A stretch of DNA of 64,000 nucleotides from Candidatus Saccharimonadota bacterium (GTDB taxonomy: Bacteria > Patescibacteriota > Saccharimonadia > Saccharimonadales > Saccharimonadaceae): assembly GCA_009785095.1 (NCBI GenBank), contig WQXA01000001.1, positions 3,244-67,243 of the forward strand, read 5' to 3'. Position numbers and translations under genes: made by a program. Of the stretch, positions 1 through 64,000 are shown piece by piece; within the stretch, counting starts at the first letter, position 1; each line of letters begins with the position of its first letter. The notes under the pieces are model-generated. The model saw only the letters and a list, made by a program, of their open reading frames with translations. It had not been told where the DNA came from and searched no databases.

Positions 1-188
1 AACTCCACACTCACGACCACTCGCCTTTTAAACCTAAACCTGTTCTGGCTGATCTGCGGCAACTCCGAAATGTTGGTAGCGAAGGCGACAAAGTGGCCGA
101 AAATGACAGCAAGCGCAGCAACTGGGACGTTTACCAATTTTAGTTTCTGTGTTACGATATTAGTGCAATTATAAAACAAGGAGGGGTT

Positions 189-1328
189 ATGGGAGACGGC
201 GATAAAGCTAGTCCGGACGTGGCGGCACAAAGTCCGGCCAAATTAGCAAAAACAAAAAAATCTAAAAAACCGCTAATCATCACGCTGATTATCGCAGGAG
301 CGTTGCTCCTAGCCGGCGTCGGTTTTGCGATTTGGTATTTTGCTTACTACAATTCGGACAGGAAAGTTTTGAGCGACGCCTTTTATAATCTCACGAGCAC
401 TACCGAGGGTACCACCGAAGCAAAAATGACGATCAAAATAGTTGGCGACGATGTTGGCACGCCGGATATGAGCCTCAGCGCAAATATCAAGGCGAAATAC
501 AATAAAGACGCCATAGCGATGGACATTGATGGCAAGCTCTCGGCGGAGACGATGTCGGTTGGAGCTAGCGCTAATCTAGTGGCCAACATGAAGGACGGCG
601 AATTTTATGTCAAGGTGAACGATCTAGAGGGAGTGTTAAATAGCGTGGGCATGAGCAGCGCTGCTCTCGGTGTCGATCTGAGTGCGGTGTCTGACAAATG
701 GATCAAAATTAGCTCGGACGATCTCGGCGATCTAATCCCACAGGCCGATGTTAGCACCGATGACTTTTCGAAATGTCTCGAAAAAGCTGGGACTACTTTA
801 CGCGAGCAAAGAAGCGTGCAAAAGGAACTCTTAGATGCCATCCAAGATAGCAAAGCCCTGACCGCCAAACGCGTCGGCAAAGACCGAGACGGCATAAAAT
901 TCCAACTAACGGGCGACATCAAAGCCACGCCCGAACTCGCTAGCAAATTAAAGAGCACGGAAATTTTCAAATCGCTGAGCGATTGCGCCAAGAAACTGGA
1001 CGACGCCGATACGGCCGCGGATATAGCCAGAGTCGCCGAGGACGATTTTGACTTGGCGACTATCGAGGAAGCCCTAGGCCAACTCAGCATCGAGGTTAAT
1101 TTCTGGGTTAGTCCTTGGGGTCACCAAGCGACTCGCCTGCTGGTCAGCGTCAAAGTTGATGAACCAAAAGTCGAGTTTACGCTCGATATGACGAACAAGA
1201 GCGGCAAAACTGAGATAAAGATGCCGAGCGACAGCACTTCCCTAACGTCGATCATCGAAGATCTCATGGGTTCATATAGTCCGTATAGCGATTTGATTGA
1301 CTATGACGACGTTTACGACTACTTGTGA
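189..1328 (+). CDS. hypothetical membrane-anchored protein; paralog of 2202..3467
   Basis: ATG preceded by AAGGAGGGG. Lys-rich N-terminus followed by one TM helix. Blocks shared with 2202..3467 (YYNSDRKVLSDAFYN / FYNNDKRVLNDAFHN; SDKWIKIS / SDKWFKFS; NFWVSPWGH / HFWVSEWNH). Confidence 0.6.
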   Translation: MGDGDKASPDVAAQSPAKLAKTKKSKKPLIITLIIAGALLLAGVGFAIWYFAYYNSDRKVLSDAFYNLTSTTEGTTEAKMTIKIVGDDVGTPDMSLSANIKAKYNKDAIAMDIDGKLSAETMSVGASANLVANMKDGEFYVKVNDLEGVLNSVGMSSAALGVDLSAVSDKWIKISSDDLGDLIPQADVSTDDFSKCLEKAGTTLREQRSVQKELLDAIQDSKALTAKRVGKDRDGIKFQLTGDIKATPELASKLKSTEIFKSLSDCAKKLDDADTAADIARVAEDDFDLATIEEALGQLSIEVNFWVSPWGHQATRLLVSVKVDEPKVEFTLDMTNKSGKTEIKMPSDSTSLTSIIEDLMGSYSPYSDLIDYDDVYDYL

Positions 1329-2155
1329 GGCGATGGATGCCTAAATCTAAAAAGAACGCATCATGGAAAACGGCCGTGTCACCGGGTGGCGCGGCCGGCA
1401 GAGGCCATAGAACCCAATCGATTGTCATGATCGCCACGATCGCGACTCTCGGTGTCGTCATCGCTATCCTAGTGATCGCGTTGGTTATCATGGCGGGAGA
1501 TGCGCGTCAAGACAAACTGACCGACAACGAGGTGAACACCGAATCAAATGAAGATATACCACTAGCTCGAGCTACCGCCATCAACGCCAGCGGCTTAGAC
1601 GGATCGAAGCTCATCACCGCGGCCGATCTAGCGGAGGGCGAGATTCCTGATCACTACATCGGCAACGAGGACTCGGCTGTCGTGGTTATCGCGTACGAAG
1701 ATTTCGCCTGTTCGCACTGTCAGGCGCTGGCGGCCGACGCTGAGCAAATCTACGTCGATTATGGCGACCGCGTGCTGTTCATTCACCGCAGTTTCAATTT
1801 GGGTTTTCCTAATTCTGAGAAAACATTGCAATCGGCCGAGGCGGCCTATTTGGTGGGCGGCCAGGACGCCTATTGGGCGATGACCAAATTGCTATACCAG
1901 GACGACAAATTCACAGGCCGGATGAAGATCGGCCAAGCGGTTTTCAACGGCTACGCTAAACAAATTGGTCTCGACTCGACGAAATTTCAAGCAGCTTCGG
2001 CCGAGGCGGTCATAGCCAACAAACTTGGCCGAGACCGCGAGCTCGGCATCGAGGCTGGCGTCAATGGCACGCCCTCCTGGTTCATCAACGGCCAACAAAT
2101 TACCCCGAGAGACGCCGAAATCCGGACGGCTCTAGACGCAGCGCTATCATTGTAA
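1325..2155 (+). CDS. DsbA-family thiol:disulfide oxidoreductase, membrane-anchored
   Basis: CxxC motif (FACSHCQ) in a thioredoxin-like context, TM helix near the N-terminus, C-terminal GTPSWFING typical of DsbA/thioredoxin_4. The start is uncertain: GTG 1325 overlaps the upstream stop, and ATG 1337 is an alternative. Confidence 0.7.
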   Translation: MRRWMPKSKKNASWKTAVSPGGAAGRGHRTQSIVMIATIATLGVVIAILVIALVIMAGDARQDKLTDNEVNTESNEDIPLARATAINASGLDGSKLITAADLAEGEIPDHYIGNEDSAVVVIAYEDFACSHCQALAADAEQIYVDYGDRVLFIHRSFNLGFPNSEKTLQSAEAAYLVGGQDAYWAMTKLLYQDDKFTGRMKIGQAVFNGYAKQIGLDSTKFQAASAEAVIANKLGRDRELGIEAGVNGTPSWFINGQQITPRDAEIRTALDAALSL

Positions 2156-2201
2156 TCAAAGTATGCTATAATCTTCTCATTAGTCAAACTAAGGAGGAGT
2201 T

Positions 2202-3467
2202 ATGAGCAAGCACTCGGATCCGGTGACCAAAACAACAAAACAGTCAACTCGAGGGAAGAAATCCAAGAAAAAGTCACACAAAAAACTGGTGATTATCCTG
2301 TCGATAATCGGCGGCCTGTTGCTGGCTGCTGGTGTTGGTTTGGCTGTTTGGTTTTACGCTTTTTACAATAATGACAAGCGAGTGCTGAACGACGCGTTTC
2401 ATAACTTTATGAGTAGCGATGCTGGTTCGGGGGCTATGAATATCAAAATGAATGTCGCAGAAACAGAAACTTCGTCAAGTATGCGAGCCGAATTCGATTA
2501 TGTATTTCGAGGTAATAGTGACGTCGCAGTAGTCGATATGCAGCTCAAGGCCGGCCCCGACGAAATGTACTTAGACCTCAGCGCCAACATGGCGGCAACG
2601 TCGAGCGGTGATATTTATCTCCGCGTCAACAAGCTCGGCAAGACGCTAGAATCGATGGGGGTGGAGGCTGATCAACTGGGGATTGACGTCGATGCCATAT
2701 CCGACAAGTGGTTCAAATTCAGCATGGCAGATCTCGAAGAACTTAGCGGGGCGCCAATTAACGATGCTAGTTATAAAAAGTATTACGAGTGCATGAATGA
2801 TGTTGTGTTAGATCTCCAAAATAACCGTGACATGCAGGAAGACCTACTGAGGACGATTCAGGATAGCGGATTTCTTAGCGCCCAGCGAGTCGGCGGTGAT
2901 AAAAATGGCATCAAATTTAATCTCGAGGTCAATTTGGACGAGACCGGCACTCTAATTAGAAAAATCATCGGAGCTAAATTTGTAGACGGCTTTATTAAGT
3001 GCTACGAATATTATACCGGCACGAGCATATTTGACTCTGAATCGGACTCTACTTCTGACACCGAGTCGTCCTTTAGCTCGGATTTGGCTGAAATTAAAAA
3101 GTTCGTCTCGGAACATCTCGACGCGGAGTTTCATTTTTGGGTCAGCGAGTGGAACCATAAACCAACCAGAGCAGAATTTAAACTCAAAATTACCGACGCT
3201 CCAAATGTGCCAGACATCAAGATATCGGCGACCATGAGCATGGATTACAAAAAAGTCGAGGTGTCTGTGCCGAATGACGCCGCCAGCGGTAAATCACTCA
3301 TAAAGGATATTCAGCGAGCGATAAGCCCTTACGCCGATCAGCAGGCGCAGACTTTTTTCGTCGACGATTATTTTGATGATGATTACGTTCGCACTGGCAA
3401 CGAACGCTTCGAGCTTGTCTGCAAAGGCAAGACAGCAGCTGATTGTGAATTGCGCCGCGTGGATTGA
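2202..3467 (+). CDS. hypothetical membrane-anchored protein; paralog of 189..1328
   Basis: RBS AAGGAGGAG. Same architecture and conserved blocks as 189..1328, with an acidic Ser/Asp-rich insert. Confidence 0.6.
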   Translation: MSKHSDPVTKTTKQSTRGKKSKKKSHKKLVIILSIIGGLLLAAGVGLAVWFYAFYNNDKRVLNDAFHNFMSSDAGSGAMNIKMNVAETETSSSMRAEFDYVFRGNSDVAVVDMQLKAGPDEMYLDLSANMAATSSGDIYLRVNKLGKTLESMGVEADQLGIDVDAISDKWFKFSMADLEELSGAPINDASYKKYYECMNDVVLDLQNNRDMQEDLLRTIQDSGFLSAQRVGGDKNGIKFNLEVNLDETGTLIRKIIGAKFVDGFIKCYEYYTGTSIFDSESDSTSDTESSFSSDLAEIKKFVSEHLDAEFHFWVSEWNHKPTRAEFKLKITDAPNVPDIKISATMSMDYKKVEVSVPNDAASGKSLIKDIQRAISPYADQQAQTFFVDDYFDDDYVRTGNERFELVCKGKTAADCELRRVD

Positions 3468-3483
3468 GTTAACTGAGGTGATT

Positions 3484-6270
3484 TTACTCCTTCATCACAT
3501 CTAATTCCGCGATCAGGCGCGTCTCTAATGTGCGCTTGTCGTCGAGCTGGCGTTTCGTTTCCTCGACGAGGTGTTTAGGCGCTCGATCCACGTAGCCGCT
3601 GCTACTGAGGCGTTTTTCCAAATTAGTGATTTCTTCCCGCACGGCAACCAAACGCATTTCTAGGCGCGTCTGGTGCTCGTACAATAGGTCTTCGTCGATG
3701 TCGAGCCAGGCGGCGTGATCAGTCACGGCCAAACGCATCCCCCTGCCCTTTTTGGTCGGCCGCACCGATTTTAGCCCAGCCAACGCCTCAATCAGATCAG
3801 AATTTTCGTTAATCAGCGGCTCGTGCTCGTAAATGAGGTCGTACTTGCCGGCCGGCAGCTCGGTGGTGATAAAACGAACACTGCTGACCAATTCCTTGAT
3901 TTGATCGAATTCGGCCGCTTTGGCTTTATCAAAAATCAACTTCTCCGGCCACTTTTGGGAAATCAACAAAGTCTCATCGTCATGCAAAGTCATCCAGATC
4001 GTCTCCGAAACGAACGGCGCAAAAGGATGAACCAGACGCAAAATTATATCGAGGACGTGGCGCAAGAACGCCGGCCGCGGGTTGATTTTGCTGGCCTCGA
4101 TGAACCAATCGGCCACGTCGTCCCAAACCACGTGGTAAACGATGTCAACCGCCTCAGCAAAACGGTAGTTTTTGATGTGGCCATCGATGGTTTTTCGGGC
4201 GGTGTCGAGCTGACGCAGAACCCAGTGGTCGGCTAGGGATATAGGCGCATCGAGCGCGGAGCCGCAACTTACTGCCACGCGACTATCGAAGGACGGCGAG
4301 AGAGTCAGTGAGGAGTCCTGTGACGACAGGCACGACGAACGGCGTGGCAGTAATGTTGGGGCGGAAGCGCTGTTAATTGGGCTCGCCAAACCGTCTTCCT
4401 TCGGTACGTGATTTCCGCCCGTCGTTACGGGGGAAATCACTTTCGCCTCGTCGTAACTACGTACAGCCTCAGGAAGAGATTTTGGCTCGTCAATGTCTCT
4501 ATTCTTATCCTGCCCCTCGATAAACCGCGCGATATTCCAGAGCTTGTTACAGAAATTGCGGCCGGCGACCACCGACGCGACCGAAAAAGCTTGCGCCTGG
4601 CCAGCGGAGCGATTCATGACGATGCCGATACGCAACGCGTCGCTACCATATTCGTCAATGATATCCATCGGATTGACCACATTATTCTTACTCTTACTCA
4701 TTTTCTGGCCTTTTTCATCTGTTACCATACCGTGCAGATAGACATTCCTAAACGGCACTTGTCCCGTTCTGTACAGTCCGAACATAATCATCCGCGAGCA
4801 CCATGGCCGCATGATGTCGACGCCGTGTTCCATCAGCGTCGTCGGGTAAAAGCGCGCCAGTTCCCCACCGCTCAGAAAATCCGTCGTGATAAACGGCCAT
4901 TGACCAGAGGAGAACCAAGTATCAAAAGTATCATTGTCACGCTGATAAGTCTTCCCTGCTACGGTGATTTCGGCTTGATCGACGCGCGCATCAAAAATCC
5001 AATCATCCTCGTCTGCAACATTTTGAAAGGCCGGAATCGGAATGCCCCAAGGAATCTGGCGGCTAATATTCCAATCGCGCATCTCGTCGTAGTAGCGAAC
5101 TAGCTCGTCGGCCTTTTGTGCCGGGGTGAATTTGATTTCTCCGGCTTCGACAACTTTTTTCGCACGCTGGGCCAGCGGCTGAACATCCATGAACCACTGT
5201 TTCATAATCAGAGGTTGGATAACCGAGCCGCATTTGTAACAGTGCGGCACTTGGTGCTCGAACTTTTCGATTTTCCTGATCAGACCTAATTCTTCTAGAT
5301 CTTTGACCACTGTTTCACGAGCAGTGTCAACATCCATTCCGCGATATTTTCTCGGCGCATTATCGGTGATTTTGCCGTCCAAGCCAATAATCTGAAGTGG
5401 CTCTAGGTCGTGTCGCTGGCCGATGTCGAAATCTAGTGGGTCATGCGCCGGTGTGACTTTGACCGCGCCGGTACCAAAACCTAACTCTACCGCTTCATCC
5501 GCCACAATTGGAATTTCGCGATCCGTCAAAGGTAATCTGACCATTTTGCCGACTAGATCCTTGTATTTTTTGTCGTCTGGATGAACCGCCACGGCCATGT
5601 CGCCAAGCATGGTTTCGGGTCGCGTGGTGGCGACAATGATTTCCGCAGCCGTCTCGTTTTCTACGACCGGATAGGCGATGTGCCAGAGGTGAGATTTCTC
5701 CTCACGAAAAACGACTTCGATATCTGCAAAACTCGTCTGATGCTGAGTGCAATAGTTCACGATACGCTCGCCACGATAGATCAACCCCTCATCCCACATC
5801 TTTTTAAAAGTCTCGTAAACCGTCTCGACCACTTTCTTGTCCAGAGTAAATGTGTTGGCTGCCCAATCGCAACTAACACCTAGGGCTCGCACCTGTAGCT
5901 CCATATTGCCACGATTTTGCTCAACAAAATCCCAAGTCATTTTATACAATATCTCACGCGAAAAGTCAAATCGTGACTTGCCTTCCTTCTCGAGTGCTTT
6001 CTCGAAAACCACCCAAGTTTCAAAACCGGCATGATCAGCACCCGGGATGTAAATCGTATCACGACCATTCATCCGTTGGTAACGGATAACGATATCCTTA
6101 ATGGTTTCTAAACTGTGGCCAACATGCAGATCAGCGTTAGCATTCGGCGGCGGCATGACAATAGAATACGGCTCGCCCTGCCCTGTTGGCGCGAAGGCAC
6201 CCGAAGTCTCCCAGAGAGCGTAAACCTCGGGCTCGTAAGTGTTTGGTTCGTAGGCTTTTGACAATTTCAT
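3484..6270 (-). CDS. valS: valine--tRNA ligase carrying an ~85-aa in-frame insertion
   Basis: PPPNANADLHVGH (HIGH region), KMSKSK, class Ia editing and anticodon-domain blocks, C-terminal coiled coil. Start set to ATG 6270 (MKLSKAYEP...) because the 53 upstream codons of the ORF run into the divergent fem gene. The extra segment lies between NKLWNIARFIEGQ and LADHWVLRQL. Confidence 0.93.
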   Translation of the reverse strand: MKLSKAYEPNTYEPEVYALWETSGAFAPTGQGEPYSIVMPPPNANADLHVGHSLETIKDIVIRYQRMNGRDTIYIPGADHAGFETWVVFEKALEKEGKSRFDFSREILYKMTWDFVEQNRGNMELQVRALGVSCDWAANTFTLDKKVVETVYETFKKMWDEGLIYRGERIVNYCTQHQTSFADIEVVFREEKSHLWHIAYPVVENETAAEIIVATTRPETMLGDMAVAVHPDDKKYKDLVGKMVRLPLTDREIPIVADEAVELGFGTGAVKVTPAHDPLDFDIGQRHDLEPLQIIGLDGKITDNAPRKYRGMDVDTARETVVKDLEELGLIRKIEKFEHQVPHCYKCGSVIQPLIMKQWFMDVQPLAQRAKKVVEAGEIKFTPAQKADELVRYYDEMRDWNISRQIPWGIPIPAFQNVADEDDWIFDARVDQAEITVAGKTYQRDNDTFDTWFSSGQWPFITTDFLSGGELARFYPTTLMEHGVDIMRPWCSRMIMFGLYRTGQVPFRNVYLHGMVTDEKGQKMSKSKNNVVNPMDIIDEYGSDALRIGIVMNRSAGQAQAFSVASVVAGRNFCNKLWNIARFIEGQDKNRDIDEPKSLPEAVRSYDEAKVISPVTTGGNHVPKEDGLASPINSASAPTLLPRRSSCLSSQDSSLTLSPSFDSRVAVSCGSALDAPISLADHWVLRQLDTARKTIDGHIKNYRFAEAVDIVYHVVWDDVADWFIEASKINPRPAFLRHVLDIILRLVHPFAPFVSETIWMTLHDDETLLISQKWPEKLIFDKAKAAEFDQIKELVSSVRFITTELPAGKYDLIYEHEPLINENSDLIEALAGLKSVRPTKKGRGMRLAVTDHAAWLDIDEDLLYEHQTRLEMRLVAVREEITNLEKRLSSSGYVDRAPKHLVEETKRQLDDKRTLETRLIAELDVMKE
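4384..4486. mobile_element. palindromic hairpin element, copy A (84-nt core 4394..4477), in-frame inside valS
   Basis: Core is 78/84 identical to the reverse complement of 10423..10506. Terminal inverted repeats TCTTCCT/AGGAAGA. Inner 9-bp plus 5-bp hairpin GTGATTTCC-g-CCCGT-cgtt-ACGGG-GGAAATCAC. A degraded second hairpin copy (TCCTGTGACGACAGGCA, 4316..4332) lies next to it in the opposite orientation. Confidence 0.8.
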
Positions 6271-6412
6271 TTTAACCTCTGCAAAATTGTTGTTTTCACG
6301 TGAAAACAACACTAACCATTCAGCCCACCTCTGACCGAATTTCTTTACTAAAAAACAAATGTTTGTTTCATAAGCATTATACCACAAAAGAATTAGGTGG
6401 TACAATATACAT

Positions 6413-7396
6413 ATGATTAGAGAGATCAAGGATCAGACAGAATGGGATAAATTGCTGACCGAACAGGGCGGCCATCCGTTGCAGCTCTGGGCTTGGGGTG
6501 AGCTAAAACAGGCGCACGGATCGTGGACGCCGTATCGTTTAGCGATCGAGCAAAATCATGAATTTATCGGGGGAGCGCAAATTTTGGCGCGAAAACTATC
6601 AAAACCGTTCGGGCGGATGTTTTACATACCGCGCGGGCCGTTCTGTGCCAAAAATAACAGGGGTGAAATTTTACAGGAACTAACTAATTGGGCAAAAAAC
6701 CGTGGCGGTATAGAGCTAAAAATCGAACCCGATTGGGCGGAAGCGGAACAGTGGCCAGCCGGTTGGCGGCGCTCGAAAAACCGTATTTTGGTGTCGCAAA
6801 CCGCGATAATTGATCTTTCTCGTAGCCAGGACGAGATTATGAGCAGGGCGGCCAAAAAAACCCGCCAATATATCCGAGGATCGGCCAGTGCGGGCGTCAC
6901 GGTGCGGCGGGTGACTGCTAAAAAAGACATCGCTAAATGCCTCGAGATTTATCACAGCACGGCCAAGCGAAATAAGTTTGGCTTGCACGAGGACAGTTAC
7001 TACTATGATTTGGCGCGGTTAGCGGGCGATTCTAACCTGATTTATCTAGCGGAAAAAGACGGTCAGCCGCTGTCTTTTCTTTGGAATCTGCGGACGCCGA
7101 GCACTGAGTTTGAGCTGTACGGCGGCGCCAATGAAGCAGGGCAGGGGCTTAGGTCGAACTACTGTCTAAAATGGCACGCTATAACAGAGGCAAAAGCCGC
7201 CCAAGTCGCGATTTACGACCTGAACGGTCTACTAAACGACGGAGTTAGCAATTTCAAGCGCAGTTTCTCCGACGACGCGATCACCTGGGTGGGGACGTGG
7301 GACAAACCGCTGTCGCCGCTCTATTACGCCGTGGAGACCGCTCTACCGGTAGCCAAAAAAACCGTCCAGGTCTTGAATAGACTAAAAAAACGCTGA
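6413..7396 (+). CDS. FemAB-family peptidoglycan interpeptide-bridge aminoacyltransferase (paralog 1)
   Basis: FemAB-like blocks (YIPRGPF, YDLNG, NFKRSFS) and ~330 aa length. Divergent from valS. Confidence 0.75.
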   Translation: MIREIKDQTEWDKLLTEQGGHPLQLWAWGELKQAHGSWTPYRLAIEQNHEFIGGAQILARKLSKPFGRMFYIPRGPFCAKNNRGEILQELTNWAKNRGGIELKIEPDWAEAEQWPAGWRRSKNRILVSQTAIIDLSRSQDEIMSRAAKKTRQYIRGSASAGVTVRRVTAKKDIAKCLEIYHSTAKRNKFGLHEDSYYYDLARLAGDSNLIYLAEKDGQPLSFLWNLRTPSTEFELYGGANEAGQGLRSNYCLKWHAITEAKAAQVAIYDLNGLLNDGVSNFKRSFSDDAITWVGTWDKPLSPLYYAVETALPVAKKTVQVLNRLKKR

Positions 7397-7398
7397 TT

Positions 7399-8454
7399 CT
7401 AGCGGCGAAAAATCTTCTTGGCTAGCGTCTTAGTGCGTTTTTGATGAGCTAATCGTCTGGTGTAGGTGATTAGCTGGTCGATCTGGTTTTCTTTTATGAG
7501 GCCGAAAAACTTCTGGTATTTCAGAGGTAGAGTGGTCAAATCTATCGCCTCGAGCGCCCCAAGAACTCGCGGGTGATTAGCCACCCGGGCGATGAATTGA
7601 CGCCGCTCGCGCATGCGTTTGCTGTGTCGGAAATAATATTCCTCAAAAATCACGCTATAAATGTTGTATAACAGATAGAAATTGATCTGTTCGGTGAGAT
7701 CGTAAATATTTTTCTGTCGATTGATTCGCTCCAAACTGTCGGCCAGAACCAGCAATCCCTCGAACTGCTCCGGGCAGTAGGAGCGGGTGAGAGAAATATT
7801 GTCTTTTCTATAATGATAGAGTTTTTGCCTCGAGACGATGACTTTTTTGGCGTCCAAAAAAGCGGCGAAAGTCGCTAGACCGTCCTCGTGGATTTTGACT
7901 TTTGGATCGACCGCCATCAGATTGGGCTCGATGATGGAGCGGCGGAAAATTTTGTTCCACATGGCGGCGTAGATACCAAAATAAAAGAAATTACCGGAGT
8001 AAATCATGCGAGGATAGATGTCGCTCATTAGCCCAGGGCGATTGAAGACGCCCTGCGGCACGGATTGTTTCGCCGGATAAGACCGGCCGCGCATATCGAA
8101 ATAGTTATCAAAAGTAATAATGTCGGGGCGATGCTCAGCGATCAACCGGGCGACTTTGGCGAGAGCTCGGGGCGCTAGATAATCGTCGCTATCAACCAGC
8201 CAGATGTAGTCGCCTCGGGAAGCTTTGAAACCGGCTTGTCGCGCCAGGGTGTGACCGCGGTTTTCTTGATGGATGACTTTGATATTCCTAGGATAACGAG
8301 CGGCGTAGTCATCGGCGATCTGGCCACAGTTATCGGGCGAACCATCGTCCACTAAAATCAACTCATAATCCGAAATGTCGCCCTCGATGATGCTATCGAT
8401 ACAGCGCGGCAAAAACCGCTCGGCTTTGTACATCGGCACTATCACACTAATCAT
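7399..8454 (-). CDS. family 2 glycosyltransferase
   Basis: ISVIVPMYKAERFLPRCIDSI...LILVDDGSPDNC GT2 signature. Start moved to ATG 8454, because the ORF's N-terminal 121 codons overlap the divergent fem gene. Confidence 0.8.
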   Translation of the reverse strand: MISVIVPMYKAERFLPRCIDSIIEGDISDYELILVDDGSPDNCGQIADDYAARYPRNIKVIHQENRGHTLARQAGFKASRGDYIWLVDSDDYLAPRALAKVARLIAEHRPDIITFDNYFDMRGRSYPAKQSVPQGVFNRPGLMSDIYPRMIYSGNFFYFGIYAAMWNKIFRRSIIEPNLMAVDPKVKIHEDGLATFAAFLDAKKVIVSRQKLYHYRKDNISLTRSYCPEQFEGLLVLADSLERINRQKNIYDLTEQINFYLLYNIYSVIFEEYYFRHSKRMRERRQFIARVANHPRVLGALEAIDLTTLPLKYQKFFGLIKENQIDQLITYTRRLAHQKRTKTLAKKIFRR

Positions 8455-8486
8455 ATCTCGATTGTACCATATGGTAAAATGGTTGC

Positions 8487-9563
8487 ATGAAAAGGACTTT
8501 TTCTGAGTTGTCAAAAGAAGAGTGGCGCGAGTTTCTGGCCGGCCAAAAAACAACCCATATTTTTCAGAGTGTGGAGCGGATCGAGTTGCGCGAAATGATG
8601 GGTTATCAAAATTACATTGTCGGTCTGCGCGAAGGGGGCAGGGTCGTTGCCGGCGGCGTGCTGCTCGGTCGCCGTGGCGAATTTTGGATGGCTTATGGGC
8701 CGCTGATTGATTGGGATAATCATGATTTGGTGGCGGTTTTCCTGAGTGGGTTGGTTGATTTTTCGCGCGCCAAAAACATGCTAAAAATAGAAGTTTTTCC
8801 GGATGTTTTACTGTCACTGCGCGATAGCAAAGGTCAGATTCTAGAGCAGTGGGATCGATCGAGTATCAAACAGGTTTTTCGTGAGGCCAATTTCCGCTAC
8901 CAGGGCGAAACGATTGGCTACGAAATGAAAGCCGGTCGCTGGGCTTTTACCAAGGATCTGTCGGGCATTAAGGACGTCGATGCTCTTCGCAAAACTTATC
9001 GAAAGACGCTGCGGGCGCGGCTGAGGCAGACTGAGAATGATGTAAAAATTACAACACTAAAACGTGATGAACTCGGCGTGTTGGTAGGGTTGATCGATGA
9101 ATCGGACGCGCGCCATGGCGTTTCTGGTCGCCAGGCGGAATATTACGAACAGATGTACGATGCGCTGGGTCGCCACGTGAAGTTTTTGGTGGCACGAAAA
9201 ACCTCTGATAACAAGCCGATTGCGGGGGCGGTCTTTGTCGATAGCGGCCGCGAGATGGCTTCATACTTGAGCGGCATGGATCGGCGTTATCGTGAGCTAA
9301 ACGGGCGGGCTTGGCTGCAGGATTTTATGATGAGAGAGTGCCTGAAAAAAGGTATTCCAAAAGTTAATTTTTTCTGGATAGAAGGGCGATTTGCGGATAA
9401 TCCCTTGCTCGAATTCAAGAGCGGTTTCGGCGGCGTGGTCGAGGAATACATCGGTGGTTTTGAGAAAATTATTAGTCCGGCCAAATATTATTCGCTCAAA
9501 GTGGGACGAAAAATTGGGCGGGTTCTACGACAAATTCCACGCCGCCAGGGTCATCGAAATTGA
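8487..9563 (+). CDS. FemAB-family peptidoglycan bridge-formation protein (paralog 2)
   Basis: FemAB-like blocks (AYGPLI, EFKSGFGG) and length. Lies 32 bp from the divergent GT2 start. Confidence 0.7.
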   Translation: MKRTFSELSKEEWREFLAGQKTTHIFQSVERIELREMMGYQNYIVGLREGGRVVAGGVLLGRRGEFWMAYGPLIDWDNHDLVAVFLSGLVDFSRAKNMLKIEVFPDVLLSLRDSKGQILEQWDRSSIKQVFREANFRYQGETIGYEMKAGRWAFTKDLSGIKDVDALRKTYRKTLRARLRQTENDVKITTLKRDELGVLVGLIDESDARHGVSGRQAEYYEQMYDALGRHVKFLVARKTSDNKPIAGAVFVDSGREMASYLSGMDRRYRELNGRAWLQDFMMRECLKKGIPKVNFFWIEGRFADNPLLEFKSGFGGVVEEYIGGFEKIISPAKYYSLKVGRKIGRVLRQIPRRQGHRN

Positions 9564-10967
9564 CGGGTTGACTTCGGTGTTGAGCGGGTCGCCGGGCGGG
9601 ACTTTTTGTGCCATGAAATAGCCGAGGCTGGCGATCATAGCGGCGTTATCGGTGCACAGCTCGGGCGTGGGGTAGGTGATTGGAATGGGCAAGCGCTCGG
9701 CTAGCTCGCGGCGTAGCTCCTGGTTGGCGGCGACACCTCCGGCGATGACGACCGATTTAGGCTGAAATTCGGCGTAAGCGGCCACGATTTTGTCGACCAG
9801 TGTCTCGACGGCTGTTCGTTGGAACGAAGCCGCGAAATTATGGCGCTGTGACTCGTCCAGAAGCTCGGGGAGGCCGGTCGAGGGGAAAGTGTGGTCGTGG
9901 CCGACTTCTGACTGAACTGTCCTTAGAACGGCTGTCTTGAGGCCAGAAAACGAAAAGTCGTATCGGTTCGACATTTTGGCTTTAGGAAAAGTATAGGCCA
10001 GCGGATCGCCGGTTTTGGCCGCTCTGGCGATCGAAGGCCCTCCGGGGTAGGGCAGGCCGAGAATTTTGGCGACTTTGTCGAACGCCTCGCCGACGGCGTC
10101 ATCGGCGGTTTGGCCGATCATTTGGTAGTCGCCGTGATCATGGAACAGGACGATCTGGCTGTGCCCGCCGCTGACGATTAGAGCTAGCATGGGAAATTGA
10201 GGAGGATTTCCTAAACCATTTTTTCTCATCCCGTAATACGTCAAGCGATCCGCGCGGTGCGACATCTCCATGTCCTGCGGACGGAGACTCTGTCGCTCCG
10301 GCGTCTCCATTGACGCATTTTCGTGAAGAGGATTCAGAAAAAGGTTTAGGGAATCCTCTTTATCCGTCATTCCGGACGGTGTCGAGACAAGATTTTGATC
10401 GCTCTCATTAGTTGCCAAAATGTCTTCCTGAGGCTGTACGCAGTTACGACGAGGCGAAAGTGATTTCTCCTGTGACGACAGGCAGAAATCACGTACCGAA
10501 GGAAGATCATTTGGCAACGGTGAACATGGCTTGCCGTCGATGATGAAATTTGCATAAACATGCGCCTCGACGTGGTGAACCGGGTAGAGTGGCTTGTTCT
10601 TGATGAGCGCCAGCGTGCGGGCGGTCAGCGAGCCAATCAGGAGCGAACCGACCAGGCCGGGCATAGTCGCCACGGCGATGGCGTCGATCTCGTTCCAGCC
10701 GCCAACTCCTTTTACGGCCTCGTCAACGACAGGCAAAATGACCTCGAGGTGCGACCGAGCGGCGACCTCAGGCACGACGCCGCCGAACGCGGAATGAATA
10801 TCGATCTGCGATTGCACGACGTTCGATAGCAGCCGCCTACCGTCTTCGACCACGGCGGCCGCAGTCTCATCGCAAGACGTTTCGATTCCTAATATTTTCA
10901 CATCTGTTATTTTAACATACCTCGATCTTAATTTAGCAATTGTTTGTTCTTTTCCTACTCGTTTCAT
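9525..10967 (-). CDS. tsaD: tRNA N6-adenosine threonylcarbamoyltransferase TsaD carrying an ~110-aa in-frame insertion
   Basis: ILGIETSCDETAAAV, HHVEAHVYA, LIVSGGHS and GGVAAN blocks. Start is ATG 10967 or GTG 10901 (VKILGIETS). About 330 extra nt lie between YANFIIDGK and FPMLALIVSGGH. Confidence 0.88.
   Translation of the reverse strand: MKRVGKEQTIAKLRSRYVKITDVKILGIETSCDETAAAVVEDGRRLLSNVVQSQIDIHSAFGGVVPEVAARSHLEVILPVVDEAVKGVGGWNEIDAIAVATMPGLVGSLLIGSLTARTLALIKNKPLYPVHHVEAHVYANFIIDGKPCSPLPNDLPSVRDFCLSSQEKSLSPRRNCVQPQEDILATNESDQNLVSTPSGMTDKEDSLNLFLNPLHENASMETPERQSLRPQDMEMSHRADRLTYYGMRKNGLGNPPQFPMLALIVSGGHSQIVLFHDHGDYQMIGQTADDAVGEAFDKVAKILGLPYPGGPSIARAAKTGDPLAYTFPKAKMSNRYDFSFSGLKTAVLRTVQSEVGHDHTFPSTGLPELLDESQRHNFAASFQRTAVETLVDKIVAAYAEFQPKSVVIAGGVAANQELRRELAERLPIPITYPTPELCTDNAAMIASLGYFMAQKVPPGDPLNTEVNPSISMTLAAWNLS
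10411..10518. mobile_element. palindromic hairpin element, copy B (core 10423..10506), in-frame inside tsaD, inverted relative to copy A
   Basis: Reverse complement is 93% identical to 4394..4477. Long imperfect terminal inverted repeats (GTTGCCAAAATGTCTTCCTGAGG / CCGAAGGAAGATCATTTGGCAAC). Two base pairs of the inner hairpin differ from copy A by compensatory changes (C:G to T:A, twice). Confidence 0.8.
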
Positions 10968-10990
10968 TGTAAAATAGTAAAGTGAAAAAT

Positions 10991-12031
10991 ATGCTAAGGC
11001 GGGCAACGACGCGTGAGGTCAAGCGCTGGGATGAGCTTTTGCCGGAAAACGAGGCCGGCGGCGAGGTTTTCCAGACCAAGTCGTTCGCTGCTATCAAGGA
11101 ACGCCAGGGCTGGCAACCGGAGTTTTGGGTTTATGAGACTTCTTTCGGTCAGGTTTACGCGCTGGCGCTAACTCGACGGATTACTGGGGTGGGGCGGATC
11201 GTCTACATGCCGCGCGGCCCCAGCATCACCAACATCAAGCAATGGACTGAGATCTGTCGATTGAATCGCCGATTCGAGAAAACAGCGACGCTTATCAAGA
11301 TGGATCCGCCGATCGCCCGTGACAACGCTAAAACTTTGCCGAATGATTTGGTTAAGGTCGGCAACGTCCAGCGTTCAACCGCCAACACTGTGGTGGTTAA
11401 CCTAGAGCAAACCGAGGACGATCTCTGGCGCAGTTTCCGGCAGCGTGCCCGGCGTTCAATTCGGGGTGGCCGAAAAGAAAAACTGCGGGTGGTTGACGTC
11501 GAACCGTCGCGCGCTAGTGTCGATCAGATGTGGCAACTCTACAAAGGCACGGCTCGGCGTGCCAAATTGACCACCCGGCGCTCGAGATACTATCATCATT
11601 TTTGGCAAGAGTTTGGTGGTCGCGGCGTCGGGCGGTTCTTCTTTGTTCTCGAGCCGAATCACGAGGAGCCGGTGGCCGGGGCTTTTGTGCATTGGTCGGG
11701 CAAGAACGCTCTGTACAAGGACGGCGGCTCGCGACGCGATAGCAAAACTCACTTTTCGCATCTACTGCATTGGCAAATCATGCGTTGGCTGGCCGGGCGT
11801 GGCGTCAGCACTTACGATCTCGGTGGCACGCCGCCCAGCGATCGTTTGGATGATCCAATGCATGCGCTGGCGAGTTTGGTGACCTTTAAGCTCAGTTTCG
11901 GCGCGCCGGTGGTTGACTTTGTTGGTACTTATGATCAAGTACTAAAACCGGCCAAGTACAAGAGGTGGCGCCAAATCGAACGTTTGTGGCGGGCGGTGGC
12001 TCGTCGCACGCCCGCTCGCGATATTTATTAG
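10991..12031 (+). CDS. FemAB-family peptidoglycan bridge-formation protein (paralog 3)
   Basis: YMPRGPS, YDLGG and TFKLSFGA blocks. GTG 10982 is an alternative start. Divergent from tsaD. Confidence 0.7.
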   Translation: MLRRATTREVKRWDELLPENEAGGEVFQTKSFAAIKERQGWQPEFWVYETSFGQVYALALTRRITGVGRIVYMPRGPSITNIKQWTEICRLNRRFEKTATLIKMDPPIARDNAKTLPNDLVKVGNVQRSTANTVVVNLEQTEDDLWRSFRQRARRSIRGGRKEKLRVVDVEPSRASVDQMWQLYKGTARRAKLTTRRSRYYHHFWQEFGGRGVGRFFFVLEPNHEEPVAGAFVHWSGKNALYKDGGSRRDSKTHFSHLLHWQIMRWLAGRGVSTYDLGGTPPSDRLDDPMHALASLVTFKLSFGAPVVDFVGTYDQVLKPAKYKRWRQIERLWRAVARRTPARDIY

Positions 12032-12055
12032 AATCTGGTACAATGGGCAATCATT

Positions 12056-13369
12056 ATGATTAAAAGAATCCTAAAGAAAATTCCTGGTTACGAAAAGTTA
12101 GTAATACCGCTACACCGGGTGCGGGCTTTTCGGGCGGCCAGCAAATACGATTATCCGGCCTCCAACATGAAAGTCATCGGTATCACCGGCACCAACGGCA
12201 AAACCACTACGGCCTTTATGGTGCACAAAATGTTAACAGCAGCCGGCCACAAAACGGCTCTGATGACCACGGTGGCCTATGGCGTCGGGAACGATCTCAA
12301 ACCGCAAATTTCGCACATGACAACGGTGAGCGCCAAATTGCTCAACGAGCGCATCGCTGGCTTTCGTGATGCTGGCGCTGAATATCTGGTACTAGAGATC
12401 ACCTCGCACGCTCTGGCGCAGCGTCGTGTCTTTGGCATTCCGATCGATGTGGCTGTTTTGACCAATGTGACGCATGAGCACTTGGATTACCATAAAACTT
12501 TTGCTAATTACTTGAATGCTAAGCGAAAATTGTTCAAGATCGCCAACAGAACGCACGGCGGGCAGCGCGTCGGGATCATTAATGCGGACGATCCGGTGGC
12601 GAAGATATTTGCCGGCGATATTGCGAATCCTTTGACCTATGGCATCGACAAGGGCGACCTAAGGGCGCGACAGGTCAAACTAGAATCGACCGGTATCGAT
12701 TATTATGTCAAAGTCGACGACGTTAAACTCCACATTCGCTCGCCAATCCCGGGTCTGTTCAATGTTTATAATTCGCTGGCAGCGGTGGGCGTGGGGCTGA
12801 GTTATGGCCTGACGCCGGAGCAAATCGAAAAGGGAATTGCTGCGTTAACATCGGTCGAGGGTCGAATGAACCGCGTTAATGAAGGACAGAAATTCCAAGT
12901 CGTGGTTGATTTCGCTCACACGCCGGATAGCTTTGAGAAATTACTGAGCGATTTTCGAAAATCGACCAAAGGCAAATTGATCGTCATGTTCGGTTCGGCC
13001 GGCCGACGCGACGAAAAAAAGCGAGCGGCGCAAGGCGAAATCGCCGGAAAATACGCCGATGTCGTGGTTCTGACCGAAGAAGACGATCGTGATGTCGACG
13101 GCCAAGAAATCCTGAGCCAAATCGCCGAGGGTGCCGAGAAATCCAACAAAAAGTTGGACGAGAATTTGTTCAAAGTGCTCGATCGCACCGCGGCCATCGA
13201 GTTCGCGCTAAAGCAAGCCAAAGCGGCCGACGACGTGGTGATGCTGCTCGGCAAAGGTCACGAAAAAACCATCGAGCGCGCCGACGGAGAGCACCCTTGG
13301 GATGAGACTGAGGTAGCGCGGAAAATTTTGCGGTCGAAAATCTCGACCAGTTCCAGGAAATCAGCCTGA
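12056..13369 (+). CDS. murE: UDP-N-acetylmuramoyl-L-alanyl-D-glutamate--(L-lysine or meso-DAP) ligase, short form
   Basis: Mur ligase P-loop GITGTNGKTTT, the DFAHTPDS block typical of MurE, C-terminal GKGHE. Confidence 0.8.
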   Translation: MIKRILKKIPGYEKLVIPLHRVRAFRAASKYDYPASNMKVIGITGTNGKTTTAFMVHKMLTAAGHKTALMTTVAYGVGNDLKPQISHMTTVSAKLLNERIAGFRDAGAEYLVLEITSHALAQRRVFGIPIDVAVLTNVTHEHLDYHKTFANYLNAKRKLFKIANRTHGGQRVGIINADDPVAKIFAGDIANPLTYGIDKGDLRARQVKLESTGIDYYVKVDDVKLHIRSPIPGLFNVYNSLAAVGVGLSYGLTPEQIEKGIAALTSVEGRMNRVNEGQKFQVVVDFAHTPDSFEKLLSDFRKSTKGKLIVMFGSAGRRDEKKRAAQGEIAGKYADVVVLTEEDDRDVDGQEILSQIAEGAEKSNKKLDENLFKVLDRTAAIEFALKQAKAADDVVMLLGKGHEKTIERADGEHPWDETEVARKILRSKISTSSRKSA

Positions 13370-13385
13370 GTGCTATAATAAAAGC

Positions 13386-13937
13386 ATGAACAATTTAACA
13401 ACCATCGACCAAATCGAGTCGAGCGTGGTGTCGCTGCGCGGGCAGAAAGTGCTAATCGACGCCGACGTGGCGCGGTTTTATGGCGTGGAGACCAAACGCA
13501 TTAATGAAGCGATCAAAAATAATCCGGACAAGTTTCCAGATGGCTATATTTTATCTTTGCATGCAGACGAATGGCAAAACTTGAAGTCGAAATTTTCGAC
13601 TTCAAGTTGGGGCGGCAAAAACAAACTGCCCAAAGCGTTCACCGAAAAAGGCCTATACATGCTGGCCACCATCCTGAAAAGTCCGCGCGCCACCGCGACG
13701 ACGCTGGCGATCGTGGAAACTTTCACGAAAATCCGCGAGCTGACCGGCCTACTCAGCGACCTGCCGGATTCCACGAACGGCGTCGAGCGCCAGGCCCTGA
13801 TCGACCAAAGCAGCCAAATCATGTCGGGGCTACTGGACGAAAACATGCGCGTTTCGGAAACGGAAACTACTGTCGAGGTCAATTTTGCGGTCATGAAAGT
13901 CAAGCACACGGTCAAACGTGGCCGCAAGCAAAAGTAA
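13386..13937 (+). CDS. ORF6N/KilA-N-like DNA-binding domain protein
   Basis: LRGQKVLIDADVARFYGVETKRINEAIKNNPDKFP...FTEKGLYMLATILKS matches the ORF6N domain pattern from memory. Confidence 0.55.
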   Translation: MNNLTTIDQIESSVVSLRGQKVLIDADVARFYGVETKRINEAIKNNPDKFPDGYILSLHADEWQNLKSKFSTSSWGGKNKLPKAFTEKGLYMLATILKSPRATATTLAIVETFTKIRELTGLLSDLPDSTNGVERQALIDQSSQIMSGLLDENMRVSETETTVEVNFAVMKVKHTVKRGRKQK

Positions 13938-13939
13938 TT

Positions 13940-14788
13940 CTAGTCCAGCGTCAACGACACGCAGCGGATGTAGCCGCCGCCTTTGGCGAGTTCGGGGGCG
14001 TCGATCGGGATGACTTTCAGGCCGCGCCGCTCGAGCTCGGCTTTTAGCTGTGGCGCGTGGGCGCTCATGATGACGGTTTGCCCGGTCGAAACCGAATTCA
14101 GACTCAGACCGCGCACTGCCTCGTCGTAACTGACCGCGATTTTCTCGATCGGTAAATTAGCGATTTTAACCTGCGATTCTTCGTCGAAAGCTCCGGGGTA
14201 ATAGGCAATCAAATCGTCGCGGATCACAGTGAGCGCCAGATCGACATCGTAGAAAAAGCTATCCGGCCAGCCGGTAGCGGCGTTGATAACCGGCCGATCG
14301 TCGCCGTCCAAATCAGGCAGGGTGTGTAACTGCACCAACTCCAGCCCCAAAGTTTCGGCTGCGAAAGCCTGCGCCGCCGCGTCGCTGCGATAGCCGCTGC
14401 CAGCCAACAAATATTTGCCGCAGGGCAGGGAATCGCCTTGGCCGCTAAATTTCAATCCGTCCGGCACGTGCACCAGAGTTTTTCCGAGCTCGGCCAAGAT
14501 TTCCGCAGCGTGTGCCTCTTCGCCTTTCCGAGGGCCCGGCAGGCGGCTCAGGACGCATTTTTCGCCACGCACCAATCCCCAATTGGCCGTGTAAACGCCG
14601 TCCTGTGACGTGGATGGCGGCGGGACTTGGATGACTTCGATGCCGGCTGTCTCGAAAGCTTTCCGGATAGTCGCGTGCTCGGCCTTGGCCTTGTCGACCG
14701 CTATTTCAGCATCGGTGTAATAGGGGTTAATCCAATCGGCGCTACTAAAATAATCGGCGCCGCTCATCAAAACTTTTTGGTTCAACAT
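13940..14788 (-). CDS. guanidino-group-modifying enzyme superfamily protein (amidinotransferase / DDAH / arginine-deiminase-like)
   Basis: C-terminal GGGYIRCVSLTL (catalytic Cys motif of this fold) and ~280 aa length. Confidence 0.5.
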   Translation of the reverse strand: MLNQKVLMSGADYFSSADWINPYYTDAEIAVDKAKAEHATIRKAFETAGIEVIQVPPPSTSQDGVYTANWGLVRGEKCVLSRLPGPRKGEEAHAAEILAELGKTLVHVPDGLKFSGQGDSLPCGKYLLAGSGYRSDAAAQAFAAETLGLELVQLHTLPDLDGDDRPVINAATGWPDSFFYDVDLALTVIRDDLIAYYPGAFDEESQVKIANLPIEKIAVSYDEAVRGLSLNSVSTGQTVIMSAHAPQLKAELERRGLKVIPIDAPELAKGGGYIRCVSLTLD

Positions 14789-14844
14789 ATCGCAAAATAT
14801 TGTAGCACATGCTAGAATGGGAGCTACTAATGCGAGGGGGTTTC

Positions 14845-16563
14845 ATGGGAAACAGGTCTGGACAATTACCGACAAACAAAGATTTAATCGATATCAAAGA
14901 AACTTTGGCGGCCTACTATGATATCGTGCCAAATGCGAATAAATCGAATCAGAAAGTGATTTTCGGCACCAGCGGCCATCGCGGAGCAGCCGAAAAAGGC
15001 AGTTTCAACCAAGCCCACATCGTGGCCATCACGGCGGCGATAGTCGAATATCGGCGCGAGCGAGGTTTGGGCGGATCGATTCTAGTTGGTCTCGATACGC
15101 ATCTTCTGTCGCTGCCGGCTTTTCGCACGACGTTAGAAGTTTTAGCCGGCGCGGGCGTGCAATACGCAATCGATTCTCATATCACGGCCGAGATGCTTGA
15201 CTTGGCCGAGCAAGGCCGAGCGCCCAAAGGCTGCGCTATCTGGACGCCGACGCCGACGATTTCGCACGCGATCTTGCACGCCAACGGTGACAAAACCGAT
15301 TTGGCTGAGATGTCTGATGGCATAGCGATTACGCCGAGTCACAATCCGCCGACTGATGGTGGCTATAAATACAACCTCGAGCACGGCGGGGCGGCTGACG
15401 CGGACGCGACGAATTGGATTGCGACGCGCGCCAATGAGATTTTGGCGGATGGTTTCGAGAAAGTTCCCCGAGCCGATTTCATAGAAGCCCTGAACCGAGC
15501 CGAGCGAGTTGATTATCGTACCAACTACGTCAAAGATCTGAGTAACGTCATCGACATGGAGGCTATCGCCGTGGCCGGCGTGCGGATCGGCGCCGATTCG
15601 TTGGGCGGTTCGTCGATGGATTATTGGAGCGAGGTCGCGAGAACCTACAATCTCAATCTGGTCGTCTTGAATGATGTGGTTGATCCGCGGTTTTCTTTTA
15701 TAACTTTGGACTGGGATGAAAAAATCCGCATGGATTGCTCTAGTCAGGATTCGATGGCCGGTACGGTGAGGCTCTCAAACGAGGCGGGCGATTTCGACAT
15801 TGTGACCGGCAACGACTGTGATGCTGATCGGCATGGCATCGTGGTGAGAAATCCCAAGAACGACAAATTTGAATTGATGAACCCGAATCATTTCTTGGCG
15901 GTGGCGGTTAATTACCTATACGGCCAGAATCGCCCCAATTGGTCGACTAATTTACAGGTCGGCAAAACTCTAGTTAGTTCGAGCCTGATTGATCGCGTGG
16001 CAGCCGGACTCGGCCGGGCAATCTACGAAGTCCCGGTGGGTTTTAAATGGTTCGTGCCCGGTTTACTCGACGGTTCGCTCGGCTTTGGTGGCGAAGAATC
16101 GGCCGGCGCGAGTTTCTTGCGTCGCGACGGTAGGCCATGGACGACTGACAAAGACGGCATTGTCCTAGCGCTGCTGGCGGCGGAAATCTTGGCCAAGACC
16201 GGCCAAACACCGGCCGAAATGCATCGCGAGCTAACCAACAAATACGGCCAAAGTTGGTACGAGCGCATCGACGCGCCGATTGCCCCCGATGACAAATCAA
16301 AATTGTCGAATTTGAACGCCGAACAGATCACTGCCACCGAGCTAGCGGGCGAGCCGATCATTGCAAAACTGAGCGAAGCGCCCGGCAACGGTGCCAAAAT
16401 CGGCGGCCTAAAAGTCGCCTCTGAGAACGCCTGGTTCGCAGCCCGACCGAGCGGAACCGAAAATGTTTACAAAATCTACGCCGAAAGTTTCATTTCGCAC
16501 GATCATCTGCTCGAAGTACAATCCGCTGCTAAAGAAGTTGTTGCGCGAGCGATCGGAGAATAG
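14845..16563 (+). CDS. pgm: phosphoglucomutase, alpha-D-glucose-phosphate specific
   Basis: TPSHNPPTDGGYKYN phosphoserine loop, GNDCDADRHG, GGEESAG. Start set to ATG 14845, which follows GAGGGGG. Confidence 0.88.
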   Translation: MGNRSGQLPTNKDLIDIKETLAAYYDIVPNANKSNQKVIFGTSGHRGAAEKGSFNQAHIVAITAAIVEYRRERGLGGSILVGLDTHLLSLPAFRTTLEVLAGAGVQYAIDSHITAEMLDLAEQGRAPKGCAIWTPTPTISHAILHANGDKTDLAEMSDGIAITPSHNPPTDGGYKYNLEHGGAADADATNWIATRANEILADGFEKVPRADFIEALNRAERVDYRTNYVKDLSNVIDMEAIAVAGVRIGADSLGGSSMDYWSEVARTYNLNLVVLNDVVDPRFSFITLDWDEKIRMDCSSQDSMAGTVRLSNEAGDFDIVTGNDCDADRHGIVVRNPKNDKFELMNPNHFLAVAVNYLYGQNRPNWSTNLQVGKTLVSSSLIDRVAAGLGRAIYEVPVGFKWFVPGLLDGSLGFGGEESAGASFLRRDGRPWTTDKDGIVLALLAAEILAKTGQTPAEMHRELTNKYGQSWYERIDAPIAPDDKSKLSNLNAEQITATELAGEPIIAKLSEAPGNGAKIGGLKVASENAWFAARPSGTENVYKIYAESFISHDHLLEVQSAAKEVVARAIGE

Positions 16564-16751
16564 TTAGCAAATTTGCGCTTAAAGGATCGGTGCAATGTTC
16601 CAAGCCGTATGTCGGGGGTCGATTTGAACTATTGCATCCCTCGGTAGTGGTTCTGGCTGTGAGCCTATAGTGTGACTTGGTTTAACCAGAGGAGCGTGAG
16701 TTGGCGGGTTCGTACTACTGGCTCTGCCTATGCGGTAGTCAGTGCGAACTG

Positions 16752-17567
16752 TCACAGCTGAACTGTGGCGGTCGCTGGTCGGCGCATCGACGGCTGCTTA
16801 TTAGATTGCTGTGTGTTGCGCTCTGCGTCCACAGCAGGGCGTTTTTTATGCCGTCTTGGTTGTTGAACCGGAACTATTCCGTCAGACAATTTTATTCCGG
16901 CTCGTCGTGCCAACCTATCCACCTCTCCAACCCAGTATGGAAGTTCTCTTTTCTCTCTATTACGTTTACCAGGCTTACTATAGTCAACCCGATGACCTTT
17001 AACACTCGCACTCCCCATGACGGTTGTGAGAAATAGAGCACGACCTACGTAATTCTCTCGCAATCTTATTCGACGATCTGCTGGAGATTCTTTACAATCT
17101 TGAGGCATGAACATAACAGCATACTTTTGCCAATATTCTTTCCATGCAATACCCTCTTCAGTGCGTATGGCATCATCACGCTCAAGCCAGGACATCTCCT
17201 GTTCGGCCATTATTCTGGAGCGTTCTGCCCACGCAGCGGCCTCTTCGTACATCGGTTGTTCTATTAATGCTCCAAGATTATCTAAGTCAGCAGAAACTTC
17301 ATCCAGCTGAGATGGTTCAGCTTCAGTATCAGTCTGGGCAGATTGCTCTCTCACGTGCCGGGCTGCCAGCATACCCCACGCTGTCTTATCGCTATGTATA
17401 ATAGACTTCATAGTCTTTGGGTCGATATGGTCATCGGGCATGAGTTCCGGGTCAGCATAACCATCTGGTTCTTCGAAATAGCCAGCTCCAGTAAAAGCTC
17501 CAGGTTTTTGCGGTAAGCTATCTCGCCCTTCATATCGTTCAATAGCACTGCTCAGTCGTTCTGCCAT
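16752..17567 (-). CDS. hypothetical acidic Trp-rich protein (orphan)
   Basis: Long ORF with no recognisable motif. Start placed at ATG 17567 (MAERLSS), because the codons upstream coincide with a consensus promoter. TTG 17660 is the alternative start. Confidence 0.45.
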   Translation of the reverse strand: MAERLSSAIERYEGRDSLPQKPGAFTGAGYFEEPDGYADPELMPDDHIDPKTMKSIIHSDKTAWGMLAARHVREQSAQTDTEAEPSQLDEVSADLDNLGALIEQPMYEEAAAWAERSRIMAEQEMSWLERDDAIRTEEGIAWKEYWQKYAVMFMPQDCKESPADRRIRLRENYVGRALFLTTVMGSASVKGHRVDYSKPGKRNREKRELPYWVGEVDRLARRAGIKLSDGIVPVQQPRRHKKRPAVDAERNTQQSNKQPSMRRPATATVQL

Positions 17568-17614
17568 AACACCTACGATCTTTCTCCCACCGCAGTTAAA
17601 AGTATTTGCGGAAA

Positions 17615-17645
17615 ATTGTAACACAATGGGGGGGGGTGCTGTCAA
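17615..17645 (-). promoter_or_regulatory. sigma70-like promoter TTGACA-19 nt-TACAAT with a C9 tract inside the spacer
   Basis: On the minus strand: TTGACA (17645..17640), a 19-nt spacer containing CCCCCCCCC, then TACAAT (17620..17615). Confidence 0.5.
17628..17636. repeat. homopolymer tract G9 (C9 on the gene strand)
   Basis: Counted directly. Confidence 0.95.
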
Positions 17646-17682
17646 GGGCTTTTTCAACAAAAATTCAATGGAAATATAGAAA

Positions 17683-17725
17683 CTAGCACTCGGGGCTTGC
17701 GAGTGCCAGGATTTTGCGCTACAAT
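17683..17725 (+). promoter_or_regulatory. CIRCE-like HrcA operator overlapping the groESL promoter
   Basis: CTAGCACTC-N9-GAGTGCCAG (consensus TTAGCACTC-N9-GAGTGCTAA). TTGCGA (17697..17702), 17-nt spacer, TACAAT (17720..17725). Confidence 0.75.
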
Positions 17726-17758
17726 GGAGAGGAAAGAAATTAACTCGAGGAGGAGTTC

Positions 17759-18028
17759 ATGACCAAAGTTCCAATCAAACCCCTGGGCGAGCGCATCGTG
17801 GCCACGCGCGAGGAAGCGGCGACTAAAACTGCGGCCGGCCTTTATCTGCCGGACAACGCCAAGGAAAAATCACAAATTGCCAAGGCCGTGGCCGTTGGCG
17901 CGGCCGTTCGCGAAGTCAAAATCGGCGATCGGATTATCGTGCGCGAGTATTCCACCACCGAAGTCAAAATCGACGGCGTGGAATATCTGATCGTCAAAGA
18001 AGAGGACGTCCTGGCGACGGTGGCCTAG
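17759..18028 (+). CDS. groES: co-chaperonin GroES
   Basis: IKPLGERIV...AGLYLPD...GDRIIVREYS blocks. RBS GAGGAGGAG. Confidence 0.95.
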   Translation: MTKVPIKPLGERIVATREEAATKTAAGLYLPDNAKEKSQIAKAVAVGAAVREVKIGDRIIVREYSTTEVKIDGVEYLIVKEEDVLATVA

Positions 18029-18053
18029 AAGAAATTAATGAAAGGAGAAAACA

Positions 18054-19676
18054 ATGGCAAAGAAAGTATTTTATGACGACGAGGCGCGCGAGAAAATTTT
18101 AGCGGGCGCGCGAAAATTGGCCGACGCGGTCAAAGTCACCATGGGCCCAAAAGGCCGCAACGTGGTCATCGGCAAAAGCTACGGCGGGCCGAGCGTGACG
18201 CACGACGGCGTGACGGTGGCCGAGGCGATCGATTTGCCTGAGACAGAGGAAACTTTGGGCGAGAAAATCGGCGCTGATCTAATCAAGCAGGCGGCCAAGA
18301 AGATGAACAAAGATGCCGGCGACGGCACCACAACGGTGACGATTCTGACTTATGAAATTTTAAAAGAAGCCAACCGATTGATCGCGGCCGGACACAACCC
18401 GATGGCGCTGCGAAAAGGTGTCGAAAAAGCCGGCGCAGAGGTTTTGGCTGGCCTAGCCAAGTTGTCCGAACCGGTTGATGGCAAGAAAGACCGAGTGGCT
18501 GAGGTGGCGACGATCTCGGCCGGTGATAGCGAAATCGGGCAATTGATCGCTGACGTTATCGCTAAAATTGGCCGCGACGGCGTGGTTAGTGTCGAAGAAG
18601 GCCAGAGCCTGACAATGGAGGCCGAGGTGGTCGAAGGATTCACTTTTGACCGTGGCTACGTTTCGGCGTATATGGCGACCGACACTACCCGCATGGAGGC
18701 GATTTACGAGCGGCCCGCCATCTTGATTACCGATAAAAAAATCAGTTCAGTCCAGGAATTTTTGCCGATTCTCGAAAAGTTAGCGGCGGCGGGTAAGAAA
18801 GACGTCGTTTTGATTGCCGACGAGGTCGAGGGCGAAGCACTGGGCGTGCTAATCCTTAATCGTTTGAAAGGTGTCTTTAACACTGTGGCGGTCAAAGCAC
18901 CGAGTTTCGGCGATCGCAGAAAAGACGTGCTCGAGGATATCGCGATTTTGACCGGCGCGACCGTCATCACCGAGGATCAGGGACTGTCCTTTGAAAACGT
19001 TGGCCTCGAGGTGCTCGGTTCGGCGCGCAAAGTTATCGTCGGCAAAGACAACACCACGATCATTGAAGGCGCGGGCGACAAACGAAACATGGCGGCGCGG
19101 ATCAAGCAGATCTTAGCGCAAGCGGACGTGGCTAGTTCCGAATACGACAAAGAACAGCTCGAAAAGCGTGCGGCATCGCTCAACGGCAAAGTCGCTGTTA
19201 TCAAAGTCGGCGGCGCGACCGAAACCGAAATCAATGAGAAGAAATATCGTGTTGATGACGCTGTGGCTGCGACCAAAGCGGCTCTCGAGGAAGGCATCGT
19301 CCCGGGCGGCGGTGTGTCGTTGATCGCGTTGAGCAAAGAAATCACCGGCCAAAGCGCCGGCGCGGAAATTTTGCGCGTGGCCTTGGCGCAGCCGTTCAAA
19401 CAGTTGATGAACAACGCCGGACTCAACACCGAGGCGTTATTCGCCGAAGTCAGCACCGCCAAAATCGGCTATGGCGTCGACGTCATGAAGCCGGAAAAAG
19501 GCGTCATCGACCTCAAAGCCGCCGGCGTAGTCGACCCGGCACGCGTGCTGCGCGAGGAGATCCAAAACTCCGTTAGCATTTCCGCCACAGCCATGACCAT
19601 GGGCGCATTGGTGGCCGACATTCCCGAACCAAAAACCACCGCTCCCGATATGGGTGGTGGTATGGGGATGATGTAA
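18054..19676 (+). CDS. groEL: chaperonin GroEL
   Basis: DGTTTVTIL, EEGIVPGGG, C-terminal GGGMGMM. Confidence 0.97.
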   Translation: MAKKVFYDDEAREKILAGARKLADAVKVTMGPKGRNVVIGKSYGGPSVTHDGVTVAEAIDLPETEETLGEKIGADLIKQAAKKMNKDAGDGTTTVTILTYEILKEANRLIAAGHNPMALRKGVEKAGAEVLAGLAKLSEPVDGKKDRVAEVATISAGDSEIGQLIADVIAKIGRDGVVSVEEGQSLTMEAEVVEGFTFDRGYVSAYMATDTTRMEAIYERPAILITDKKISSVQEFLPILEKLAAAGKKDVVLIADEVEGEALGVLILNRLKGVFNTVAVKAPSFGDRRKDVLEDIAILTGATVITEDQGLSFENVGLEVLGSARKVIVGKDNTTIIEGAGDKRNMAARIKQILAQADVASSEYDKEQLEKRAASLNGKVAVIKVGGATETEINEKKYRVDDAVAATKAALEEGIVPGGGVSLIALSKEITGQSAGAEILRVALAQPFKQLMNNAGLNTEALFAEVSTAKIGYGVDVMKPEKGVIDLKAAGVVDPARVLREEIQNSVSISATAMTMGALVADIPEPKTTAPDMGGGMGMM

Positions 19677-19723
19677 AAATTTGCCTCCGGAGCAATTTAC
19701 CTTATACATATGACAAAACCTTG

Positions 19724-19752
19724 TTGACTTAGACACAATAGTATGATAGACT
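19724..19752 (+). promoter_or_regulatory. promoter TTGACT-17-TAGACT, 10 nt upstream of ATG 19763 (leaderless-type)
   Basis: Hexamers and spacing read directly. No Shine-Dalgarno sequence in the 10-nt gap. Confidence 0.5.
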
Positions 19753-19762
19753 ATCCACCATT

Positions 19763-20449
19763 ATGACAAGACCAGAGACAACAGGTGGGAATGATTTAGT
19801 GAAGATGGTAACGGGCGATTTATCGGCTCGGGGGGGGGTAAGCGAAGAAACGCTTGCTGACGTTGAGATTTTCTTGCGACGGCTCGAGACGGAACACGGA
19901 GGGAGCTTGGTATGTGGCAATCCAACCGAGTTCTCTAGTGCGGTGGCACGCGCGCTAGTCCGACACGAGGTAGCAAACAATGGTCGTCATACAAAAGTAA
20001 CTTGGGAAGAAGATCACGATCGTGGTGCGGCTGTTGTCAATGCACTGATGGGTAGCAAAATTGTTGCGGAGTACTTCACTCTCGACAAGAAAAAAGGAGG
20101 TGGCAGACCGATTGGGTTGACACTTCCCGCAGAATCGGCTAAAGAAGAAGATAGTGGCTTGAGCGAAATAGAGACAGAAGTCGCAGCTCTCGAGCAAGAA
20201 GTACTTACTGCAGAGGAAGAACTGGGCGAGCTTGCAGAGGCGCTAGGAATGGACGATATAACAATGGATCCTTTTGATATCCCCGAAAATACTGACCCAT
20301 GGACAAAGAGAGGACTACTGAAAGCCAGACTTGCCAAAATCCAAGAAAACTTATATCCTGCTAGAGAACTTGCTAAGGAATTGGGCATCGACACCCTTGA
20401 GTCGGAAGCGGTCAATACAGGAGCAGGTGATTATGTGGAAGTGGTGTAA
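19763..20449 (+). CDS. hypothetical acidic protein (orphan), G9 tract at codons 23-25
   Basis: Intact 228-aa ORF. The tract is read as RGG. No recognisable domain. Confidence 0.5.
   Translation: MTRPETTGGNDLVKMVTGDLSARGGVSEETLADVEIFLRRLETEHGGSLVCGNPTEFSSAVARALVRHEVANNGRHTKVTWEEDHDRGAAVVNALMGSKIVAEYFTLDKKKGGGRPIGLTLPAESAKEEDSGLSEIETEVAALEQEVLTAEEELGELAEALGMDDITMDPFDIPENTDPWTKRGLLKARLAKIQENLYPARELAKELGIDTLESEAVNTGAGDYVEVV
19830..19838. repeat. homopolymer tract G9
   Basis: Counted directly. Confidence 0.95.
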
Positions 20450-20524
20450 GGCCATTGTGTCTGGAGAAGAAGTAGAGTAGAATGGGCAAAATAAGTTAAG
20501 TTATGGGTGGGAGATAGGAAATAT

Positions 20525-20878
20525 ATGAAAGGAACTGGTAATGTACCCCTCAGGGATTTGACTGATGAAGTTAGGGGGGGGGGCAAAGCTCGTGGGAATG
20601 ATACAGCACAATCTCCAATGGCACAATCAGCTTGTCTATTACTTTCATTTGAAACAGAACGAGTAGGTCGTCCAATGACTTTTGCGGATCGATTTGCATA
20701 TGATGCAAATCTTGTCAGAGTTGGCAAGAGATTGTTTCCAAAGGAGATGACTTGGCTGGAGAATACTGGCTTTCCTACCTGCGAAGGCTGCTCTGCTGAC
20801 TGTGGAACTGAAACACCAGATTGGCTCAAGTCTGTAGTCAAAACATTAAACCGAGAAGTTTATCCCCGTAGCAACTAG
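20525..20878 (+). CDS. hypothetical Cys-containing small protein (orphan), G10 tract near the 5' end
   Basis: ATG 20525 follows GGGTGGGAGATAGG. Upstream promoter TTGTGT (20455..20460), 17-nt spacer, TAGAAT (20478..20483). The tract is read as RGGG. Confidence 0.5.
   Translation: MKGTGNVPLRDLTDEVRGGGKARGNDTAQSPMAQSACLLLSFETERVGRPMTFADRFAYDANLVRVGKRLFPKEMTWLENTGFPTCEGCSADCGTETPDWLKSVVKTLNREVYPRSN
20574..20583. repeat. homopolymer tract G10
   Basis: Counted directly. Confidence 0.95.
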
Positions 20879-20910
20879 CTTTTCACGCTATTCTGCTCAA
20901 AGAAATCAAC
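20875..20910 (-). pseudogene. duplicated 3'-end fragment of the 21613..22137 gene (reads VDFFEQNSVKS*)
   Basis: 20893..20910 (CTGCTCAAAGAAATCAAC) matches 21628..21645 (CTGCCCAAAGAAATCAAC) at 17/18 positions. Both encode VDFF(G/E)Q about 10 codons before a stop on the minus strand. Confidence 0.55.
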
Positions 20911-20943
20911 CCACTTTCGTTCACTTGATTTCCTGGCGATAAT

Positions 20944-21594
20944 ATGTTATGGTTTTCAACAATGAGAAGGCGATCATTCAGTACCAGTCAGACTCTAACT
21001 CTAACAACGGGTCGTCCAAATTTGCCACTGGTTTCGTATTCCCCTAATAGCGAACAGCCAGAATGTCCGTATGACGCGAGTAGACGTGCTTCTATCGCAC
21101 GGCGTTTGTTCGATCTGGCTGGGGGGGGGATCGATGAAGGGCTCGAGAGAGAGCTGGCTCATTGCTCGAAAGACTGCCTGAAGATAGGTTTCAACAAAGG
21201 TGGCAGTCCTAATTTTTGCATAGTGAGATGCCAACTTGGTCTACGGCCAGAAGGAAACCCAACCGATAACTTAGGCAGCGAATGCCGTCAAGCTTGGAAA
21301 GGCTCTGACTCGTTGTCACCGCTTGCCTACGACCCACTAAATGGCCAGCGAAGCTCTTCATTTACTCACGACTTAATGTTAGTTGAGCGTGAGCTTAGCA
21401 GCGTTGCGCCAGAGACTCTGACGCGGCCTGATGGTGATTGTGTCTCAACAGATATGCTAAACACACGACCATTGAGTCTAGAAGATGCAGAGCGCGTCGA
21501 TCAGCTTGTAAAAAACTGTGGTGGATGCCTAAATGTCACCTGTGCACTATACAAATCGATCGCTAAGTTGAAAAGTCGGCGTGAATCCGAGTAA
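20944..21594 (+). CDS. hypothetical Cys-rich protein (orphan), G9 tract at codons 59-61
   Basis: Intact 216-aa ORF. The tract is read as AGGG. Lies between the two 18-nt direct repeats. Confidence 0.5.
   Translation: MLWFSTMRRRSFSTSQTLTLTTGRPNLPLVSYSPNSEQPECPYDASRRASIARRLFDLAGGGIDEGLERELAHCSKDCLKIGFNKGGSPNFCIVRCQLGLRPEGNPTDNLGSECRQAWKGSDSLSPLAYDPLNGQRSSSFTHDLMLVERELSSVAPETLTRPDGDCVSTDMLNTRPLSLEDAERVDQLVKNCGGCLNVTCALYKSIAKLKSRRESE
21121..21129. repeat. homopolymer tract G9
   Basis: Counted directly. Confidence 0.95.
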
Positions 21595-21612
21595 TCAAAC
21601 TAGAAATTGAGC

Positions 21613-22137
21613 CTACCCGGCATGCTGCTGCCCAAAGAAATCAACTTCTTTGATGACGTCCAATAATGCCTGGGCGCGGCGGTTTTCGTCCGGTATGGTG
21701 CGGGCGGTTTCGTAGGCGACCGGTATGAGCGAGGTGTCATCGGTCGAGCGGATAATTAGCAAAATGGTGTTGAATCTCTCCTCGGGCGGCAGAGTCAATC
21801 TGTCGACTAGCGGTCGGAGTTCCGCCAGGGCGCTGCGCTTGATATTATCGAGTTCGGGCGGTATGGTAGGCGCCGCGGCCGGTGCCGGCGCAGCGGGCAC
21901 GGCCGGATCGGGCGTCGCAACCATCGCGGCCGGATCAGGCGCTACAACCGGCGCAACCGGATCAGGCGAAACAGGCGCCACGGACGGATCAGGCGAAACA
22001 GGCGCCATCGCCTGAGCGGCAGGCGGTTCGCCAACCGGTGCGGCAACCGGCGCCGGCTGGCCTTGGATGCCGGCTATCATCTGGTTTAGCTCGTCGTCAT
22101 TAACCTTGCTCTTGCTGGTGTCTTCGTCCATTCCCAC
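21613..22137 (-). CDS. hypothetical protein with a Pro/Ala-rich repeat linker (APVSPDP x2) and a conserved-looking C-terminal domain
   Basis: ORF with host-like codon usage. No assignable family. Confidence 0.55.
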   Translation of the reverse strand: MGMDEDTSKSKVNDDELNQMIAGIQGQPAPVAAPVGEPPAAQAMAPVSPDPSVAPVSPDPVAPVVAPDPAAMVATPDPAVPAAPAPAAAPTIPPELDNIKRSALAELRPLVDRLTLPPEERFNTILLIIRSTDDTSLIPVAYETARTIPDENRRAQALLDVIKEVDFFGQQHAG

Positions 22138-22182
22138 CCTTTCTTTTCCAAGATTATATCATAAGCAATTTAGTTTTGTAAA

Positions 22183-23136
22183 CTACTGTCTCGGCACGAA
22201 AATTTTAACGGCGTCGGAGGCGCGCTCGGCGGTCACAGTGCGGACATCGGACAGCGACACGGTATCACCACCGACGTGAATGGATAGGTCGGACGCGGGT
22301 AAAAACTCCAATTCTTCGTAATCGGACACGACGCCGGGCAGGCCAAAAGTCGCCCAACGGCCGGCGACCAAGCTTTTGCCGAACCAGCTATTGTTTGACG
22401 ATCGGCCGCGGACTTTATCGAAATGAAAGAAAAAGTCATCACGAGCTAAGAAATTGCCGACTCCCGGGGGATGGAGCAGGCCTTTGGCGGCGGGAGTGAG
22501 GAAAAAGCCGATGCTGTCGTCGCGGTAGGTCAGGCCATCGCGACGCCAAACCGGCAAGGACAGAGCGTTGATATTGCGAGATAGTTGACCGAGAGCGCTC
22601 GGCCGCAGGCTAGCGACCGGCGAGCGGCGAGGCCGGCGCTGGCGAGTGTCACGGGCTGGCTCGGAGTTTAGCCAATCGACCGCCACAGTGGTGATGCCGA
22701 ACGTGGCATAGGCCGCCACGTAGAATTTGATACGGCGATTGATCGTCAATTCGAGCGGGTGAAAATCTAGCGTTTTGCTCGTGAGAATTTTCGTAGGATT
22801 CTTGATCGAGCCGTTCAAGGCCGAAGCAAAATCGTTAGCGTTACCGAGAGGCAGAAAGCCCGCCACGACCTGTTTTTTTGATTCGAATAGACCTTGTAAG
22901 GTGACTTGGTTGACACCGTCACCGCCGGCGCCAAATAGTACGTCGTCGTCCTTTAGCGTCTCGCGCACCATTTGCACGGCCTCGAAATACGGCACTTTGT
23001 TCAGAGGGATCTCGACAAATTCAACCCCGCGCGTCGTCGCGATTTGTTTGAGAGCGGGTGCGACTTTCTGGTCGTATTCCGAGGCACGACTAGATGTCAG
23101 CGAGTGAACGGCGACTATGCGACGGAAGTTTTCCAT
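22183..23136 (-). CDS. diacylglycerol/lipid kinase family protein (YegS/BmrU-like)
   Basis: GAGGDGVNQV (GGDGT-type DAGK catalytic motif), ~315 aa, N-terminal Rossmann-like layout. Confidence 0.6.
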   Translation of the reverse strand: MENFRRIVAVHSLTSSRASEYDQKVAPALKQIATTRGVEFVEIPLNKVPYFEAVQMVRETLKDDDVLFGAGGDGVNQVTLQGLFESKKQVVAGFLPLGNANDFASALNGSIKNPTKILTSKTLDFHPLELTINRRIKFYVAAYATFGITTVAVDWLNSEPARDTRQRRPRRSPVASLRPSALGQLSRNINALSLPVWRRDGLTYRDDSIGFFLTPAAKGLLHPPGVGNFLARDDFFFHFDKVRGRSSNNSWFGKSLVAGRWATFGLPGVVSDYEELEFLPASDLSIHVGGDTVSLSDVRTVTAERASDAVKIFVPRQ

Positions 23137-23194
23137 GCTTCAATCATAGCATATTTTTAGGCGGGATCAGGCTCAATTTTATTAGGAAAAAGTA

Positions 23195-23223
23195 TTGACC
23201 TTTGAAAAGTTTCATGATACAAT
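23195..23223 (+). promoter_or_regulatory. promoter TTGACC-17-TACAAT, followed by a ~128-nt leader
   Basis: Hexamers and spacing read directly. ATG 23352 has the RBS TAGGAGAAG. Confidence 0.55.
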
Positions 23224-23351
23224 TATCCAAATCACATATTTGCCAGATCAGGCGACGCCAAAGCTGACAAATGAGGTGAACAATTCGCGCGGCTATGTTT
23301 TGAACCGATCGGCCGCGTGGGCTCGTAACTAATTCGGTTTAGGAGAAGTTT

Positions 23352-24299
23352 ATGAAGAATTTTATTGAATCAATAGGAAATGTCACTAGAAAACCAGTGG
23401 CTGTTGCTACCGTAGCAGCTGCAGCTTTCGGACTAGTTGGTGGATGTACTGTTTCTGGGTCAAACCGGGGGGGGGATGTTTCGCCTCAGGTTGCTGCGTC
23501 TCAGGATGATATGCCTGAGGATATTATGGGAGCAAAAACGTTTGCAGCACCACAAGGAGAAAGACCTAAAGACATAGAGCCCGCAGAGCCCACACTTGGA
23601 GCTTCGAATACTCCAGAAGCGACAAATAAAAGAGAAGGAATTACTCCTAGCCCCTCTAAACAACAGCCAACTGGAACTCCTAATGAAGAAGCTCCGACCA
23701 GTGCCCCAGCCACTATAGAAGCAAAAGATGAGGCAGAACCACCAGCTGTTGAAAGCCCTAAACCCACTGAGCAAATCGAAGCTCTTGACGACGTGGGCAT
23801 TATAGAAACCATAGCTGAAGAACTTAAACTATATTTGGGGGCGGGCAGCTATCTGACTGATAATAAGCTCGACCTAAGAGATCGCAGCTTGAGAAATAAA
23901 TTAAAAAAAGAGTTATCAGCACTAGAGCAGAGATTTGGTAGCGAGCTGGCGGAAGAAGTTTTAAAAAGCGCGCTTGCCCGAGCGCTCACTGGTATAGAAG
24001 ATCCATCACCGGCGGCTAAAAATAGAGACTACGCCATGCGTTTCATAAAAGGTCGCATTGGAAATCTTACTAATAGGACGCTAAATGGTGATGAGAGCGC
24101 TGAAAGGGAACTGGTTAAAATTGAAGCTGAGGTTCAGGAAAAATTACAGGCGGCCATCGATGATGGTAACAAGGGCGGTAATCCCGGCAGTTCGACAGAA
24201 AATGTTAGTTACAGAAGAACAAAATTAAGCGGAGAAACGAGAGCTTTACTGCGGTTTCTCTACGGCGATGACGCAAGAGTGGACATAGTGGAAGTATGA
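23352..24299 (+). CDS. putative lipoprotein (orphan), G9 tract 6 codons after the lipobox Cys
   Basis: Signal peptide ending LVGGC, Pro/Glu/Thr-rich linker, helical C-terminal part. The tract is read as RGG. Confidence 0.6.
   Translation: MKNFIESIGNVTRKPVAVATVAAAAFGLVGGCTVSGSNRGGDVSPQVAASQDDMPEDIMGAKTFAAPQGERPKDIEPAEPTLGASNTPEATNKREGITPSPSKQQPTGTPNEEAPTSAPATIEAKDEAEPPAVESPKPTEQIEALDDVGIIETIAEELKLYLGAGSYLTDNKLDLRDRSLRNKLKKELSALEQRFGSELAEEVLKSALARALTGIEDPSPAAKNRDYAMRFIKGRIGNLTNRTLNGDESAERELVKIEAEVQEKLQAAIDDGNKGGNPGSSTENVSYRRTKLSGETRALLRFLYGDDARVDIVEV
23467..23475. repeat. homopolymer tract G9
   Basis: Counted directly. Confidence 0.95.
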
Positions 24300-24333
24300 T
24301 AGTGGAGTGTCTTAAAACATTCCATTAACCACA

Positions 24334-24363
24334 AAATCCCGCGCTCCGGCGCGGGATTTTTCT
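24334..24363. terminator. bidirectional rho-independent terminator
   Basis: AAAATCCCGCGC-tccg-GCGCGGGATTTTT: a 10-bp GC-rich stem with an A-run on one side and a T-run on the other. Confidence 0.8.
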
Positions 24364-24389
24364 TAGTGGTACTGCTTCAATGCGACAAT
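24363..24389 (-). pseudogene. displaced native 3' end of the FtsX permease gene (IVALKQYH*)
   Basis: Encodes exactly the last 8 codons plus the stop of 24796..26016, with 5 differences from 24796..24822 that are all synonymous. It uses G/C-ending codons and abuts the terminator. Confidence 0.8.
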
Positions 24390-24439
24390 CTAGCTACATT
24401 TGACTGACCGGATTGCTTTATCTGCGGCTCGCAATGACG

Positions 24440-24742
24440 CTAAGCGGCATCGGGTCGGTCTTCATCAAGCCCCTCGCACAAGGGATTTGTCCCTGTCGAG
24501 CCTAAATCAATACCTACCTTTGGTAACATTCTGCTAACCGGCACACCTCTTCGGGCAGCGCGCTTATAGACTCTCGCTAGTCTATTAATAATTGCTTGGT
24601 GCTGCTGTTCTGGAGATGGCGCATTTAACAACCGTACAACTAGCTTACCCATTCTGTCTATTATTCGAGCCACGATGCCAGGACGCCCTTCTTGTATCAG
24701 GTTAGGTTGACGGGGGGGGGGTATATCAAGACTCTCACTCAT
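24440..24742 (-). CDS. hypothetical basic 100-aa protein (orphan), C10 tract at codons 8-10
   Basis: ATG 24742 lies 10 nt downstream of the -10 box. The tract is read as PPP. The upstream part of ORF 24440..24766 overlaps the promoter. Confidence 0.5.
   Translation of the reverse strand: MSESLDIPPPRQPNLIQEGRPGIVARIIDRMGKLVVRLLNAPSPEQQHQAIINRLARVYKRAARRGVPVSRMLPKVGIDLGSTGTNPLCEGLDEDRPDAA
24712..24721. repeat. homopolymer tract G10 (C10 on the gene strand)
   Basis: Counted directly. Confidence 0.95.
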
Positions 24743-24752
24743 ATTATATCTC

Positions 24753-24781
24753 ATTGTACAATTCAAATTCGTTTAGGTCAA
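24753..24781 (-). promoter_or_regulatory. promoter TTGACC-17-TACAAT (leaderless-type)
   Basis: Minus strand: TTGACC 24781..24776 and TACAAT 24758..24753. Confidence 0.55.
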
Positions 24782-24795
24782 GTGGCGTACTTGAC

Positions 24796-26016
24796 TTAGT
24801 GATATTGTTTTAGTGCGACAATTGGATCTTGGCGGGCGGCGCGGGCGGCTGGCCAGAGGCCAAACAAGAGACCGACAACGAGCGGTACGCCGAGACCGAT
24901 GGCGAAAATCCACCAACTAGATACTAGTGGCAAGGAAAATTGCAGGGCGATCACATAGCCGGCCGCGTAAGCTAATAGTAGTCCAACCAAGCCACCACCT
25001 AGCGTCATGAGGAGAGCTTCTAGCAAAAACTGCTCGAGAATCTGGCGTTTGGTGGCGCCGACGGCTTTTCGGATGCCGATTTCGCGCACTCGTTCGGTCA
25101 CGCTGACTAACATGATATTCATGATGCCGATGCCGCCGACCAAGAGCGATATGCTAGCAAAAATCAGAGCCACCAACGTGATCGTCGCCAACCAACCGGC
25201 GGTGGCGCCAGCCGCTTCGTGGGCGGTGTGCACAGCGAATTCGCTGTCGTCAAAGTGATCCCGCTGCAGCGTGGCGACGACGCTCTTTCTGGTTTCTTCC
25301 AATTGTTTTTTGTCGACCGCGCGGACAATTATTTGCCCAATTTGCGCTTTGTTGTCGGTGAATCGGACGCCGTCGGCCAGAGAAATAAAGGCCGCCTTGT
25401 CGACGTCAACCCCGGCCAGCGAAATCGGTTGATTAGCGGTTTTGACCACGCCGACCACCATGAATTCTTTGCCCTTGATGTTGATTTTCTGACCCATGGC
25501 TTGATTAGTTTCAATCAAGCCCGAAGCCAATTTTTCACCGAGAATCACGTAGTTACGAGCAGTTTCTTTATCAGAAAACCAATCGCCCGAAATCATTTTG
25601 AGCCCCAAAACATCCGGCAGTTGATCGTTAGTAGCAACAGTAGTGATATTGTCATAGAAACGCTGGCCGCTCTCGACGCGGCTGCCCAGGAACATCATGG
25701 GAGCGACATCTCGAACGCCGGAAAGTTTGCTAATCGCTGTGACATCGCGCTCGGCCAGAGTTGTGGCGTTAGCCACCCGGAGAGGCGAAAAGGCTTCCAT
25801 ACCCGTGGTGCTATCGCCGGCCGAACGAATCAGTAGAACGTCGTCGTTCAATCGAGCGGTTTGGTTGATAATGCTGGCACGTAGTCCGCCGCTAAGAATC
25901 AGAATCAGGGAAATAATAAAGACACCAATCACCACGCCGAGGGTCGTGAGCAGAGTCCGCGTGCGATGAGCGCGCAGGCTTCCCAGAGCGAGGCTAAAGC
26001 TAACCGGCAAAACCAT
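24796..26016 (-). CDS. ABC transporter permease, MacB/FtsX family
   Basis: N-terminal TM helix, large periplasmic-type domain, C-terminal FtsX-like 3-TM bundle (ERVREIGIRKAVGA). Confidence 0.85.
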   Translation of the reverse strand: MVLPVSFSLALGSLRAHRTRTLLTTLGVVIGVFIISLILILSGGLRASIINQTARLNDDVLLIRSAGDSTTGMEAFSPLRVANATTLAERDVTAISKLSGVRDVAPMMFLGSRVESGQRFYDNITTVATNDQLPDVLGLKMISGDWFSDKETARNYVILGEKLASGLIETNQAMGQKINIKGKEFMVVGVVKTANQPISLAGVDVDKAAFISLADGVRFTDNKAQIGQIIVRAVDKKQLEETRKSVVATLQRDHFDDSEFAVHTAHEAAGATAGWLATITLVALIFASISLLVGGIGIMNIMLVSVTERVREIGIRKAVGATKRQILEQFLLEALLMTLGGGLVGLLLAYAAGYVIALQFSLPLVSSWWIFAIGLGVPLVVGLLFGLWPAARAARQDPIVALKQYH

Positions 26017-26870
26017 TATTTCTTCCCCCTGACGAAACGCCGCGTACCCCGACGTTTGCGGGCGGCTTTACGGCGCGAGATGAATTTGTTGGCGATTGAG
26101 TGCGCTCGATTCTCAGTTAGCTCGATGTCCTTTACGATGCGACCGTCTTTCATGTGAATCACCCGAGAGGCGTAACTAAGCAGATCAGGATTGTGTGTGA
26201 CCATCAAAATAGTGTTGCCTTCGCGGTGAATGCGCGTTAATTCGTCCATGATGATCTCGCTATTTTTGCTATCGAGATTGCCGGTCGGCTCGTCGGCCAA
26301 AATGATCGACGGATTATTGACGAGAGCCCGCGCGATGGCGACGCGCTGGGTTTGGCCACCGGACAATTGATAGGGCATATAATATTCGCGATTTTGCAGA
26401 CCGAAATTTTTTAAAAGCTGACTGGCTTTTTGTTGGTGGCGGAAATTTAAGCCTCGTTGGTAAGTCAGCGGCAGAGTCACGTTGTTCAAAATGTTTAACT
26501 TTTCTATCAAATTAAAGTTTTGAAAGACAAAACCAATCTCGCGATTTCGAATGCGGGCTTTTCGGGTGCTCCTGATGCGGGCGACGTTGCGGCCATTCAA
26601 GATATATTCGCCGTCGGTCGATTGATCGAGCAATCCCAACATATTGAGCAGGGTCGTTTTACCGCAGCCGCTCGGCCCCATGATGGCCACGAATTCGCCG
26701 CGCTCGATCGTCAAATCCACACCGTCCAGAGCCGCCATCGCCGTGTCGCCGTAACCGAAAACTTTACGCAAATTATGCAGGCCAATCACCGGAGCGGTGC
26801 TGCTAACGGGACTCGCGAAAAAAATAGAACCAGTACTATGAGGTGTGGTGGCCATCTTATCAAGTATCAT
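26016..26870 (-). CDS. ABC transporter ATP-binding protein (MacB/LolD-like)
   Basis: [35 protein letters not shown]. Basic C-terminal tail. An internal start at 26855 is possible. Confidence 0.9.
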
Positions 26871-26928
26871 ACTCTATTTCAAACAATTTAGCAACAGGCG
26901 AAATCAGAAAAATTCCGAACCAGGCACG

Positions 26929-27501
26929 CTATTTGATCAGGGTCAATTTGACGCGTTTACTCATGACGAAGTAGAGCGAGACGAGGCCGGCGTAAATCAG
27001 CGCGCCGAGTATGACGCCGATCAATATGATGATACCGCCGGCGCCGATGCCGGAGCAGACTTCGTGGCTACCGTAATCGAGATAACCGTAGCTGTATTGT
27101 TGATAACAGTATTGCGCGAACATGCCAGTGATAGACATAATCACCGCATATAGAGCGGTTAGGCCAATCGAGATGAAAGCCAAAAGTCGCCCCAGTTTCT
27201 TTTGCATGGCAATGAACACCACGGTCAAAATGTAAGAAACGCAGATCAATAGTCCGAAGATCATCGTCTCGATGGCCAAAGCTCCATTCGTACCGCTCGG
27301 CAAACCGTCCTCGGCTATGCTAGCCAGAGCAAAAAAGAACACAAACAAAAAACTCACGCTATACATTCCGAAAACAATCAGCCAAAAAACTAGCAAGCCA
27401 CCCAGACCTCTGAGCGAATTCTCTTGTTGGATGTATTGCGCTTGAGGCAGATCGTCCGACCGCGATGCCTCTGATTTAGTTGATATTTTGTTGTCCATCA
27501 T
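26929..27501 (-). CDS. hypothetical polytopic membrane protein
   Basis: Four to five hydrophobic segments. RBS AAAGGAGGAA upstream of the ATG. Confidence 0.55.
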   Translation of the reverse strand: MMDNKISTKSEASRSDDLPQAQYIQQENSLRGLGGLLVFWLIVFGMYSVSFLFVFFFALASIAEDGLPSGTNGALAIETMIFGLLICVSYILTVVFIAMQKKLGRLLAFISIGLTALYAVIMSITGMFAQYCYQQYSYGYLDYGSHEVCSGIGAGGIIILIGVILGALIYAGLVSLYFVMSKRVKLTLIK

Positions 27502-27570
27502 TCCTCCTTTGGTTATATTTTTATTCTACCACGATTTTCGTTATAAATGAAAGTTAGCAATATTAAAATC

Positions 27571-27661
27571 TGGCGGAGACGGCGAGATTCGAACTCGCGA
27601 GAGCCTTTTGAGCCCTACTCGCTTTCCAAGCGAGCTCCTTCAACCACTCGGACACGTCTCC
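27571..27661 (-). tRNA. tRNA-Ser (anticodon GGA), class II with long variable arm, CCA encoded
   Basis: Folded by hand: acceptor GGAGACG/CGTCTCC, anticodon stem CTCGC/GCGAG with loop TTGGAAA, T-arm GCGAG-TTCGAAT-CTCGC. Confidence 0.9.
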
Positions 27662-27863
27662 AATTCCAATATTCTACCACGAAGCGAGAGAAGAAATAAA
27701 CTTGTTTCTTCCGAGCGAGTGTATGAATACAACGTAGTTATATTTTAACACAAGTTTAAGGGACAAGCTAAGCCCAACGGCCAAAGATTTCATTTCTTGT
27801 GGTAAAGTTAGCATTATAGAATATTGCTTGTGCTTAAAAAAGGGTGTATACTAAGAGTAAGTT

Positions 27864-30800
27864 ATGGTAGCAATTTCGCGTGCAATGAAAGAGTCGACAG
27901 ACAAGGGTTTTTCTGATAGCGGCAAAAACCGTCGCCGTCTAATGCTCATTACGCGCACCCTTGCCGCTCTTGGCGGTGGTTTCGTTATTATTTTCGGCCT
28001 GCTCTATCTTTTTCACTCAAAAGACACCACCCTGACTATGCCGGCATCCTTGCTAGATCGCCAAACTCTCGATGTCAAGCTCAACGTCTATTCTGCCGAC
28101 GGGGCTACCGATTTACTTTATTCACAAGATCTCACTGCGAGTGTGGTAAATGATGGAAGCCAAATAAAAGTAAATTGGCGAATACCAGCGGAATATACCA
28201 AGCGCGACACTCATGTCGAAGTGGTTAGCCGAGAACTTTTAGCAAAAGAGGAATCATATGACTCTTCCTGTGCATATTTCGTTCCTACGCGTTCCAGCGG
28301 CTTCATTTCTGATCTCGCCGGCTGGAACAGTTTGGACGAAAACCAACGCATTGGCTGTCTTGCGCCTAACGATCAATACACTAGTTTTCTCCAGGCCTAC
28401 AACGACATCAGCAAAACCCTTTACTCGGGTCTTTATTTTGACGGCGGCCAAGTCATCAACGCGCCAAACACTTCTGGCGACATTAATTTAACTGACATTA
28501 ATAATCTCATTAACCAAGCCATCAATGAGAAAGCCCTTGTTTTTGCTGGCCCCCAAGGCAGCCCTGGGCTGCGCGGCTCTCAAGGAACGCCAGGATCGCA
28601 AGGTGAGAAAGGTGAAAAGGGCAGTCCCGGTGACACTACCGTCGTCATAGATCCCGGCCTAGTTGGGGAGAAAGGCGCCAAAGGAGATACGGGCACCAAA
28701 GGTGACAAGGGCGACAAAGGCGATCCCGGCAGCGACGGCGTCATGGGTGTTACCGGCGGCGGGCTTATTCTCTATAATCATATACTTTCCCTCAAGTCAT
28801 GCCTGGATGGTGAGGTTCTTAAATATCAGGATGGCGTGTGGGATTGTGCTCCGGACATGGTAGGCACCAGCGGTATTAGTCTGACTTGTACCGAAGGAGA
28901 CATACTCAAATCTGTCGGTGGCGTGTGGTCTTGTGCTGCCGAGGGCACCGGTACGAGCACGGACACTACTTACCTTGCCGGCAATGGTTTAATCCTGGAC
29001 TCCGATACCAACACGTTTTCTATCAACGCCCTGGCCTGCCAGACCGATGAATATCTGACCTGGAACGGCACTCAGTTTTCTTGCGAGGCGGACGACGATA
29101 CCAATATTGACACCGACACCACATATGGCGCTAAACAATACGGTGGCCTCGTCCTGGACAGCAATAATGATTTTGCTCTCATGCTCTGCTCTGACGCTCA
29201 GGTGCTAAAATACTCCAGCGCCGCTTATAGCGGTCAAGGTGGGTGGATTTGCGCCGAAGACGCCGACACGACTTATGATCTGTCTGGCTATCTGCAAATC
29301 GCCAATCTCCAGGACGCCATCGATGCTCTCACGCCAGGCTATTACAACAAGGATCAAATTGACAGTATGTTCGATGATTTCACCAGCACGCTGCCTCTGA
29401 GTGGGCTAAAAGTTCCTCAGGTGGTAGCCCTGGAGTCGGAGCTCTCAGACGCCTCCTGCACCGAGGCCGGTGATTATTGGTTTGTGCAGGACATGGACGT
29501 TACAAAGCCAGACCACACTGGTCGCGCTTGGTGCTATGAAGACGGTGGTGGCACGCTTCACCTCTACAAAGTTTACGATGATTATTCCCACCCCGATAAC
29601 GTCAGTATTCTCTTTAATTCTGACGGCCAGCTCACAGTTTCCGAGAGTTGGTTAGATAGCTATCTTTCAAGTAAAGATTACGCTACGGAAGACTACGTAG
29701 ACAATGCTATAGCAGGTCTAGATTTTACGCCTTACGTCACTTGGACTGACGTGCCGCAGTGCTCGGCCGGATCATTCCTGACTAGCACGGCCAGCGGCGT
29801 GCTGTCTTGCGCCGCCGCCAGCACCACCGACACCACCTATACGGCCGGTGAAGGTATCACCATTGACCCAACCAGGGGTAATGCCATCAGCATCAACGCC
29901 CCGACTTGTACGGTTGGGCAATACCTCACCTGGAACGGCGCGTCGTTTTTGTGTCAGGACGATGCCGACACTGTTTTCTCTCTGCCTGATGGTACTGATG
30001 ATGGCGACATACTCATTTGGGATACTGCCACTAATTCTTGGGTGATCGGACAGCAAACCGGATCAGGTATTGATACGACCTACGCCGCCAAGGCTGGTGG
30101 TGGATTAAAACTAGAGGGCTCTGCTTCGCCCTATGAATTCTCGCTGATTGATTGTTCGGCTGGGCAGCTGCTGAAGTTCGTCTATAATCCTTCTACATTG
30201 GAAAACGAATGGCAATGCGCTGTGGATTTGCAAGGTGCCGACCAGGATCCTTATTTGGCCGGTACGGGCATCGTAATAGATTCTAGTAACTTCATCGGTA
30301 TCGACGCTACCGAGTGTCAAACTGGCGAATTCCTGACATGGACAGCCTCCGGCTTTGCCTGTCTGGATGCCAGCTCGAGCTTCACCGACAATGACGAGCA
30401 AGTTCTGACTTTTGACAACACCAACTGCAAACTCAGCATTAGCAACGGTAATACAATTTATTTGAATTGTGGCACGGAGTCGTGCCCGCCGGTCGGGGCG
30501 CTGCGCATCAACACTAATTTCTTTGATCCGATTGTCACCGATGTTAGTGGCGCCGTTTGGTACCGCATGGATGGTCAGACTATTTCGCCCAGCGACCAAG
30601 CTACTTATGCAGCTGGTTTTGCCGGTATTATCAATCCCGATGGCACCTTGCCGGTTCAGCAAAACTCTGACAGCCTTTACTTCTACCTCAAGGTTTTTGG
30701 CAATTGTGCGCCGATGGTCAATACCGACACGGTTTACGAGGAGGGCAAAGGTATCAGCTTTACCGACCTGGACGGCAATGGCATTCCGGAAATTAATCTA

Positions 30801-33800
30801 TTATATATAAGTGACAATGGCGATTTTATTTTCCAAAAAGGCATGCAAAATGGCAGCGAGACCGAATCATTGAGCGCCTTTGAAGTTCGCGACATGACGG
30901 CGAATAGTATTTTCCGTGTTGATACTTTGAATGGCCAAGTGCAGATGAAAGCCATCGAAGACGCCTACGGTAGCACTGGCGCCTACGGCCAAACTCTGCA
31001 GATAGATGTTTACGGCAACCTTAAATGGGACAGCAATATTTGTCGGGATGATATTAACGCACCGTTCACCAACATTCCTTCTCAGGCTGTCGCCATCTTA
31101 TCCACCAATGACCGCTTCTTGTTCACAGTAGCAACCACCGCCAGCGGTGACGTATCCACGCCGGACAATGTCACGACTTACCTTGCTGGACAGACCATTC
31201 CGGCCAACACCGAAGTGGTGGTCTTGACCGACAATACCGAAGTCTATCTGACCGGTGACATCGTGACCGACGGATCCTGGATTAGCCAAGTCAAATTCTG
31301 TGGTGACCCCAATACCAAAGAATTACCAGTCGGCACTCACGCTCGCCAAGCTCTAACTTGGGACGGATCCGAATGGGTGGCTGGCGAATACATCACCGTT
31401 AACGGCCAGGACGCGGAGGCTTTCAAAGTCAGCGCCGACATGAACGACGCCGACAAAACGGTCTTTAACGTCGATTCGGTCAACGGCGTTGTGACGGTCG
31501 GCACAGCCGCCAACCCGGCTGACTTGATTGTTAACGGCGATACTATATTAAACGGTGACACTTACTTCAACGCTCCACTCCATCTGGACGCGGATGCTTT
31601 GGTTTATGATTACACCGGCAGTTCTGGCGATGCCGGCGATTACCTGAGGATAGACGAGAACGGCCGCCCAGTTTGGCAACCCATTCACGGTGATTTCGGT
31701 GACATCGGCGATTACCATGCTGATACAGACGGGATAGCACATGGGCAAGTGATGGTGTTTGATGCAATCGAAGACAAGTTTGTGCCAATGTACCTAGGTA
31801 TAAACCCAGACCCGGATGATGTCTGTAATACTCAACAAAATTTCAGCATTGCCGATCCTGGTACTACCGTAGATATTTTGGTGAACAGGAATACTATACA
31901 GAACCGACCGTCAGTAGAAATATTAAAGAAAGTAGATAGTACGACCACCAGTACCAAAGTACGGCAGTTTAATACGGCCAATATCACTAACTTTACTAAC
32001 AGCGACAGCAATAAATACTTAGATTGGAATGCTAGCCGAGTGCAACCACAAACTACCTATAACTATACGCCAGCTGATCTAAACAAGGTAATAAGTACTA
32101 CCTCGATTGGCGATATAAAGCTTTATGAAACTACTATTGATACGGATCTAAAGACATTCGAGCAACTAACGACCGGCTACGACACTAGCAATGCTAATGT
32201 TGACCAATCCGGCTCTCTCTTAGGGCAGATCAAGAGCCAATTTGCTGGTATTTCGTCTGGTGCTGGTGGTGGCTATAACGTTGTTACTCAAAATAATACG
32301 AGCCTACCAATAGAAATCCTACACTTTTATGGTAATTATACTTATTCTACGACCGGGCAAGCTCTAGTTGCTGGTGACAATGGTTTTGTTGAAACCTCTG
32401 CCACCGACGGAGCGATGCTAGTTTTATGGTTCCATAATAACCTAACAGTCAATTCTGGTGCTACCCTAACACCAAAAGTCCGTCGCAAAGGTATGACCAT
32501 AATAGTTGATGGCAAACTGACCAATAATGGTACAATCTCTATGACTGCTAGAGGGGCTAGTGCAACTGGGCAAGATGTACAACTATTCAAGAATTCTGAC
32601 AGTACATTTGAGTTGGTGCCGGCGGTAGGGGCGACAGGCGGAGCAACTGCATATACGGGGTGTAGAGGGTGGGCTCGAGGTAATAACGGAAGTTCCATAG
32701 TGATTAACGCTCGCGGTACTGGTGGCGGAGGCGGTGGTGCTATTGGTCCATGGGATACCTGCGGTTCATCATCTGGCGGAGCTGGCGGAGCTGGCACATC
32801 GTATTCTGGCGGTGCTGGTGGTGGTACGACTATTACGGATCGTATCAACCTCGCTGGCGGCGTGGGCTCCTCGACCGGTGGAGCTGGTGGCGCTTCTGTG
32901 GCTGGACGCGGGAATGCCTCTTCGGGAACAAAGCTCGTTGGTGGCGGTGCTGGCAACCCAGCCGGAGCCAACGCCGCGCAAGGAGCTGCCGCATCGGGCT
33001 GGATTGCTGGTGACGGTACGGGTGGGCTACTTAACGTCTACACTGAACAGTTGGTTAACACCGGCTCCATCGTCTCAGGAGGGGTGATTGGTACTAGGCC
33101 GATAGGCTCGGCTAGCGAAGTTGGTGTTGGTGGATCGAGCGGAGGCGGTAGCGTCAATATATTTGCTGCTAGCTCTACCAACGGAGTAATAAACGCAGGA
33201 GGGGGAATAACGGCTGGATTCAATTCGGGAATGGGTGGTGGCGATGGTGGCGCAGGTAACGCCACAATAACGCCTACCGCAGTCACCTATTACCTCTTTA
33301 CAATCAACGGAGCAACATATTATTATAATGCTGGCATGGGCTTCGTGCCATTTCCGGGCAACCCGAGCAAGAATTCCCTGACTTTAAGCGACTTCTTAAC
33401 CTACGGAGATATTAGTGAGGACATTAATTACATTGCTCCCAACGACCTGGCTAATCTACTCCAAAACGGCACAATTTTAACCGCCACTAACGCTGGCGCA
33501 CAAGACTTTACAGTCAGAGGCGCTCCGCAACCCCAACTAATTGTTGATCGCGCACCAGTCAACCTCGGCATGATCGATACGCTAATATCTACTACTTTAG
33601 GCGGCATAATTTCTGGCAATGGCGTGGCCACGGTGGTGGTTTCTGCCAATAATGGCATGACTTGGTATACGACTCACGATTTGGGTGCTACTTGGGTACA
33701 AGTCAGTCCTCTGGATGTAACTACGGTATTAAACGAGGGTATACCAAAGGATGAATTCGATCAATTAGCTCAAACTCTCTTGTCGGTACCAGGATTCGAA

Positions 33801-34844
33801 GATACCGATCGTCTACGCTTTGCTTACGTTTTAGATATGCAGACTATATCGGATTCTGCTCAGATTCAATACCTAGAACTAAATTACCAATCTTGGTTCT
33901 CGTGGATCAAGTCCGAAAACGACATAGACAATGACATGAATGGCGACTATACATATACTTATACCTCGCCGACCACTTTACGGGTAACATTCCATAAAAC
34001 TGGTGATTTCAAGGTTAACGTTATCGGTGAGCTGTGCAACCCGTTAACTCTGGCTCAAATTCCCGAGGGCGAAAAAACCGGCCAGACCATCATGTGGGAT
34101 AACGATACGCAGAGTTGGGTGCTGGGTGTCGGTTCTATCGCCAACTATGATGCCGGCAAAGGCATCGCCATCGACAGTAATGGTAATATCAACCTGTTGT
34201 ACATAGACGATAACGGCAACTTTGTTTTCAAAAATCTCGGTGGTGACACCGCTAATGTCTTCCAGGTGATTAATGCTGCTAACGCTCCGCTCTTTACCGT
34301 TGATGCCGTTACGGGTAATGTGATAGTTGGCTCTGGCGACACTTCGGATTCTACTGCCGTGGCTCTCGTACTAGATTCTTCTACAGTTGCTCCGTCAAAC
34401 CCCAAGAACGGCATGCTCTATTACGACACTACGCTAAATAAATTCCGCTGTTACGAGAACGGCGCCTGGGTTGACTGTATCCAAGAAGCGCCGTTTAGCA
34501 CTCGCTACAACAATTGGATCGCCGGTATGGAATACGACTTTGGCGACGGCCTTTATGGTCAGCGCCTCACGGGCAATATCACTGCAACTTCTGGTCTGCT
34601 TTCGGATATTACACTTGGTATATCTAACGTAGCCAGCATCGTAGATTACGGCGGCAGCATCGGCTTGGGCACGGGGTCAACCAAGCGCGGAATCATTCCA
34701 TTCGGCACATCAGACGGCAACGTTTCGCTTGAATTCGATTCTTCCGATAAAAGTATCCACTTGCTTACTATGGTCAACAATGCCCGCGATGGCACAACTA
34801 ATTCTGATTACAACATATGGCTTAAATACACCAAGACGCCGTAG
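27864..34844 (+). CDS. giant (2326 aa) membrane-anchored surface protein with collagen-like, Cys-pair repeat, Gly-rich and tail-fibre-like segments
   Basis: N-terminal TM helix. Two G-X-Y runs (28549..28632 and 28665..28740). About nine modules of C-x3-[EQ]-x-L-x-[WYF]...[WF]-x-C, often preceded by DTTY. GGxGGxG-rich block around aa 1590-1790. C-terminal NGMLYYDTTLNKFRCYENGAWVDC. Putative promoter TTGCTT-17-TATACT at 27824..27852. Confidence 0.8.
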   Translation: MVAISRAMKESTDKGFSDSGKNRRRLMLITRTLAALGGGFVIIFGLLYLFHSKDTTLTMPASLLDRQTLDVKLNVYSADGATDLLYSQDLTASVVNDGSQIKVNWRIPAEYTKRDTHVEVVSRELLAKEESYDSSCAYFVPTRSSGFISDLAGWNSLDENQRIGCLAPNDQYTSFLQAYNDISKTLYSGLYFDGGQVINAPNTSGDINLTDINNLINQAINEKALVFAGPQGSPGLRGSQGTPGSQGEKGEKGSPGDTTVVIDPGLVGEKGAKGDTGTKGDKGDKGDPGSDGVMGVTGGGLILYNHILSLKSCLDGEVLKYQDGVWDCAPDMVGTSGISLTCTEGDILKSVGGVWSCAAEGTGTSTDTTYLAGNGLILDSDTNTFSINALACQTDEYLTWNGTQFSCEADDDTNIDTDTTYGAKQYGGLVLDSNNDFALMLCSDAQVLKYSSAAYSGQGGWICAEDADTTYDLSGYLQIANLQDAIDALTPGYYNKDQIDSMFDDFTSTLPLSGLKVPQVVALESELSDASCTEAGDYWFVQDMDVTKPDHTGRAWCYEDGGGTLHLYKVYDDYSHPDNVSILFNSDGQLTVSESWLDSYLSSKDYATEDYVDNAIAGLDFTPYVTWTDVPQCSAGSFLTSTASGVLSCAAASTTDTTYTAGEGITIDPTRGNAISINAPTCTVGQYLTWNGASFLCQDDADTVFSLPDGTDDGDILIWDTATNSWVIGQQTGSGIDTTYAAKAGGGLKLEGSASPYEFSLIDCSAGQLLKFVYNPSTLENEWQCAVDLQGADQDPYLAGTGIVIDSSNFIGIDATECQTGEFLTWTASGFACLDASSSFTDNDEQVLTFDNTNCKLSISNGNTIYLNCGTESCPPVGALRINTNFFDPIVTDVSGAVWYRMDGQTISPSDQATYAAGFAGIINPDGTLPVQQNSDSLYFYLKVFGNCAPMVNTDTVYEEGKGISFTDLDGNGIPEINLLYISDNGDFIFQKGMQNGSETESLSAFEVRDMTANSIFRVDTLNGQVQMKAIEDAYGSTGAYGQTLQIDVYGNLKWDSNICRDDINAPFTNIPSQAVAILSTNDRFLFTVATTASGDVSTPDNVTTYLAGQTIPANTEVVVLTDNTEVYLTGDIVTDGSWISQVKFCGDPNTKELPVGTHARQALTWDGSEWVAGEYITVNGQDAEAFKVSADMNDADKTVFNVDSVNGVVTVGTAANPADLIVNGDTILNGDTYFNAPLHLDADALVYDYTGSSGDAGDYLRIDENGRPVWQPIHGDFGDIGDYHADTDGIAHGQVMVFDAIEDKFVPMYLGINPDPDDVCNTQQNFSIADPGTTVDILVNRNTIQNRPSVEILKKVDSTTTSTKVRQFNTANITNFTNSDSNKYLDWNASRVQPQTTYNYTPADLNKVISTTSIGDIKLYETTIDTDLKTFEQLTTGYDTSNANVDQSGSLLGQIKSQFAGISSGAGGGYNVVTQNNTSLPIEILHFYGNYTYSTTGQALVAGDNGFVETSATDGAMLVLWFHNNLTVNSGATLTPKVRRKGMTIIVDGKLTNNGTISMTARGASATGQDVQLFKNSDSTFELVPAVGATGGATAYTGCRGWARGNNGSSIVINARGTGGGGGGAIGPWDTCGSSSGGAGGAGTSYSGGAGGGTTITDRINLAGGVGSSTGGAGGASVAGRGNASSGTKLVGGGAGNPAGANAAQGAAASGWIAGDGTGGLLNVYTEQLVNTGSIVSGGVIGTRPIGSASEVGVGGSSGGGSVNIFAASSTNGVINAGGGITAGFNSGMGGGDGGAGNATITPTAVTYYLFTINGATYYYNAGMGFVPFPGNPSKNSLTLSDFLTYGDISEDINYIAPNDLANLLQNGTILTATNAGAQDFTVRGAPQPQLIVDRAPVNLGMIDTLISTTLGGIISGNGVATVVVSANNGMTWYTTHDLGATWVQVSPLDVTTVLNEGIPKDEFDQLAQTLLSVPGFEDTDRLRFAYVLDMQTISDSAQIQYLELNYQSWFSWIKSENDIDNDMNGDYTYTYTSPTTLRVTFHKTGDFKVNVIGELCNPLTLAQIPEGEKTGQTIMWDNDTQSWVLGVGSIANYDAGKGIAIDSNGNINLLYIDDNGNFVFKNLGGDTANVFQVINAANAPLFTVDAVTGNVIVGSGDTSDSTAVALVLDSSTVAPSNPKNGMLYYDTTLNKFRCYENGAWVDCIQEAPFSTRYNNWIAGMEYDFGDGLYGQRLTGNITATSGLLSDITLGISNVASIVDYGGSIGLGTGSTKRGIIPFGTSDGNVSLEFDSSDKSIHLLTMVNNARDGTTNSDYNIWLKYTKTP

Positions 34845-34886
34845 TTGTGATAAAACGATTAAGTAAAGAAGGGGAGGAGACAGGGT

Positions 34887-35321
34887 ATGGAACGGGCAAA
34901 TGTAGAGAAAGAGGTGGGGTTTAAAACTCGCAAGGTGCGCAATAAGAAGGGTCGTTTTGTTGTTGGGGTAATCATGGCCGTCGTCATAGTTGCTCTGGGC
35001 GTGTTTGCTTGGTTCCAATTCAAAGAGATCAAACAACTTCGTGACCCTAGTTATGCTGCCGAACAGGCCACCACTGATGCCGCGAAGCTCAAAGACAAAG
35101 TCGCCAAACTCATAGAGTTGCCCGATGAGACCGCTACGGTTGCCACTGTCACGGACGCGGAGAAGCTAAAGGGACAGGACTTCTTCAAGAACACCGAAAA
35201 TGGCGACAAAGTCCTCATCTTTCCCGCTGCCAAAAAAGCTGTTATCTACCGCGAATCCGACAATAAAGTCATAAACGCCGGCCCAATCATCCTCAGCTCT
35301 TCTTCTGTTAATGAACAGTAA
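34887..35321 (+). CDS. hypothetical small membrane-anchored protein
   Basis: Strong RBS GGGGAGGAG and one TM helix. Confidence 0.55.
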   Translation: MERANVEKEVGFKTRKVRNKKGRFVVGVIMAVVIVALGVFAWFQFKEIKQLRDPSYAAEQATTDAAKLKDKVAKLIELPDETATVATVTDAEKLKGQDFFKNTENGDKVLIFPAAKKAVIYRESDNKVINAGPIILSSSSVNEQ

Positions 35322-35336
35322 TTAATTTGCGTTTTT

Positions 35337-38300
35337 TTATCGACGACGAGCCGTAAGCTTATCGTGATACTCTCGCGCATACCTAATCAGTTGCGGCGGA
35401 AGACCCACTTTCTCGGCAAAAGAAAGGGGATTTGATATTACTTTTTCACCATCAACAATAGTCCGCTCAATCTGATCGCCAGATTCGGTGAGGACAATAC
35501 CTTGCACGCCCAAATCTGAGGCTTCTTCTGCGAAATCCAAAAAACCGTCATGATGGGTTGTCACCACTAAACGATGGCCGCGCGCGGCATTAGCCGCTAA
35601 TGTTGCGGCTGCGAAAGCGGCCTGGTACTTCGGAGATGTTGAACTGCCAATTTCGTCGGCAAAAGTGATGGCTGTTCTTGCTCCGGAAATTATTCGATGG
35701 TGGTCAGCCCAAACATCAACCTCGTGTTGACCGGCACTAGCCTCAACGTCCATTTCTTGGGCGATCCTACTGATGTATGAAATCCGCTCAAAATAAGGTA
35801 GGTTTCCATAGCTGGCCGGTACGACCCCCATTTTCATAGCGAGTAAAATGGCGTTGGTGATGTGCCTCGTGCCATAGGTTTTGCCTGCTGAGTGCTCGCC
35901 GCTGAGGGTAACGCCAGCCTGATCGCTCCGGATGCTATAATCAAAAGGCTGGTGCCTACTGCCGTGCCCGATGTCTTTCACTGAGTCGAGCCGTACTTCG
36001 CCGGTATCATTGAATTTGGCCAGCGCGTACTCGCCGGACGAGACACGTTTAGCCAAATCACCAAGGTATAGCAATCTATCGATAGCCTCGGCTATCTCTC
36101 TCGGTTCTTCTTGCCAAAAAGGATTTTCCGGACGTTGTTTTTTAGTCAACGGTGAATAATCAGAATGCCAGGCATCTGTGCTATTCGAATCGTCGACCGT
36201 TTCACTAGGAGTCGCCGTGCGATTATTGACGAGGTTTTGTAAATGCAAGATACCTTGACGCATATGAACGGAGTCTATCTGATCGCGATGCTGTTCTAGG
36301 CGTTCGAGCGCATCCATTATAGTAGGCTCCGACTGCATGAGTTCAATCAATTTTCCAATACCCGAACCCATTTTAATCGATGTAGAGATCAGTTCCGAGT
36401 TCGGGTTCTCCTGCCGCTCGCTTTCTCCAGTAACGTAGGCATGTTGATTACTGTCAAAAGTTGTTTCTGGTTGTGCTAGAACTTCAAGGATCGGCTTTAG
36501 GTCATCTCTAAGCCAAAACTTTTCAAGGCTACTGCCTTTAAAATCAATTTTACGTATTGCTGTCGAAGCTAATCTCGCTGCCTGTCTCAATCTCTCCTGG
36601 ATCTTATCTGTGTGCTGTTTGTTGATACCCTTAAGAAAGTAATATTGGCGACGGTTCTGACTGTTGTCGTAAAGTTGCAATTCTTGCTCATGAGCTGATC
36701 GCAATTTGTCAATTTGAGAGCTGAGAAATGATAGGGAATCACGTAATTTAGTAAAGTCTCCGAAACCAAGTAGCTCCAACAGCTCTACATAGGCTAAGGC
36801 CTTCGCTGCGAGACTAATATCACGCACTATTGGATAGTATGATGCATCTCCATCGAGATTAAAATGACCATTTTTCGAAAGCGAGGGTGTTACCTCGTCC
36901 GTTATTTTATGACCAAAACCATGCTGAAAGTTAAACGCCCAGATAGGATTAAGCTGTTGTAGCAGAACCGATGGATCTTTATTTCCAACTATCTTCAAGA
37001 AAGTCTCAAGGTTGACACCGAGCAAATTGAGATCATCAACCAAATCATCCAGTTCTCCATAACCGGCCAGCACCTCGATCGTCCGCCGCCGTTCGATTAA
37101 TTCCCTAAACTCAACTGGGTCGCTATTACACAGCAACTGTCGCTGCTCCGAACTCATGCCACTCAGTAGATCAGAATCCTTGCTCAATGGTACATAGGCG
37201 GGGCTGTGTGGTGTCTCGGGGAACATATATGCTAGACCACCGTCGCGCTCCATCATCTCTTCGCGTTTCGTTTGGTCGTAACCACTTTCCGGAACAGCCG
37301 GATAGTCCGGCGTGTAGCTAATTTTGAGGCTGCCATCCAAATAGTCTTCCATTAGACCAGCATAGTCTTCACCGAGTCCTCTTGAGCGCACTACATCTAT
37401 AAAACCAGAATCAGCCACGCCTTCTACCATCTGATATGGGTTGTCAGGGTCGTTTGTAAAGCTATAAAGTCCTGCGTCTTTCAATTTTTTTAGCATGCTC
37501 GCAACATGCTCGTTATGGGTTGCTAAACACACTAATCCGCCGTTTTCCTGCACATAGCGAGCGAACGCCAAATTCAAGGCTGCTTGCCAAAGCGGCGACG
37601 TCGTGGACATCGCTTCATCGAGATAAAAAACAGGTTTCTTGCCTATGTGACGGAGCGCTTCTTTCCATCTACGAAACTCATTAACGAGTGCGCCATGGTT
37701 ACCTATGCCGCGAGAATTGCACCGGCCAAGCATAGTGAAGGACGTATGCAACTCAAATTCGTTTGGTTGTTCGGCCGGAACCCAACCAAGTGCTTGTCGT
37801 GCTATCCGCGCACCGAAATCACGCTCCATGGCGAATGTTTTACCCGATCCATTTGCAGCAACTAGGACAACTATTGAGTGCTCATTAAACAATCCTTTGC
37901 CAAGGGTTTGCTCACCTTTGGGCTTCTGAAATTTCCAAGCGCCGGAGATCTCCGAATCAGTATCGCCCGGGATTGCTGGATGCCATTCGTCCTCAGCTAT
38001 CATTGAGGCTAACGTTGTGACTACTACCAAATCTACCATTCGAGCGAGAACATTATCTGCCCAATTACTAGGATTGTGGTTAAAATGTCCGAAAGTATCT
38101 CCACCAGAGTAGTATCGATTATCAGGGCGACCATATCCAGGAAGCCACGATAGAAATCTATCGTAAGGGTAAGAACCAAATTGACATCTTGCTTGCTCGT
38201 CACTCATCCAGGTTCGAACTTGATCAACTGAATCTCGATTTAACAAATTTCTTATACAGTATTCTAGATACTTCATACTTACAGCACTTGGCTCAAAAGT

Positions 38301-38843
38301 TTCATCAATAGTGGTAAGCAGACTAGCTATTCGTCCCAGACTTCCAACGTTTGTTGCGATGTCATCAAGAACAATATTCATGGCCTCGTTCGTTCGGTGA
38401 TGCTCATACCCTAGGTTTGGTACATAAATTTCTGACTCTGTCTCTAAACCCATCACATACATTTCATATAATGAGCTGTTATTCCAATTAGAATCATCCC
38501 CTGAAGGCCAAAATGCAGAACCTAAAGCATCCGCCAGTGCCATTGCTCCCACTAGAGCCTTTCTTAACTCTGGTAGCTGTTCTGATTCGGCGAGCATGCG
38601 AAGTATCTCCCTACGCTGCTCGAGCACAGTTGTATCAGAAATCGGTCTTGATATAATGTCATCTGCTATGTAAGATAATCGACTCTCCGTAAATATAGAT
38701 ACGTTACCTTCCTCCTCGGATGGTTCAAACGGTCGATAATCAGATTCATGTTGACCAGTGTAAAATCTAGCTGGCAGGGCTTCAAGTTGATTCGGGGGGG
38801 GGGGCGGCGGTAGCAATAGCAATGTTCGTGATATTGGTCGCAT
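35337..38843 (-). CDS. MutS-family protein with two tandem core-plus-ATPase (domain III/V-like) modules; C11 tract at codons 12-15
   Basis: Module 1: AANGSGKT (~37836..37859), VFYLDEAMSTTSP, LATH. Module 2: GEHSAGKT (~35880..35903), FADEIGSSTSP, VTTHH. Each is preceded by a helical segment with a MutS-core-like ...I..RR.I..L motif. I saw no mismatch-binding domain I and no Smr domain. Confidence 0.6.
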   Translation of the reverse strand: MRPISRTLLLLPPPPPPNQLEALPARFYTGQHESDYRPFEPSEEEGNVSIFTESRLSYIADDIISRPISDTTVLEQRREILRMLAESEQLPELRKALVGAMALADALGSAFWPSGDDSNWNNSSLYEMYVMGLETESEIYVPNLGYEHHRTNEAMNIVLDDIATNVGSLGRIASLLTTIDETFEPSAVSMKYLEYCIRNLLNRDSVDQVRTWMSDEQARCQFGSYPYDRFLSWLPGYGRPDNRYYSGGDTFGHFNHNPSNWADNVLARMVDLVVVTTLASMIAEDEWHPAIPGDTDSEISGAWKFQKPKGEQTLGKGLFNEHSIVVLVAANGSGKTFAMERDFGARIARQALGWVPAEQPNEFELHTSFTMLGRCNSRGIGNHGALVNEFRRWKEALRHIGKKPVFYLDEAMSTTSPLWQAALNLAFARYVQENGGLVCLATHNEHVASMLKKLKDAGLYSFTNDPDNPYQMVEGVADSGFIDVVRSRGLGEDYAGLMEDYLDGSLKISYTPDYPAVPESGYDQTKREEMMERDGGLAYMFPETPHSPAYVPLSKDSDLLSGMSSEQRQLLCNSDPVEFRELIERRRTIEVLAGYGELDDLVDDLNLLGVNLETFLKIVGNKDPSVLLQQLNPIWAFNFQHGFGHKITDEVTPSLSKNGHFNLDGDASYYPIVRDISLAAKALAYVELLELLGFGDFTKLRDSLSFLSSQIDKLRSAHEQELQLYDNSQNRRQYYFLKGINKQHTDKIQERLRQAARLASTAIRKIDFKGSSLEKFWLRDDLKPILEVLAQPETTFDSNQHAYVTGESERQENPNSELISTSIKMGSGIGKLIELMQSEPTIMDALERLEQHRDQIDSVHMRQGILHLQNLVNNRTATPSETVDDSNSTDAWHSDYSPLTKKQRPENPFWQEEPREIAEAIDRLLYLGDLAKRVSSGEYALAKFNDTGEVRLDSVKDIGHGSRHQPFDYSIRSDQAGVTLSGEHSAGKTYGTRHITNAILLAMKMGVVPASYGNLPYFERISYISRIAQEMDVEASAGQHEVDVWADHHRIISGARTAITFADEIGSSTSPKYQAAFAAATLAANAARGHRLVVTTHHDGFLDFAEEASDLGVQGIVLTESGDQIERTIVDGEKVISNPLSFAEKVGLPPQLIRYAREYHDKLTARRR
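38794..38804. repeat. homopolymer tract G11 (C11 on the gene strand)
   Basis: Counted directly. Read as PPPP within LLLPPPPPPPNQ. Confidence 0.95.
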
Positions 38844-39021
38844 TCTCTATATTGATAAGTGTTCAGAAATGAACCAGCAAACGTAAAGTTGGGTTTATCA
38901 ATATCTTGCCTTGAGGCTGTCGGTATAGTAAAATCTGGGGCTCTACGCATAGCAAAAACCTAAAAATCACACTTTAGTTTGTGCTATGTTACATTATTTT
39001 GTACTATCTGTCAAATATCAT

Positions 39022-40053
39022 TTATATTCCGAGTAGCAGTCGCGCGAAACTGAAATAAGCGAAAATTCCGAATATGTCGGCGATGATGGTGACCAAAGGA
39101 GATGAGATCAGGGCAGGGTCGATCCGGACGGCTTTGGCGATAATCGGGAGCAGCGTACCTAATACTTTGGCAAATATTACGGTGGCGAGCAGCCCTAGCC
39201 ACAACACGAATCCTAGCACGATGTTCTGTTCGACGACCATGATGTATGTGAAAATAACTAATCCTAGCAGCGCGCCGGAAACTATCGAGACCATGAATTC
39301 TTTGCTAATGGCTCGGAAATATTGTCGCTGCGTGATTTCGCCGATGGCCATGGATCGGATTATGACGGTGGCAGCCTGTGAACCACCCGCGCCCGCGATC
39401 CCCATAATCATAGGAATAAAAGTAACCAGAATCGGCATTTTGAGAAACGATTCTTCGTAGCGCGCCACTAGCATGCCGGCCAGCAGCGCCGCAAACACCA
39501 AGAATATCAGCCACGGCAATCGTGATTTGACGTGTTGCCAGATTGACGTTGCTAGGTAAGGGCGGTCTTTCTTGGTGCCGACAATACCCGCGCCGGCCGA
39601 TAGCTCGCGGGTGGCTTCGCGCTCAATGATGTCGGGGATTTGCTCGATAGTTACTATGCCGATCAATTTGCGGCTCTTAGCGCTATCGACCACAGGCAGC
39701 GATGGCAAAAGCTCGCGACGCATAATCGCCGCTACGGTCATATTATCGGTCGTCGGCTCGATAACGGTGACATTTGGGTTATAAATTTTTTTGAGGCTCT
39801 CGCCCGTGTCGGACAGAATCAAGCGGCGAATTGAGACTTTGCCAATCACCGCGCCAGCCTCATCGGTGATATAGCAATTAGTCAGCGCAATAGAATTCTT
39901 GCCGATGTCGCGAATGCGATCCAGCGCCTGCTGCACCGTCATATCTAGTTTAAGATCGACAAAATCCTTGGTCATGACTGCGCCAACGCTGTTCGATTGA
40001 CGACTCAGTTTCGTTGATTTGGAGTTGGTTTGTTTTTCCGCGGACTTCTTCAT
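39022..40053 (-). CDS. mgtE: magnesium transporter MgtE (CBS pair plus TM domain, short N-terminus)
   Basis: Two CBS-like repeats followed by a 5-TM MgtE-type domain (MGIAGAGGSQAATVIIRSMAIGEI, PLVTIIADIFG). Confidence 0.8.
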   Translation of the reverse strand: MKKSAEKQTNSKSTKLSRQSNSVGAVMTKDFVDLKLDMTVQQALDRIRDIGKNSIALTNCYITDEAGAVIGKVSIRRLILSDTGESLKKIYNPNVTVIEPTTDNMTVAAIMRRELLPSLPVVDSAKSRKLIGIVTIEQIPDIIEREATRELSAGAGIVGTKKDRPYLATSIWQHVKSRLPWLIFLVFAALLAGMLVARYEESFLKMPILVTFIPMIMGIAGAGGSQAATVIIRSMAIGEITQRQYFRAISKEFMVSIVSGALLGLVIFTYIMVVEQNIVLGFVLWLGLLATVIFAKVLGTLLPIIAKAVRIDPALISSPLVTIIADIFGIFAYFSFARLLLGI

Positions 40054-40056
40054 ATT

Positions 40057-40476
40057 CTACTCACCAGTATAATGCAAAATCTGCCAAATCACGCCGAACT
40101 TGTCCGCGACCATTCCGTATAATTCAGAAAAGAACGGTTTTTGCAGATCCATCAGCACTTTTCCGCCCTCTTTTAGTTCATTGAACAGCCTAGTTACTTC
40201 GTCCGTGCTGTCGGCGCTGACAGTCGGCGAAACGTTGTTGCCCACCACGAGCGGCGCGTTCGACGGCATATCCATCATCATGAGCACACTGTCACCGACT
40301 TTTACGCCCGCATATACGATTTTCTGCTTGTCTTCCTCAGCAACAGGAAAATTCGGGTCCGGCGGAACGCTATCATAAGTCATCATCTCACCCACGTCAG
40401 TTTTAAACACCGTGGCGTAAAATTCTGCTGCCTCGCGGCAATTACCGTCAAAGTTTATAAACATTTCTAGTTTCAT
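40057..40476 (-). CDS. VOC/PhnB-like (3-demethylubiquinone-9 3-methyltransferase domain) protein
   Basis: MKLEMFINFDGNCREAAEFY... PhnB-like N-terminus. Start ATG 40476 follows AAGGAGGGGGG. Confidence 0.6.
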   Translation of the reverse strand: MKLEMFINFDGNCREAAEFYATVFKTDVGEMMTYDSVPPDPNFPVAEEDKQKIVYAGVKVGDSVLMMMDMPSNAPLVVGNNVSPTVSADSTDEVTRLFNELKEGGKVLMDLQKPFFSELYGMVADKFGVIWQILHYTGE

Positions 40477-40531
40477 AAAAGCCCCCCTCCTTATTATCGT
40501 CACTAATACATTGTAACACGCCCAAGCTAAT

Positions 40532-42154
40532 TTATTGTTGAACGAGATTTCGTCGTCGCCAAGATACAAAACCGAGCAGGGCGGCCGTCGCTGCTACGGC
40601 TGTGGCGGCGGCTAGCGGTGCGAACTTGACGGCTTCGGACGGCACCGAGGCGAAATGGCTGAGCGGCGAAATATTCATGATCCACTGATCAACCCGCATC
40701 AGCGGCCCGATCCACGACATAAAGGCAATATAGCCGTAAATCACCCACAGCACCAGCCCGGCCAGGCGCGGCAGCAGCCCAAACAGCGCCACGTACAATC
40801 CGGCCAGCAGCGCCGCCATCGGCCAATAACTGAGCGCGCCAAAGACGTAATCGCTCATATTGACCGACCAACTAGAAAAAGTATTAACACAGAGCGCCAT
40901 AACAAAACCGCTGATCGCCAGCATAACCGCCGCGCCGACCAGCGTCGTTACCAAATGCAGCGATAGCCACCTGACCCGCGACAGACTGGTCGCCAGCAGA
41001 TTCTCGACATGACCCGAACCCTCCTCAGCCCGAGCCCGCGACAGGGCATGAATCACATAAGCCAAAACCATCAACAGCGTGATCATGAGCATAGCCGATA
41101 AAAACGTCGGAATCATCGCGCCACCCCCGCCCATTTCTGCGATCATCCGGGCTAGTTCGGGCGAGCTGTCGTAAACTTTGCTCATTTGCGGCACCAGCGC
41201 ACCGATCACCGACACCAAAGCCAGCGCGCCGCACATCCAACCGATGAAAATATTCTTTTGCAGATAAACAGTCAGACCCGGCGCCGTGCGCAGGAATTTC
41301 CCGGCTCGCGCCCGGCCAGCCCGCGACGGCAAAATCCCGCGGCTTTCGTCACGCAAATTTAATAGCACAAAAGCCACGCCAACCGCCACCACCGCGACAA
41401 CGAGCGGCACCAACAGCGGCCACCACTCCGGGAAAGTTAAACTACGTGTCGCCTGGTTCCAACCAAACGGACTAAGCCACGACGGCCAGGCCGCCTGTAA
41501 AACACCGTTCGAACCGCCGATTTCCCCCAAGAAATCGCCAATGCCGCGCAACATAAAGGCCGCGCCGATCAAAATCGCCGCCATGCCGTTGGCCGATCGC
41601 GTCGACTCAAATAGCTGCGCCAACACCGCCGCGATGCACGCCCAAACGAAACCAAAAGCAGCAAATCCGGCCGCGAACAACCAAACCGAACCGTTGCCCC
41701 AACCGTCGTACAACGCGCCCATGCCGGCGCCCATCAACGCCGCCATCACCACGTTCATAACCAACGCCACGATCAACGCCGCCGACAAACCGGCGCCGCG
41801 ATGGACTCGCCCGCTCATGATCAATTCCTGGGCGCCCATTTCTTCGTTTTGACGCGTGTGACGCATGACAAACAACGTGTTCATAAAAGCAATCACCAAC
41901 CCCCACCACAGCACTGTTTCGAGCGTAAACAATGAACCAAAATTCGGCCCGTCCATCGATCCGACCAAAAACCGCCCGGCCGGCATAGTGTTGAATTGTT
42001 GATACAAAGTATTCAACGTCTCCGGCGCGGCGTAGGTCCCCTTTAGAATCGGGATCATATAGAGCAACATGCCGGTTATCGACAGGATCCAAACCGGCAA
42101 TTTGACGCGATCACGCCGCAAGATTAATTTAATTAGATTCCATGTGCCGGTCAT
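40532..42154 (-). CDS. ABC-2-type exporter permease (multi-TM)
   Basis: About 12 hydrophobic segments. Downstream of the ABC ATPase gene, with an ATGA overlap with the NUDIX gene. Confidence 0.65.
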   Translation of the reverse strand: MTGTWNLIKLILRRDRVKLPVWILSITGMLLYMIPILKGTYAAPETLNTLYQQFNTMPAGRFLVGSMDGPNFGSLFTLETVLWWGLVIAFMNTLFVMRHTRQNEEMGAQELIMSGRVHRGAGLSAALIVALVMNVVMAALMGAGMGALYDGWGNGSVWLFAAGFAAFGFVWACIAAVLAQLFESTRSANGMAAILIGAAFMLRGIGDFLGEIGGSNGVLQAAWPSWLSPFGWNQATRSLTFPEWWPLLVPLVVAVVAVGVAFVLLNLRDESRGILPSRAGRARAGKFLRTAPGLTVYLQKNIFIGWMCGALALVSVIGALVPQMSKVYDSSPELARMIAEMGGGGAMIPTFLSAMLMITLLMVLAYVIHALSRARAEEGSGHVENLLATSLSRVRWLSLHLVTTLVGAAVMLAISGFVMALCVNTFSSWSVNMSDYVFGALSYWPMAALLAGLYVALFGLLPRLAGLVLWVIYGYIAFMSWIGPLMRVDQWIMNISPLSHFASVPSEAVKFAPLAAATAVAATAALLGFVSWRRRNLVQQ

Positions 42155-42600
42155 CGCTCGTCACTCCCTTCTGCTAAAATATCTAACGGGTAAATCTTCC
42201 CATCTCGTACGAGTTTGGCTATGTCCGCCAACTCGCTAAATCGCGTATCTAATCCACCAATATCATCAATCGGCACGAATCTAATATCCAAAGTTTCCTC
42301 CTCAGGCGCGGCGCGGTTTTCGTGGATCAAGCTACCTTTGAAAAAGAAAATCACGGCCATTCGATCGTCAAAATCTTTTTTGCGAATTGATAGAAGCCCG
42401 TTAATTTTCACGTCGTAACCGGTTTCTTCCTTAGTCTCGCGAATCGCGCCCTCGATCAAACTCTCGCCCGGTTCGACATGACCGGCCGGAAAGTTCCACT
42501 TGCCGCGCTGACCGTAATTGTTTTTGCCTTCCTGAATCATCAGAATCTGGCCGTCCTTTTCGACCGAAGTACTAACGAAAACCATAGAAGGCACGGTCAT
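42151..42600 (-). CDS. NUDIX hydrolase
   Basis: Nudix box GHVEPGESLIEGAIRETKEETGY. Start ATG 42600 lies immediately after the stop of the ATPase gene. Confidence 0.85.
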   Translation of the reverse strand: MTVPSMVFVSTSVEKDGQILMIQEGKNNYGQRGKWNFPAGHVEPGESLIEGAIRETKEETGYDVKINGLLSIRKKDFDDRMAVIFFFKGSLIHENRAAPEEETLDIRFVPIDDIGGLDTRFSELADIAKLVRDGKIYPLDILAEGSDER

Positions 42601-42602
42601 TT

Positions 42603-43310
42603 TTATGTCTCGCCCTCGTACTTGCTCAGGAAGACTTTTTGGAGATTTTCGTGCTCGCGTTTTAGCTCGGCCAGGGTATAGACGCCGGCGGTTTTGCCCT
42701 CGCGAATGATCGTGACGCGATCGCACAGCGCCTCGGCCTCGCTCAAAATGTGGCTAGAGAGCAGGATTGTCTTGCCGGCTTGTTTTAGGGCGCGAATTTC
42801 GGCCTGGAAAGTTTGCTCCATCAGCGGGTCGAGTCCGGATGTCGGCTCGTCCAAAATATAGAGCGGCACATCGCTGGCTAATGCTGCGACGACGGCGACT
42901 TTTTGACGATTGCCTTTTGAATAAGTCCGGAATTTCTTGGTCGGGTCGAGTTGGAATTTGGCGAGCAATTCTTTTCGGCGCTTTTCGTCCAAACCACCCC
43001 GCAAAGACCCCAACAGATCAATAATCTCACCACCGGTCAGATTCGGCCAAAAGTTGACATCACCCGGCACGTAGGCCAATTTCTCGTGCAATTTGACGGC
43101 GTTTTTCCACGGATCCTGGCCGAACAATTGGACGTCGCCGGATTTTTTGCGCAACAGCCCGAGAACGATGCGGATAGTTGTTGATTTGCCGGCGCCGTTT
43201 GGCCCGAGGAAACCGTGAATCTCGCCCTCGTGGACATCGAGATCAAAACCGTCGAGCGCTTTTACTTTACCGAAATATTTGTGTAAGTCCTTGATAGATA
43301 TTATGCTCAT
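42603..43310 (-). CDS. ABC transporter ATP-binding protein
   Basis: [18 protein letters not shown] signature variant, [12 protein letters not shown]. Confidence 0.9.
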
Positions 43311-43464
43311 AACGGTTACGATTATAGCACAGAATATGATAAAATAGACAATGCTCGATTCTGCTAAGGAAAAAGAGCAGGCCAGCTCGGTTTTTCGCGA
43401 GCGAAAAACTCGGCTTTGCCGACTGGCCGCCGAGAAAAAACGTAGTTTTGTCTCGGGGATTTAT

Positions 43465-43540
43465 CGGGGCTTGGCGCAGTTGGTAGCGCGCCGCGCTGGG
43501 GGTGCGGAGGTCGCCCGTTCGAGTCGGGTAGCCCCGACCA
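43465..43540 (+). tRNA. tRNA-Pro (anticodon GGG), C1:G72, G37, CCA encoded
   Basis: Folded by hand: acceptor CGGGGCT/AGCCCCG, D-arm GCGC-AGTTGGTA-GCGC, anticodon stem CCGCG/TGCGG with loop CTGGGGG, T-arm GCCCG-TTCGAGT-CGGGT. Confidence 0.9.
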
Positions 43541-43576
43541 CGGATTTGACGCAGTTCGATTTGTCTGACATCAGGG

Positions 43577-43605
43577 TTGACTTTAGCGAGATTGAAAAAT
43601 ATAAT
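43577..43605 (+). promoter_or_regulatory. consensus promoter TTGACT-17-TATAAT, 8 nt upstream of ATG 43614
   Basis: Hexamers and spacing read directly. Confidence 0.6.
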
Positions 43606-43613
43606 TGAAGGAA

Positions 43614-43924
43614 ATGAGACAGGAAAGTTACCCCCCCCCTTCCGGCCTGACCTCGACAGGATCGCGGAACTCGGAAGAGGGTTTCATGGCGGGGATGCGT
43701 CTCTTGTCCCTATCGCGTCTTCCGGATTCCCGAACCTTTCCCCGTACCCGCATGAGCTGAGCGACGAAAAGGTTTATGAAGCGGTTCTAGGCGCTGAAGG
43801 AATTGGGATTACGATGACACCGAAGGGCGTAGATAAGTATGTGAAAACGGTTACGCCTCCAGATCCGAGGGATTTCGAACCCATAGGTCGCATGGCCAGA
43901 TTTCTTCTTGGGCGGTTCATTTAA
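43614..43924 (+). CDS. hypothetical small protein (orphan); apparently out of phase at the C9 tract if ATG 43614 is the start
   Basis: ATG 43614 (frame 0) enters the C9 tract after 5 codons. The 100-codon open frame that ends at 43924 is in another frame and would be joined with C10 or C7. The only in-frame start is TTG 43577, which is itself the -35 hexamer. Confidence 0.4.
43631..43639. repeat. homopolymer tract C9
   Basis: Counted directly. Confidence 0.95.
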
Positions 43925-43958
43925 TCTCGAGAGTCTCTGAGGCTACGTTACTACGAAT

Positions 43959-43987
43959 TTGACGAAACGGTTTTGGCAATGTATAAT
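43959..43987 (+). promoter_or_regulatory. promoter TTGACG-17-TATAAT
   Basis: Read directly. Followed by RBS GAGAGGAGAG and ATG 44013. Confidence 0.55.
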
Positions 43988-44012
43988 GGAACTCCATGAG
44001 AGGAGAGATTTC

Positions 44013-45524
44013 ATGAAAAGAAAAAGTATTAAAAATTCTTCACGGTCGGTTCGTGGGGGAGCGACGAGCCAGAGTTGTTTCGACGACGAGAAATATATCA
44101 AACTCCAGAGCGCAAAAATTGCCGAGCGGATCGAGCTATTTGGTGATAAACTTTATTTGGAATTTGGCGGCAAGATTTTTGATGATTTGCATGCCGCGCG
44201 AGTTTTGCCAGGATTTCGGCCGGGCATTAAAACTGAGGTGCTACTACAATTCCGCGACAAAGCCGAAATTATTTTCTGTATCAACGCGGGCGACATCGAG
44301 AAACGGCGCGTCCAGAGCAATCACAACGTGACCTATGATATTGAGCTATTGTGGCTGATAAAGGATTTTGAGGCTTTAGGTATATCGACGGCGGCGGTCG
44401 TGATCACGCTTTATGCCGGTCAACCTTCGGCCGAGAAATTCAAAAACCAGCTAGAACATCGCGGCATCAAAGCCTATTTCCACACTCACACCAAAGGCTA
44501 CCCGACCGATGTCGATACCATCGTCAGTGAGGCGGGCTACGGCGCCCAGGCCTACATCAAGACCACCAAACCGCTCGTCGTGGTAGCGGCGCCGGGGCCG
44601 AACAGCGGCAAGCTGGCGACGTGCTTGGCGCAGCTGTACCACGAGCACCGGCGCGGTGTGCGGGCTGGTTATGCCAAATATGAAACTTTCCCGGTGTGGG
44701 ATTTACCTCTGAAACATCCGGTGAATATGGCTTACGAAGCTTCGACGGCTGATCTCGGCGACGTCAATATGATCGACAATTTTCATCTAGAAAAGTACGG
44801 CGTGACGGCCACGAGCTACAATCGGGATATGGCGGTCTTCCCGATCCTTAAAAATATTTTGCACCGAATTACCGGCCAGGATCTCTACTATTCGCCGACC
44901 GACATGGGCGTTAATCTGATTGGCCAATGTATCACGAACGAGACTTGCGTGCGCCGCGCTAGCAGCAACGAAATTATCCGGCGCTATCTAAATAGTTTGT
45001 GCGATTACAAAAATGGTTTATGGGGTGCGAATATGCCGGAGCGGATTAAGATTCTAATGGACGAACTAGGCATTAGTGTGGCCGATCGGCCGGTCGTGGC
45101 GGCAGCGCTAGTTACTCAAACGAAAAAGAAAGCCAACGCGGTGGCGATTGAGCTCGACGATGGGCGGATTATCACCGGTCGCGATACTAAAATCATGTCG
45201 GCTTCGGCGGCGGCTGTCGTCAACGTCATCAAAGAACTGAGTGGAATCGAGGACAAAATTCACTTGATCTCGCCGGTTAATTTGCATCCAACGCTGAAAT
45301 TGAAACAGGAAGTCTATCACGAGAGTCGGCTGAATCTGCTCGATGTCTTGATGGTGCTGGCCGTTAGCGCTACCACCAATCCAACGGTCGAGCTGGCGCT
45401 GTCGAAACTGCCCGATTTGCGTGACTTGGAGGCGCATTCAACGGTCATGCTGCCACGAGCCGAGATTAACACCCTGAAAAAATTGGGACTCAATATTACT
45501 TGCACTGATGAGTTTGCGATGTAA
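44013..45524 (+). CDS. DUF1846 / UPF0371-family protein
   Basis: FDDEKYIKLQSAKIAERI...LYLEFGGKIFDDLHAARVLPGF matches the UPF0371 N-terminus from memory. About 500 aa. Confidence 0.6.
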   Translation: MKRKSIKNSSRSVRGGATSQSCFDDEKYIKLQSAKIAERIELFGDKLYLEFGGKIFDDLHAARVLPGFRPGIKTEVLLQFRDKAEIIFCINAGDIEKRRVQSNHNVTYDIELLWLIKDFEALGISTAAVVITLYAGQPSAEKFKNQLEHRGIKAYFHTHTKGYPTDVDTIVSEAGYGAQAYIKTTKPLVVVAAPGPNSGKLATCLAQLYHEHRRGVRAGYAKYETFPVWDLPLKHPVNMAYEASTADLGDVNMIDNFHLEKYGVTATSYNRDMAVFPILKNILHRITGQDLYYSPTDMGVNLIGQCITNETCVRRASSNEIIRRYLNSLCDYKNGLWGANMPERIKILMDELGISVADRPVVAAALVTQTKKKANAVAIELDDGRIITGRDTKIMSASAAAVVNVIKELSGIEDKIHLISPVNLHPTLKLKQEVYHESRLNLLDVLMVLAVSATTNPTVELALSKLPDLRDLEAHSTVMLPRAEINTLKKLGLNITCTDEFAM

Positions 45525-45563
45525 ATGTGGTAGAATGTTTTTAAATCTTAAAGAAGGAGAGTG

Positions 45564-46262
45564 ATGAGATTATTACTAAAACTTAGCGGCGAGCAATTAG
45601 CGGGCGATAATCCGCGCGGTTTCGATATCGAACGTGCTAAATGGATCGCGGCCGAAGTCCATAAAGCCCAAGACACCGGCGCCGAGGTGGTGGTGACTGT
45701 CGGGGCGGGGAACTTTGTGCGCGGCGAGTATTTCGCGGGGGCGAATGTCCGACAAGTCACGGCCGACAACATGGGCATGTTGGCGATCGTTATCAACACG
45801 CTGGCTTTGGCGGATGTTTTTAATAGCGTCGGCGTGCAGGCAGCGGTCTTGAGCAACATTAGAGCCGACCAAGTCGTCGACCAATACACTCATCGGCGGG
45901 CGCTGTCGCACTTGGCCAAAGGTCGCGTGGTCATCGTTGGCGGCGGCACTGGTCGGCCGTACGTGACAAGCGATTCGGCGGCGGTGTCGTTGGCACTGGA
46001 GCTCGATTGCGATGTGGTGCTAAAAGCCACCAAAGTCGACGGCGTGTTCGATTCTGATCCGGAAAAGAATCCGGCGGCCAAGAAAATCAATGCGATGTCG
46101 CTGTCCGAAGCCGTCGAAAATCCGAAAATCAAAGTCATGGACAAAGCCGCCCTCGGCCTGGCGGCTGATTTCAACAAACCAATCGTCGTGTTTGAACTCT
46201 TAAAAGAAGGCAACATCAGGAAAATCGCCGAAGGCAAAACCGTCGGCACTAGGATTGAGTAA
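45564..46262 (+). CDS. pyrH: UMP kinase
   Basis: LLKLSGEQL, VVVTVGAGNFVRG, IVGGGTGRPYVTSDSAA. Confidence 0.92.
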   Translation: MRLLLKLSGEQLAGDNPRGFDIERAKWIAAEVHKAQDTGAEVVVTVGAGNFVRGEYFAGANVRQVTADNMGMLAIVINTLALADVFNSVGVQAAVLSNIRADQVVDQYTHRRALSHLAKGRVVIVGGGTGRPYVTSDSAAVSLALELDCDVVLKATKVDGVFDSDPEKNPAAKKINAMSLSEAVENPKIKVMDKAALGLAADFNKPIVVFELLKEGNIRKIAEGKTVGTRIE

Positions 46263-46267
46263 CGTTA

Positions 46268-49200
46268 TCATATCTTCGTCACATCGATCGGTTCTAGGCC
46301 GGTAATGTCGTTTTTGGAGCTCAAAATAGCCGTGATGGCTCTGACCGTGTCGAGCGACGTGAAGCACGGGATGCCTTTCTCGACGGCCTTTCGCCGGATT
46401 TTGAATCCATCCATGAGGGACTTTTTGCCTTTGGTCGGCGTGTTGATGATAAAATCGATTTTCTGGTCATTGATCAAATCGAAAATGTTGGGTTTTTCTT
46501 CAAAAATTTTCGAAACTTTTTTGACTTTGATCTTGTATTTACCGAGGAAATTTGCAGTATTTTCGGTGGCGAAAATTTTATAGCCCAATTTTACGAAATC
46601 TTTGACGATGGGCACGATCTCGATTTTGTCGCTGTCTTTGACCGAGACGAGGATGTTTTTGGTATTACCAATTTTGATACCCGAGGCCAGCATACCTTTG
46701 AACAAGGCCTCCTCGAAAGTTTTGGCTAGCCCCAAAACTTCGCCGGTCGATTTCATTTCCGGATCGAGGCTAGTATCGACGTTGTATAATTTTTCGAAAG
46801 AAAAAACCGGGACTTTGATGGCTGTGTATTTACTTTTCTTGTACAAGCCCGACCCGTAACCCAATTTCACGAGCGGCTCACCCATAATGCAGCGAATGGC
46901 GAGGTCGATCATCGGCACGCCGGTGACTTTACTGATGTAAGGAATCGTCCGGCTGGAGCGCGGGTTGACTTCGATGACATACATTTCGTCATTGTGCAAG
47001 ATAAACTGGATGTTCATCAGGCCGACAGTGTTCAGTTCCTGGGCGATTCTTTTCGTGTAGTCGAGGATGATCTTTTTGTGACGGTCGCTGATCGACGGGC
47101 TGGGGTAAACCGAAATGCTGTCGCCGGAGTGGACACCAGCCCGCTCGACATGTTGCATGATTCCCGGGATCAGCACGCTTCGGCCGTCACAGATAGCATC
47201 GATTTCTAGCTCTAGCCCGGTCAAATATTTGTCGATCAGAATCGGGTGTTCCTGTTTGACCAAGTTTATGATATCCATAAATTCCCCGACGTCTCGATCG
47301 CTGTAGGCGATTTTCATGCCTTGCCCGCCGAGGACGTAGGATGGGCGAATCAGCACCGGATAACCTAGTTCGCCCGCCACCGCGATGGCTTCTTCATAAG
47401 TAAAGACGGTTTTACCAATCGGTCGACGGACGTTGATATTTTCTAAGGCCTCGTCGAATTTTTCGCGGTCTTCGGCGCGGTCGATGTCGGCCGGTTTGGT
47501 GCCAAGAACTTTGACACCGATACTGTTCAGATAATCCGTCATTTTGATGGCGGTTTGGCCGCCGAATTGAACGATGACGCCAAAGGGTTTTTCGCGGTCG
47601 ATGATACTTTTTAAATTCTCGGTCGTGATCGGTTCGAAATATAGCTTGTCGGCGGTGTCAAAATCGGTGCTAACTGTCTCGGGGTTGTTGTTGATAATTA
47701 TCGTTTCGAACCCGAGATTTTTTAACGACCAAACGGCGTGGACGCTGCAGTAATCGAACTCGATGCCTTGGCCGATGCGGATTGGGCCGGAACCGATGAC
47801 GATGACTTTTTGCCGGCGGCCGTTTTTGACTTTTTCGCCTTTGTCGGCGTAGTCGGAATAATAGTACAGGCTATCGCTGTTTTCTTTGCAGGCCCAAATA
47901 TTGACGGTGTGGAAGGAAGGAACGATTTTGAATTTTTCCCTTAAACTTTTGATTTCTTGCTCGGTCTTGTTCGAAAGTGTGGCGATGGTTTTGTCCAGAA
48001 AACCCAAGGCCTTGGCGGATTTTAGAATATTCTCGGAAAGCCCGCCCAGTTTGTCATCGCGAGGCGATTTATCGCCGTGGCGATCCATGGACTGCTTCGC
48101 CGCGCTCGCAGTGACGGATTGTGTTTTAGTCAATTTCTGTTCCATCTTTATAACATTTTGAATTTTCTTAAGGAAGAAGGGATCGATTTTCGTGATGTCA
48201 TAAATTTTGTCTATAGGGGTACCGCGGCGCATGGCCTCGCAAACAACGAAGAATCTCTCATCGTCGATCGCCGTTAATTTTTCGCTGATCTGTTTGTCGT
48301 CTAATAACTGCAATTTGGGCATGATAAAGCTATCCAGCCTGAGTTCCAGAGAATATACGGCCTTCATCAGTGCCGCCTCGAGGCTATGCGCGATCGACAT
48401 AACTTCGCCGGTGGCTTTCATTTGAGTGCCCAAACTTCTTTTAGCTTTGACGAATTTGTCGAACGGCCAGCGCGGGAATTTGATGACAATGTAATCGACC
48501 GGCGGCTCGAAACCCTTTAAAGTTTTCCCAGTGACCTCGTTCTTAATTTCGTCCAGAGTATAACCGATGGCAATTTTGGTGGCGACGCGGGCGATTGGAT
48601 AACCGGTAGCTTTTGAGGCTAACGCGCTGGAGCGGCTGAGTCGTGGGTTGACCTCGATCAGGGCATATTGGCCGTCGGCTGGGTTGACGGCGAATTGCAG
48701 GTTACAACCACCCTCGATACCTAGCTCGTCCAATATCGCGAACGAGGCTTGTCGATAAATTTCCAAATCTTTCTTTGATAACGTTTGAGCCGGTGCAACG
48801 ACGATGCTGTCGCCGGTGTGAACGCCGACCGGGTCGATGTTTTCCATGCTGCAAACCAACACTTTGTTGCCGGCCGAGTCTCGGATAGCTTCGAATTCGA
48901 TTTCTTTCCAACCCGCAACACTTTTCTCGATCAGGATTTGACCGACGCGGGACAATCCTAAGCCCACACGGCCGATTTCGTCCAATTCCTCTTCGTTTTT
49001 AACGATGCCGCCACCGGCGCCGCCCAGGGTGTAGGCCGGTCGGACGACCACCGGAAAACCGATCTTCCTGGCATAAGAAATCGCATCTTTGATGTTCTCG
49101 ACAACCTTGCTTTCGATACAGGGTTGGCCGATACTCTCCATGGTTTGTTTAAAAATAAGCCGATCTTCGGCTTTTTCGATTGCTGCGGGCGTAGTGCCCA

Positions 49201-49546
49201 ACAATTTAACATTGTATTTCTCTAGGAATTTCTGCTCGTGAAGTTCCATCGCCAGATTCAGGGCAGTTTGACCGCCCAGAGTCGGCAGAATCGAATCGGG
49301 CTTTTCGATTTCGATGATTTTCTTTAGCATATCAACGGTCAGCGGCTCGATGTAGACTTTGTCGGCCATGTTTTTGTCGGTCATGATGGTCGCCGGGTTG
49401 GAATTAACCAAAACAACCTCGAGACCCTCGCTTTTTAAGGTTTTGCAGGCCTGAGTACCGGCGTAATCGAACTCGGCGGCCTGACCGATGACAATCGGAC
49501 CCGACCCGATTACTAGGACTTTCTTAATTTCCCTCTTTAATGGCAT
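46268..49546 (-). CDS. carB: carbamoyl-phosphate synthase large subunit
   Basis: Duplicated ATP-grasp halves (VLVIGSGPIVIGQAAEFDYAG / VIVIGSGPIRIGQGIEFDY) and an MGS-like C-terminus. No carA is adjacent in this window. Confidence 0.95.
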   Translation of the reverse strand: MPLKREIKKVLVIGSGPIVIGQAAEFDYAGTQACKTLKSEGLEVVLVNSNPATIMTDKNMADKVYIEPLTVDMLKKIIEIEKPDSILPTLGGQTALNLAMELHEQKFLEKYNVKLLGTTPAAIEKAEDRLIFKQTMESIGQPCIESKVVENIKDAISYARKIGFPVVVRPAYTLGGAGGGIVKNEEELDEIGRVGLGLSRVGQILIEKSVAGWKEIEFEAIRDSAGNKVLVCSMENIDPVGVHTGDSIVVAPAQTLSKKDLEIYRQASFAILDELGIEGGCNLQFAVNPADGQYALIEVNPRLSRSSALASKATGYPIARVATKIAIGYTLDEIKNEVTGKTLKGFEPPVDYIVIKFPRWPFDKFVKAKRSLGTQMKATGEVMSIAHSLEAALMKAVYSLELRLDSFIMPKLQLLDDKQISEKLTAIDDERFFVVCEAMRRGTPIDKIYDITKIDPFFLKKIQNVIKMEQKLTKTQSVTASAAKQSMDRHGDKSPRDDKLGGLSENILKSAKALGFLDKTIATLSNKTEQEIKSLREKFKIVPSFHTVNIWACKENSDSLYYYSDYADKGEKVKNGRRQKVIVIGSGPIRIGQGIEFDYCSVHAVWSLKNLGFETIIINNNPETVSTDFDTADKLYFEPITTENLKSIIDREKPFGVIVQFGGQTAIKMTDYLNSIGVKVLGTKPADIDRAEDREKFDEALENINVRRPIGKTVFTYEEAIAVAGELGYPVLIRPSYVLGGQGMKIAYSDRDVGEFMDIINLVKQEHPILIDKYLTGLELEIDAICDGRSVLIPGIMQHVERAGVHSGDSISVYPSPSISDRHKKIILDYTKRIAQELNTVGLMNIQFILHNDEMYVIEVNPRSSRTIPYISKVTGVPMIDLAIRCIMGEPLVKLGYGSGLYKKSKYTAIKVPVFSFEKLYNVDTSLDPEMKSTGEVLGLAKTFEEALFKGMLASGIKIGNTKNILVSVKDSDKIEIVPIVKDFVKLGYKIFATENTANFLGKYKIKVKKVSKIFEEKPNIFDLINDQKIDFIINTPTKGKKSLMDGFKIRRKAVEKGIPCFTSLDTVRAITAILSSKNDITGLEPIDVTKI

Positions 49547-49612
49547 ACTCCCTCCTTCGAAGCTCCTTTAAAACTACTAAACATTGTACACTAAAATGTC
49601 AAAAAGTTAATC

Positions 49613-49641
49613 TTGACTTTTTGTGCGCGTTGTGATAAAGT
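49613..49641 (+). promoter_or_regulatory. promoter TTGACT-17-TAAAGT, 9 nt upstream of ATG 49651 (leaderless-type)
   Basis: Read directly. Confidence 0.5.
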
Positions 49642-49650
49642 GTTAGCATT

Positions 49651-50624
49651 ATGAATACATCACCAAAGGATCCTACACAAAAACCACTAAAAGAGCACGA
49701 GCGGTTGTTAGCAGTTCCAGGAGGAACAAAGAGACTGACAAGTGGCTTAATTGTGCCACGGGGGGGGGGGCAGCGGCGCTAGAAGCTTTAGCTGTCGACA
49801 GACCCGATGAACCGACTTCCGAACAAGCCAATGAAGCTTGGCAAACTTGGCGCGAAAGATCGGAATATACCGCATTCAAAGACATTTTTGACGCCCTAGA
49901 AGGGCAACTTGAAAATTATGAAGTAGCCGGAAAATTGTTCAAACTCGATCTCTCTGTCTATGACGAAACTGCTGCCCGCACCGCTCTCAACGATGCCCTG
50001 AATCATATCACTATTACGCAGCTTAGATCTATGCGTGAAGCTGGTATGGATAGCGAACACCCATACGCTCTCATTGCCAATTTTGTGCCGACCAAGAAAT
50101 TTAGCCATTCTGAGCTAGAGACAGCGAATGCTAAGTTAAATCCTGATGATCACTTTGAAGCTCTCGACTATCGTGATCAGTATACTGAGGATCAACTAAA
50201 TGGTGATTACAGAACCAAATCAGGCCAAGAAGGCTTTGTGGTTGAGTTCATCCCAGTTGAGCCCAATATTAATGCCGCTAAACAGAAGGATCAGATCGAT
50301 CAACTTGATAGACTTAATAGTATTGAGGGCGCTAACTGGAGTGTGCCTGGCGACGCGTCTAGCATGATCTATCAACAGGTTCTGGCGGATAAAGGCTTGC
50401 TGACTGGCGATGACAATCCTAGTAAAACGTCTATTGTCAGATTAGATTTAGAGTCGAAGGCAGGGGATCCTGACAGTTACAGAAACCTAGCGTGGGATGA
50501 GCTAGTAGATATGTTTCGTCCGATTACGTACCGCGTTGACTACGGCAGGGCGTTCTTGGTCGGGGCGGGCGTCGACGTCGACAAGGACGTTTCGCGTGTC
50601 GCGATAAAGCCAAAATTTGATTAA
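49651..50624 (+). pseudogene. hypothetical protein (orphan) frameshifted at a G11 tract (phase-OFF or sequencing error)
   Basis: ATG 49651 reads MNTSPKDP...IVPRGGGQRR*, stopping 3 codons after the tract. The frame that ends at 50624 is open from 49647 through the tract, but has no ATG or GTG before TTG 49935. G9 or G12 fuses the two frames into a ~324-aa ORF. Confidence 0.7.
49760..49770. repeat. homopolymer tract G11
   Basis: Counted directly. Confidence 0.95.
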
Positions 50625-50668
50625 CTTCATGACTTTCTTTTCCCCTCAAACTCCTGTAAAATAGAACC

Positions 50669-52360
50669 ATGGACGAGATGGTAAAAACTGTCACGGAGGT
50701 TGTTCGAGGGCTGTTCGATATCGACGCAGAGGTGGTTCTGACGCGACCCGAGCCGAAATTTGGTGACTACGCGACCAATGTGGCGCTGGCTTTGGCCGGG
50801 CAACTCGGCAAAAATCCGCGCGAGATTGCTGAGCAAATCGCGGCCAGGCTGCGCGAAACAAACGAGTTTGAATCTGTCGAAGTCGCCGGCGCGGGTTTTA
50901 TCAACATGCGATTATCTAACGCCTATTTGGTGCGCGAATTGGACAAAATGCTAGAGGCGCCGGACACTTACGGCCGGCCAAATGCCTACCATGATAAGAC
51001 TGTGGTCACTGAATATTCTGACCCCAACCCGTTCAAAGTGTTGCATGTCGGTCATCTCTACACCAGCATTGTCGGTGACGCGATTTCTAACCTCATCGAA
51101 ACCGCCGGTGGGGAAGTGCACCGCGTCAATTTTGGCGGCGACGTGGGACTGCACGTTGCCAAAACGATGTGGGCGATTATCGAGGCGCTGGGCGGCGAAA
51201 ACCCCAAAAAACTAGCAGAAATCCCCACGGATCAACATGCTAAATGGTTGGGCGAGTGCTACGTGGCCGGAACGCGTGCCTACGAAGACGACCCAACAGC
51301 CAAAACGGCAATCGTCGAAAACAACAGAAAAATCTACGCGCTTTTTAAAAATGGCGACACCGAGTCACCGTTTGCGCAGATTTACTGGACTTGTCGGCAG
51401 TGGAGCTATGATTACTTTAATGATTTCTATGACAGAATTGGCAGCAAATTCGAAAAATATTATCCAGAAAGCGAAACAGCCGAAGTCGGCCTAGCGACCG
51501 TTTTGGAACAGCGCGACAAAGGCGTCTACCAGGACAGCAACGGCGCGGTGATATTCGACGGCGAACCGTATGGTTTGCACGCGCGCGTTTTTATAAATTC
51601 TGAGGGATTGCCGACCTACGAAGCCAAGGACGTCGGCCTAGCGATGCTCAAATGGCAGGATTATCATTTTGACAAATCGGTGATTATTACCGGTAACGAA
51701 CAGATGGATTACATGAAAGTCGTCATCAAAAGCATCGAGCAATTCGCGCCGAATCTGGCGGAGAATACTTTGCATTTGACGCACGGCCTAGTTAAATTGG
51801 CCGGTGCGGAAAAGATGAGCAGCCGAAAAGGTAATTTCCTGCGGGCAGTCGACGTGCTTGATCTGGTGGCCGACGAATATAAGAAAGCACAAGGCCAGGC
51901 CGACGATGCGGCAGTGCTTGGTGCCATCAAATATGCTTTTCTCAAAAACCGACTAGGTGCTGATCTAGTTTTTGAACCGCACGAATCGATCAATATGACT
52001 GGTAACAGCGGATCGTATTTGCAATATTCGCACGCTCGGGCGCGGTCGATCCTTAGGAAAACCGACTTTGCAAGCTCCGTCCTTGCAAAGGATGTTGATT
52101 TTGACGAATATGAGCGCTCGCTGGTAGTGAAGTTGACCGAATGGCCAGAAGTTTTGACGGCGGCGGTGAACGAGCTAGCGCCACACGTGGTTTGTACCTA
52201 CTTATATGAGTTAGCACAAAATTTTAATCGTTTTTACGAAAACTCGCGTGTCGAGGGCGATCCGCGGGCGGCCATCCGAACGCGCCTAGTGGCGGCTTAT
52301 GCCGATATTCTACGGGGCGGCCTGGCGATTCTAGGCATCACCGCTCCGGATAAAATGTAG
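50669..52360 (+). CDS. argS: arginine--tRNA ligase
   Basis: NPFKVLHVGHL (HIGH), MSSRKG (KMSK variant), C-terminal DALR-type anticodon-binding domain ending in ...M. Confidence 0.93.
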   Translation: MDEMVKTVTEVVRGLFDIDAEVVLTRPEPKFGDYATNVALALAGQLGKNPREIAEQIAARLRETNEFESVEVAGAGFINMRLSNAYLVRELDKMLEAPDTYGRPNAYHDKTVVTEYSDPNPFKVLHVGHLYTSIVGDAISNLIETAGGEVHRVNFGGDVGLHVAKTMWAIIEALGGENPKKLAEIPTDQHAKWLGECYVAGTRAYEDDPTAKTAIVENNRKIYALFKNGDTESPFAQIYWTCRQWSYDYFNDFYDRIGSKFEKYYPESETAEVGLATVLEQRDKGVYQDSNGAVIFDGEPYGLHARVFINSEGLPTYEAKDVGLAMLKWQDYHFDKSVIITGNEQMDYMKVVIKSIEQFAPNLAENTLHLTHGLVKLAGAEKMSSRKGNFLRAVDVLDLVADEYKKAQGQADDAAVLGAIKYAFLKNRLGADLVFEPHESINMTGNSGSYLQYSHARARSILRKTDFASSVLAKDVDFDEYERSLVVKLTEWPEVLTAAVNELAPHVVCTYLYELAQNFNRFYENSRVEGDPRAAIRTRLVAAYADILRGGLAILGITAPDKM

Positions 52361-52376
52361 TTATTTTATAACGCTA

Positions 52377-52405
52377 TTGACTTTTTAACAAATCTGTGTT
52401 ACAAT
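52377..52405 (+). promoter_or_regulatory. consensus promoter TTGACT-17-TACAAT
   Basis: Read directly. Followed by RBS GGAGTG and ATG 52425. Confidence 0.55.
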
Positions 52406-52424
52406 GGTAATATGGAGTGATATT

Positions 52425-52751
52425 ATGAGCGAGATTCTAAAGAAATATCACGAACCTGGCGCCGCTGGCTGGACGCCGGACTCAAAATTAACAGACGAAA
52501 TCAACGAAATTTTAGCCGGGCGACGCCGTTTTGTGGCCGACGTGAGTGGCGAATTCGCAACGCGTATGGCGTTTGCCCAGGAGCCAACTGAGGCAGAAGC
52601 ACCATTGAATGTTCTTCTTGATGCTATTACTCCGGTGGCTGTGTTGCCCATAGCATCCGCAAATCCAGGAATAGCGGCCATAATGGCATTGGATACAATA
52701 GAAAATCCGCCACACGACGAAAACAGGGACGATTGGGCATTGGCTGCCTAA
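52425..52751 (+). CDS. hypothetical small protein
   Basis: ORF with its own promoter and RBS. No recognisable motif. Confidence 0.45.
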   Translation: MSEILKKYHEPGAAGWTPDSKLTDEINEILAGRRRFVADVSGEFATRMAFAQEPTEAEAPLNVLLDAITPVAVLPIASANPGIAAIMALDTIENPPHDENRDDWALAA

Positions 52752-52892
52752 TCCCCTTGCAGGGACGGTTCCTGCAAGACGCAGTTACATTCGACACAGT
52801 CTTTGTTGTATAGACGGCTTCGCCGCATACAACATTTCGTCGCCTCGGAAAAGAAAATGAGTTTTCTTTTCACTCGCCTCCTCGTGTTGTAA

Positions 52893-52941
52893 AAACTACA
52901 TATAGCGTTCTTAAACCAACGTGATATACTAGATGTAGTGT
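52893..52941 (+). promoter_or_regulatory. pair of putative NrdR boxes upstream of nrdJ
   Basis: AAACTACATATAGCGT (52893..52908) and ATACTAGATGTAGTGT (52926..52941). Each matches the remembered consensus acaCwAtATaTwGtgt at about 13/16 positions. The starts are 33 bp apart. Box 2 overlaps a TATACT -10-like hexamer. Confidence 0.45.
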
Positions 52942-52986
52942 TTGGGCAGCACTGAAATAAAGAAAAGAATTTAAGGGGAGGTAATC

Positions 52987-55875
52987 ATGGCTCAAAGGGG
53001 TAAGGTTTTAGGTGCGCGGCAGCGACCGAATAGCAACAAACTGAGGGTTGAATATAATTTTTCGACGGCGCAAAAGGATCCCTACGCAGAGGTCAAATGG
53101 GAAAAACGCGACGTTACCATGACCAATTGGCGCGACGGCAGTGTCTCGTTTGAGCAGAAGGGCGTCGAATTCCCGGACTTTTGGTCGCTAAATGCCACGC
53201 AAATCGTGACTAGCAAATATTTTCGCGGCCGAATCGGCACGCCGGCGCGCGAGAGCTCCCTTAAACAGCTGATCGATCGAGTGGTTAACAAATATGCTGC
53301 CCAAGGTAAAAAAGACGGCTATTTCGCTAGCGCCAAGGACGCCGAAGCCTTTGCTAGCGAGCTCAAATGGATGCTGCTGCATCAGGTTTTTTCCTTTAAT
53401 TCGCCGGTTTGGTTCAATGTCGGCACCGACGCGCCGCAACAGGTCAGCGCCTGTTTCATTCTCGGCGTCGAGGACAATATGGAGGCGATTCTCAATTGGT
53501 ACACCGAAGAGGGTAAGATTTTCAAGCGCGGCAGCGGTTCCGGCGTCAACCTCAGCCGGATTCGTGGTTCGCGCGAAGGATTAAGCACCGGCGGGCGAGC
53601 GAGCGGGCCGGTATCGTTCATGCGCGGCGCCGACGCTAGTGCGGGAACAATCGCCAGTGGTGGCGCAACTCGGCGCGCCGCCAAAATGGTGGTGCTCGAT
53701 GTCGACCACCCGGACGTCGAGGCCTTTATCGAGACCAAAGAGCGCGAGGAGGAGAAAATCCGGGCGCTCCGGGACGCTGGTTTTGACATGGATCTCGACG
53801 GGCGGGATATTTATTCTGTCCAGTACCAGAACGCCAACAACTCGGTGCGAGTGAGCGATGAATTTATGCGGGCGGTCGAGGCGGGAGCGCCGTTCGGTCT
53901 CAGGGCGCGCAAGGACGGCAGCATCGTCGAAACGGTCGACGCGCGCGAATTGTTTGGCAAAATGTCGCAGGCGGCCTGGGCGTGCGCCGACCCCGGGATT
54001 CAATACGACGGCGTGATTAATGCCTGGCACACCATTCCGAACGACGGCAAGATCACCGCCAGCAATCCTTGTTCTGAGTACATGTCGATCGACAACAGCT
54101 CGTGCAATTTGGCGTCGATCAACCTCTTGAAATTTCTAGACGAAGACGGTCAATTCGACGTCGACAAATTTATCGCGGCCGTCGAAGTAATTTTCACGGC
54201 CATGGATTTGTCGATCACTTTTGGCGATTTTCCGACCGATCGGATAACCGCCAACACGCGCAAATTCCGTCAATTAGGACTCGGCTACGCCAACCTCGGC
54301 GCGCTGCTCATGGCGATTGGTTTGCCGTACGATTCACCGGAGGGACAGGACGTAGCAGCCGCCATCACTAGCTTGATGACGGCGGCAGCCTATCGCCGCT
54401 CAGCCGAAATCGCGGCCGCGGTCGGCTCATACGAAGGCTACGCCAAAAACGCGGCGCCGCACACGGCGGTGATGCGAAAACACGCCGCCGTCTCGATGGC
54501 TAAAACTGACGATATCGTTGACCAAGATCTCCACACCAACGCCGAGGACATCATTTTCGCGGCCAATCGTGAGTGGGAGGACGGGATTAAATTGGGCGCG
54601 GAGCACGGGTGGCGCAACTCGCAGGCCTCGCTCCTGGCACCGACGGGCACGATTGGCTTTATGATGGACTGCGACACGACGGGGATCGAGCCGGACTTTT
54701 CCTTAGTCAAGTTCAAGAAATTAGTCGGCGGCGGTTCCATGCAAATTGTCAACCAAACCATCCCACGAGCTCTCGAAACTTTGGGCTACAAAGCCGACCA
54801 AGCCCAAAAAATTATCGAATATATCGCGGGAAACGGCAACGTAATTGGTGCGCCGGAACTGAAAATCGAGGATTACGCGGTGTTCGATTGCGCGGTCGGC
54901 GAGCGAGCGATCGAACCGATGGGACACATTCGCATGATGGCGGCGGTGCAGCCTTTCCTGTCCGGCGCGATTTCTAAAACCGTCAACATGCCAGAATCAG
55001 CCACCATCGAAGAAGTCCAAGAAATCTACCTGGAAGGCTGGAAAATGGGACTCAAAGCCATCGCCATTTATCGCGACAATTGCAAAGTCGGCCAACCGCT
55101 GTCCGATGGCAAGAAAAAAGAAACCGCGGGCAAAACTCCGACCGAGGCGGAAACTCCAATCGAGGAGCGCCACGCCGTGCGCCGCAAATTGCCCGACGTG
55201 CGACCGGCGCAAACCTACAAATTCGAGGTGGCGGGCGCCGAGGGTTATCTGATCGCTGGTTCGTATCCCGATAACGGCGTCGGTGAGATTTTTGTCAACG
55301 TTAGCAAACAAGGTTCGACTTTGGCGGGGCTGATGGATGCTTTTTCGGTGGCGATTTCGATTGGTTTGCAATACGGCGTACCTCTCGAAACTTATGTCAA
55401 GAAATACATCAACACGCGCTTTGACCCGGCCGGCATGACCAACGATCCTGATATTCGATTTGCCCAAAGTCCGATCGATTACATCTTCCGTCGTCTCGCG
55501 TTGGATTACTTGCCATTCGACACGCGCGCCAGTTACGGCATCTACACGACCGAAGAGCGTGTGCGGGCGATCGAGACGGGCGAGTACGCGCCGGCGCCAC
55601 TGGAATCTGATAAGAACTTGACCGACAGCTCCGGCAGCGACGAAGACGGCGTCGGAAAACTAGAGATGAAAGTCGACGACGCGCCGGAGCGCCTAGAAAA
55701 AGTCGGCGACCCGATCGAGGTAAAAATCGGCGAAGCGCCGCCACGTTCCACGGCCGAACTAGCCAATGTCGGCGAGAGCGACGCGCCGATTTGCATGAAT
55801 TGCGGCGTCAAAATGCGCCCAGCCGGCTCATGTCACATCTGTGAGTTGTGCGGCTCGACGAGCGGCTGTAGTTAA
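52987..55875 (+). CDS. nrdJ: class II (adenosylcobalamin-dependent) ribonucleotide reductase
   Basis: Single large chain with the SNPCSEY active-site loop and a C-terminal CxxC...CxxC tail (CMNCG...CHICELCG). No nrdB/nrdF partner is adjacent. Confidence 0.85.
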   Translation: MAQRGKVLGARQRPNSNKLRVEYNFSTAQKDPYAEVKWEKRDVTMTNWRDGSVSFEQKGVEFPDFWSLNATQIVTSKYFRGRIGTPARESSLKQLIDRVVNKYAAQGKKDGYFASAKDAEAFASELKWMLLHQVFSFNSPVWFNVGTDAPQQVSACFILGVEDNMEAILNWYTEEGKIFKRGSGSGVNLSRIRGSREGLSTGGRASGPVSFMRGADASAGTIASGGATRRAAKMVVLDVDHPDVEAFIETKEREEEKIRALRDAGFDMDLDGRDIYSVQYQNANNSVRVSDEFMRAVEAGAPFGLRARKDGSIVETVDARELFGKMSQAAWACADPGIQYDGVINAWHTIPNDGKITASNPCSEYMSIDNSSCNLASINLLKFLDEDGQFDVDKFIAAVEVIFTAMDLSITFGDFPTDRITANTRKFRQLGLGYANLGALLMAIGLPYDSPEGQDVAAAITSLMTAAAYRRSAEIAAAVGSYEGYAKNAAPHTAVMRKHAAVSMAKTDDIVDQDLHTNAEDIIFAANREWEDGIKLGAEHGWRNSQASLLAPTGTIGFMMDCDTTGIEPDFSLVKFKKLVGGGSMQIVNQTIPRALETLGYKADQAQKIIEYIAGNGNVIGAPELKIEDYAVFDCAVGERAIEPMGHIRMMAAVQPFLSGAISKTVNMPESATIEEVQEIYLEGWKMGLKAIAIYRDNCKVGQPLSDGKKKETAGKTPTEAETPIEERHAVRRKLPDVRPAQTYKFEVAGAEGYLIAGSYPDNGVGEIFVNVSKQGSTLAGLMDAFSVAISIGLQYGVPLETYVKKYINTRFDPAGMTNDPDIRFAQSPIDYIFRRLALDYLPFDTRASYGIYTTEERVRAIETGEYAPAPLESDKNLTDSSGSDEDGVGKLEMKVDDAPERLEKVGDPIEVKIGEAPPRSTAELANVGESDAPICMNCGVKMRPAGSCHICELCGSTSGCS

Positions 55876-55880
55876 AGTTT

Positions 55881-56313
55881 TGTCATCCTGAACCTAGCGC
55901 TCTGTCATCCTGAACTTGTTTCAGGATCCAAAATATTCTAAAATCAGAACGTGAAAAGCTACTATGTCTATATTCTGACCAATAGAACAAATCAGATCTT
56001 TTATATTGGCATAACGAACGATTTATGGCGACGCATCTATGAGCACAAAAACCACTTGGTTACTGGTTTCACCGACAAATATAACTTGGAGAAGTTGGTC
56101 TATTATGAGGAAACCAGCGATGTAAATTCTGCGATTCAGCGCGAGAAACAATTAAAGAATTGGCATCGACAATGGAAAATCAATCTAATTGAGCAAGCTA
56201 ACCCCAACTACAAAGATCTCGCGGAAGAGCTTTGATCATTTAAGATCCTGAAACAAGTTCAGGATGACAGGTAATTGAGATTAAGATGACAGATCATTGA
56301 TCTTGGGATGACA
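55881..56313. mobile_element. GIY-YIG nuclease cassette bounded by nested inverted repeats
   Basis: Perfect 26-bp inverted repeat: TGTCATCCTGAACTTGTTTCAGGATC (55903..55928) versus 56244..56269. Extra half-sites TGTCATCCTGAAC (55881..55893) and GATGACA (56285..56291 and 56307..56313). Each repeat also folds as an 8-bp hairpin. Confidence 0.7.
55951..56235 (+). CDS. GIY-YIG nuclease family protein (UPF0213-like, 94 aa)
   Basis: YYVYILTN...FYIGITNDLWRRIYEHK GIY-YIG motif. GTG start. Confidence 0.85.
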   Translation: MKSYYVYILTNRTNQIFYIGITNDLWRRIYEHKNHLVTGFTDKYNLEKLVYYEETSDVNSAIQREKQLKNWHRQWKINLIEQANPNYKDLAEEL

Positions 56314-56342
56314 AACGCTATCTTTCTTGTTAAAATAATAGT

Positions 56343-56879
56343 ATGAAAAAAGCCAACCTGCTCTGGATTGACCTCGAGATGACGGGGCTTGATCCGGTGA
56401 AAGATCGAATTATTGAGGTCGGTGTCATCGCGACCGATTGGCGGTTGAATGAGGTGGCGCGTTACACGGCCGCCATCAAGGTAAATCCGAGGCTGGCCAA
56501 ACGTCGTATGACCGGTGATTTTTGGGAGAAAAACATGGCGGTGCGTGAGGCGCTGTTCGAGGCCAGCCAAACCAGCGGGCGAGTGGTGCGAACGGTTGAA
56601 AACGAGTTGATTGACTTTCTAAAGAAAAACTTTGACATGAAGCAACCGATCTATTTGGCCGGCAATTCGGTTTGGAACGATCGGCAATTCATCGAGCGAC
56701 AATGGTCGCGGCTAAACAATCTACTGCATTACCGCATGCTCGACGTAACGGCGTGGAAATTGGTGTTCGAAAATCATTTCAGAACCAAAATCAACAAGCC
56801 CGAAATCCACCGCGCTTTGGACGACATCGAGGGCTCGATCGCCGAATTGAAACTTTATATGAATAGAATTAAATTATAG
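56343..56879 (+). CDS. orn: oligoribonuclease
   Basis: LLWIDLEMTGLDP..DRIIEV, YRMLDVT, HRALDDI. Collinear with E. coli Orn. Confidence 0.9.
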   Translation: MKKANLLWIDLEMTGLDPVKDRIIEVGVIATDWRLNEVARYTAAIKVNPRLAKRRMTGDFWEKNMAVREALFEASQTSGRVVRTVENELIDFLKKNFDMKQPIYLAGNSVWNDRQFIERQWSRLNNLLHYRMLDVTAWKLVFENHFRTKINKPEIHRALDDIEGSIAELKLYMNRIKL

Positions 56880-56889
56880 GAGGAAAATC

Positions 56890-57235
56890 ATGAAAATTAT
56901 CAAACGAGGCGACATAAAACTCGAATCGGCTCACGGCGGCTCTGGCTCGCGCAAAGTCTTGATGCAGAACGTTAAAACTAGCGAAATCGAAGCCATGAGG
57001 GATGGTTTTTTACCGGGGGGGGGGGCAAATGTTTGACTGGCATCTGCACGACGGACTGACGGAAATTATGTACGTCTTGGCTGGCTCCGGCAAAGTGCAT
57101 GACGAGGACGGCCAGTATGATTACGCGTCGGGCGATCTCTTTACTTTTCCGGCGAACGAAAAACACAAGATCGTGAACACCGGCGATTCAGAAAGCCACA
57201 TGATTTTTGTTAGATTCAAAGAAAAGGCGATATGA
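56890..57235 (+). pseudogene. cupin-domain protein frameshifted at a G11 tract (phase-OFF or sequencing error)
   Basis: RBS AGGAGGA then ATG 56890 reads MKIIKRGD...DGFLPGGGANV*. The second frame (GGGQMFDWHLHDGLTEIMYVLAGSG...) carries the cupin core. G10 gives one 114-aa cupin ORF. Confidence 0.8.
57015..57025. repeat. homopolymer tract G11
   Basis: Counted directly. Confidence 0.95.
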
Positions 57236-57237
57236 TG

Positions 57238-57288
57238 CATCGAGAAATCGAAAAACTAAAAGTTTACCTAGAGCGGATCAAGCGATGA
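57238..57288 (+). pseudogene. displaced native 3' end of orn (HREIEKLKVYLERIKR*)
   Basis: Resembles the Orn C-terminus (functional copy IAELKLYMNRIKL*; E. coli IRESVAELAYYREHFIKL*). It uses GC-rich codons, and its TGA overlaps the ATG of the DHH gene as ATGA. Confidence 0.6.
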
Positions 57289-58211
57289 AAATCGTCTGTA
57301 CTTCCGATGCTTACGTTGACATCGATGGGCTGGCCTCGATGGTGGCTTACGTCGAGCTACTAAATAAAACCAACGAACCGGCCGCCGCGATGTCGGAAGC
57401 GCGGTTAAACGCTAGCATCCCGAGCGAGATGCGATCGTGGCCGTTCGATCTAAAAATGCCCGAGCCAAAATCTGATGATACTTTTATCCTGGTGGATATT
57501 TCAAATCCGACCTGGATACCGCCGTGGGTCGACGAGAATCGCATCGAGGCGGTGATCGATCATCACCCGGGCTATGAGGAATATTGGCGCGAGCGAATTG
57601 ATGGCGGCACACAGATCGAAATGATGGGCGCGGCCGTCACGATGATTTGGGAAAAATGGCGCGACAGCGGTCTTTTGGATCAGGTGAGCGAAACCTCGGC
57701 GCGATTGATCGCCTGTGCGATTCTGGATCAGACGCTCAATTTTCAGGCTAGCGTCACAACCGATCGCGATAGAACGGCGTACGATGATTGCCTGGGTAGG
57801 GCGAACTTTGACGGCGATCTGAAGGAATGGTATTTTTCGAGCGTGCAGGCGGACATCGAGCACGACCTCGAGAATGCTATCAAAAACGATACGAAATCCG
57901 ACTTTAAAATCCCCTCACTCGAACCGACAATAAAATGCGCGCAACTGGCCGTTTGGGACGGGAAAGATTTTTTGACGAAATACGGTCGCAAGATTGTGGA
58001 TGTCTTGGGCGATGATGAATATTGGTTGCTGAATTTGATCGATATTTCCGGCGGAAAAAGTCAATTTTTTACCAATGAAAGGATGACCGCCAAAGTCATA
58101 ACAGAATTAACCGGTGCCCAATTCGACGATGATGGCTTGCTCGCGGTGGCTGATCGTCCTTGGCTCAGAAAAGAAATCATAAAAGCAGGAATCGAACGTG
58201 CTAAATCATAA
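57285..58211 (+). CDS. DHH-family phosphoesterase (NrnA / family II pyrophosphatase-like)
   Basis: DIDG, LVDISN and VIDHHPG motifs (DHH motifs I-III). Start moved to ATG 57285. Confidence 0.6.
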   Translation: MKIVCTSDAYVDIDGLASMVAYVELLNKTNEPAAAMSEARLNASIPSEMRSWPFDLKMPEPKSDDTFILVDISNPTWIPPWVDENRIEAVIDHHPGYEEYWRERIDGGTQIEMMGAAVTMIWEKWRDSGLLDQVSETSARLIACAILDQTLNFQASVTTDRDRTAYDDCLGRANFDGDLKEWYFSSVQADIEHDLENAIKNDTKSDFKIPSLEPTIKCAQLAVWDGKDFLTKYGRKIVDVLGDDEYWLLNLIDISGGKSQFFTNERMTAKVITELTGAQFDDDGLLAVADRPWLRKEIIKAGIERAKS

Positions 58212-58521
58212 GGAGGTCGAGGAGTATGTTTTGTCGATGCCGAATGCGCGGCTAGATTTTCCGTTTGACGAAAAAACCGCCGTTTACAAGGCCTCCAATG
58301 GCAAAATGTTCGCGTTGATCGCCGAGGGATCGAAACCGCTACGAATGAGTTTGAAAATCGATCCCAATCTGGGCGAGCTGCTGCGCGAAAAATACGAGAG
58401 CGTGCTGCCGGGTTATCACCTCAATAAAAAACACTGGATCACCGTTATTTTGAGCGGGCAACTGAGCGACGATGAGGTGCGCGATTTGATCCGCCACAGT
58501 TTTGAATTGGTTAATGGCTAG
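58198..58521 (+). CDS. MmcQ/YjbR-family protein
   Basis: LDFPFDEKTAVYK...GYHLNKKHWITV pattern. About 107 aa. Confidence 0.65.
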   Translation: MLNHKEVEEYVLSMPNARLDFPFDEKTAVYKASNGKMFALIAEGSKPLRMSLKIDPNLGELLREKYESVLPGYHLNKKHWITVILSGQLSDDEVRDLIRHSFELVNG

Positions 58522-59174
58522 TCTTCTTTCAAAGGCAAACGATCGGCTAACTCCTGGAAATCTTCCGAGGCTCTCTCGAGGACTTCTAATTGGGCGGCGG
58601 ACGCGGACTTTCTTAAAATATCTATTTGCCCAAGGATAGACAGGAGCTGATCGCGCAAAACCCGCGCATAAACGATGTCGAGATTGCCGTACGATTTGGC
58701 GTCGTTAAGCTCGGAGATGGCCGAGACTTGCTCCTCGTCGAGGTAGTCCTCAGGATCGATGGCGGAATAAACCTCGGCGATTTCCCGGAGATGCGAGGTG
58801 GTGACGATGCTAGTTTGAGCCACGACCGTAGCGGTCACGCCGTTGCCGATGGGGTTGTTCTCGCTGTATTCGATAATGACGCGCAGCTCGCTCATCTTGG
58901 TACCGAGCGCGGTGACCTGGGCGTTCCGGGCGTTATTGTTGCTATTGACAACGCCGACGACGATCAAAATAGCGATCAACAGGATGATGGCGCCACCGAG
59001 GACAAACAGAGCTTTCTTCGGAATAATGCCAAACAATTTGCCGTTTGACCCGGACGGCGGTGCTATCGCGTCCATGTAGGACGGCGTGTCGGGAGTGTAA
59101 GGCGCCGGCGCATCGGTAGGCAGCGATGGGGGTGGACTAGGCGTCGGCGGCGGGTTAGGATCGTTTGGAAACAT
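58518..59174 (-). CDS. hypothetical membrane-anchored protein with a Pro-rich N-terminus
   Basis: One TM helix after a PPPTPSPPPS segment. Start set to ATG 59174. Confidence 0.5.
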   Translation of the reverse strand: MFPNDPNPPPTPSPPPSLPTDAPAPYTPDTPSYMDAIAPPSGSNGKLFGIIPKKALFVLGGAIILLIAILIVVGVVNSNNNARNAQVTALGTKMSELRVIIEYSENNPIGNGVTATVVAQTSIVTTSHLREIAEVYSAIDPEDYLDEEQVSAISELNDAKSYGNLDIVYARVLRDQLLSILGQIDILRKSASAAQLEVLERASEDFQELADRLPLKED

Positions 59175-59327
59175 ATGAATATTTAACCACAAGCGCTAGC
59201 CCCAGGCAAGCCTCGCGAAGAACTATGCGACGTTTTGGCTACAAAATATCACTATCGTTGTAATAATCACAACATATAAATAACAGATTACCACAACCGA
59301 AATTTGACTAAAAATCCAAAATAGGGG

Positions 59328-59356
59328 TTGACAAATCGAGAGAGAGAGAGTATTAT
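59328..59356 (+). promoter_or_regulatory. promoter TTGACA-17-TATTAT with a (GA)6 dinucleotide repeat filling the spacer
   Basis: TTGACA 59328..59333, GAGAGAGAGAGAG 59338..59350, TATTAT 59351..59356. Confidence 0.5.
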
Positions 59357-59406
59357 TGGATTCGACAATAACAAAATAGTATGTCAAGTAAACGGAAAGG
59401 AAAATA

Positions 59407-60993
59407 ATGACAGCTTTAACGGCAGGACAGGCACCTTTAACCCGAAGAGCGCTCAGAGAAGCGGAGAAGGTTCAAAAAAGAGAATCCTCGCTCTTTAAGA
59501 GGATGGGTAGAAAAATAGGAAAGCTGGCGACTGCTCTCGTTACTCCTTTTAGCGGCCGCAAAATGGAAAACTCTGAAGTGGAAAACCCCGATGAGCCACG
59601 CATTCCTTTTTCTTCGCCAGAAGACACAGTGGAACTTCCAGTAACTGCAGATGAAATTGTAGATGAGGGTGAAGGTGAAGGTGATGTAAGTGTAAGTGGA
59701 GAGCCAGAATCGGGCGAAGAAGTTATTAGTAGAGCCGAGAGGTTATCTCAGCGATATGAGAACAAGGCAGCAAAAGCGGGACTAAGAGCTGCTGATGAGA
59801 TTAGTCCGTTTAAAGCGCAATCTTTGCGGAGTAAACGAGATCGTCTTTTGTCGCGGGCGGAGAGAGCTAGAGCCGGAGAACGTTTCGGGGTCATTGGAGC
59901 GGTGGGCAGAAGTGCGATCAACAAACTCACCGAAGCCAGGCAAAATCGCCGGGAAAGGAAGGCAGACAGAGCTGCGTACCAGGAAGAAAGAGCTAGAAAG
60001 GAGTTCGAGATTACTAACATTGAAGCCGGACTTACAAAACTGCGACAGGAAAACTTTGATGACATTAACTCTGGAGCTGCGCAAGCCAACATCGATGAGC
60101 AAACGACGCTTCGATCGCAGCTAGGAGTTGCTAAACGAGAGTTAGGCACATTTGACGACGAGCATGAACATCTACAGCCAAGAACCCTCGGCGGCAGAAT
60201 GCTGGGTGTCGTGACGGGACTGCAGGGCTCAATACAACGAGCCGTTGAGGGATTCAAGTTTACTCCACCAGAGCAGATGGAGGATGAATCCGATGAGGAT
60301 TACAATGCAAGACTTGACGATGCTAAAAGCCTCATCACAATAAAACGTGTCGTGGGTGGTTTGGCAGCAGGCGCACTTTTGGTTGGTGGGGCGCTTGCTC
60401 TAGCTAAATTGAATCAGAGCGGCTATGACTCCACAGCTTTGGATATGGCGCCGGATGCTACTGCACTGCCGACAGGTAGCGGTAGTGGCAATGGCCTAGT
60501 TAACGATGCTATAAGGAGCGTGAATAAGGCAGTAGAAAGTGTGGCAGCAGACGTAAAGGAAACTGCCACGGGCGCTGCTTCAAAAGTCGGTCAGTTTGTC
60601 GGCGAACCGTTTTCAACCGGTTCCGGCAGCACTACTAGTGGTACTATCATCGACAACTCTGACCTTACTAATGCTTTACCAGGCAGCAGGAATAGCGGCG
60701 CGGCAGAGAATGTAATGGAGGCTGTCCAGCCTACGATTCCGGAAATCTCGATCACAGTTGGTCAGGGTGGCGGTTACGGTGATGCGCTAGTTAAATATAG
60801 ACCCGGAGCGACGATCAATTGGGACGCATGGAACAAGGCGACAGCGCCTGGCACGAAGCTTCATGGTTGGTTACTAGAGAACGGTGCGTATCCAAGGCCA
60901 GAAGGTGGCAACCTAGGTATCGCGGATCTCTCAGGAGAAGTACCTATCTCGGTTGTAGAAAAACTCGCAGAAATTCCGGATATATTCAAATAA
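59407..60993 (+). CDS. hypothetical protein (charged coiled-coil N-terminal half, one TM helix, Gly/Ser-rich C-terminal half)
   Basis: ORF with RBS GGAAAGGAAAA. No recognisable motif. Confidence 0.5.
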   Translation: MTALTAGQAPLTRRALREAEKVQKRESSLFKRMGRKIGKLATALVTPFSGRKMENSEVENPDEPRIPFSSPEDTVELPVTADEIVDEGEGEGDVSVSGEPESGEEVISRAERLSQRYENKAAKAGLRAADEISPFKAQSLRSKRDRLLSRAERARAGERFGVIGAVGRSAINKLTEARQNRRERKADRAAYQEERARKEFEITNIEAGLTKLRQENFDDINSGAAQANIDEQTTLRSQLGVAKRELGTFDDEHEHLQPRTLGGRMLGVVTGLQGSIQRAVEGFKFTPPEQMEDESDEDYNARLDDAKSLITIKRVVGGLAAGALLVGGALALAKLNQSGYDSTALDMAPDATALPTGSGSGNGLVNDAIRSVNKAVESVAADVKETATGAASKVGQFVGEPFSTGSGSTTSGTIIDNSDLTNALPGSRNSGAAENVMEAVQPTIPEISITVGQGGGYGDALVKYRPGATINWDAWNKATAPGTKLHGWLLENGAYPRPEGGNLGIADLSGEVPISVVEKLAEIPDIFK

Positions 60994-61010
60994 ACAGAAA
61001 GGAAAAAGAA

Positions 61011-61688
61011 ATGGCGGGAGATCTTGTAAGAGGAGGGAACGGCAGAAAAGCGGTAGGTCGCCCAAGCGCCGCTCCAAGTTTACCTAGATATGTAGGAGGA
61101 GGTTATCGCACTCAGCCACGGAAACGATCAGTTTTCGATAGGATGTTTGCTCCCCTAGATAGGTTGGGCAATAAAGGAAGTGGGCTCCCTCTCGAAGAGC
61201 TTTCATTGGCAGAAAGAGCAGCAAGGGGGCTGGAATCAACGACAGCTGCTGGTAATAGGCAGAATACACCGACTACCGTGGATGAAGCTCTACAATTAGT
61301 TATCCGGAAAGCCAAAGAAACCCCTGGCTATAAAGATATTATCGAAGCGGATGTACTTGCTGCGACAGAAGTCGTAAAATCAGCGATCGTCCAACGATTA
61401 ATGAAAGCAAGAAAAGAAGCGAAGGGCGGTACATCGGGGTATACAGATGGTCGACTTCTTAAGCACTACCAGGTAGAAGCGGCTAGTGCTAATGCGACTA
61501 CCGAATCCAGTAGAAGAGGGATACGACTTGGTGAGAGAGCCATTGTATTAGATGCCCTTTTGGGTGCAGCTGTCGAACTTGGGGATGCGCCTGCTGACGT
61601 AGCGAAGAAAGATCGAAATCTTCCCAAGAGCTGGTTTAGAGGTATCGACTTTAGTTCGATCACGACTCAAATCAGGGAGAAAAAATAA
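61011..61688 (+). CDS. hypothetical protein
   Basis: ATG 61011 follows AAAGGAAAAAG. The upstream part of ORF 60819..61688 overlaps the preceding gene. Confidence 0.45.
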   Translation: MAGDLVRGGNGRKAVGRPSAAPSLPRYVGGGYRTQPRKRSVFDRMFAPLDRLGNKGSGLPLEELSLAERAARGLESTTAAGNRQNTPTTVDEALQLVIRKAKETPGYKDIIEADVLAATEVVKSAIVQRLMKARKEAKGGTSGYTDGRLLKHYQVEAASANATTESSRRGIRLGERAIVLDALLGAAVELGDAPADVAKKDRNLPKSWFRGIDFSSITTQIREKK

Positions 61689-61740
61689 ATCCTATCTATT
61701 TTCTTTCGACAACACTAGCAAAAAATGCTACAATTAACTT

Positions 61741-63525
61741 ATGCAAGACGCCAAAGAAGAGGTGCGAGCCAAATTAGCCATTGAGGATGTGATCGGCGAG
61801 TATGTCACGCTGAAACGCTCGGGGCGTTATTGGCGCGGCCTGAGTCCTTTCACGAATGAGAAAACGCCGTCGTTTTTTGTGACGCCCGAGCGGGATATTT
61901 GGCATGATTTTTCCTCTGGTAAGGGCGGCGATGTGTTTAGTTTCGTCATGGAGGTCGAGGGTCTAGATTTCCGCGGTGCGCTAGAATTTCTGGCGCGAAA
62001 AGCGGGCGTCGACCTAAGCCAATATGACGGACGAACGCCGCGGGATTTGAGTCGCCGAAAAGAGCGGATTCTCACGATGAACAATATCGCTCTGAATTAT
62101 TTCCAGCGTGAAATGTTGAAAAGTAAGACGGCGCAGGAATATATTTCGATCAAGCGCGGCCTAACCAAGGAGACGGTGATCGAGTGGGGCATTGGATACG
62201 CGCCGGAAGATTCGCGGCTCAGGAAGCTCCTTTTGGATAAGAAATTTACGGAGGTCGAGATTCGCGGCGCCGGTTTGATCGGTGGTCGTGGTGGCGAAAT
62301 GTTTCGCGGTCGGATGATGATTCCTCTGCGTGACGGTCAAGGTCAAGTGGTTGGCTTTACCGGGCGGATTATCGGAGATGGTGAGCCAAAATATCTCAAC
62401 ACGCCGGGCACGATTTTGTATGACAAAAGCCGCCAGGTTTTCGGATTGAATTTCGCGAAAAGTGCCATTCGGCGAGATGATTTCACGGTTCTAGTAGAAG
62501 GAAACTTGGACGTCATTAGCTCGCACCAAGCCGGAGTCGAGAACGTGGTGGCTTGCGCCGGCACAGCGCTGACGCGCGATCATCTAAAGGCATTGAGTCG
62601 TTTGTCGCGAAATGTGCGACTCTGTTTCGACGGCGATCGGGCTGGCGTGACGGCGACCGAACGAGCGATTGCTCTGGCCGAGCCGTTGGAATTAAAACTC
62701 TCGGTGATTTCTTTTTCCGAAGCCAAAGACCCCGACGAGCTGATCGGCCAGAGCGTAGATAAATGGCGAGCTGTTATCGAAAAACATGTGCCGGCGGTTG
62801 AGTGGGTGATCGAGCAATACGCCGCCCGCGAAGATTTGAGCACGGCCGATGGCAAGAAAACCCTGACTAGCCAAGCGCTAAAATTGATTCGTAATTTGCG
62901 TGATGTGGTCGAAATCGAATTTTATTTAAAGCAATTGAGCGAGCTAACCGGCGCTAGTTTACACGTCCTTGAACAAAAAATGTATTCAACCAGAACAGAT
63001 AAAAAACCAAAGAAAATCATGCGTGAGATCAAAACGCCGCGCCGCGAATATTCGCGTCGTGACGAGCAACATTTCCTAAACCAGATTTTCGCGGTGGCGC
63101 TCAAAGTTTCGCGCCTGCGCAGCATCCTGAATAATTTGCGCGATGAATATTTGACCGAAACTTTTGCCAAATTAAAATATTATTTGCTCGGGCGAGAAAT
63201 TGAAATCTCGGGCGAGATGGCGGACAAAATGGCTGAACTCGAGATCATCGTCAACCAGGAACTCGGTGGCGACACGGACGAGCGGATTCTTTTGCTAGCT
63301 AGCATGGTCGAGCTAGAAAAATTGAAATTGCGCACTAAATTTGAGAGCCTGAGTAGCGAACTAGCGACCGTGCTCGACAGTGGCGACAACGAGCGCGTGG
63401 AAATTCTTAACGGCGCAGTGAATGGCTTAAAACGCGATCTAAATGCGCTCGAGAAAACCTCATCGCGCGATGATTTTGCTGGTCTGTTCATGGTTTGGGA
63501 TAATCGAAAGGAGGACAATGAGTAA
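61741..63525 (+). CDS. dnaG: DNA primase with a degenerate zinc-binding motif
   Basis: EKTPSFFV, GKGGDVFSF, Toprim block (LVEGNLDVIS, CFDGDRAG). Confidence 0.9.
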   Translation: MQDAKEEVRAKLAIEDVIGEYVTLKRSGRYWRGLSPFTNEKTPSFFVTPERDIWHDFSSGKGGDVFSFVMEVEGLDFRGALEFLARKAGVDLSQYDGRTPRDLSRRKERILTMNNIALNYFQREMLKSKTAQEYISIKRGLTKETVIEWGIGYAPEDSRLRKLLLDKKFTEVEIRGAGLIGGRGGEMFRGRMMIPLRDGQGQVVGFTGRIIGDGEPKYLNTPGTILYDKSRQVFGLNFAKSAIRRDDFTVLVEGNLDVISSHQAGVENVVACAGTALTRDHLKALSRLSRNVRLCFDGDRAGVTATERAIALAEPLELKLSVISFSEAKDPDELIGQSVDKWRAVIEKHVPAVEWVIEQYAAREDLSTADGKKTLTSQALKLIRNLRDVVEIEFYLKQLSELTGASLHVLEQKMYSTRTDKKPKKIMREIKTPRREYSRRDEQHFLNQIFAVALKVSRLRSILNNLRDEYLTETFAKLKYYLLGREIEISGEMADKMAELEIIVNQELGGDTDERILLLASMVELEKLKLRTKFESLSSELATVLDSGDNERVEILNGAVNGLKRDLNALEKTSSRDDFAGLFMVWDNRKEDNE

Positions 63526-64000
63526 GAATATCCTGGTGATCAATAGCGGTAGTTCGTCGATCAAATTTCAGCTACTAGACGTTACCACAAAAGAGGTAAT
63601 CATAAAAGGCCTGGCCGAGGAACTAGATTCGCCGTTGGCGCGAATCAAGATCAAATACGATGGCCAATCAGAAACTGAAAAAATGCCGGACGCGGATTTC
63701 GAGACGGCCATCCGACGCATTTTCGACGAATTGGATGAGCGCGGCCTAAAAAGCACCGTCAAAGCCGTCGGTCATCGCGTCGTCAATGGCGGGGAAGAAA
63801 TCAAAGAATCGGTGCTCATCGACGACCAGGTTCTAGCGGCCATAGAGCGGGCGACTATCTACGCGCCGCTGCACAATCCGGCTCAGATCGCCGGTATTCG
63901 CGCCGTCAAAAAAGTCATGCCCAAACTGCCGCAAGTGGCGGTGTTTGACACGGCTTTTCATCAAACCATGCCAGCGCGGGCTTATCGTTATGCGGTGCCG
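63518..64000 (+). CDS. ackA: acetate kinase (5' part; continues beyond the window)
   Basis: ILVINSGSSSIKFQL, GHRVVNGG, APLHNP, VAVFDTAFHQTMP. RBS AAAGGAGGA. Overlaps the end of dnaG by 8 nt. Confidence 0.9.
   Translation, partial: MSKNILVINSGSSSIKFQLLDVTTKEVIIKGLAEELDSPLARIKIKYDGQSETEKMPDADFETAIRRIFDELDERGLKSTVKAVGHRVVNGGEEIKESVLIDDQVLAAIERATIYAPLHNPAQIAGIRAVKKVMPKLPQVAVFDTAFHQTMPARAYRYAVP

Follow-up and report, generated by a model that had tools for sequence, protein, structure and literature searches.

Candidate phase-variable contingency loci built on long G/C homopolymer tracts in a termite-gut Saccharibacterium

We analysed a 64,000-nt stretch of DNA (hereafter, the window) from an uncultured Saccharibacterium (TM7) hosted in the P3 hindgut of the termite Embiratermes neotenicus and found ten G/C homopolymer tracts of 9-11 nt (Table 1). 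The best explanation, which we consider likely, is that these tracts are hypermutable SSRs working as stochastic, heritable on/off switches, that is, contingency loci. All the testable sequence-level predictions of slipped-strand contingency loci were borne out in this window, and the reading of the tracts as phase-variable loci was well supported but not proven. Namely, we infer that slippage was the cause of the length changes, that these changes are reversible and frequent, and that they affect expression and have adaptive value. The mechanism itself was already known, and poly-G/C switching was apparently not described earlier in Saccharibacteria; the phylum, the tract density and the class of target genes were new.

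Table 1. Positions of the G/C tracts in the window and of the features associated with them
Feature	Position	Strand	Description
Tract 1	17628..17636	-	C9 inside promoter spacer
Sigma-70-type promoter	17615..17645	-	TTGACA 17645-17640; 19-nt spacer; TACAAT 17620-17615
Gene of the tract 1 promoter	16752..17567	-	271-aa orphan, divergent from groES/groEL
Tract 2	19830..19838	+	G9, codon 23 of 228-aa ORFan (19763-20449), in frame
Tract 3	20574..20583	+	G10, codon 17 of 117-aa ORFan (20525-20878), in frame
Tract 4	21121..21129	+	G9, codon 54 of 210-aa Cys-rich ORFan (20962-21594), in frame
Tract 5	23467..23475	+	G9, codon 39 of 315-aa putative lipoprotein (23352-24299), in frame
Tract 6	24712..24721	-	C10 on coding strand, codon 8 of 100-aa ORFan (24440-24742), in frame
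Promoter-like site of the tract 6 gene	24781-24753		
Tract 7	38794..38804	-	C11 on coding strand, large double-ATPase protein
Tract 7 gene	35337..38950	-	Authentic start ATG at 38950; two P-loop ATPase modules
Tract 8	43631..43639	+	C9, codon 6 of ~103-aa ORFan (43614-43924)
Tract 9	49760..49770	+	G11, codon 37 of 323-aa ORFan (49651-50624), OFF in window
Tract 10	57015..57025	+	G11, codon 42 of 114-aa cupin (56890-57235), OFF in window

The first-pass annotation had given the coordinates and lengths of all ten tracts exactly; on the forward strand, nine were G runs and one was a C run. Its rough estimate that fewer than one such run would be expected by chance was also borne out. Geometric extrapolation from runs of 1-5 predicted 0.04 runs of at least 9 nt against the 10 observed, and dinucleotide-preserving shuffles contained 0.2 9-mer matches on average (observed, 18 at 10 loci). 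The run-length spectrum in the window was bimodal: G runs of length 5 occurred 17 times, those of 6-8 were absent, and lengths 9, 10 and 11 were represented by four, two and three runs, respectively, while C runs numbered eight at length 5, one at length 6 and one at length 9. For the intermediate lengths 6-8, a single G/C run was present where ~5.8 were expected, and lengths 7-8 were missing altogether. Thus, the window combined the over-representation of long tracts with the avoidance of similar runs elsewhere that is characteristic of contingency loci. In ~24 kb of flanking sequence of the same genome, we identified five further tracts of 9-10 nt, of which four occupied orphan ORFs (codons 5-86) and one was located where no gene was called; this brought the total, flanking contigs included, to 15 tracts per ~88 kb. 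These tracts were specific to the lineage. Runs of at least 9 nt were absent from the groEL-centred loci (1.42 + 0.90 Mb) of ~160 other Saccharibacteria, and the closest relative lacked the five genes that carry tracts 2, 3, 4, 5 and 6.

The placement of the tracts was non-random as well. As the annotation had claimed, nine tracts fell within the first ~60 codons of ORFs (namely, at codons 6-54), one occupied a promoter spacer, and none was located in any recognisable housekeeping gene. Homopolymers of at least 8 nt in the 5' part of an ORF or in a promoter are characteristic of contingency loci. The first-60-codon zone made up 14.3% of the window (binomial P = 2e-7 for nine tracts out of ten), and all 12 scored coding tracts were within the first 36% of their ORF (KS P = 9e-6). 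On the other hand, A/T runs of 7, which served as an internal control, were evenly spread along genes, including core genes such as groEL. The tracts consisted of rare codons, since GGG accounted for 11% of Gly and CCC for 16% of Pro codons. Moreover, non-tract genes contained 27 Gly3/Pro3 tripeptides, every one of them encoded by interrupted codons with runs never longer than 5. Since these other tripeptides avoid long runs, the tracts are a DNA-level feature. The comparison of tract flanks revealed no common sequence, in agreement with the earlier reading.

In silico, a slip of ±1 in any of the nine coding tracts reduced the product to 11-75 aa, and a change of ±3 restored it. A length change was therefore predicted to switch either the product or, in the case of tract 1, the promoter geometry, as expected of contingency loci. 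The claim that the tracts at 49760 and 57015 break their ORFs was correct (tracts 9 and 10). When the tract 10 gene was repaired to G10, its product matched Cupin_2 with 58.7 bits (cut-off 27.2, E = 4.8e-16), and the cupin superfamily motif G-x5-H-x-H-x3,4-E-x6-G was present as GQMFDWHLHDGLTEIMYVLAG, with the tract immediately 5' of its G-x5-H-x-H part. The tract 9 ORFan had no homologue among 5.8 billion clusters, and an exhaustive HMMER search against 1.84 billion representatives found none for the tract 5 putative lipoprotein; in the latter gene, the tract came directly after the LVGGC lipobox. The tract at 43631 had been thought to break its ORF probably, and this depended on the start codon: tract 8, which was located 91 nt 3' of tRNA-Pro(GGG), was out of frame with ATG 43614 (ON if C10 or C7) and in frame with TTG 43577. 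Six tracts had been counted as in frame, which held for tracts 2-6; tract 7 was in frame only from a secondary ATG. As for the targets named by the annotation, the putative lipoprotein and the cupin stood, and the MutS-like protein was reduced to a resemblance to MutS domain V.

The tract 7 protein had five homologues (41-58% identity), and its family was native to Saccharimonadales and restricted to few proteins there. The N-terminal motif PNFTFAGxF of this family aligned in the C9/C12 frame only. Accordingly, three states were predicted: C9/C12 would give 1203-1204 aa including the conserved N-terminus, C8/C11/C14 would give 1167-1169 aa from the secondary ATG, and the long product would be absent at C10/C13. 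Since the conserved N-terminus was in another frame, tract 7 at C11 was out of frame with the authentic protein, and the full-length frame was found neither in the window (C11) nor in an independent assembly (C10). The homologues had no Pro run at that site, and the tract thus arose in situ. The C-terminal module (~190 aa) resembled MutS domain V (Pfam MutS_V E = 2.6e-10; PDB MutS2 match E = 0.0018), and a second P-loop module was found at residues 330-335. Thus, the C-terminal domain V ABC-type ATPase was shared with the MutS/MutS2 family; in contrast to that family, the tract 7 protein had the extra P-loop module and lacked domains I-IV, Pfam finding MutS_V alone. NCBIfam scores were 30-44 bits against cut-offs of 400-640 (mutS1 30.3 bits, cut-off 641.7; mutS2 41.4 bits, cut-off 400), and an identity as MutS, which calls for a whole-protein match together with mismatch-binding, connector, core and clamp domains, was rejected for this protein, the sole one in the window with a MutS domain. 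Judged by its domain make-up, this is not a mismatch-repair protein.

Tract 1 was a different case because it was located between promoter hexamers. The spacer, which we read directly from the sequence since the promoter scan takes spacers of 16-18 nt only and the 19-nt promoter was outside its range, consisted of gca, C9 and attgtgt, with a TGn preceding the -10 element. This supra-optimal length suggests low expression, and the spacer would reach the optimal 17-18 nt at C7 or C8. The extended -10 TGn may buffer the effect of spacer length. The gene downstream of this promoter had no matches in Pfam, PADLOC or NCBIfam, a GC3 of 0.38, and a protein cluster of one member.

It is possible that the tracts are real and mutable and nevertheless non-adaptive. 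In this case, a lineage-specific mutational process would expand G:C runs, which would be retained only where a frameshift is free of cost, in ORFans that are dispensable, decaying or junk, and the broken genes would be incipient pseudogenes. The gene class was compatible with such an origin: the tract genes, that of tract 8 included, were overwhelmingly low-GC3 ORFans without detectable homologues and with codon adaptation below the core, most had no known function and no Pfam or NCBIfam match, and three or four were out of frame in the window. However, two tracts were found outside this class, in the conserved family of tract 7 and in the tract 10 cupin with its core-like GC3. Moreover, this scenario predicts uniform positions along ORFs, contrary to the 5' clustering described above, and it does not account for a tract exactly between the -35 and near-consensus -10 hexamers. 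Leaving the tract aside, the ORFs were long and open, the annotated frame being the best of six in all ten tract genes; all tracts were pure, without interrupted or decayed copies; and the 'broken' genes were intact in another assembly. Thus, we consider a non-adaptive origin unlikely. The contingency-locus reading has to accommodate unusual targets. The predicted products were mostly soluble (only the tract 5 product was lipoprotein-like, and one flank gene had a TM segment), and PADLOC found no defence matches. Surface structures, adhesins, transporters and restriction-modification or other defence genes, which are typical of contingency loci but do not strictly define them, were thus not the targets here. 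Since most targets were soluble ORFans rather than surface or restriction-modification genes, the selective rationale is conjectural.

Contingency loci should differ in length among near-identical genomes above the background of indels, and this was observed when consensus sequences were compared. Over 63,082 nt, the window and the independent ENA assembly ERZ27264051 of the same strain differed by 5 SNPs and 3 indel events, and all the indels were inside tracts, which comprised 98 nt (chance of three out of three, ~4e-9). Namely, they were in the three 11-nt tracts, where the lengths changed from 11 to 10 (tracts 7 and 10) or from 11 to 9 (tract 9) between the window and ENA. Longer tracts are more prone to sequencing error as well as to true slippage. 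The ENA lengths restored two genes, the 323-aa ORF of tract 9 and the 114-aa cupin of tract 10, the latter being called as an identical ORF on the ENA contig; tract 9 was also G9 (ON) in the Logan assembly SRR5215205. Thus, as the annotation would lead one to expect, two genes toggled between broken and intact states. The other seven tracts had the same length across all assemblies (for tract 1, ENA and two Logan assemblies). These lengths were taken from assembly consensus sequences. It is possible that one termite sample underlies the ENA and Logan assemblies as well as the window; part of the differences might then come from the way in which assemblers handle error-prone homopolymer reads.

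The poly-G stretches might be technical in origin, or this might be true of their length differences at least, since two-colour Illumina chemistry yields poly-G artefacts and the length of homopolymers is prone to miscalling. Two of the five SNPs were within 16 nt of tract 10 and could be post-homopolymer phasing errors. We consider such an origin very improbable for several reasons. The tracts were internal to contigs of 25-78 kb with unique flanking sequence, the same sites were recovered in JGI, ENA (MEGAHIT-style k141) and Logan assemblies, and in five or six long ORFs the reading frame was kept through the tract. The data came from HiSeq 2000/2500 instruments with four-colour chemistry (PMC7024585), and the loci of other Saccharibacteria, from comparable metagenomes, had no such runs. 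At most, an artefact would cover the length calls of 11 versus 9 or 10, not the existence and placement of the tracts.

Alternatively, the tracts could be essentially fixed in DNA, and expression could be tuned or rescued when RNA polymerase slips or the ribosome shifts frame on the G/C run, so that OFF alleles are still productive. Homopolymers of at least 9 nt can favour transcriptional slippage, and a similar rescue on poly-A is known from reduced endosymbiont genomes. The seven tracts of constant length and tract 8, which was off-frame relative to its ATG in both the window and ENA, were also compatible with this mechanism. However, DNA length differences did exist and were restricted to tracts. 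Furthermore, rescue has been documented mainly on A/T runs in many genes, essential ones included, rather than on G/C runs in accessory genes only, and it leaves the promoter-spacer tract unexplained. Thus, we regard this possibility as quite improbable on its own; it is also compatible with DNA switching and need not replace it.

If the tracts are contingency loci, their switching may be pictured as follows. At replication, misalignment of the nascent strand with its template in a G:C run of 9-11 nt would lead to the gain or loss of one or more bases. Contingency loci are defined by length heterogeneity within a population, with reversible changes at about 1e-5 to 1e-2 per division, and those of the Campylobacter/Helicobacter type go with weak or absent mismatch repair. 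Neither MutS nor MutL was found in Saccharibacteria according to a phylum-level report (PMC8406219), so the resulting loops would probably escape repair, giving a high rate of slippage. For the nine genes with the tract in the first ~55 codons, the full protein would be made at every third length, and translation at the other lengths would stop after 11-75 aa. Tract 7 would determine whether its protein is made at full length, without the N-terminal part or not at all, and tract 1 would set the spacing between the -35 and -10 elements. Since each gene has a separate tract, a clonal population could keep making combinatorial expression variants of lineage-specific accessory genes.

The closest known system is the phasome of Campylobacter jejuni (that of Helicobacter is similar). 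In both C. jejuni and the Saccharibacterium, the sole SSR class was pure G/C homopolymers of ~8-11 nt. Most are found inside genes close to the 5' end and some between genes, and frameshifts switch, or in the Saccharibacterium would switch, the genes ON and OFF. Both also lack functional mismatch repair, which for the Saccharibacterium is taken from the phylum-level literature. In Campylobacter without mismatch repair, there is an insertion bias at G8 and a deletion bias at G11 or longer (PMC8355987), and the lengths of 9-11 found here, clustered at 9-10, matched this equilibrium range. On the other hand, the present organism belongs to Patescibacteria and is an ultra-small episymbiont. Its genome has a GC content of ~50% (~30% in C. 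jejuni), so the tracts stand out against the avoidance of G/C runs of 6-8. The density was also higher: ~1 tract per 6 kb, compared to 12-31 per C. jejuni genome (~1.6-1.7 Mb), or ~1 per 55-140 kb. The C. jejuni targets are clusters for capsule, LOS and flagellar glycosylation as well as restriction-modification genes, whereas those of the Saccharibacterium were scattered single ORFans, mostly soluble.

Promoter-spacer homopolymer switches are known for Neisseria porA/opc and Treponema pallidum tpr (poly-G). Another is the poly-C switch of Bordetella pertussis fim (PMC1891110). In these systems and at tract 1, the homopolymer between the -35 (here consensus) and the -10 (here near-consensus) sets the spacer length; unlike them, the tract 1 gene is an uncharacterised orphan divergent from groESL, with a predicted promoter. 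Finally, the survey of Orsi et al. 2010 described 5'-biased homopolymeric tracts in prokaryotic genes, namely poly(A)/poly(T) up to 7 nt (PMC2831843). In contrast, A/T runs of 7 showed no 5' bias in the window, and the signal came entirely from G/C runs of 9-11 nt.

The ten G/C homopolymers of 9-11 nt listed by the first-pass annotation (tracts T1 to T10) were recovered with exactly the same coordinates and lengths, and the window contained no others. At a window GC content of 50.6%, the spectrum of G runs was bimodal, with 17 runs of length 5, none of length 6-8, and four, two and three runs of length 9, 10 and 11, respectively; the C runs included one of length 6 and one of length 9. Extrapolation of the geometric decay of runs 1-5 gave 0.04 expected G/C runs of at least 9 versus ten observed, and ~5.8 expected runs of 6-8 versus a single one. 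Dinucleotide-preserving shuffles produced a mean of 0.2 9-mer matches compared with 18 in the 10 loci. Thus, the excess was real and far beyond chance, as had been roughly estimated. Every tract was an uninterrupted run of a single base, and no decayed copies were seen. GGG made up 11% of the Gly codons and CCC 16% of the Pro codons, and all 27 Gly-Gly-Gly or Pro-Pro-Pro tripeptides of the non-tract genes, two of them in GroEL, were encoded by interrupted codons with a longest run of at most 5. The tracts were a feature of the DNA level, and the lack of 6-8 runs elsewhere fitted purifying selection that keeps mutable runs out of genes that have to be on at all times. A second class of switches was rejected: TRF reported no other high-copy SSR, and A/T runs of 7 were unbiased.

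The placement of the tracts was analyzed on 51 curated genes, obtained by mapping the gene calls of the ENA assembly ERZ27264051 onto the window and adding further ORF calls. Nine of the ten tracts were located in the first 60 codons, as previously claimed, a zone covering 14.3% of the window (P = 2e-7). With three tracts from the flanking contigs added, the positions of all 12 coding tracts were confined to the initial 36% of the respective ORF (P = 9e-6, KS test versus uniform). As an internal control, twelve A/T runs of 7 nt were evenly spread along genes, including core genes such as groEL. The remaining tract, T1, did lie in a promoter spacer, between TTGACA and TACAAT hexamers; this promoter was upstream of a 271-aa orphan gene divergent from groES, and optimal 17-18-nt spacing would require C7 or C8. 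No motif common to the tract flanks was found in the window, again as reported earlier, and the only flank similarity (D8, T7 versus T9) was due to the tracts themselves.

Coordinates and context of the tracts and other features (window coordinates unless a contig is named; L086, L087 and L170 are flanking contigs of the same genome; window coordinate = L086 - 9812)
Feature	Position	Description
T1 (C9)	17645-17640 and 17620-17615, minus strand	Promoter hexamers TTGACA and TACAAT; 19-nt spacer; TGn before -10
T2		Codon 23, 228-aa ORFan
T3		Codon 17, 117-aa ORFan
T4		Codon 54, 210-aa ORFan
T5		Codon 39, 315-aa putative lipoprotein
T6		Codon 8, 100-aa ORFan
T7 (C11)		Codon 14 of apparent ORF, large double-ATPase protein
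T8 (C9)		Codon 6, ~103-aa ORFan
T9 (G11)	from 49760	Codon 37, 323-aa ORFan
T10 (G11)	from 57015	Codon 42, 114-aa cupin
Flank tract C9	L086	Codon ~19, 278-aa orphan
Flank tract C10	L086	No gene called; bracketed by 136-nt direct repeat
Flank tract C9	L087	Codon 5, 845-aa orphan
Flank tract G9		Codon ~86, 483-aa orphan
Flank tract G9	L170	Codon ~14, 269-aa orphan beside T4SS genes
Promoter-like elements, T2 and T6	19724-19763; 24742-24781	End ~11 nt before start codons
tRNA-Pro(GGG)	43465-43540	91 nt upstream of T8; anticodon cognate to CCC
2326-aa giant ORF	27864-34844	Weak collagen-like repeat match (Pfam E = 2e-4)
ENA assembly break	near 28079-28102	Inside 2326-aa ORF
172-aa gene	21613-22131, minus strand	Core gene common to window and closest relative
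Imperfect tandem repeats	21900-22050	27, 9 and 12 nt; within conserved 172-aa gene
Low-GC3 orphans without tract	59407-61688; 52425-52751	Three genes, 528, 225 and 108 aa; GC3 0.36-0.47; no Pfam match
ORF6N and Bro-N proteins	13386-13937; L087:17483-18319	Phage-type domains; among core genes
tRNA-Ser cluster	L086:4899-7610	Just left of window; two diverged Ser(CGA), one Ser(GCT), one Ser(TGA)
136-nt perfect direct repeat	L086:5934-6069 and 6570-6705	Spacing 636 nt; encloses second tRNA-Ser(CGA) and C10 tract
Type IV secretion cluster	L170:991-6849 (JGI contig Ga0123356_10001583)	TraG-like P-loop, TraC-like, PrgI, three T4SS pilin genes
T7 gene, NCBI and JGI	35337-38950	Shortened to 1086 aa
T9 gene, NCBI and JGI	49651-50624	Shortened to 229 or 197 aa
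T10 gene, NCBI and JGI	56890-57235	Shortened to 68 aa
845-aa gene, NCBI and JGI	L087:18425-20962	Shortened to 803 aa
SNPs, window versus ENA	56999; 57010	16 and 5 nt upstream of T10; one non-synonymous (R to T), one synonymous

Several observations concerned the surroundings of individual tracts. The promoter-like elements of T2 and T6 suggested that their mRNAs are leaderless or near-leaderless. A tRNA-Pro(GGG) gene preceded T8, whose C9 run encoded Pro-Pro-Pro, and a second tRNA gene, tRNA-Ser(CGA), directly preceded the 278-aa tract gene in the left flank. This adjacency may be accidental, or accessory genes may insert at tRNA genes.

According to its GroEL, the window belonged to Saccharibacteria (TM7, Patescibacteria), with only 76% amino-acid identity to the best species representative. 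It was part of a 78-kb MAG contig (NCBI locus tags FWD20_) that was also present in JGI/IMG, and a neighbouring contig indicated the JGI metagenome 3300010049. This was Emb289P3, the P3 hindgut of the humus-feeding termite Embiratermes neotenicus (Hervé et al. 2020, Table S1, PMC7024585). In the GroEL-centred loci of ~160 other Saccharibacteria, which amounted to 1.42 Mb from species representatives plus 0.90 Mb from metagenome contigs, no G/C run of at least 9 occurred, and the sole run of 8 was in a 65%-GC contig. The locus of the closest relative found (93% GroEL amino-acid identity) had no run of at least 6 and lacked the tract genes. In that locus, groEL, a 162-aa gene, DAGK and FtsX/ABC were contiguous, with gaps of 4-13 nt, and between the same genes the window carried insertions of 1.9 kb (T2-T4) and 1.7 kb (T5-T6). 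An origin as mobile cassettes was rejected, as the insertions carrying the tract genes were found to have neither direct repeats nor common flanks in the window.

The tract genes were real coding sequences, with the annotated frame outscoring the five others in 10 of 10, but of atypical composition. Their mean GC3 was 0.44 versus 0.60 (Mann-Whitney P = 3e-4), and they accounted for eight of the ten lowest-GC3 genes of the window. Most of them had no match in Pfam, NCBIfam or PADLOC, and in searches of 5.8 billion clusters or, exhaustively, of 1.84 billion representatives the T9, T5 and T8 genes matched only themselves. A signal peptide or TM segment was likewise not found in most of them, the exceptions being the T5 lipoprotein-like protein and one flank gene. 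Single-sequence AlphaFold2 modelled the T9 body with a mean pLDDT of 33. A defence-system function was rejected, as PADLOC returned no significant match. Three low-GC3 orphans carried no tract, so some atypical accessory genes were unswitched. The giant 2326-aa ORF had many Gly-Gly-Gly motifs without G runs in their codons, and the assembly break inside it suggested internal repeats or strain variation.

In silico, with a ±1 change in any coding tract the product ended after 11-75 aa, and with ±3 it was restored. T9 and T10 were out of frame in the window, as the first-pass annotation had recognized. T9 at G9 or G12 opened a 323/324-aa ORF, and T10 at G10 yielded a 114-aa protein with a Cupin_2 match (E = 4.8e-16), in which the G-x5-H-x-H motif immediately followed the tract. 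The suspected break at T8 held for the start at ATG 43614 and did not hold for an upstream TTG, which was in frame, leaving its state ambiguous. T7 had been counted as in-frame, which proved incorrect. Its five homologues (41-58% identity) shared the N-terminal motif P-x-F-T-F-A-G-x-F, which in the window was located upstream of T7 in a frame different from that of the gene body. At C9 or C12, T7 encoded a 1203/1204-aa protein with which the homologues aligned across the tract; at C8, C11 or C14, a protein of 1167-1169 aa started only from a secondary ATG and lacked the conserved N-terminus; at C10 or C13 there was no long product. Because the product differed by length class, T7 was predicted to be a three-state switch, with the C11 of the window outside the length class of the full-length protein. 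The label of a MutS-like protein was also not retained, since only the C-terminal ATPase resembled MutS domain V and the scores were far below the MutS1/MutS2 cut-offs. At several of these genes the NCBI and JGI annotations were shortened because gene callers restarted 3' of the tract, a systematic artefact by which such switches escape notice in MAGs.

Across the 63,082 nt of the window covered by ENA contigs, the differences between the two assemblies amounted to 5 SNPs and 3 indel events. All three indels were in tracts (T7 11 to 10, T9 11 to 9, T10 11 to 10, from the window to ENA), with a chance probability of ~4e-9 for a total tract length of 98 nt. The ENA lengths left T9 and T10 intact, and the 323-aa and 114-aa genes were called there. 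T9 was also G9 in the Logan assembly SRR5215205; Logan contigs for the T7 and T10 loci stopped short of the tracts. The seven window tracts of at most 10 nt, and likewise two flank tracts, had the same length in all assemblies; therefore, three of three eleven-mers varied compared with none of nine shorter tracts. Variation of only the longest tracts was the pattern predicted by slipped-strand mispairing, with the caveat that homopolymer sequencing error would give the same trend. The metagenome was sequenced on Illumina HiSeq 2000/2500 (PMC7024585), a chemistry that excluded two-colour 'dark-G' artefacts. A sequencing artefact could at most account for the calls of 11 versus 9 or 10, leaving the tracts themselves unexplained. 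Accession dates and identical contig ends of two Logan runs suggested that several assemblies may come from one termite sample. If so, the length differences would be within-sample heterogeneity resolved differently by the assemblers. Two of the five SNPs lay just upstream of T10 and could result from local hypermutation, recombination or post-homopolymer sequencing error.

The best explanation of these data was slipped-strand mispairing at G:C runs in a background deficient in mismatch repair (MMR); we infer its rate, reversibility, effect on expression and adaptive value. Neither MutS nor MutL was found in Saccharibacteria (Jaffe et al. 2021, PMC8406219), and loops formed by slippage would remain unrepaired for want of MMR. 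The outcome would be stochastic, heritable ON/OFF switching, presumably translational in nine genes, isoform-plus-OFF in T7 and transcriptional in T1. In Campylobacter, insertions are favoured at G8 and deletions at G11 and above (PMC8355987), and by this analogy lengths of 9-11 nt would match the expected equilibrium. Alternatively, the tracts could have arisen in dispensable ORFans as a by-product of mutation with no adaptive value. However, this would explain neither the 5' bias, the promoter-spacer tract and the purity of the tracts nor their presence in T7 and the cupin gene. Slippage at the level of RNA or the ribosome may add leakiness to slipped-strand switching but leaves the DNA-level differences unexplained.

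The window and its flanks together had 15 tracts in ~88 kb, or about one per 6 kb. In the left flank, the 136-nt repeat was a single case that may reflect partial tandem duplication, integration of a small element or faulty assembly; the JGI contig ended within its first copy. The Bro-N gene was immediately upstream of the 845-aa tract gene. A weak CdiA_C toxin-domain ORF adjoined the type IV secretion cluster, and the 269-aa tract orphan was beside this ORF. From such sequence context, secreted effectors might be among the tract genes.

The locus suggested large-scale mutational switching, aimed at orphan genes, in at least one lineage of Patescibacteria (CPR), a large and mostly uncultured share of bacterial diversity whose genomes are tiny and encode few regulators. 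A possible, if doubtful, broader reading is that this lineage has the densest phasome yet seen, with a switch on roughly every fifth or sixth gene; were the density sampled here to hold throughout, a ~1-Mb genome could carry more than 100 switches. In this reading the switches would sit almost exclusively on lineage-specific ORFans of atypical composition, and phase variation would be the default means by which a genome-reduced episymbiont lacking MMR deploys or quarantines newly acquired or newborn genes. If true, this would create huge combinatorial diversity for dealing with phages, the termite gut or the bacterial host. The tracts also offer a testable handle for ranking genes of unknown function that are likely to be important in episymbiotic life, and they warn that 'frameshifted pseudogenes' in MAGs may be genes in the OFF phase.

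Full-text literature searches returned no paper that connected poly-G tracts, contingency loci or slipped-strand phase variation with Saccharibacteria or Patescibacteria. The locus would extend the association of homopolymer contingency loci with MMR loss to a new phylum. Mechanistically, the system was of the same type as the poly-G phasomes of Campylobacter and Helicobacter, and T1 resembled the promoter-spacer switches of Bordetella and Neisseria. The genome of C. jejuni has a size of ~1.6-1.7 Mb. It contains 12-31 phase-variable genes (PMC8355987). At this genome size, its density was one per 55-140 kb versus about one per 6 kb here. Unlike Campylobacter and Helicobacter, the present system combined this very high tract density with a ~50% GC genome from Patescibacteria, and its targets were scattered ORFans, most of them soluble, in place of surface-structure clusters or R-M systems.

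Follow-up and report, generated by a model that had tools for sequence, protein, structure and literature searches.

The window analysed here is a stretch of 64,000 nt from an uncultured Saccharibacteria genome (contig WQXA01000001.1, positions 3,244-67,243). In it the last eight codons and the stop of an ABC transporter permease gene are encoded twice, once at the end of the gene and once beyond a small insert. The question raised by this locus is how the second gene end and the insert came to be there. The original prediction regarded the arrangement as the signature of an integrative element that brings a replacement 3′ end for its target, an interpretation which was partly supported by the analysis described below. 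Coordinates of the features are collected in Table 1.

Table 1. Features of the permease locus (positions in the window; strand given as + or -, a point marking a bidirectional feature)
Feature	Position	Strand	Remarks
Convergent lineage-specific gene, 315 aa	23352..24299	+	Lipobox LVGGC; G9 tract at codons 39-41; GC3 0.33
Bidirectional intrinsic terminator	24333..24360	.	Perfect 12-bp stem, arms 24333-24344 and 24349-24360, A- and T-runs at the sides
Untranslated, displaced gene end (8 codons and stop), ATTGTCGCATTGAAGCAGTACCACTAA	24363..24389	-	Encodes IVALKQYH and stop; adjoins the terminator
Insert tail, orphan stop to displaced copy, 50 nt	24390..24439	-	Ends in TAG, which closes the reading frame of the echo
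Orphan ORF P0001, 100 aa	24440..24742	-	ATG at 24742, stop at 24440; basic (pI 10.0), predicted helical hairpin
C10 homopolymer, codons 8-11 of the orphan	24712..24721	-	Candidate slipped-strand on/off switch
Promoter-like site for the orphan	24753..24781	-	TTGACC-17-TACAAT, 10/12 consensus matches
Hairpin, arms of about 10 bp	24773..24799	-	Overlaps the active stop; 3′ arm holds the -35 box
Active gene end (8 codons and stop), attached to the gene, ATTGTCGCACTAAAACAATATCACTAA	24796..24822	-	Encodes IVALKQYH and stop
MacB/FtsX-type ABC transporter permease gene, 406 aa, insertion target	24796..26016	-	Pfam MacB_PCD 3.7e-28, FtsX 1.5e-24
ABC transporter ATPase gene, operon partner 5′ of the permease	26016..26870	-	Pfam ABC_tran 2.2e-34

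About 433 bp of DNA has been spliced in 27 nt ahead of the resident permease stop, and the old gene end is now an untranslated echo. Comparison of the two copies agreed with the earlier claim that IVALKQYH and a stop are encoded twice with only synonymous differences: 22 of 27 nt match, and all five differences are synonymous and are transitions. Peptide and stop being identical, the end of the gene has indeed been restored by a synonymous version of itself. The repeat is a 28-mer reaching one base beyond the stop, with a start-to-start spacing of 433, and homology stops abruptly on both sides; the insert boundaries read CCA/ATTGTC and GCTAG/ATTGTC. The copies have identical flank blocks of 9 nt (the core ATTGTCGCA) and 7 nt and no common 31-mer. 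Between these blocks the active copy has the codons CTA AAA CAA TAT and the displaced copy TTG AAG CAG TAC, and all five synonymous-transition sites of these four central codons are changed, as against none of six in the flanks (clustering 6/462 = 0.013). A match of this kind is expected by chance 1.5e-4 times per whole window, and no position elsewhere reached 20/27. It was the sole C-terminal echo among window ORFs of at least 80 codons, and no other imperfect direct repeat in the window has a gene between its copies. Translation of the echo was rejected: in the window its frame is closed by a TAG immediately 5′, and frames are unlike between the two comparable echoes, L006 and L181, that are described below.

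Both copies carry the synonymous states GTC, GCA, CAC and TAA, which are absent from 8/8 relatives. The native copy could not be told from the 27 nt alone, the relatives being too diverged at third positions. However, the contrast in codon usage that had been noted between the copies holds for the four differing codons, which in the active copy are A/T-ending like those of the insert (the third-position G+C content, GC3, of the permease gene is 0.60, that of the orphan gene 0.41). On this basis the copy attached to the gene is probably the one that came in; the likelihood ratio is about 22, obtained from four codons only.

Relatives of the permease were gathered via the protein database, and their loci are labelled L006, L163, L180 and so on. 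The permease protein itself is identical to NCBI MCL2451288.1 (Candidatus Saccharibacteria). Relatives with 74-84% identity are all 406 aa long and keep the C-terminus DPIVALKQYH, and the ATPase-permease synteny is kept in all of them. In three (L163, L164 and L170, permeases 80-84% identical) the stop is followed directly by a homologous terminator. Because of these empty sites, the displaced copy and its terminator represent the ancestral junction into which about 433 bp was inserted, in line with the claimed insertion into the last nine codons; this polarity rests on parsimony and on the echo itself, the relatives being only 80-84% identical. The corresponding empty site would read …CAAGATCCA + ATTGTCGCATTGAAGCAGTACCACTAAGAAAAATCCC. 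The terminator in the window folds strongly (-29.2 kcal/mol, z = -4.5), with its stem ending 2 nt from the displaced stop, and is common to the permease operon, the convergent gene and now the orphan gene. An Rfam search of the locus returned just sub-threshold echoes of it.

The convergent 315-aa gene is without a family match and belongs to a hypervariable stretch bounded by the permease gene and the DAGK gene. In ten relatives at least four arrangements of this stretch were found, with convergent genes that are homologous neither to each other nor to that of the window. The homology of the window repeat stops one base past the stop, which is where related lineages cease to align. Scans of genome and metagenome contigs with the permease as query were dominated by the conserved GIGIMNIM motif, with relatives of at most 40% identity; the donor arrangement (permease, hairpin and orphan without an echo) was not seen among these matches, where its absence is uninformative.

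The insert consists of the replacement last eight codons and stop, a hairpin, a promoter, the 100-aa orphan gene and a 50-nt tail, which has no terminator of its own and whose last bases before the displaced copy are …GTAGCTAG. The hairpin at the active stop lacks a U-tract and folds weakly (-8 kcal/mol, z = -1.4), so permease transcripts probably read through it. The promoter had been described as consensus and leaderless. It is present, but with 10/12 matches it is near-consensus, and an ATG about 10 nt after the -10 box makes leaderless transcription plausible. It resembles the promoters in L166, L171 and L172, which have the same TACAAT -10 box and a very short leader.

The predicted 100-aa orphan ORF with its C10 tract was found as described. 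It is the sole ORF in a six-frame reading of the insert, which contains no pseudogene debris and no integrase or recombinase gene or remnant, and an ORF of at least 100 aa arose in 1.1% of shuffles of the sequence. NCBI annotation does not call it. The orphan gave no matches in Pfam, PHROGs, NCBIfam, PADLOC, PDB sequences, PDB folds, phages, plasmids or IMG/VR, and no homologue among about 15 billion proteins. An exhaustive HMMER search of 1.8e9 representative proteins returned only a weak 29-residue motif (13/29) of DUF5907 and glycine-rich repeat proteins; this match was judged not meaningful, its score being inflated by repetition. The structure model of the orphan is of low confidence (pLDDT 63).

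Searches for recombinases, GC-skew and homopolymer tracts covered the 64-kb window of the metagenome-assembled genome (MAG). No recombinase, transposase or reverse transcriptase was detected in it, which extends to the whole window the original observation that the cassette carries no recombinase. The same window contains ten G/C tracts of 9-11 nt, as against about 0.1 expected. Since C10 is one of these ten, the cargo looks like one of the genome's own phase-variable accessory genes. A +/-1 change in C10 leaves an orphan product of 12-15 aa. Low GC3 together with a 5′ G/C tract was found in the orphan and in at least six other window genes, without a common 5′ module among the tract-bearing genes of the window. 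In composition the cargo is therefore not exotic, but typical of this whole class of window genes.

Could the arrangement be an artefact of assembly, in which the permease 3′ ends of two strain variants were fused? The filled arrangement is identical base for base in a 78-kb contig (JGI/ENA/NCBI) and in the Logan assemblies of SRR5215205 and SRR10512954, each independent, and only the filled site is seen in the assemblies. Thus three assemblies from different data agree over both copies and the whole insert, contrary to the mis-assembly of strain variants that the original prediction had named as a ground for doubt. The copies have identical runs of just 9 and 7 nt, so k-mer ambiguity cannot link them, and the sequence of the insert is unique and includes a coherent promoter and ORF. 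Both Logan contigs do stop at the same base in the permease gene (window position 24941), hinting at a branch in the assembly graph and at strain heterogeneity, and L006, one of the two other loci with an echo, derives from a co-assembly. Nevertheless, the same kind of echo is present in L181, an independent MAG, and we regard an artefact as extremely improbable.

Similar echoes, without a cargo gene, were found at the same permease motif in another CPR clade (L006 and L181), and the permeases of the two clades with echoes are 33% identical to each other. The echo measures 55 nt in that clade and 27 nt in the window. It contains four synonymous and one non-synonymous difference in L006 and only synonymous ones (6/6) in L181, so that 15/16 differences in the three repeat pairs are synonymous. 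The left block is identical within L006 and within L181, while L006 and L181 differ from each other there at six positions. L181 is a plain tandem repeat of units of about 110 nt, the non-coding halves of which are also homologous (39/56), and L180 has the empty site. The inserted sequences of the window, L006 and L181 are unrelated (best local scores 13-19). No comparable echo was found at other genes in a control set of 6755 ORFs in 1.6 Mb, in which every locus is centred on an FtsX gene.

The explanation that we favour, with a probability of about 40%, is recombination with DNA of a related lineage, entering by natural transformation, with a homology joint in the gene end and an illegitimate joint 27 nt before the resident stop. 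The incoming DNA would have come from a Saccharibacteria lineage in which an accessory gene follows the permease gene. After uptake one end would have paired with, and integrated by homology into, the conserved 3′ region of the permease gene, and the other would have been joined by homology-facilitated illegitimate recombination (HFIR) or by a replicative template switch. A joint located upstream of the resident stop would duplicate the gene end, and if both copies came from working permease genes their differences would be confined to synonymous sites. The permease would remain intact, and the orphan would be transcribed from its own promoter, and probably also by read-through from the transporter operon, up to the old permease terminator; slippage in the C10 tract might turn it on and off.

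The synonymous-only differences in an untranslated echo (all in the window, 4/5 in L006 and 6/6 in L181) suggest that the copies diverged while functional, and the homology of the non-coding halves in L181 fits two alleles in tandem, not an element with an attachment site. Recombination of this kind is further supported by a cargo that looks native, with its low GC3 and tract, its promoter of the clade type and the four unique synonymous states common to both copies, by the finding of no sign of a recombinase or transposase in 64 kb, of a second copy or of a cargo relative, and by homology that ends where lineages stop aligning in the hypervariable permease-DAGK stretch. The pattern within the copies points the other way, being unlike uniform divergence: the flanks are identical and all five central sites are changed. 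To account for the identical left blocks in L006 and L181, one would likewise have to assume a crossover placed exactly at the edge of the block, gene conversion at a later time or some site-specific mechanism.

In described events HFIR usually deletes or replaces recipient DNA beside the anchor, and we know of no HFIR outcome in which 27-55 nt of the anchor itself is duplicated at a gene end. A joint upstream of the homology anchor that duplicates it is thus an inferred extension of HFIR, undocumented in the literature found. The anatomy of the locus is compatible with one homology junction and one illegitimate joint and with no element-encoded functions. Saccharibacteria are naturally competent, take up DNA via ComEC and integrate linear DNA by homology, and this is conserved across CPR (PMC10633639). 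Transformation can also yield tandem duplications through alternative pairing (PMC3784515). HFIR, with its one homologous anchor and its illegitimately joined other end, and transformation-induced merodiploidy resemble the proposed course of events in needing no element enzyme. The merodiploids described are 100-900 kb long and bounded by IS repeats (PMC3784515), whereas here 27 nt of the anchor at a gene end is duplicated.

The original prediction had placed this exchange beside integration by an element acting in trans, and had named relatives with both copies but no orphan gene as evidence against an element. The echo of L181 comes close to that, although it belongs to a different clade. 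Because it lacks cargo and has homologous non-coding halves, the weight seems to shift to homology-facilitated exchange after natural transformation.

The principal alternative, somewhat less likely, is a site-specific integrative element. The insert would then be what deletion has left of a larger phage or island, or else a mini-element whose mobility depends on a recombinase encoded elsewhere. Its att site would imitate the final nine codons of the permease, and a crossover within the 9-nt core would fuse the element end to the gene (attL) and displace the native end (attR). The features looked for in such a site, an empty attB in relatives and direct repeats with an identical core and a protein-preserving end, are both present, the active copy has insert-like codon usage, and the identical left blocks in the window, L006 and L181, with an equal boundary in the latter two, could mean a fixed crossover point. 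Near-palindromes are found at the novel joint, AATGTAGCTAGATT in the window and CGGGGCAGGCCCCG in L006 and L181. A hypothetical 433-bp circle would have the junction …GTAGCTAG joined to ATTGTCGCACTAAAAC…. Against this stand the lack of an integrase, an excisionase-like family match or a transposase in the insert or 64 kb, and the makeup of a 433-bp insert with one intact gene and zero pseudogene debris. The cargo is unique in about 15 billion proteins and has no second copy in the window or the 181 loci, IMG/VR contigs contain neither the cargo nor the peptide-plus-stop motif, and proviruses beside FtsX genes do not lie at the 3′ end. The homology of the second spacer in L181 to the first is also not predicted by an att-site model.

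Known recombining gene ends and recombinase-less elements bear on the same choice. In CIMEs, such as those related to ICESt1 in Streptococcus thermophilus, direct att-like repeats flank a segment that lacks a recombinase, and mobility is provided by an integrase in trans. CIMEs, however, are kilobases long and occur alongside a recognisable cognate element, whereas the 64-kb window contains none, nor a second copy of the insert. In cdiA-CT and rhs-CT loci a new 3′ end recombines at a conserved motif and the old end persists untranslated downstream. There the ends encode different toxin domains and are accompanied by immunity genes; here both encode the same eight residues, and the cargo is outside the target. 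A close parallel is e14 (and phage 21), integrated at the 3′ terminus of the E. coli icd gene, where the element side provides a near-synonymous end and the native end is displaced (PMC6379469, PMC13626634). As there, homology in the window begins with a short identical core and ceases just beyond the stop codon, the replacement end preserves the protein, the copies are direct repeats and the displaced native end is a pseudogene fragment beyond the insert (PMC6379469, PMC13626634). But e14 is about 15 kb long, has its own integrase and SOS excision, and duplicates a 163-bp segment with two conservative amino-acid changes, as against 433 bp, one orphan gene, no recombinase, a 27-nt repeat and no evidence of excision in the window. 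The claimed signature of an integrative element is therefore a classical one in e14/icd, yet only one reading of this locus, given that no integrase, second copy or cargo homologue was found. Should it prove correct, the insert would rank with the smallest integrative units that carry a gene and supply a replacement gene end.

The occurrence of echoes at a homologous motif in two distant permease clades, with the shared pattern of an identical left block followed by synonymous changes in the last 4-6 codons, and the absence of comparable echoes at other genes (6755 ORFs in 1.6 Mb) could also reflect a specialised CPR system. We consider it rather improbable that CPR have tiny cassettes or duplication units, devoid of a recombinase, which home specifically to the C-terminal coding motif of FtsX/MacB permease genes, repair each gene with a synonymously recoded end by means of host machinery (competence-linked recombination or a chromosomal recombinase) and here shuffle phase-variable accessory genes. 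Slightly more doubtful still is a dedicated, so far undescribed class of recombinase-less mini-cassettes that home to the C-terminal motif P-I-x-A-L-[KR]-x-x with a recoded end by means of host machinery. The apparent specificity is biased by design, all control loci being FtsX-centred; the inserted sequences are unrelated and the echoes differ in length; and the units in L006 and L181 have no gene, that of L181 is a plain tandem repeat, and only three genomes are concerned.

A local target-site or tandem duplication, perfect at first and then drifted, with foreign or filler DNA between the copies, is very improbable. In its favour, target-site duplications are typically as long as the identical block of 9 nt, and in L181 a permease end is in fact duplicated in tandem. 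A free echo, however, should change at all codon positions, while 15/16 differences are synonymous, filling in the window all synonymous-transition sites of the central codons and none of the six in the flanks. Moreover, the 406-nt insert has no second copy in the window and no terminal inverted repeats.

Several other classes of element were considered and rejected. A transposon or MITE did not fit, since no terminal inverted repeats join the insert ends, the flanking repeat is imperfect (5/27) with its first 9 nt identical, and no transposase is present. For an integron cassette no attC was found at the boundaries, the only inverted repeat being the 10-bp stop-codon hairpin, and the gene has its own promoter. 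The differences (G/A, C/T and T/C, all synonymous) and the absence of a reverse transcriptase in the window are not those of VR/TR pairs of a DGR. By inspection and family search the orphan has no nuclease family match or obvious nuclease motif, and clean homing by an endonuclease would not keep the echo. A Xer/dif site was rejected with arm complementarity of 3-4/11 (random 2.75), differences in the 12-nt centre and no GC-skew switch at 24.4 kb, as well as by its location inside chromosomal coding sequence and not at a terminus or on a plasmid; E. coli dif itself scores only 6/11 for arm complementarity, and the dif test is therefore weak.

If recombination with DNA of a related lineage is correct, the locus would be a natural footprint of accessory-gene gain in a competent, genome-reduced epibiont, in which a conserved gene end served as the homology handle, the essential gene was unharmed and no mobile-element machinery was needed. 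An untranslated echo of the last codons with only synonymous differences offers a screening criterion for CPR genomes.

The C10 tract resembles contingency loci of Neisseria, Haemophilus, Campylobacter and Helicobacter, in which a homopolymer (here 10 nt) likewise lies near the 5′ end of an ORF and slippage truncates the product. It differs in showing no variation of tract length among the three assemblies; its length is C10 in the window as well as in each Logan assembly, consensus assemblies being a weak test of polymorphism. No documentation of phase variation in Saccharibacteria was found in the literature searched. The density of such G/C tracts of 9-11 nt, in promoters as well as in 5′ coding regions, suggests contingency-locus phase variation in this group, with a bearing on how epibionts vary their host-interaction proteins. 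One of the ten tracts in the window lies within a promoter spacer.

The permease gene ends in ATTGTCGCACTAAAACAATATCACTAA, translated as IVALKQYH*, and a second version of this end, ATTGTCGCATTGAAGCAGTACCACTAA, encoding the same peptide plus stop was found 433 nt downstream, 2 nt from a strong terminator. The two copies differ at 5 of 27 positions, all five differences being both synonymous and transitions. Their identity runs one base beyond the stop codon and similarity is lost sharply at either side. By chance, 1.5e-4 matches of such quality are expected in the window, where every other position stays below 20/27. Among all window ORFs of at least 80 codons the permease was the only one with such an echo of its C-terminal coding end, and the repeat is the only imperfect direct repeat in the window that brackets a gene. 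The original prediction had described a synonymous duplicated gene end, a promoter, a 100-aa ORF and a C10 tract, and this description was accurate. Its concern that two strain variants had been wrongly joined was not borne out: the arrangement is base-identical in two independent Logan assemblies, and the copies have no common k-mer long enough to mislead an assembler. An assembly artefact is thus hardly credible, and the gene-end duplication is confirmed as real.

Features of the permease 3′ region and G/C tracts of the window
Feature	Position	Strand	Remarks
Bidirectional terminator	24333..24360	both	perfect 12-bp stem, -29.2 kcal/mol, z = -4.5
Displaced copy of gene end	24363..24389		
Tail, 50 nt			between copies
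Orphan ORF, 100 aa	24440..24742		between copies
C10 tract			orphan codons 8-11
Promoter TTGACC-17-TACAAT			between copies; 10/12 matches
Hairpin, 10 bp			between copies; overlaps active stop
Gene-attached (active) copy of gene end	24796..24822		
MacB/FtsX-type ABC permease	24796..26016	-	Pfam MacB_PCD, FtsX
ATPase of transporter	26016..26870	-	directly upstream of permease, by gene order
G/C tracts	17628, 19830, 20574, 21121, 23467, 24712, 38794, 43631, 49760, 57015		9/10 are G on the + strand

Both Logan contigs covering the insert, L081 and L082, start at window position 24941, inside the permease gene and about 120 nt upstream of its stop. They come from different sequencing runs and their opposite ends differ by 13 nt. 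The common end suggests a graph branch, i.e. strain heterogeneity or a recombination boundary. Logan assemblies have no record of the permease or of the ATPase.

The permease sequence matches NCBI MCL2451288.1, of a Candidatus Saccharibacteria MAG, without a difference. All relatives at 74-84% identity have a length of 406 aa and keep the DPIVALKQYH end. Contigs of nine relatives were retrieved, representing eight distinct loci. In three of these (L163, L164 and L170) alignment placed a terminator homologous to that of the window (AAAAACCCGCGCC.G.GCGCGGGAA.TTGT) directly after the permease stop, followed by a convergent gene and then DAGK. This is exactly the context of the displaced copy, which together with the terminator therefore represents the ancestral junction, so that about 433 bp are an insertion. 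The empty site expected from the original prediction is thus present in relatives, and a second copy of the gene end was found in none of the relatives examined. The permease-DAGK stretch is hypervariable across the clade: in some relatives it contains convergent genes (166-315 aa) that are not homologous, others have the start of DAGK only 12-18 nt past the permease stop, and one has a different gene on the same strand. The convergent gene of the window (23352-24299), in which a lipobox (LVGGC) precedes a G9 tract, and its equivalents in L163, L164, L165 and L170 have no detectable homology to one another except L163 to L170 (38%). The terminator between permease and convergent gene is conserved despite these differences.

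Four synonymous states (Val GTC, Ala GCA, His CAC and stop TAA) are common to both copies and occur in 0/8 relatives, indicating that the copies are sisters within this lineage. All five differences fall in the four central codons, where the copies differ at every site open to a synonymous transition; at the six sites of this kind in the flanks they agree (6/462 = 0.013), leaving identical blocks of 9 and 7 nt. Since a TAG immediately upstream closes the frame of the displaced copy, it is not translated. Local duplication followed by drift is very improbable, because an untranslated copy drifting freely should change at all codon positions and only synonymous changes are seen, which implies that the versions diverged in genes that were both functional. 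We infer that one of the two versions came with the insert. At the four codons that differ, codon usage speaks for the gene-attached copy having come in (likelihood ratio about 22), with which the adjacency of the displaced copy to the ancestral terminator agrees. The combination of identical flanks and a saturated centre is not fully explained by any model considered.

A control scan for similar echoes covered 170 loci centred on FtsX genes (1.6 Mb, 6755 ORFs) and yielded tandem permease paralogues, exact REP-like repeats and one real parallel. This was L006 (7158-7321), a contig of another CPR clade whose MacB-type permease shares only 33% identity with that of the window. Here the last 55 nt of the gene are repeated after a 54-nt spacer, and the copies differ synonymously at four consecutive third positions near the end and by one non-synonymous change. 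Its closest relative, L180 (87% identical), has an empty site (2783). In L181 (82%; 4185-4405), an independent NCBI MAG, there is a tandem repeat of about 110 nt, consisting of the last 55 nt of the gene and 55 nt downstream; 6/6 coding differences are synonymous, and the non-coding halves compare at 39/56. The left blocks (36 nt) are identical inside L006 and inside L181, and the two genomes differ from one another there at 6 positions. The L006 and L181 spacers are homologous (43/55); neither unit contains a gene or is related in sequence to the insert in the window. The L181 arrangement resembles a tandem of two diverged alleles of a single segment.

These observations could be explained by recombination with DNA from a related lineage, the reading we prefer with a probability of about 0.4. 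The incoming DNA would pair by homology in the conserved permease 3′ region, and its other end would be joined 27 nt ahead of the resident stop, illegitimately or by a template switch, so that the gene end is duplicated. Such an event would explain why only synonymous differences are seen, why homology stops immediately past the stop codon at a hypervariable locus, why the cargo resembles native genes, why enzymes and further copies are lacking, and how L181 is built. Natural competence and homology-based integration of linear DNA are documented for Saccharibacteria (PMC10633639), and duplications are known to arise through transformation (PMC3784515). Homology-facilitated exchange after transformation, one of the originally proposed mechanisms, is now better supported than the integrative element proposed with it.

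Of the latter proposal, the replacement gene end and displaced original stand. A decayed or trans-mobilised site-specific element whose attachment site mimics the gene end, by the same logic as e14/icd (PMC6379469, PMC13626634), explains best why the core blocks are identical and why their boundaries are fixed; it lacks every other hallmark, and is a serious but less probable rival. The cassette had been said to carry no recombinase, and none was found in the whole 64-kb window either, nor any transposase or reverse transcriptase. We also rejected a dif/Xer site (the repeat is not dif-like and does not lie at a skew switch), an integron cassette (no attC cores), a transposon-type element (no terminal inverted repeats) and a DGR (pattern absent from the repeat). 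The insert has no similarity to the remaining window or to any locus retrieved. A dedicated homing system for FtsX ends appears improbable. The signature of a replacement 3′ end with a displaced original is classical; new are the very small size without enzymes, the occurrence in a CPR host, the fact that it recurs at permease ends and its connection with putative phase-variable genes. The only phage- or mobile-element-associated domain found in the window is in an ORF6N-domain protein (13386-13937, 2.4e-29), whose gene lies 10 kb away from the insertion and has no further element genes around it.

An ORF of at least 100 aa occurs in 1.1% of shuffles, so the orphan ORF is longer than chance allows. 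Its product is basic (pI 10.0; helical core pI 12) and was predicted with low confidence (pLDDT 63) to be a helical hairpin; no signal peptide or transmembrane segment was evident by eye. No match was found in Pfam, PHROGs, NCBIfam, PADLOC, PDB sequences or folds, phage and plasmid collections or IMG/VR, and among 5.8 billion clustered proteins the orphan matched only itself. Exhaustive HMMER searching of 1.8 billion representatives added only a 29-residue motif in repeat proteins (DUF5907, glycine-rich), which we discounted. These sole weak matches are of the same general kind as a 2326-aa protein of the window (27864-34844) with many internal repeats and no Pfam match at 1e-5. The ORF is called by the JGI, ENA and Logan gene callers and is absent from the NCBI annotation, where flanking proteins are numbered consecutively (MCL2451287, -88, -89).

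The insertion would leave the permease protein unchanged. The weak hairpin that follows the new stop lacks a U-tract, so that transcription of the operon probably continues into the orphan gene, which would also have its own promoter, of the type usual in the clade; termination would now occur at the old permease terminator. Slippage in C10 would switch the 100-aa product on or off.

The orphan has a GC3 of 0.41 versus 0.60 for the permease gene, and its codon score is in the lowest 2% of 100-codon chunks. Within the window, however, it is not compositionally exotic: low GC3 and a 5′ G/C tract are shared by other genes, so that it looks like a normal member of this lineage's putative phase-variable accessory gene class. 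The window contains ten G/C homopolymers of 9-11 nt and none of 7-8 nt, with about 0.1 of at least 10 nt expected. Seven of them are located in the 5′ portions of open genes with low GC3 (0.32-0.44), the convergent neighbour and the orphan among them; of these genes only the MutS-domain gene has a family match. This pattern looks like contingency-locus phase variation; the literature searched contained no paper joining "phase variation", "homopolymeric" and "Saccharibacteria". Upstream of gene 16752-17660, a C9 tract lies within the 19-nt spacer of a TTGACA -35/TACAAT -10 promoter (17620-17660, minus strand), with a likely ATG start downstream near 17567, the layout of a putative promoter-spacer phase switch. 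At 49760 (region 49651-50625) the assembled G11 leaves open only a 229-aa ORF from TTG 49935; G12 would open a 324-aa ORF from ATG 49651, which thus appears to be held in the off state. Finally, a 1168-aa protein with a C-terminal MutS domain V (35337-38843, minus strand) has a C11 tract 39 nt past its start codon and may be a phase-variable MutS-related protein.

What the first reader, a model, noticed from the sequence alone, without database searches (positions are those of the whole stretch)
35337..38950. Single-chain tandem MutS-like protein carrying its own poly-C switch: a possible phase-variable modulator of repeat instability
**Protein architecture**
- The 1168-aa protein contains two complete MutS-type core-plus-ATPase modules in one chain.
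- Module 1 motifs are Walker A AANGSGKT, Walker B LDEAMSTTS and ATH. Module 2 motifs are GEHSAGKT, ADEIGSSTS and TTHH.
- MutS normally works as a functionally asymmetric dimer, so this looks like a covalent pseudo-dimer.
- I see no mismatch-recognition domain I and no Smr nuclease.

**The tract**
- A C11 tract (38794..38804) lies at codons 12-15.
- A second ATG at 38950 opens another frame that also runs through the tract (ORF 38666..38950).
- A 1-nt change would therefore switch between a 94-aa product and an N-terminally extended full-length protein.

**Why it matters**
MutS-family proteins act on slipped-strand intermediates. A phase-variable MutS paralog in a region dense with homopolymer switches could tune the switching rate globally. 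This last step is speculation.
Basis: partly seen in the sequence, partly recalled or inferred. Interest (0 to 1): 0.68.

Follow-up and report, generated by a model that had tools for sequence, protein, structure and literature searches.

The report
Switchable single-chain double MutS ATPase
A Saccharimonadales (candidate-phyla-radiation) bacterium encodes an uncharacterised protein made of two MutS-type ATPase modules in one chain, and in this strain a variable run of C bases near the gene's true start puts it out of frame, so the gene looks stochastically switchable; nothing shows that it controls repeat instability.

Summary
- ORF 35337..38843(-) encodes 1168 aa. C11 lies at 38794..38804, and a second frame opens at ATG 38950.
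- Both halves are MutS core-plus-ATPase modules. Module 2 hits Pfam MutS_V. A module-1 profile hits MSH2, MutS and MutS2 at E 1e-28 to 1e-13. The two modules align to each other at E 9e-24. The AF2 model's best PDB matches are almost all MutS proteins.
- No domain I or II and no Smr nuclease were detected.
- The family has at least 143 clusters (50% identity), mostly 1100-1600 aa. The few members with a source name come from CPR bacteria, and no curated family or paper was found.

New result: the upstream frame encodes the family's native N-terminus (DxNFTFAGxF). As sequenced, C11 is therefore an OFF state, and C9 or C12 restores a 1203 or 1204 aa protein.

An independent assembly of the same strain has C10, also OFF. 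In about 34 kb of overlap, the only indels lie at the three longest G/C tracts. The window holds ten G/C runs of 9 nt or more, against about 0.2 pattern matches expected, mostly near gene 5' ends.

The gene is therefore very probably a contingency locus. The idea that it tunes repeat switching is unsupported. The protein lacks a mismatch-recognition domain, and Saccharibacteria are reported to lack MutS and MutL.

The parts
38986..39014 (-). Best sigma-70-like promoter match in the region (TTGACA-17-TAACAT, 10 of 12). It lies between the stop of the upstream MgtE gene and ATG 38950.
   Evidence: This is a consensus match only and is consistent with ATG 38950 being the real start.
38805..38950 (-). 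Native 5' coding segment (48 codons, MRRAPDFTIPTASRQDIDKPNFTFAGSFLNTYQYRECDQYHEHCYCYR). With C11 it is in a different frame from the main ORF.
   Evidence: Its DKPNFTFAGSFLN motif aligns with the N-termini of homologues P0003 (61% over 23 aa), P0005, P0004, P0006, P0007 and P0010.
38794..38804 (-). Poly-C tract (C11). It acts as a frame switch placed in a variable-length linker of the protein.
   Evidence: C9 or C12 gives a 1203 or 1204 aa ORF, and C10 or C11 truncates it. The ENA assembly of the same strain has C10. Homologues have no tract here.
38666..38950 (-). 94-aa ORF produced from the native start in the C11 state. After the tract it reads out of frame.
   Evidence: Only the part before the tract resembles the homologues.
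37284..38666 (-). Module 1 (residues 60-520 of the 1168 aa ORF): MutS domain III-like helical core with a much reduced clamp, plus a domain V ATPase. Walker A is at 37836..37859, Walker B at 37596..37622 and the ATH motif at 37509..37523.
   Evidence: The profile of this half hits MSH2 residues 344-845 at E 5.8e-28, Taq MutS at E 3e-24 and MutS2 at E 6e-23. All 37 significant PDB hits are MutS family. hhalign against module 2 gives E 8.7e-24.
37122..37283 (-). Conserved inter-module linker (residues 521-574, ...GGLAYMFPE..HSPAYVPLS.D...).
   Evidence: Alignments. The AF2 model is confident across this stretch.
35340..37121 (-). Module 2 (residues 575-1168): helical core with long lever helices, plus a MutS domain V ATPase. 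Walker A is at 35877..35900, Walker B at 35634..35660 and the TTHH motif at 35547..35561.
   Evidence: Pfam MutS_V scores E 2.6e-10, 41 bits against a cutoff of 30.2. There are weak NCBIfam matches to KamC, MutS2 and MutS1 and PDB sequence hits to MutS and MutS2.

Best explanation
**What the gene encodes**
- It belongs to an uncharacterised family whose few named members come from CPR bacteria.
- One polypeptide carries two diverged copies of the MutS core (domain III-like helices) plus the ABC-type ATPase (domain V).
- It has no mismatch-binding domain I, no connector domain II and no Smr nuclease.
- Both modules keep the Walker A lysine, the Walker B Asp-Glu, the MutS 'TH' histidine and, family-wide, the signature-like Ser. 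In this subfamily module 1 has Gly at that position.

**Inferred mechanism (not shown)**
- The two modules most likely pack head-to-head into an intramolecular, asymmetric equivalent of the MutS dimer, with two composite ATP sites.
- The protein would then act as an ATP-driven clamp on a nucleic-acid substrate, as MutS2-type proteins do.
- The substrate is unknown. Branched DNA and stalled ribosomes are the precedents.

**The switch in this strain**
- A C-tract inserted in a poorly conserved linker about 49 codons after the native start works as a slipped-strand switch.
- C9 or C12 gives the full protein (1203 or 1204 aa).
- C10 or C11 ends translation from the native start after 55 or 94 codons. 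At best an N-terminally truncated product from an internal start remains.
- Both sequenced alleles (C11 in the window, C10 in another assembly) are OFF.
For: **Architecture**
- Pfam MutS_V hits module 2 above its gathering score.
- The module-1 profile matches only MutS-family chains in the PDB, E 5.8e-28 to 5e-13, then noise at E 0.027 and above.
- Module 1 versus module 2 by hhalign: probability 99.6%, E 8.7e-24. The halves align over 330 columns.
- The AF2 model (pLDDT 83.5, pTM 0.77) has MutS, MutSbeta, MutSalpha and MutS2 as 48 of its top 50 PDB matches, at E 1.7e-11 to about 3e-9.
- Distant members show two Pfam MutS_V stretches at E 1e-23 to 1e-40.
- Catalytic residues are conserved in 38-40 of 40 sequences in both modules, apart from the module-1 signature Ser at 34 of 40.
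- Both modules share STTSP-x-(D/Y)Q after Walker B where canonical MutS has GRGTSTYDG. This points to an internal duplication after the split from canonical MutS.
- No MutS_I, MutS_II or Smr match at E up to 10.

**Family size**
143 clusters at E of 1e-30 or better, with modal length 1100-1300 aa.

**Switch**
- Frames were reconstructed in silico.
- The upstream frame matches homologue N-termini.
- A promoter-like site lies before ATG 38950.
- C10 versus C11 is the only indel in 20.5 kb between two assemblies.
- The other two 11-nt tracts also differ between assemblies (11 versus 9 and 9; 11 versus 10), while the 9-10-nt tracts do not.
- Tracts are strongly over-represented: 18 pattern matches (10 tracts) against 0.2 expected. 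Most lie within about 180 nt (25-180 nt) of the start of the longest ORF through them.
Against: - Only two alleles were seen and both are OFF. No in-frame (C9 or C12) allele was observed.
- Homopolymer length is the quantity most prone to sequencing and assembly error, and I had no reads.
- All three 11-nt tracts in the window are in OFF states, which could hint at a systematic length error in this assembly.
- Head-to-head packing of the modules could not be inspected, because no coordinates or PAE were available.
- No conserved gene neighbourhood exists to suggest a pathway.
- About ten long relatives begin with signal-peptide-like segments, which sits oddly with a purely DNA-bound role for the whole family.
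Confidence: 0.7

Rival explanations
1. The frame break is a homopolymer sequencing or assembly error. The real gene would be intact (C9 or C12), constitutively expressed and not phase-variable.
For: Two assemblies give two different lengths, neither in frame. All three 11-nt tracts of the window are OFF, while two of them are ON in the other assembly. This could reflect a length bias in one pipeline.
Against: Across about 34 kb of overlap the assemblies differ by only a few substitutions plus indels at exactly the three longest G/C tracts. No indel occurs at any 7-10-nt run. Long runs are G/C only, ten of them, mostly near gene 5' ends. Neither feature is what random homopolymer error produces. 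Even in the assembly where the other two genes are in frame, this gene is not.
Confidence: 0.15
2. The gene is a decaying pseudogene, inactivated by slippage in a tract that arose by chance. It is not a maintained switch.
For: It is out of frame in both available sequences. The tract is lineage-specific and absent from the four homologue loci read here.
Against: The downstream frame stays open for 3.5 kb, and every residue that is invariant or nearly invariant across the family is intact. The promoter-like site and the native start are intact. The same genome keeps many such tracts at gene starts, two of which are ON in one assembly and OFF in another.
Confidence: 0.1
3. The OFF states are leaky. 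RNA-polymerase slippage on the C-run, or a -1 ribosomal shift on C CCC CCC, would restore the frame in a fraction of products. The tract would then set the expression level rather than acting as a binary switch.
For: Going from the upstream frame to the main frame at C11 needs exactly a -1 shift, equivalent to one extra C. The run is a formal X XXY YYZ slippery site. Transcriptional slippage on long homopolymers is established knowledge (my own knowledge, not tested here).
Against: No stimulatory downstream structure was looked for or found. C10 would need a different shift. This reading is compatible with DNA-level switching rather than an alternative to it.
Confidence: 0.1
4. One reading: the protein acts on slipped-strand intermediates, and its ON/OFF state tunes the switching rate of all homopolymer tracts in the genome.
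For: The protein belongs to the MutS family. It sits in a genome rich in G/C tracts. Saccharibacteria are reported to lack canonical MutS and MutL (PMC8406219), so it may be the only MutS-family protein present.
Against: No domain I, the element that recognises mismatches and insertion loops in MutS1 and MSH proteins, was detected. No MutL partner is reported in the phylum. The four related loci read here (17.7, 23.5, 3.4 and 4.3 kb) carry no G/C run of 8 nt or more, so the protein does not co-occur with tract-rich DNA in the cases examined.
Confidence: 0.05

Closest known systems
MutS2 (bacterial and plastid; for example B. subtilis MutS2/RqcU and T. maritima MutS2, PDB 7qv3 and 9kce)
   Same: MutS core plus domain V ATPase without domains I and II. 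MutS2 chains are among the best sequence and fold matches.
   Different: MutS2 is a homodimer of single-module chains and carries a C-terminal Smr nuclease. This protein has two modules in one chain and no Smr match was found.
MutS1 / MSH2-MSH3-MSH6 mismatch-repair proteins
   Same: They share the ATPase motifs and the start of domain III. MSH2 residues 344-845 align with module 1 at E 5.8e-28. Eukaryotic MSH heterodimers are asymmetric, as a tandem protein would be.
   Different: No domain I (mismatch/IDL binding) or domain II was detected, and the clamp region is much shorter. After Walker B the sequence reads STTSPxDQ instead of GRGTSTYDG. The phylum reportedly has no MutL partner.
MutS3A/B, MutS4A/B and MutS5 paralogues (Lin, Nei and Ma 2007, PMC2190696)
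   Same: These are MutS-family proteins reduced to the core/ATPase part and of unknown function. MutS4A and MutS4B are adjacent genes with overlapping stop and start codons, that is, a two-paralogue unit. This is the nearest precedent for a two-module machine.
   Different: They are separate polypeptides, whereas here the two modules are one chain. I had no MutS3-5 sequences, so relatedness was not tested.
KamC (lysine 5,6-aminomutase reactivase ATPase, NCBIfam NF052383)
   Same: It is the best NCBIfam hit to module 2 (E 9.2e-12). It shows that MutS-type ATPases can have roles away from DNA.
   Different: The score is 44.5 bits against a cutoff of 300, so the similarity is only at domain level. 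No aminomutase genes lie nearby.
Poly-G/C contingency loci of Campylobacter, Neisseria and Haemophilus
   Same: An intragenic G/C homopolymer near the 5' end whose length sets the reading frame. Many such tracts occur per genome. The genome background reportedly lacks MutS and MutL, as in Campylobacter and Helicobacter (general properties from PMC8355987 abstract).
   Different: The host is an environmental Saccharimonadales bacterium, and the switched gene is a MutS-family ATPase rather than a surface-structure gene. Switching has not been observed experimentally.

Membership tests
MutS family (Pfam PF00488, MutS domain V ATPase) | Significant match to the MutS_V model or to MutS proteins | tested here: met
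   Module 2 scores 41 bits against a gathering score of 30.2. The module-1 profile hits 37 MutS-family PDB sequences at E 6e-28 to 5e-13. Relatives carry two MutS_V stretches.
MutS family (Pfam PF00488, MutS domain V ATPase) | Four ATPase motifs: Walker A GxxxxGK(S/T), signature-like S-x-F..E, Walker B DE, and the TH motif | tested here: met
   All four are present in both modules and conserved in 34-40 of 40 family members. The window protein has Gly instead of the signature Ser in module 1.
MutS family | Helical core (domain III) preceding the ATPase | tested here: met
   The module-1 profile aligns from MSH2 residue 344, the domain III region. The P..D...I..R(Q/R) motif occurs at the start of both modules. 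Pfam MutS_III reaches only 32.1 bits against 34.1 in a relative, so the support is profile-level rather than curated-threshold.
MutS family | MutS-like fold | tested here: met
   With the AF2 model (pLDDT 83.5), 48 of the top 50 Foldseek PDB hits are MutS, MutSalpha, MutSbeta or MutS2. The other two are the ABC protein SUR2B.
MutS1 / MSH mismatch-repair proteins | N-terminal mismatch-recognition domain I (PF01624) and connector domain II (PF05188) | tested here: not met
   No match at E up to 1 for the whole protein or E up to 10 for the halves. The region before module 1 is only about 95 residues in the full-length form.
MutS1 / MSH mismatch-repair proteins | A MutL partner in the genome | not testable with these tools
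   Only 64 kb of the genome is available. Jaffe et al. 2021 report no MutS or MutL in Saccharibacteria (PMC8406219).
MutS2 | C-terminal Smr endonuclease domain | tested here: not met
   There is no Smr match, and the chain ends about 5 residues after the MutS_V match.
MutS4A/MutS4B-type paired paralogues | Two adjacent genes, each with one core/ATPase module; sequence affinity to the MutS4 clade | not tested
Here the two modules are one ORF with a conserved linker.
Single-chain pseudo-dimer | The two ATPase modules face each other, forming two composite nucleotide sites | not testable with these tools
A pTM of 0.77 for the whole chain suggests a defined inter-module arrangement but does not show which one.
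Simple-sequence-repeat contingency locus (phase-variable gene) | A homopolymer of about 8 nt or more within or just upstream of the coding region, whose length changes switch the frame | tested here: met
   C11 lies 146 nt after the native start. C9 or C12 is ON, and C10 or C11 is OFF.
Simple-sequence-repeat contingency locus (phase-variable gene) | Tract length polymorphism among otherwise near-identical sequences | tested here: met
   C11 versus C10 is the only indel in 20.5 kb at 99.985% identity. Two other tracts also vary. Caveat: these are assemblies, not reads, and no ON allele was seen.
Simple-sequence-repeat contingency locus (phase-variable gene) | Observed reversible switching within a population | not testable with these tools
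   This needs read-level data or culture.

The most novel reading that the evidence does not exclude
Saccharibacteria and other CPR bacteria, having lost MutS1 and MutL, would rely on a single-chain MutS pseudo-heterodimer as their only MutS-family genome- or translation-surveillance ATPase. In this lineage that protein is itself under stochastic ON/OFF control by a poly-C tract. The population would then always contain subpopulations that differ in recombination, repair or repeat-mutation rate: a heritable, reversible 'evolvability switch' in an ultra-small episymbiont.
Probability: 0.1. Interest if true: 0.85.

Novelty: new variant of a known kind. Interest (0 to 1): 0.55.

Why it matters
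**The protein family**
- MutS proteins work as dimers whose two ATPase sites are functionally asymmetric.
- A natural family that hard-wires the two halves into one chain would be a clean system for studying that asymmetry. Here both sets of catalytic residues are kept, but one signature serine is lost in a subfamily.
- The family is sizeable, with at least 143 clusters at 50% identity. It has no curated family model in Pfam or NCBIfam, and I found no literature on it.
- Its closest members come from a phylum reported to lack canonical mismatch repair. It is therefore a candidate for whatever replaces or supplements that function.

**The tracts**
- The window gives evidence that an environmental Saccharimonadales bacterium uses poly-G/C contingency loci. 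This strategy is best known from host-adapted pathogens.

**What has not been shown**
- Neither the biochemical function nor real switching has been demonstrated.

Tried and rejected
- **Single-sequence Pfam on the N-terminal half.** It gave only weak P-loop hits. A family profile was needed.
- **Second homologue search with the alignment.** It returned nothing new.
- **The search for related loci with broad alignments.** It failed for lack of conserved stretches. With the close subfamily it found only the already known Saccharimonadales MAG.
- **Gene-neighbourhood comparison across six homologue loci.** No conserved partner gene emerged, so guilt-by-association gave no function.
- **PADLOC.** Only insignificant hits, so a defence-system reading was dropped.
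- **More alleles of the tract.** The exact flank is absent from JGI metagenome contigs. The neighbouring MgtE gene led only to the same ENA contig.
- **Model coordinates.** None are exposed to scripts, so intramolecular dimer geometry could not be measured.
- **Paralogy among tract-bearing genes.** None was found.
- **Literature searches.** No paper turned up on a tandem or single-chain MutS or on homopolymer phase variation in Saccharibacteria.
- **Giant relatives.** These (3-5.8 kaa; one fused to B12-radical-SAM and methyltransferase domains) were considered as functional clues. I set them aside because they may be stop-codon read-through artefacts of gene calling in lineages with altered genetic codes.


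Full report
**1. Observation**

The minus strand carries a 1168 aa ORF at 35337..38843 and a 94 aa ORF at 38666..38950 in another frame. Both run through a C11 tract (G11 on the plus strand) at 38794..38804. The only correction is minor: the C-run covers codons 14-17 of the 1168 aa ORF, within a Pro run at codons 12-17.

**2. The upstream frame is the native N-terminus**

The closest homologues are 41-60% identical. One of them, P0003, is from a Candidatus Saccharimonadales MAG.
- They begin with a conserved D-x-N-F-T-F-(A/G)-G-x-F motif that the 1168 aa ORF lacks.
- That motif (DKPNFTFAGSFLN) is encoded in the window by the frame opened at ATG 38950.
- The 48-codon segment before the tract matches the P0003 N-terminus at 61% identity over 23 residues, and also matches P0005, P0004 and P0006.
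- Changing the tract in silico to C9 or C12 fuses the frames into 1203 or 1204 aa proteins that are collinear with the homologues. C10 and C11 stop after 55 and 94 codons.
- The tract sits in a linker whose length and sequence vary among homologues, so one proline more or fewer should be tolerated.
- The best sigma-70-like match in 4 kb (TTGACA-17-TAACAT, 39014..38986) lies just upstream of ATG 38950.

The sequenced state is therefore an OFF state, or at best yields an N-terminally truncated product from ATG 38843. The database gene call for this locus is a 1086 aa product starting even further downstream. That start would remove the nearly invariant P67 and R77 at the beginning of module 1.

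**3. Is the tract variable?**

An independent assembly (ENA ERZ27264051, contig k141_2568677, 46.7 kb) covers window 28078..62361 in two fetched pieces.
- Over 20.5 kb around the gene it is 99.985% identical. The only differences are two substitutions and a tract length of C10 instead of C11.
- The same contig has G9 at 49760 where the window has G11. A Logan contig from SRR5215205 also has G9 there.
- The same contig has G10 at 57015 where the window has G11.
- The 9-10-nt tracts at 43631, 24712 and 23467 are identical in every assembly that covers them.

In about 34 kb, every indel therefore lies at one of the three longest G/C tracts. For two of those tracts the alternative length restores a gene: a 323 aa hypothetical protein and a 114 aa cupin protein. 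This is the behaviour expected of slipped-strand contingency loci. The caveats are that these are assemblies rather than reads, and that both alleles seen for the MutS-like gene are OFF.

**4. Genomic background**

- The window (GC 50.6%) has ten G/C runs of 9 nt or more and no A/T run longer than 7 nt.
- The G9 pattern matches 18 times against 0.20 expected.
- Most tracts lie within about 180 nt (25-180 nt) of the start of the longest ORF that runs through them. They fall in unrelated, mostly Pfam-less genes.
- The four homologue loci read here have no tract at this position and no G/C run of 8 nt or more. These are two Saccharimonadales-type loci (L001, L002) and two short contigs (L004, L005).
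- The tracts are therefore a feature of this lineage, not of the gene family.
- Jaffe et al. 2021 found no MutS or MutL in Saccharibacteria (PMC8406219). By analogy with Campylobacter and Helicobacter, that would favour homopolymer instability. The analogy is my inference.

**5. Architecture**

*Module 2 (residues 575-1168)*
- It matches Pfam MutS_V above the gathering threshold (41 bits against 30.2).
- It matches KamC, MutS2 and MutS1 weakly in NCBIfam and MutS and MutS2 weakly in the PDB.

*Module 1 (residues 60-520)*
- It is not recognised as a single sequence.
- A 12-sequence profile of it hits MSH2 residues 344-845 at E 5.8e-28, Taq MutS domain V at E 3e-24 and B. subtilis MutS2 at E 6e-23.
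- All 37 significant PDB hits are MutS-family. The next hit is noise at E 0.027.

*The two modules together*
- They align to each other with hhalign probability 99.6% and E 8.7e-24. The alignment extends over 330 columns into the helical regions.
- Both begin with the P..D...I..R(Q/R) helix motif typical of the start of MutS domain III.
- An AF2 model built on a 40-sequence alignment is confident (pLDDT 83.5, pTM 0.77). Of its top 50 PDB matches, 48 are MutS, MutSalpha, MutSbeta or MutS2, at E 1.7e-11 to about 3e-9. The other two are the two-NBD ABC protein SUR2B.
- Distant relatives show two Pfam MutS_V stretches at E 1e-23 to 1e-40.
- Across 40 members the Walker A Lys, the Walker B Asp-Glu and the TH His are conserved in 39-40 sequences in both modules. 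The signature-like Ser is conserved in 34 (module 1) and 38 (module 2). The window protein and its close relatives have Gly at the module-1 position, which implies one degenerate composite site if the modules pair as ABC ATPases do.
- Both modules share STTSP-x-(D/Y)-Q after Walker B where MSH2 has GRGTSTYDG. I read this as an internal duplication after divergence from canonical MutS.
- Domains I and II and Smr were not detected. The MSH2 alignment needs large insertions in MSH2 across the clamp region, so module 1 has only a rudimentary clamp.

**6. Family**

- A profile search of 1.84 billion representatives finds 143 clusters at E of 1e-30 or better and 898 at E of 1e-10 or better.
- Among the listed hits the modal length is 1100-1300 aa, with a second group at 1400-1600 aa.
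- The few named members are labelled 'hypothetical protein' or 'DNA mismatch repair ATPase MutS'. They come from Candidatus Saccharimonadales, Candidatus Peribacteraceae and an ACD 'uncultured bacterium' bin.
- No specific Pfam or NCBIfam model covers the family. Six literature searches found no description of it.
- Gene neighbourhoods differ in every locus examined.

**7. How it most likely works**

*Shown*
- It is a two-module MutS-type ATPase with intact catalytic motifs.
- It is a frame-switching, length-polymorphic C-tract in the native coding region.

*Inferred*
- The modules form an intramolecular asymmetric ATPase pair.
- The protein acts as an ATP-gated clamp on nucleic acid, like MutS2.
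- Slipped-strand mispairing toggles expression.

*Unknown*
- The substrate.
- I consider mismatch or IDL repair unlikely, because there is no domain I and no reported MutL.
- A MutS2-like role on branched DNA or on stalled ribosomes is the best precedent, but the Smr effector domain is absent.

**8. Comparison with known systems, and verdict**

- The protein is a member of the MutS superfamily. It is not a member of MutS1 or MutS2.
- The nearest precedent for a two-paralogue unit is the adjacent MutS4A/MutS4B gene pair (PMC2190696). Relatedness to it was not tested.
- The switch belongs to the well-known class of homopolymeric contingency loci.
- Overall this is a new architectural variant of a known family, placed under a known type of switch in an unusual organism.
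The suggested role in tuning repeat instability remains speculation, with some evidence against it.

Noticed in passing
window 17628, 19830, 20574, 21121, 23467, 24712, 43631, 49760, 57015 (tract starts): Nine further G/C homopolymers of 9-11 nt, six of them within 7 kb (17.6-24.8 kb). Most lie within about 180 nt (25-180 nt) of the start of the longest ORF through them, in unrelated and mostly Pfam-less genes. In the window the 9-10-nt tracts leave their ORFs open, while all three 11-nt tracts are frame-breaking.
   Followed up: partly
window 49760..49770 and 57015..57025; loci L011 and L012: Tract lengths differ between assemblies of the same strain. At 49760 it is G11 in the window against G9 in both ENA and Logan, where G9 gives a 323 aa ORF. 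At 57015 it is G11 against G10, where G10 gives a 114 aa cupin-domain ORF. A T/C substitution lies next to the 57015 tract.
   Followed up: yes
whole window: Nine of the ten long tracts are poly-G on the + strand whatever the orientation of the gene. GC skew is zero to positive across the window, so this may be a replication-strand bias of the tracts.
   Followed up: partly
window 27864..34844 (+): A 2326 aa ORF lies next to the gene, separated from it by one small ORF. It has an N-terminal hydrophobic segment, collagen-like G-X-Y repeats and Gly-rich stretches, and is probably a giant surface protein. One of the two substitutions between assemblies (33386) lies in it.
   Followed up: no
proteins P0026, P0054, P0058, P0060, P0063, P0070, P0071, P0075, P0076, P0084, P0092: About ten longer relatives of the tandem MutS family begin with signal-peptide- or membrane-anchor-like hydrophobic N-termini. 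That is unexpected for a DNA-bound ATPase.
   Followed up: no
protein P0030 (3368 aa) and its cluster; P0055, P0063, P0093: Giant gene products embed the tandem MutS_V unit. P0030 also carries B12-binding, radical-SAM and SAM-methyltransferase domains. This recalls the B12-enzyme reactivase KamC, but may be a read-through artefact of gene calling.
   Followed up: partly
loci L009 and L010 (protein P0009): The gene in these loci does not translate to the recorded protein with the standard bacterial code. This suggests a lineage with an altered genetic code, possibly UGA-recoding CPR.
   Followed up: no
window 43465..43540 and 43631..43639: A tRNA-Pro(GGG) gene lies about 90 nt from a C9 tract. 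This tRNA reads the CCC codons that make up the poly-C tract of the MutS-like gene.
   Followed up: no
window about 55950..56235 (L011 15283..15567): A 94 aa GIY-YIG domain ORF lies directly downstream of the ribonucleotide reductase gene (52987..55875). It may be a free-standing homing-endonuclease-like gene.
   Followed up: no
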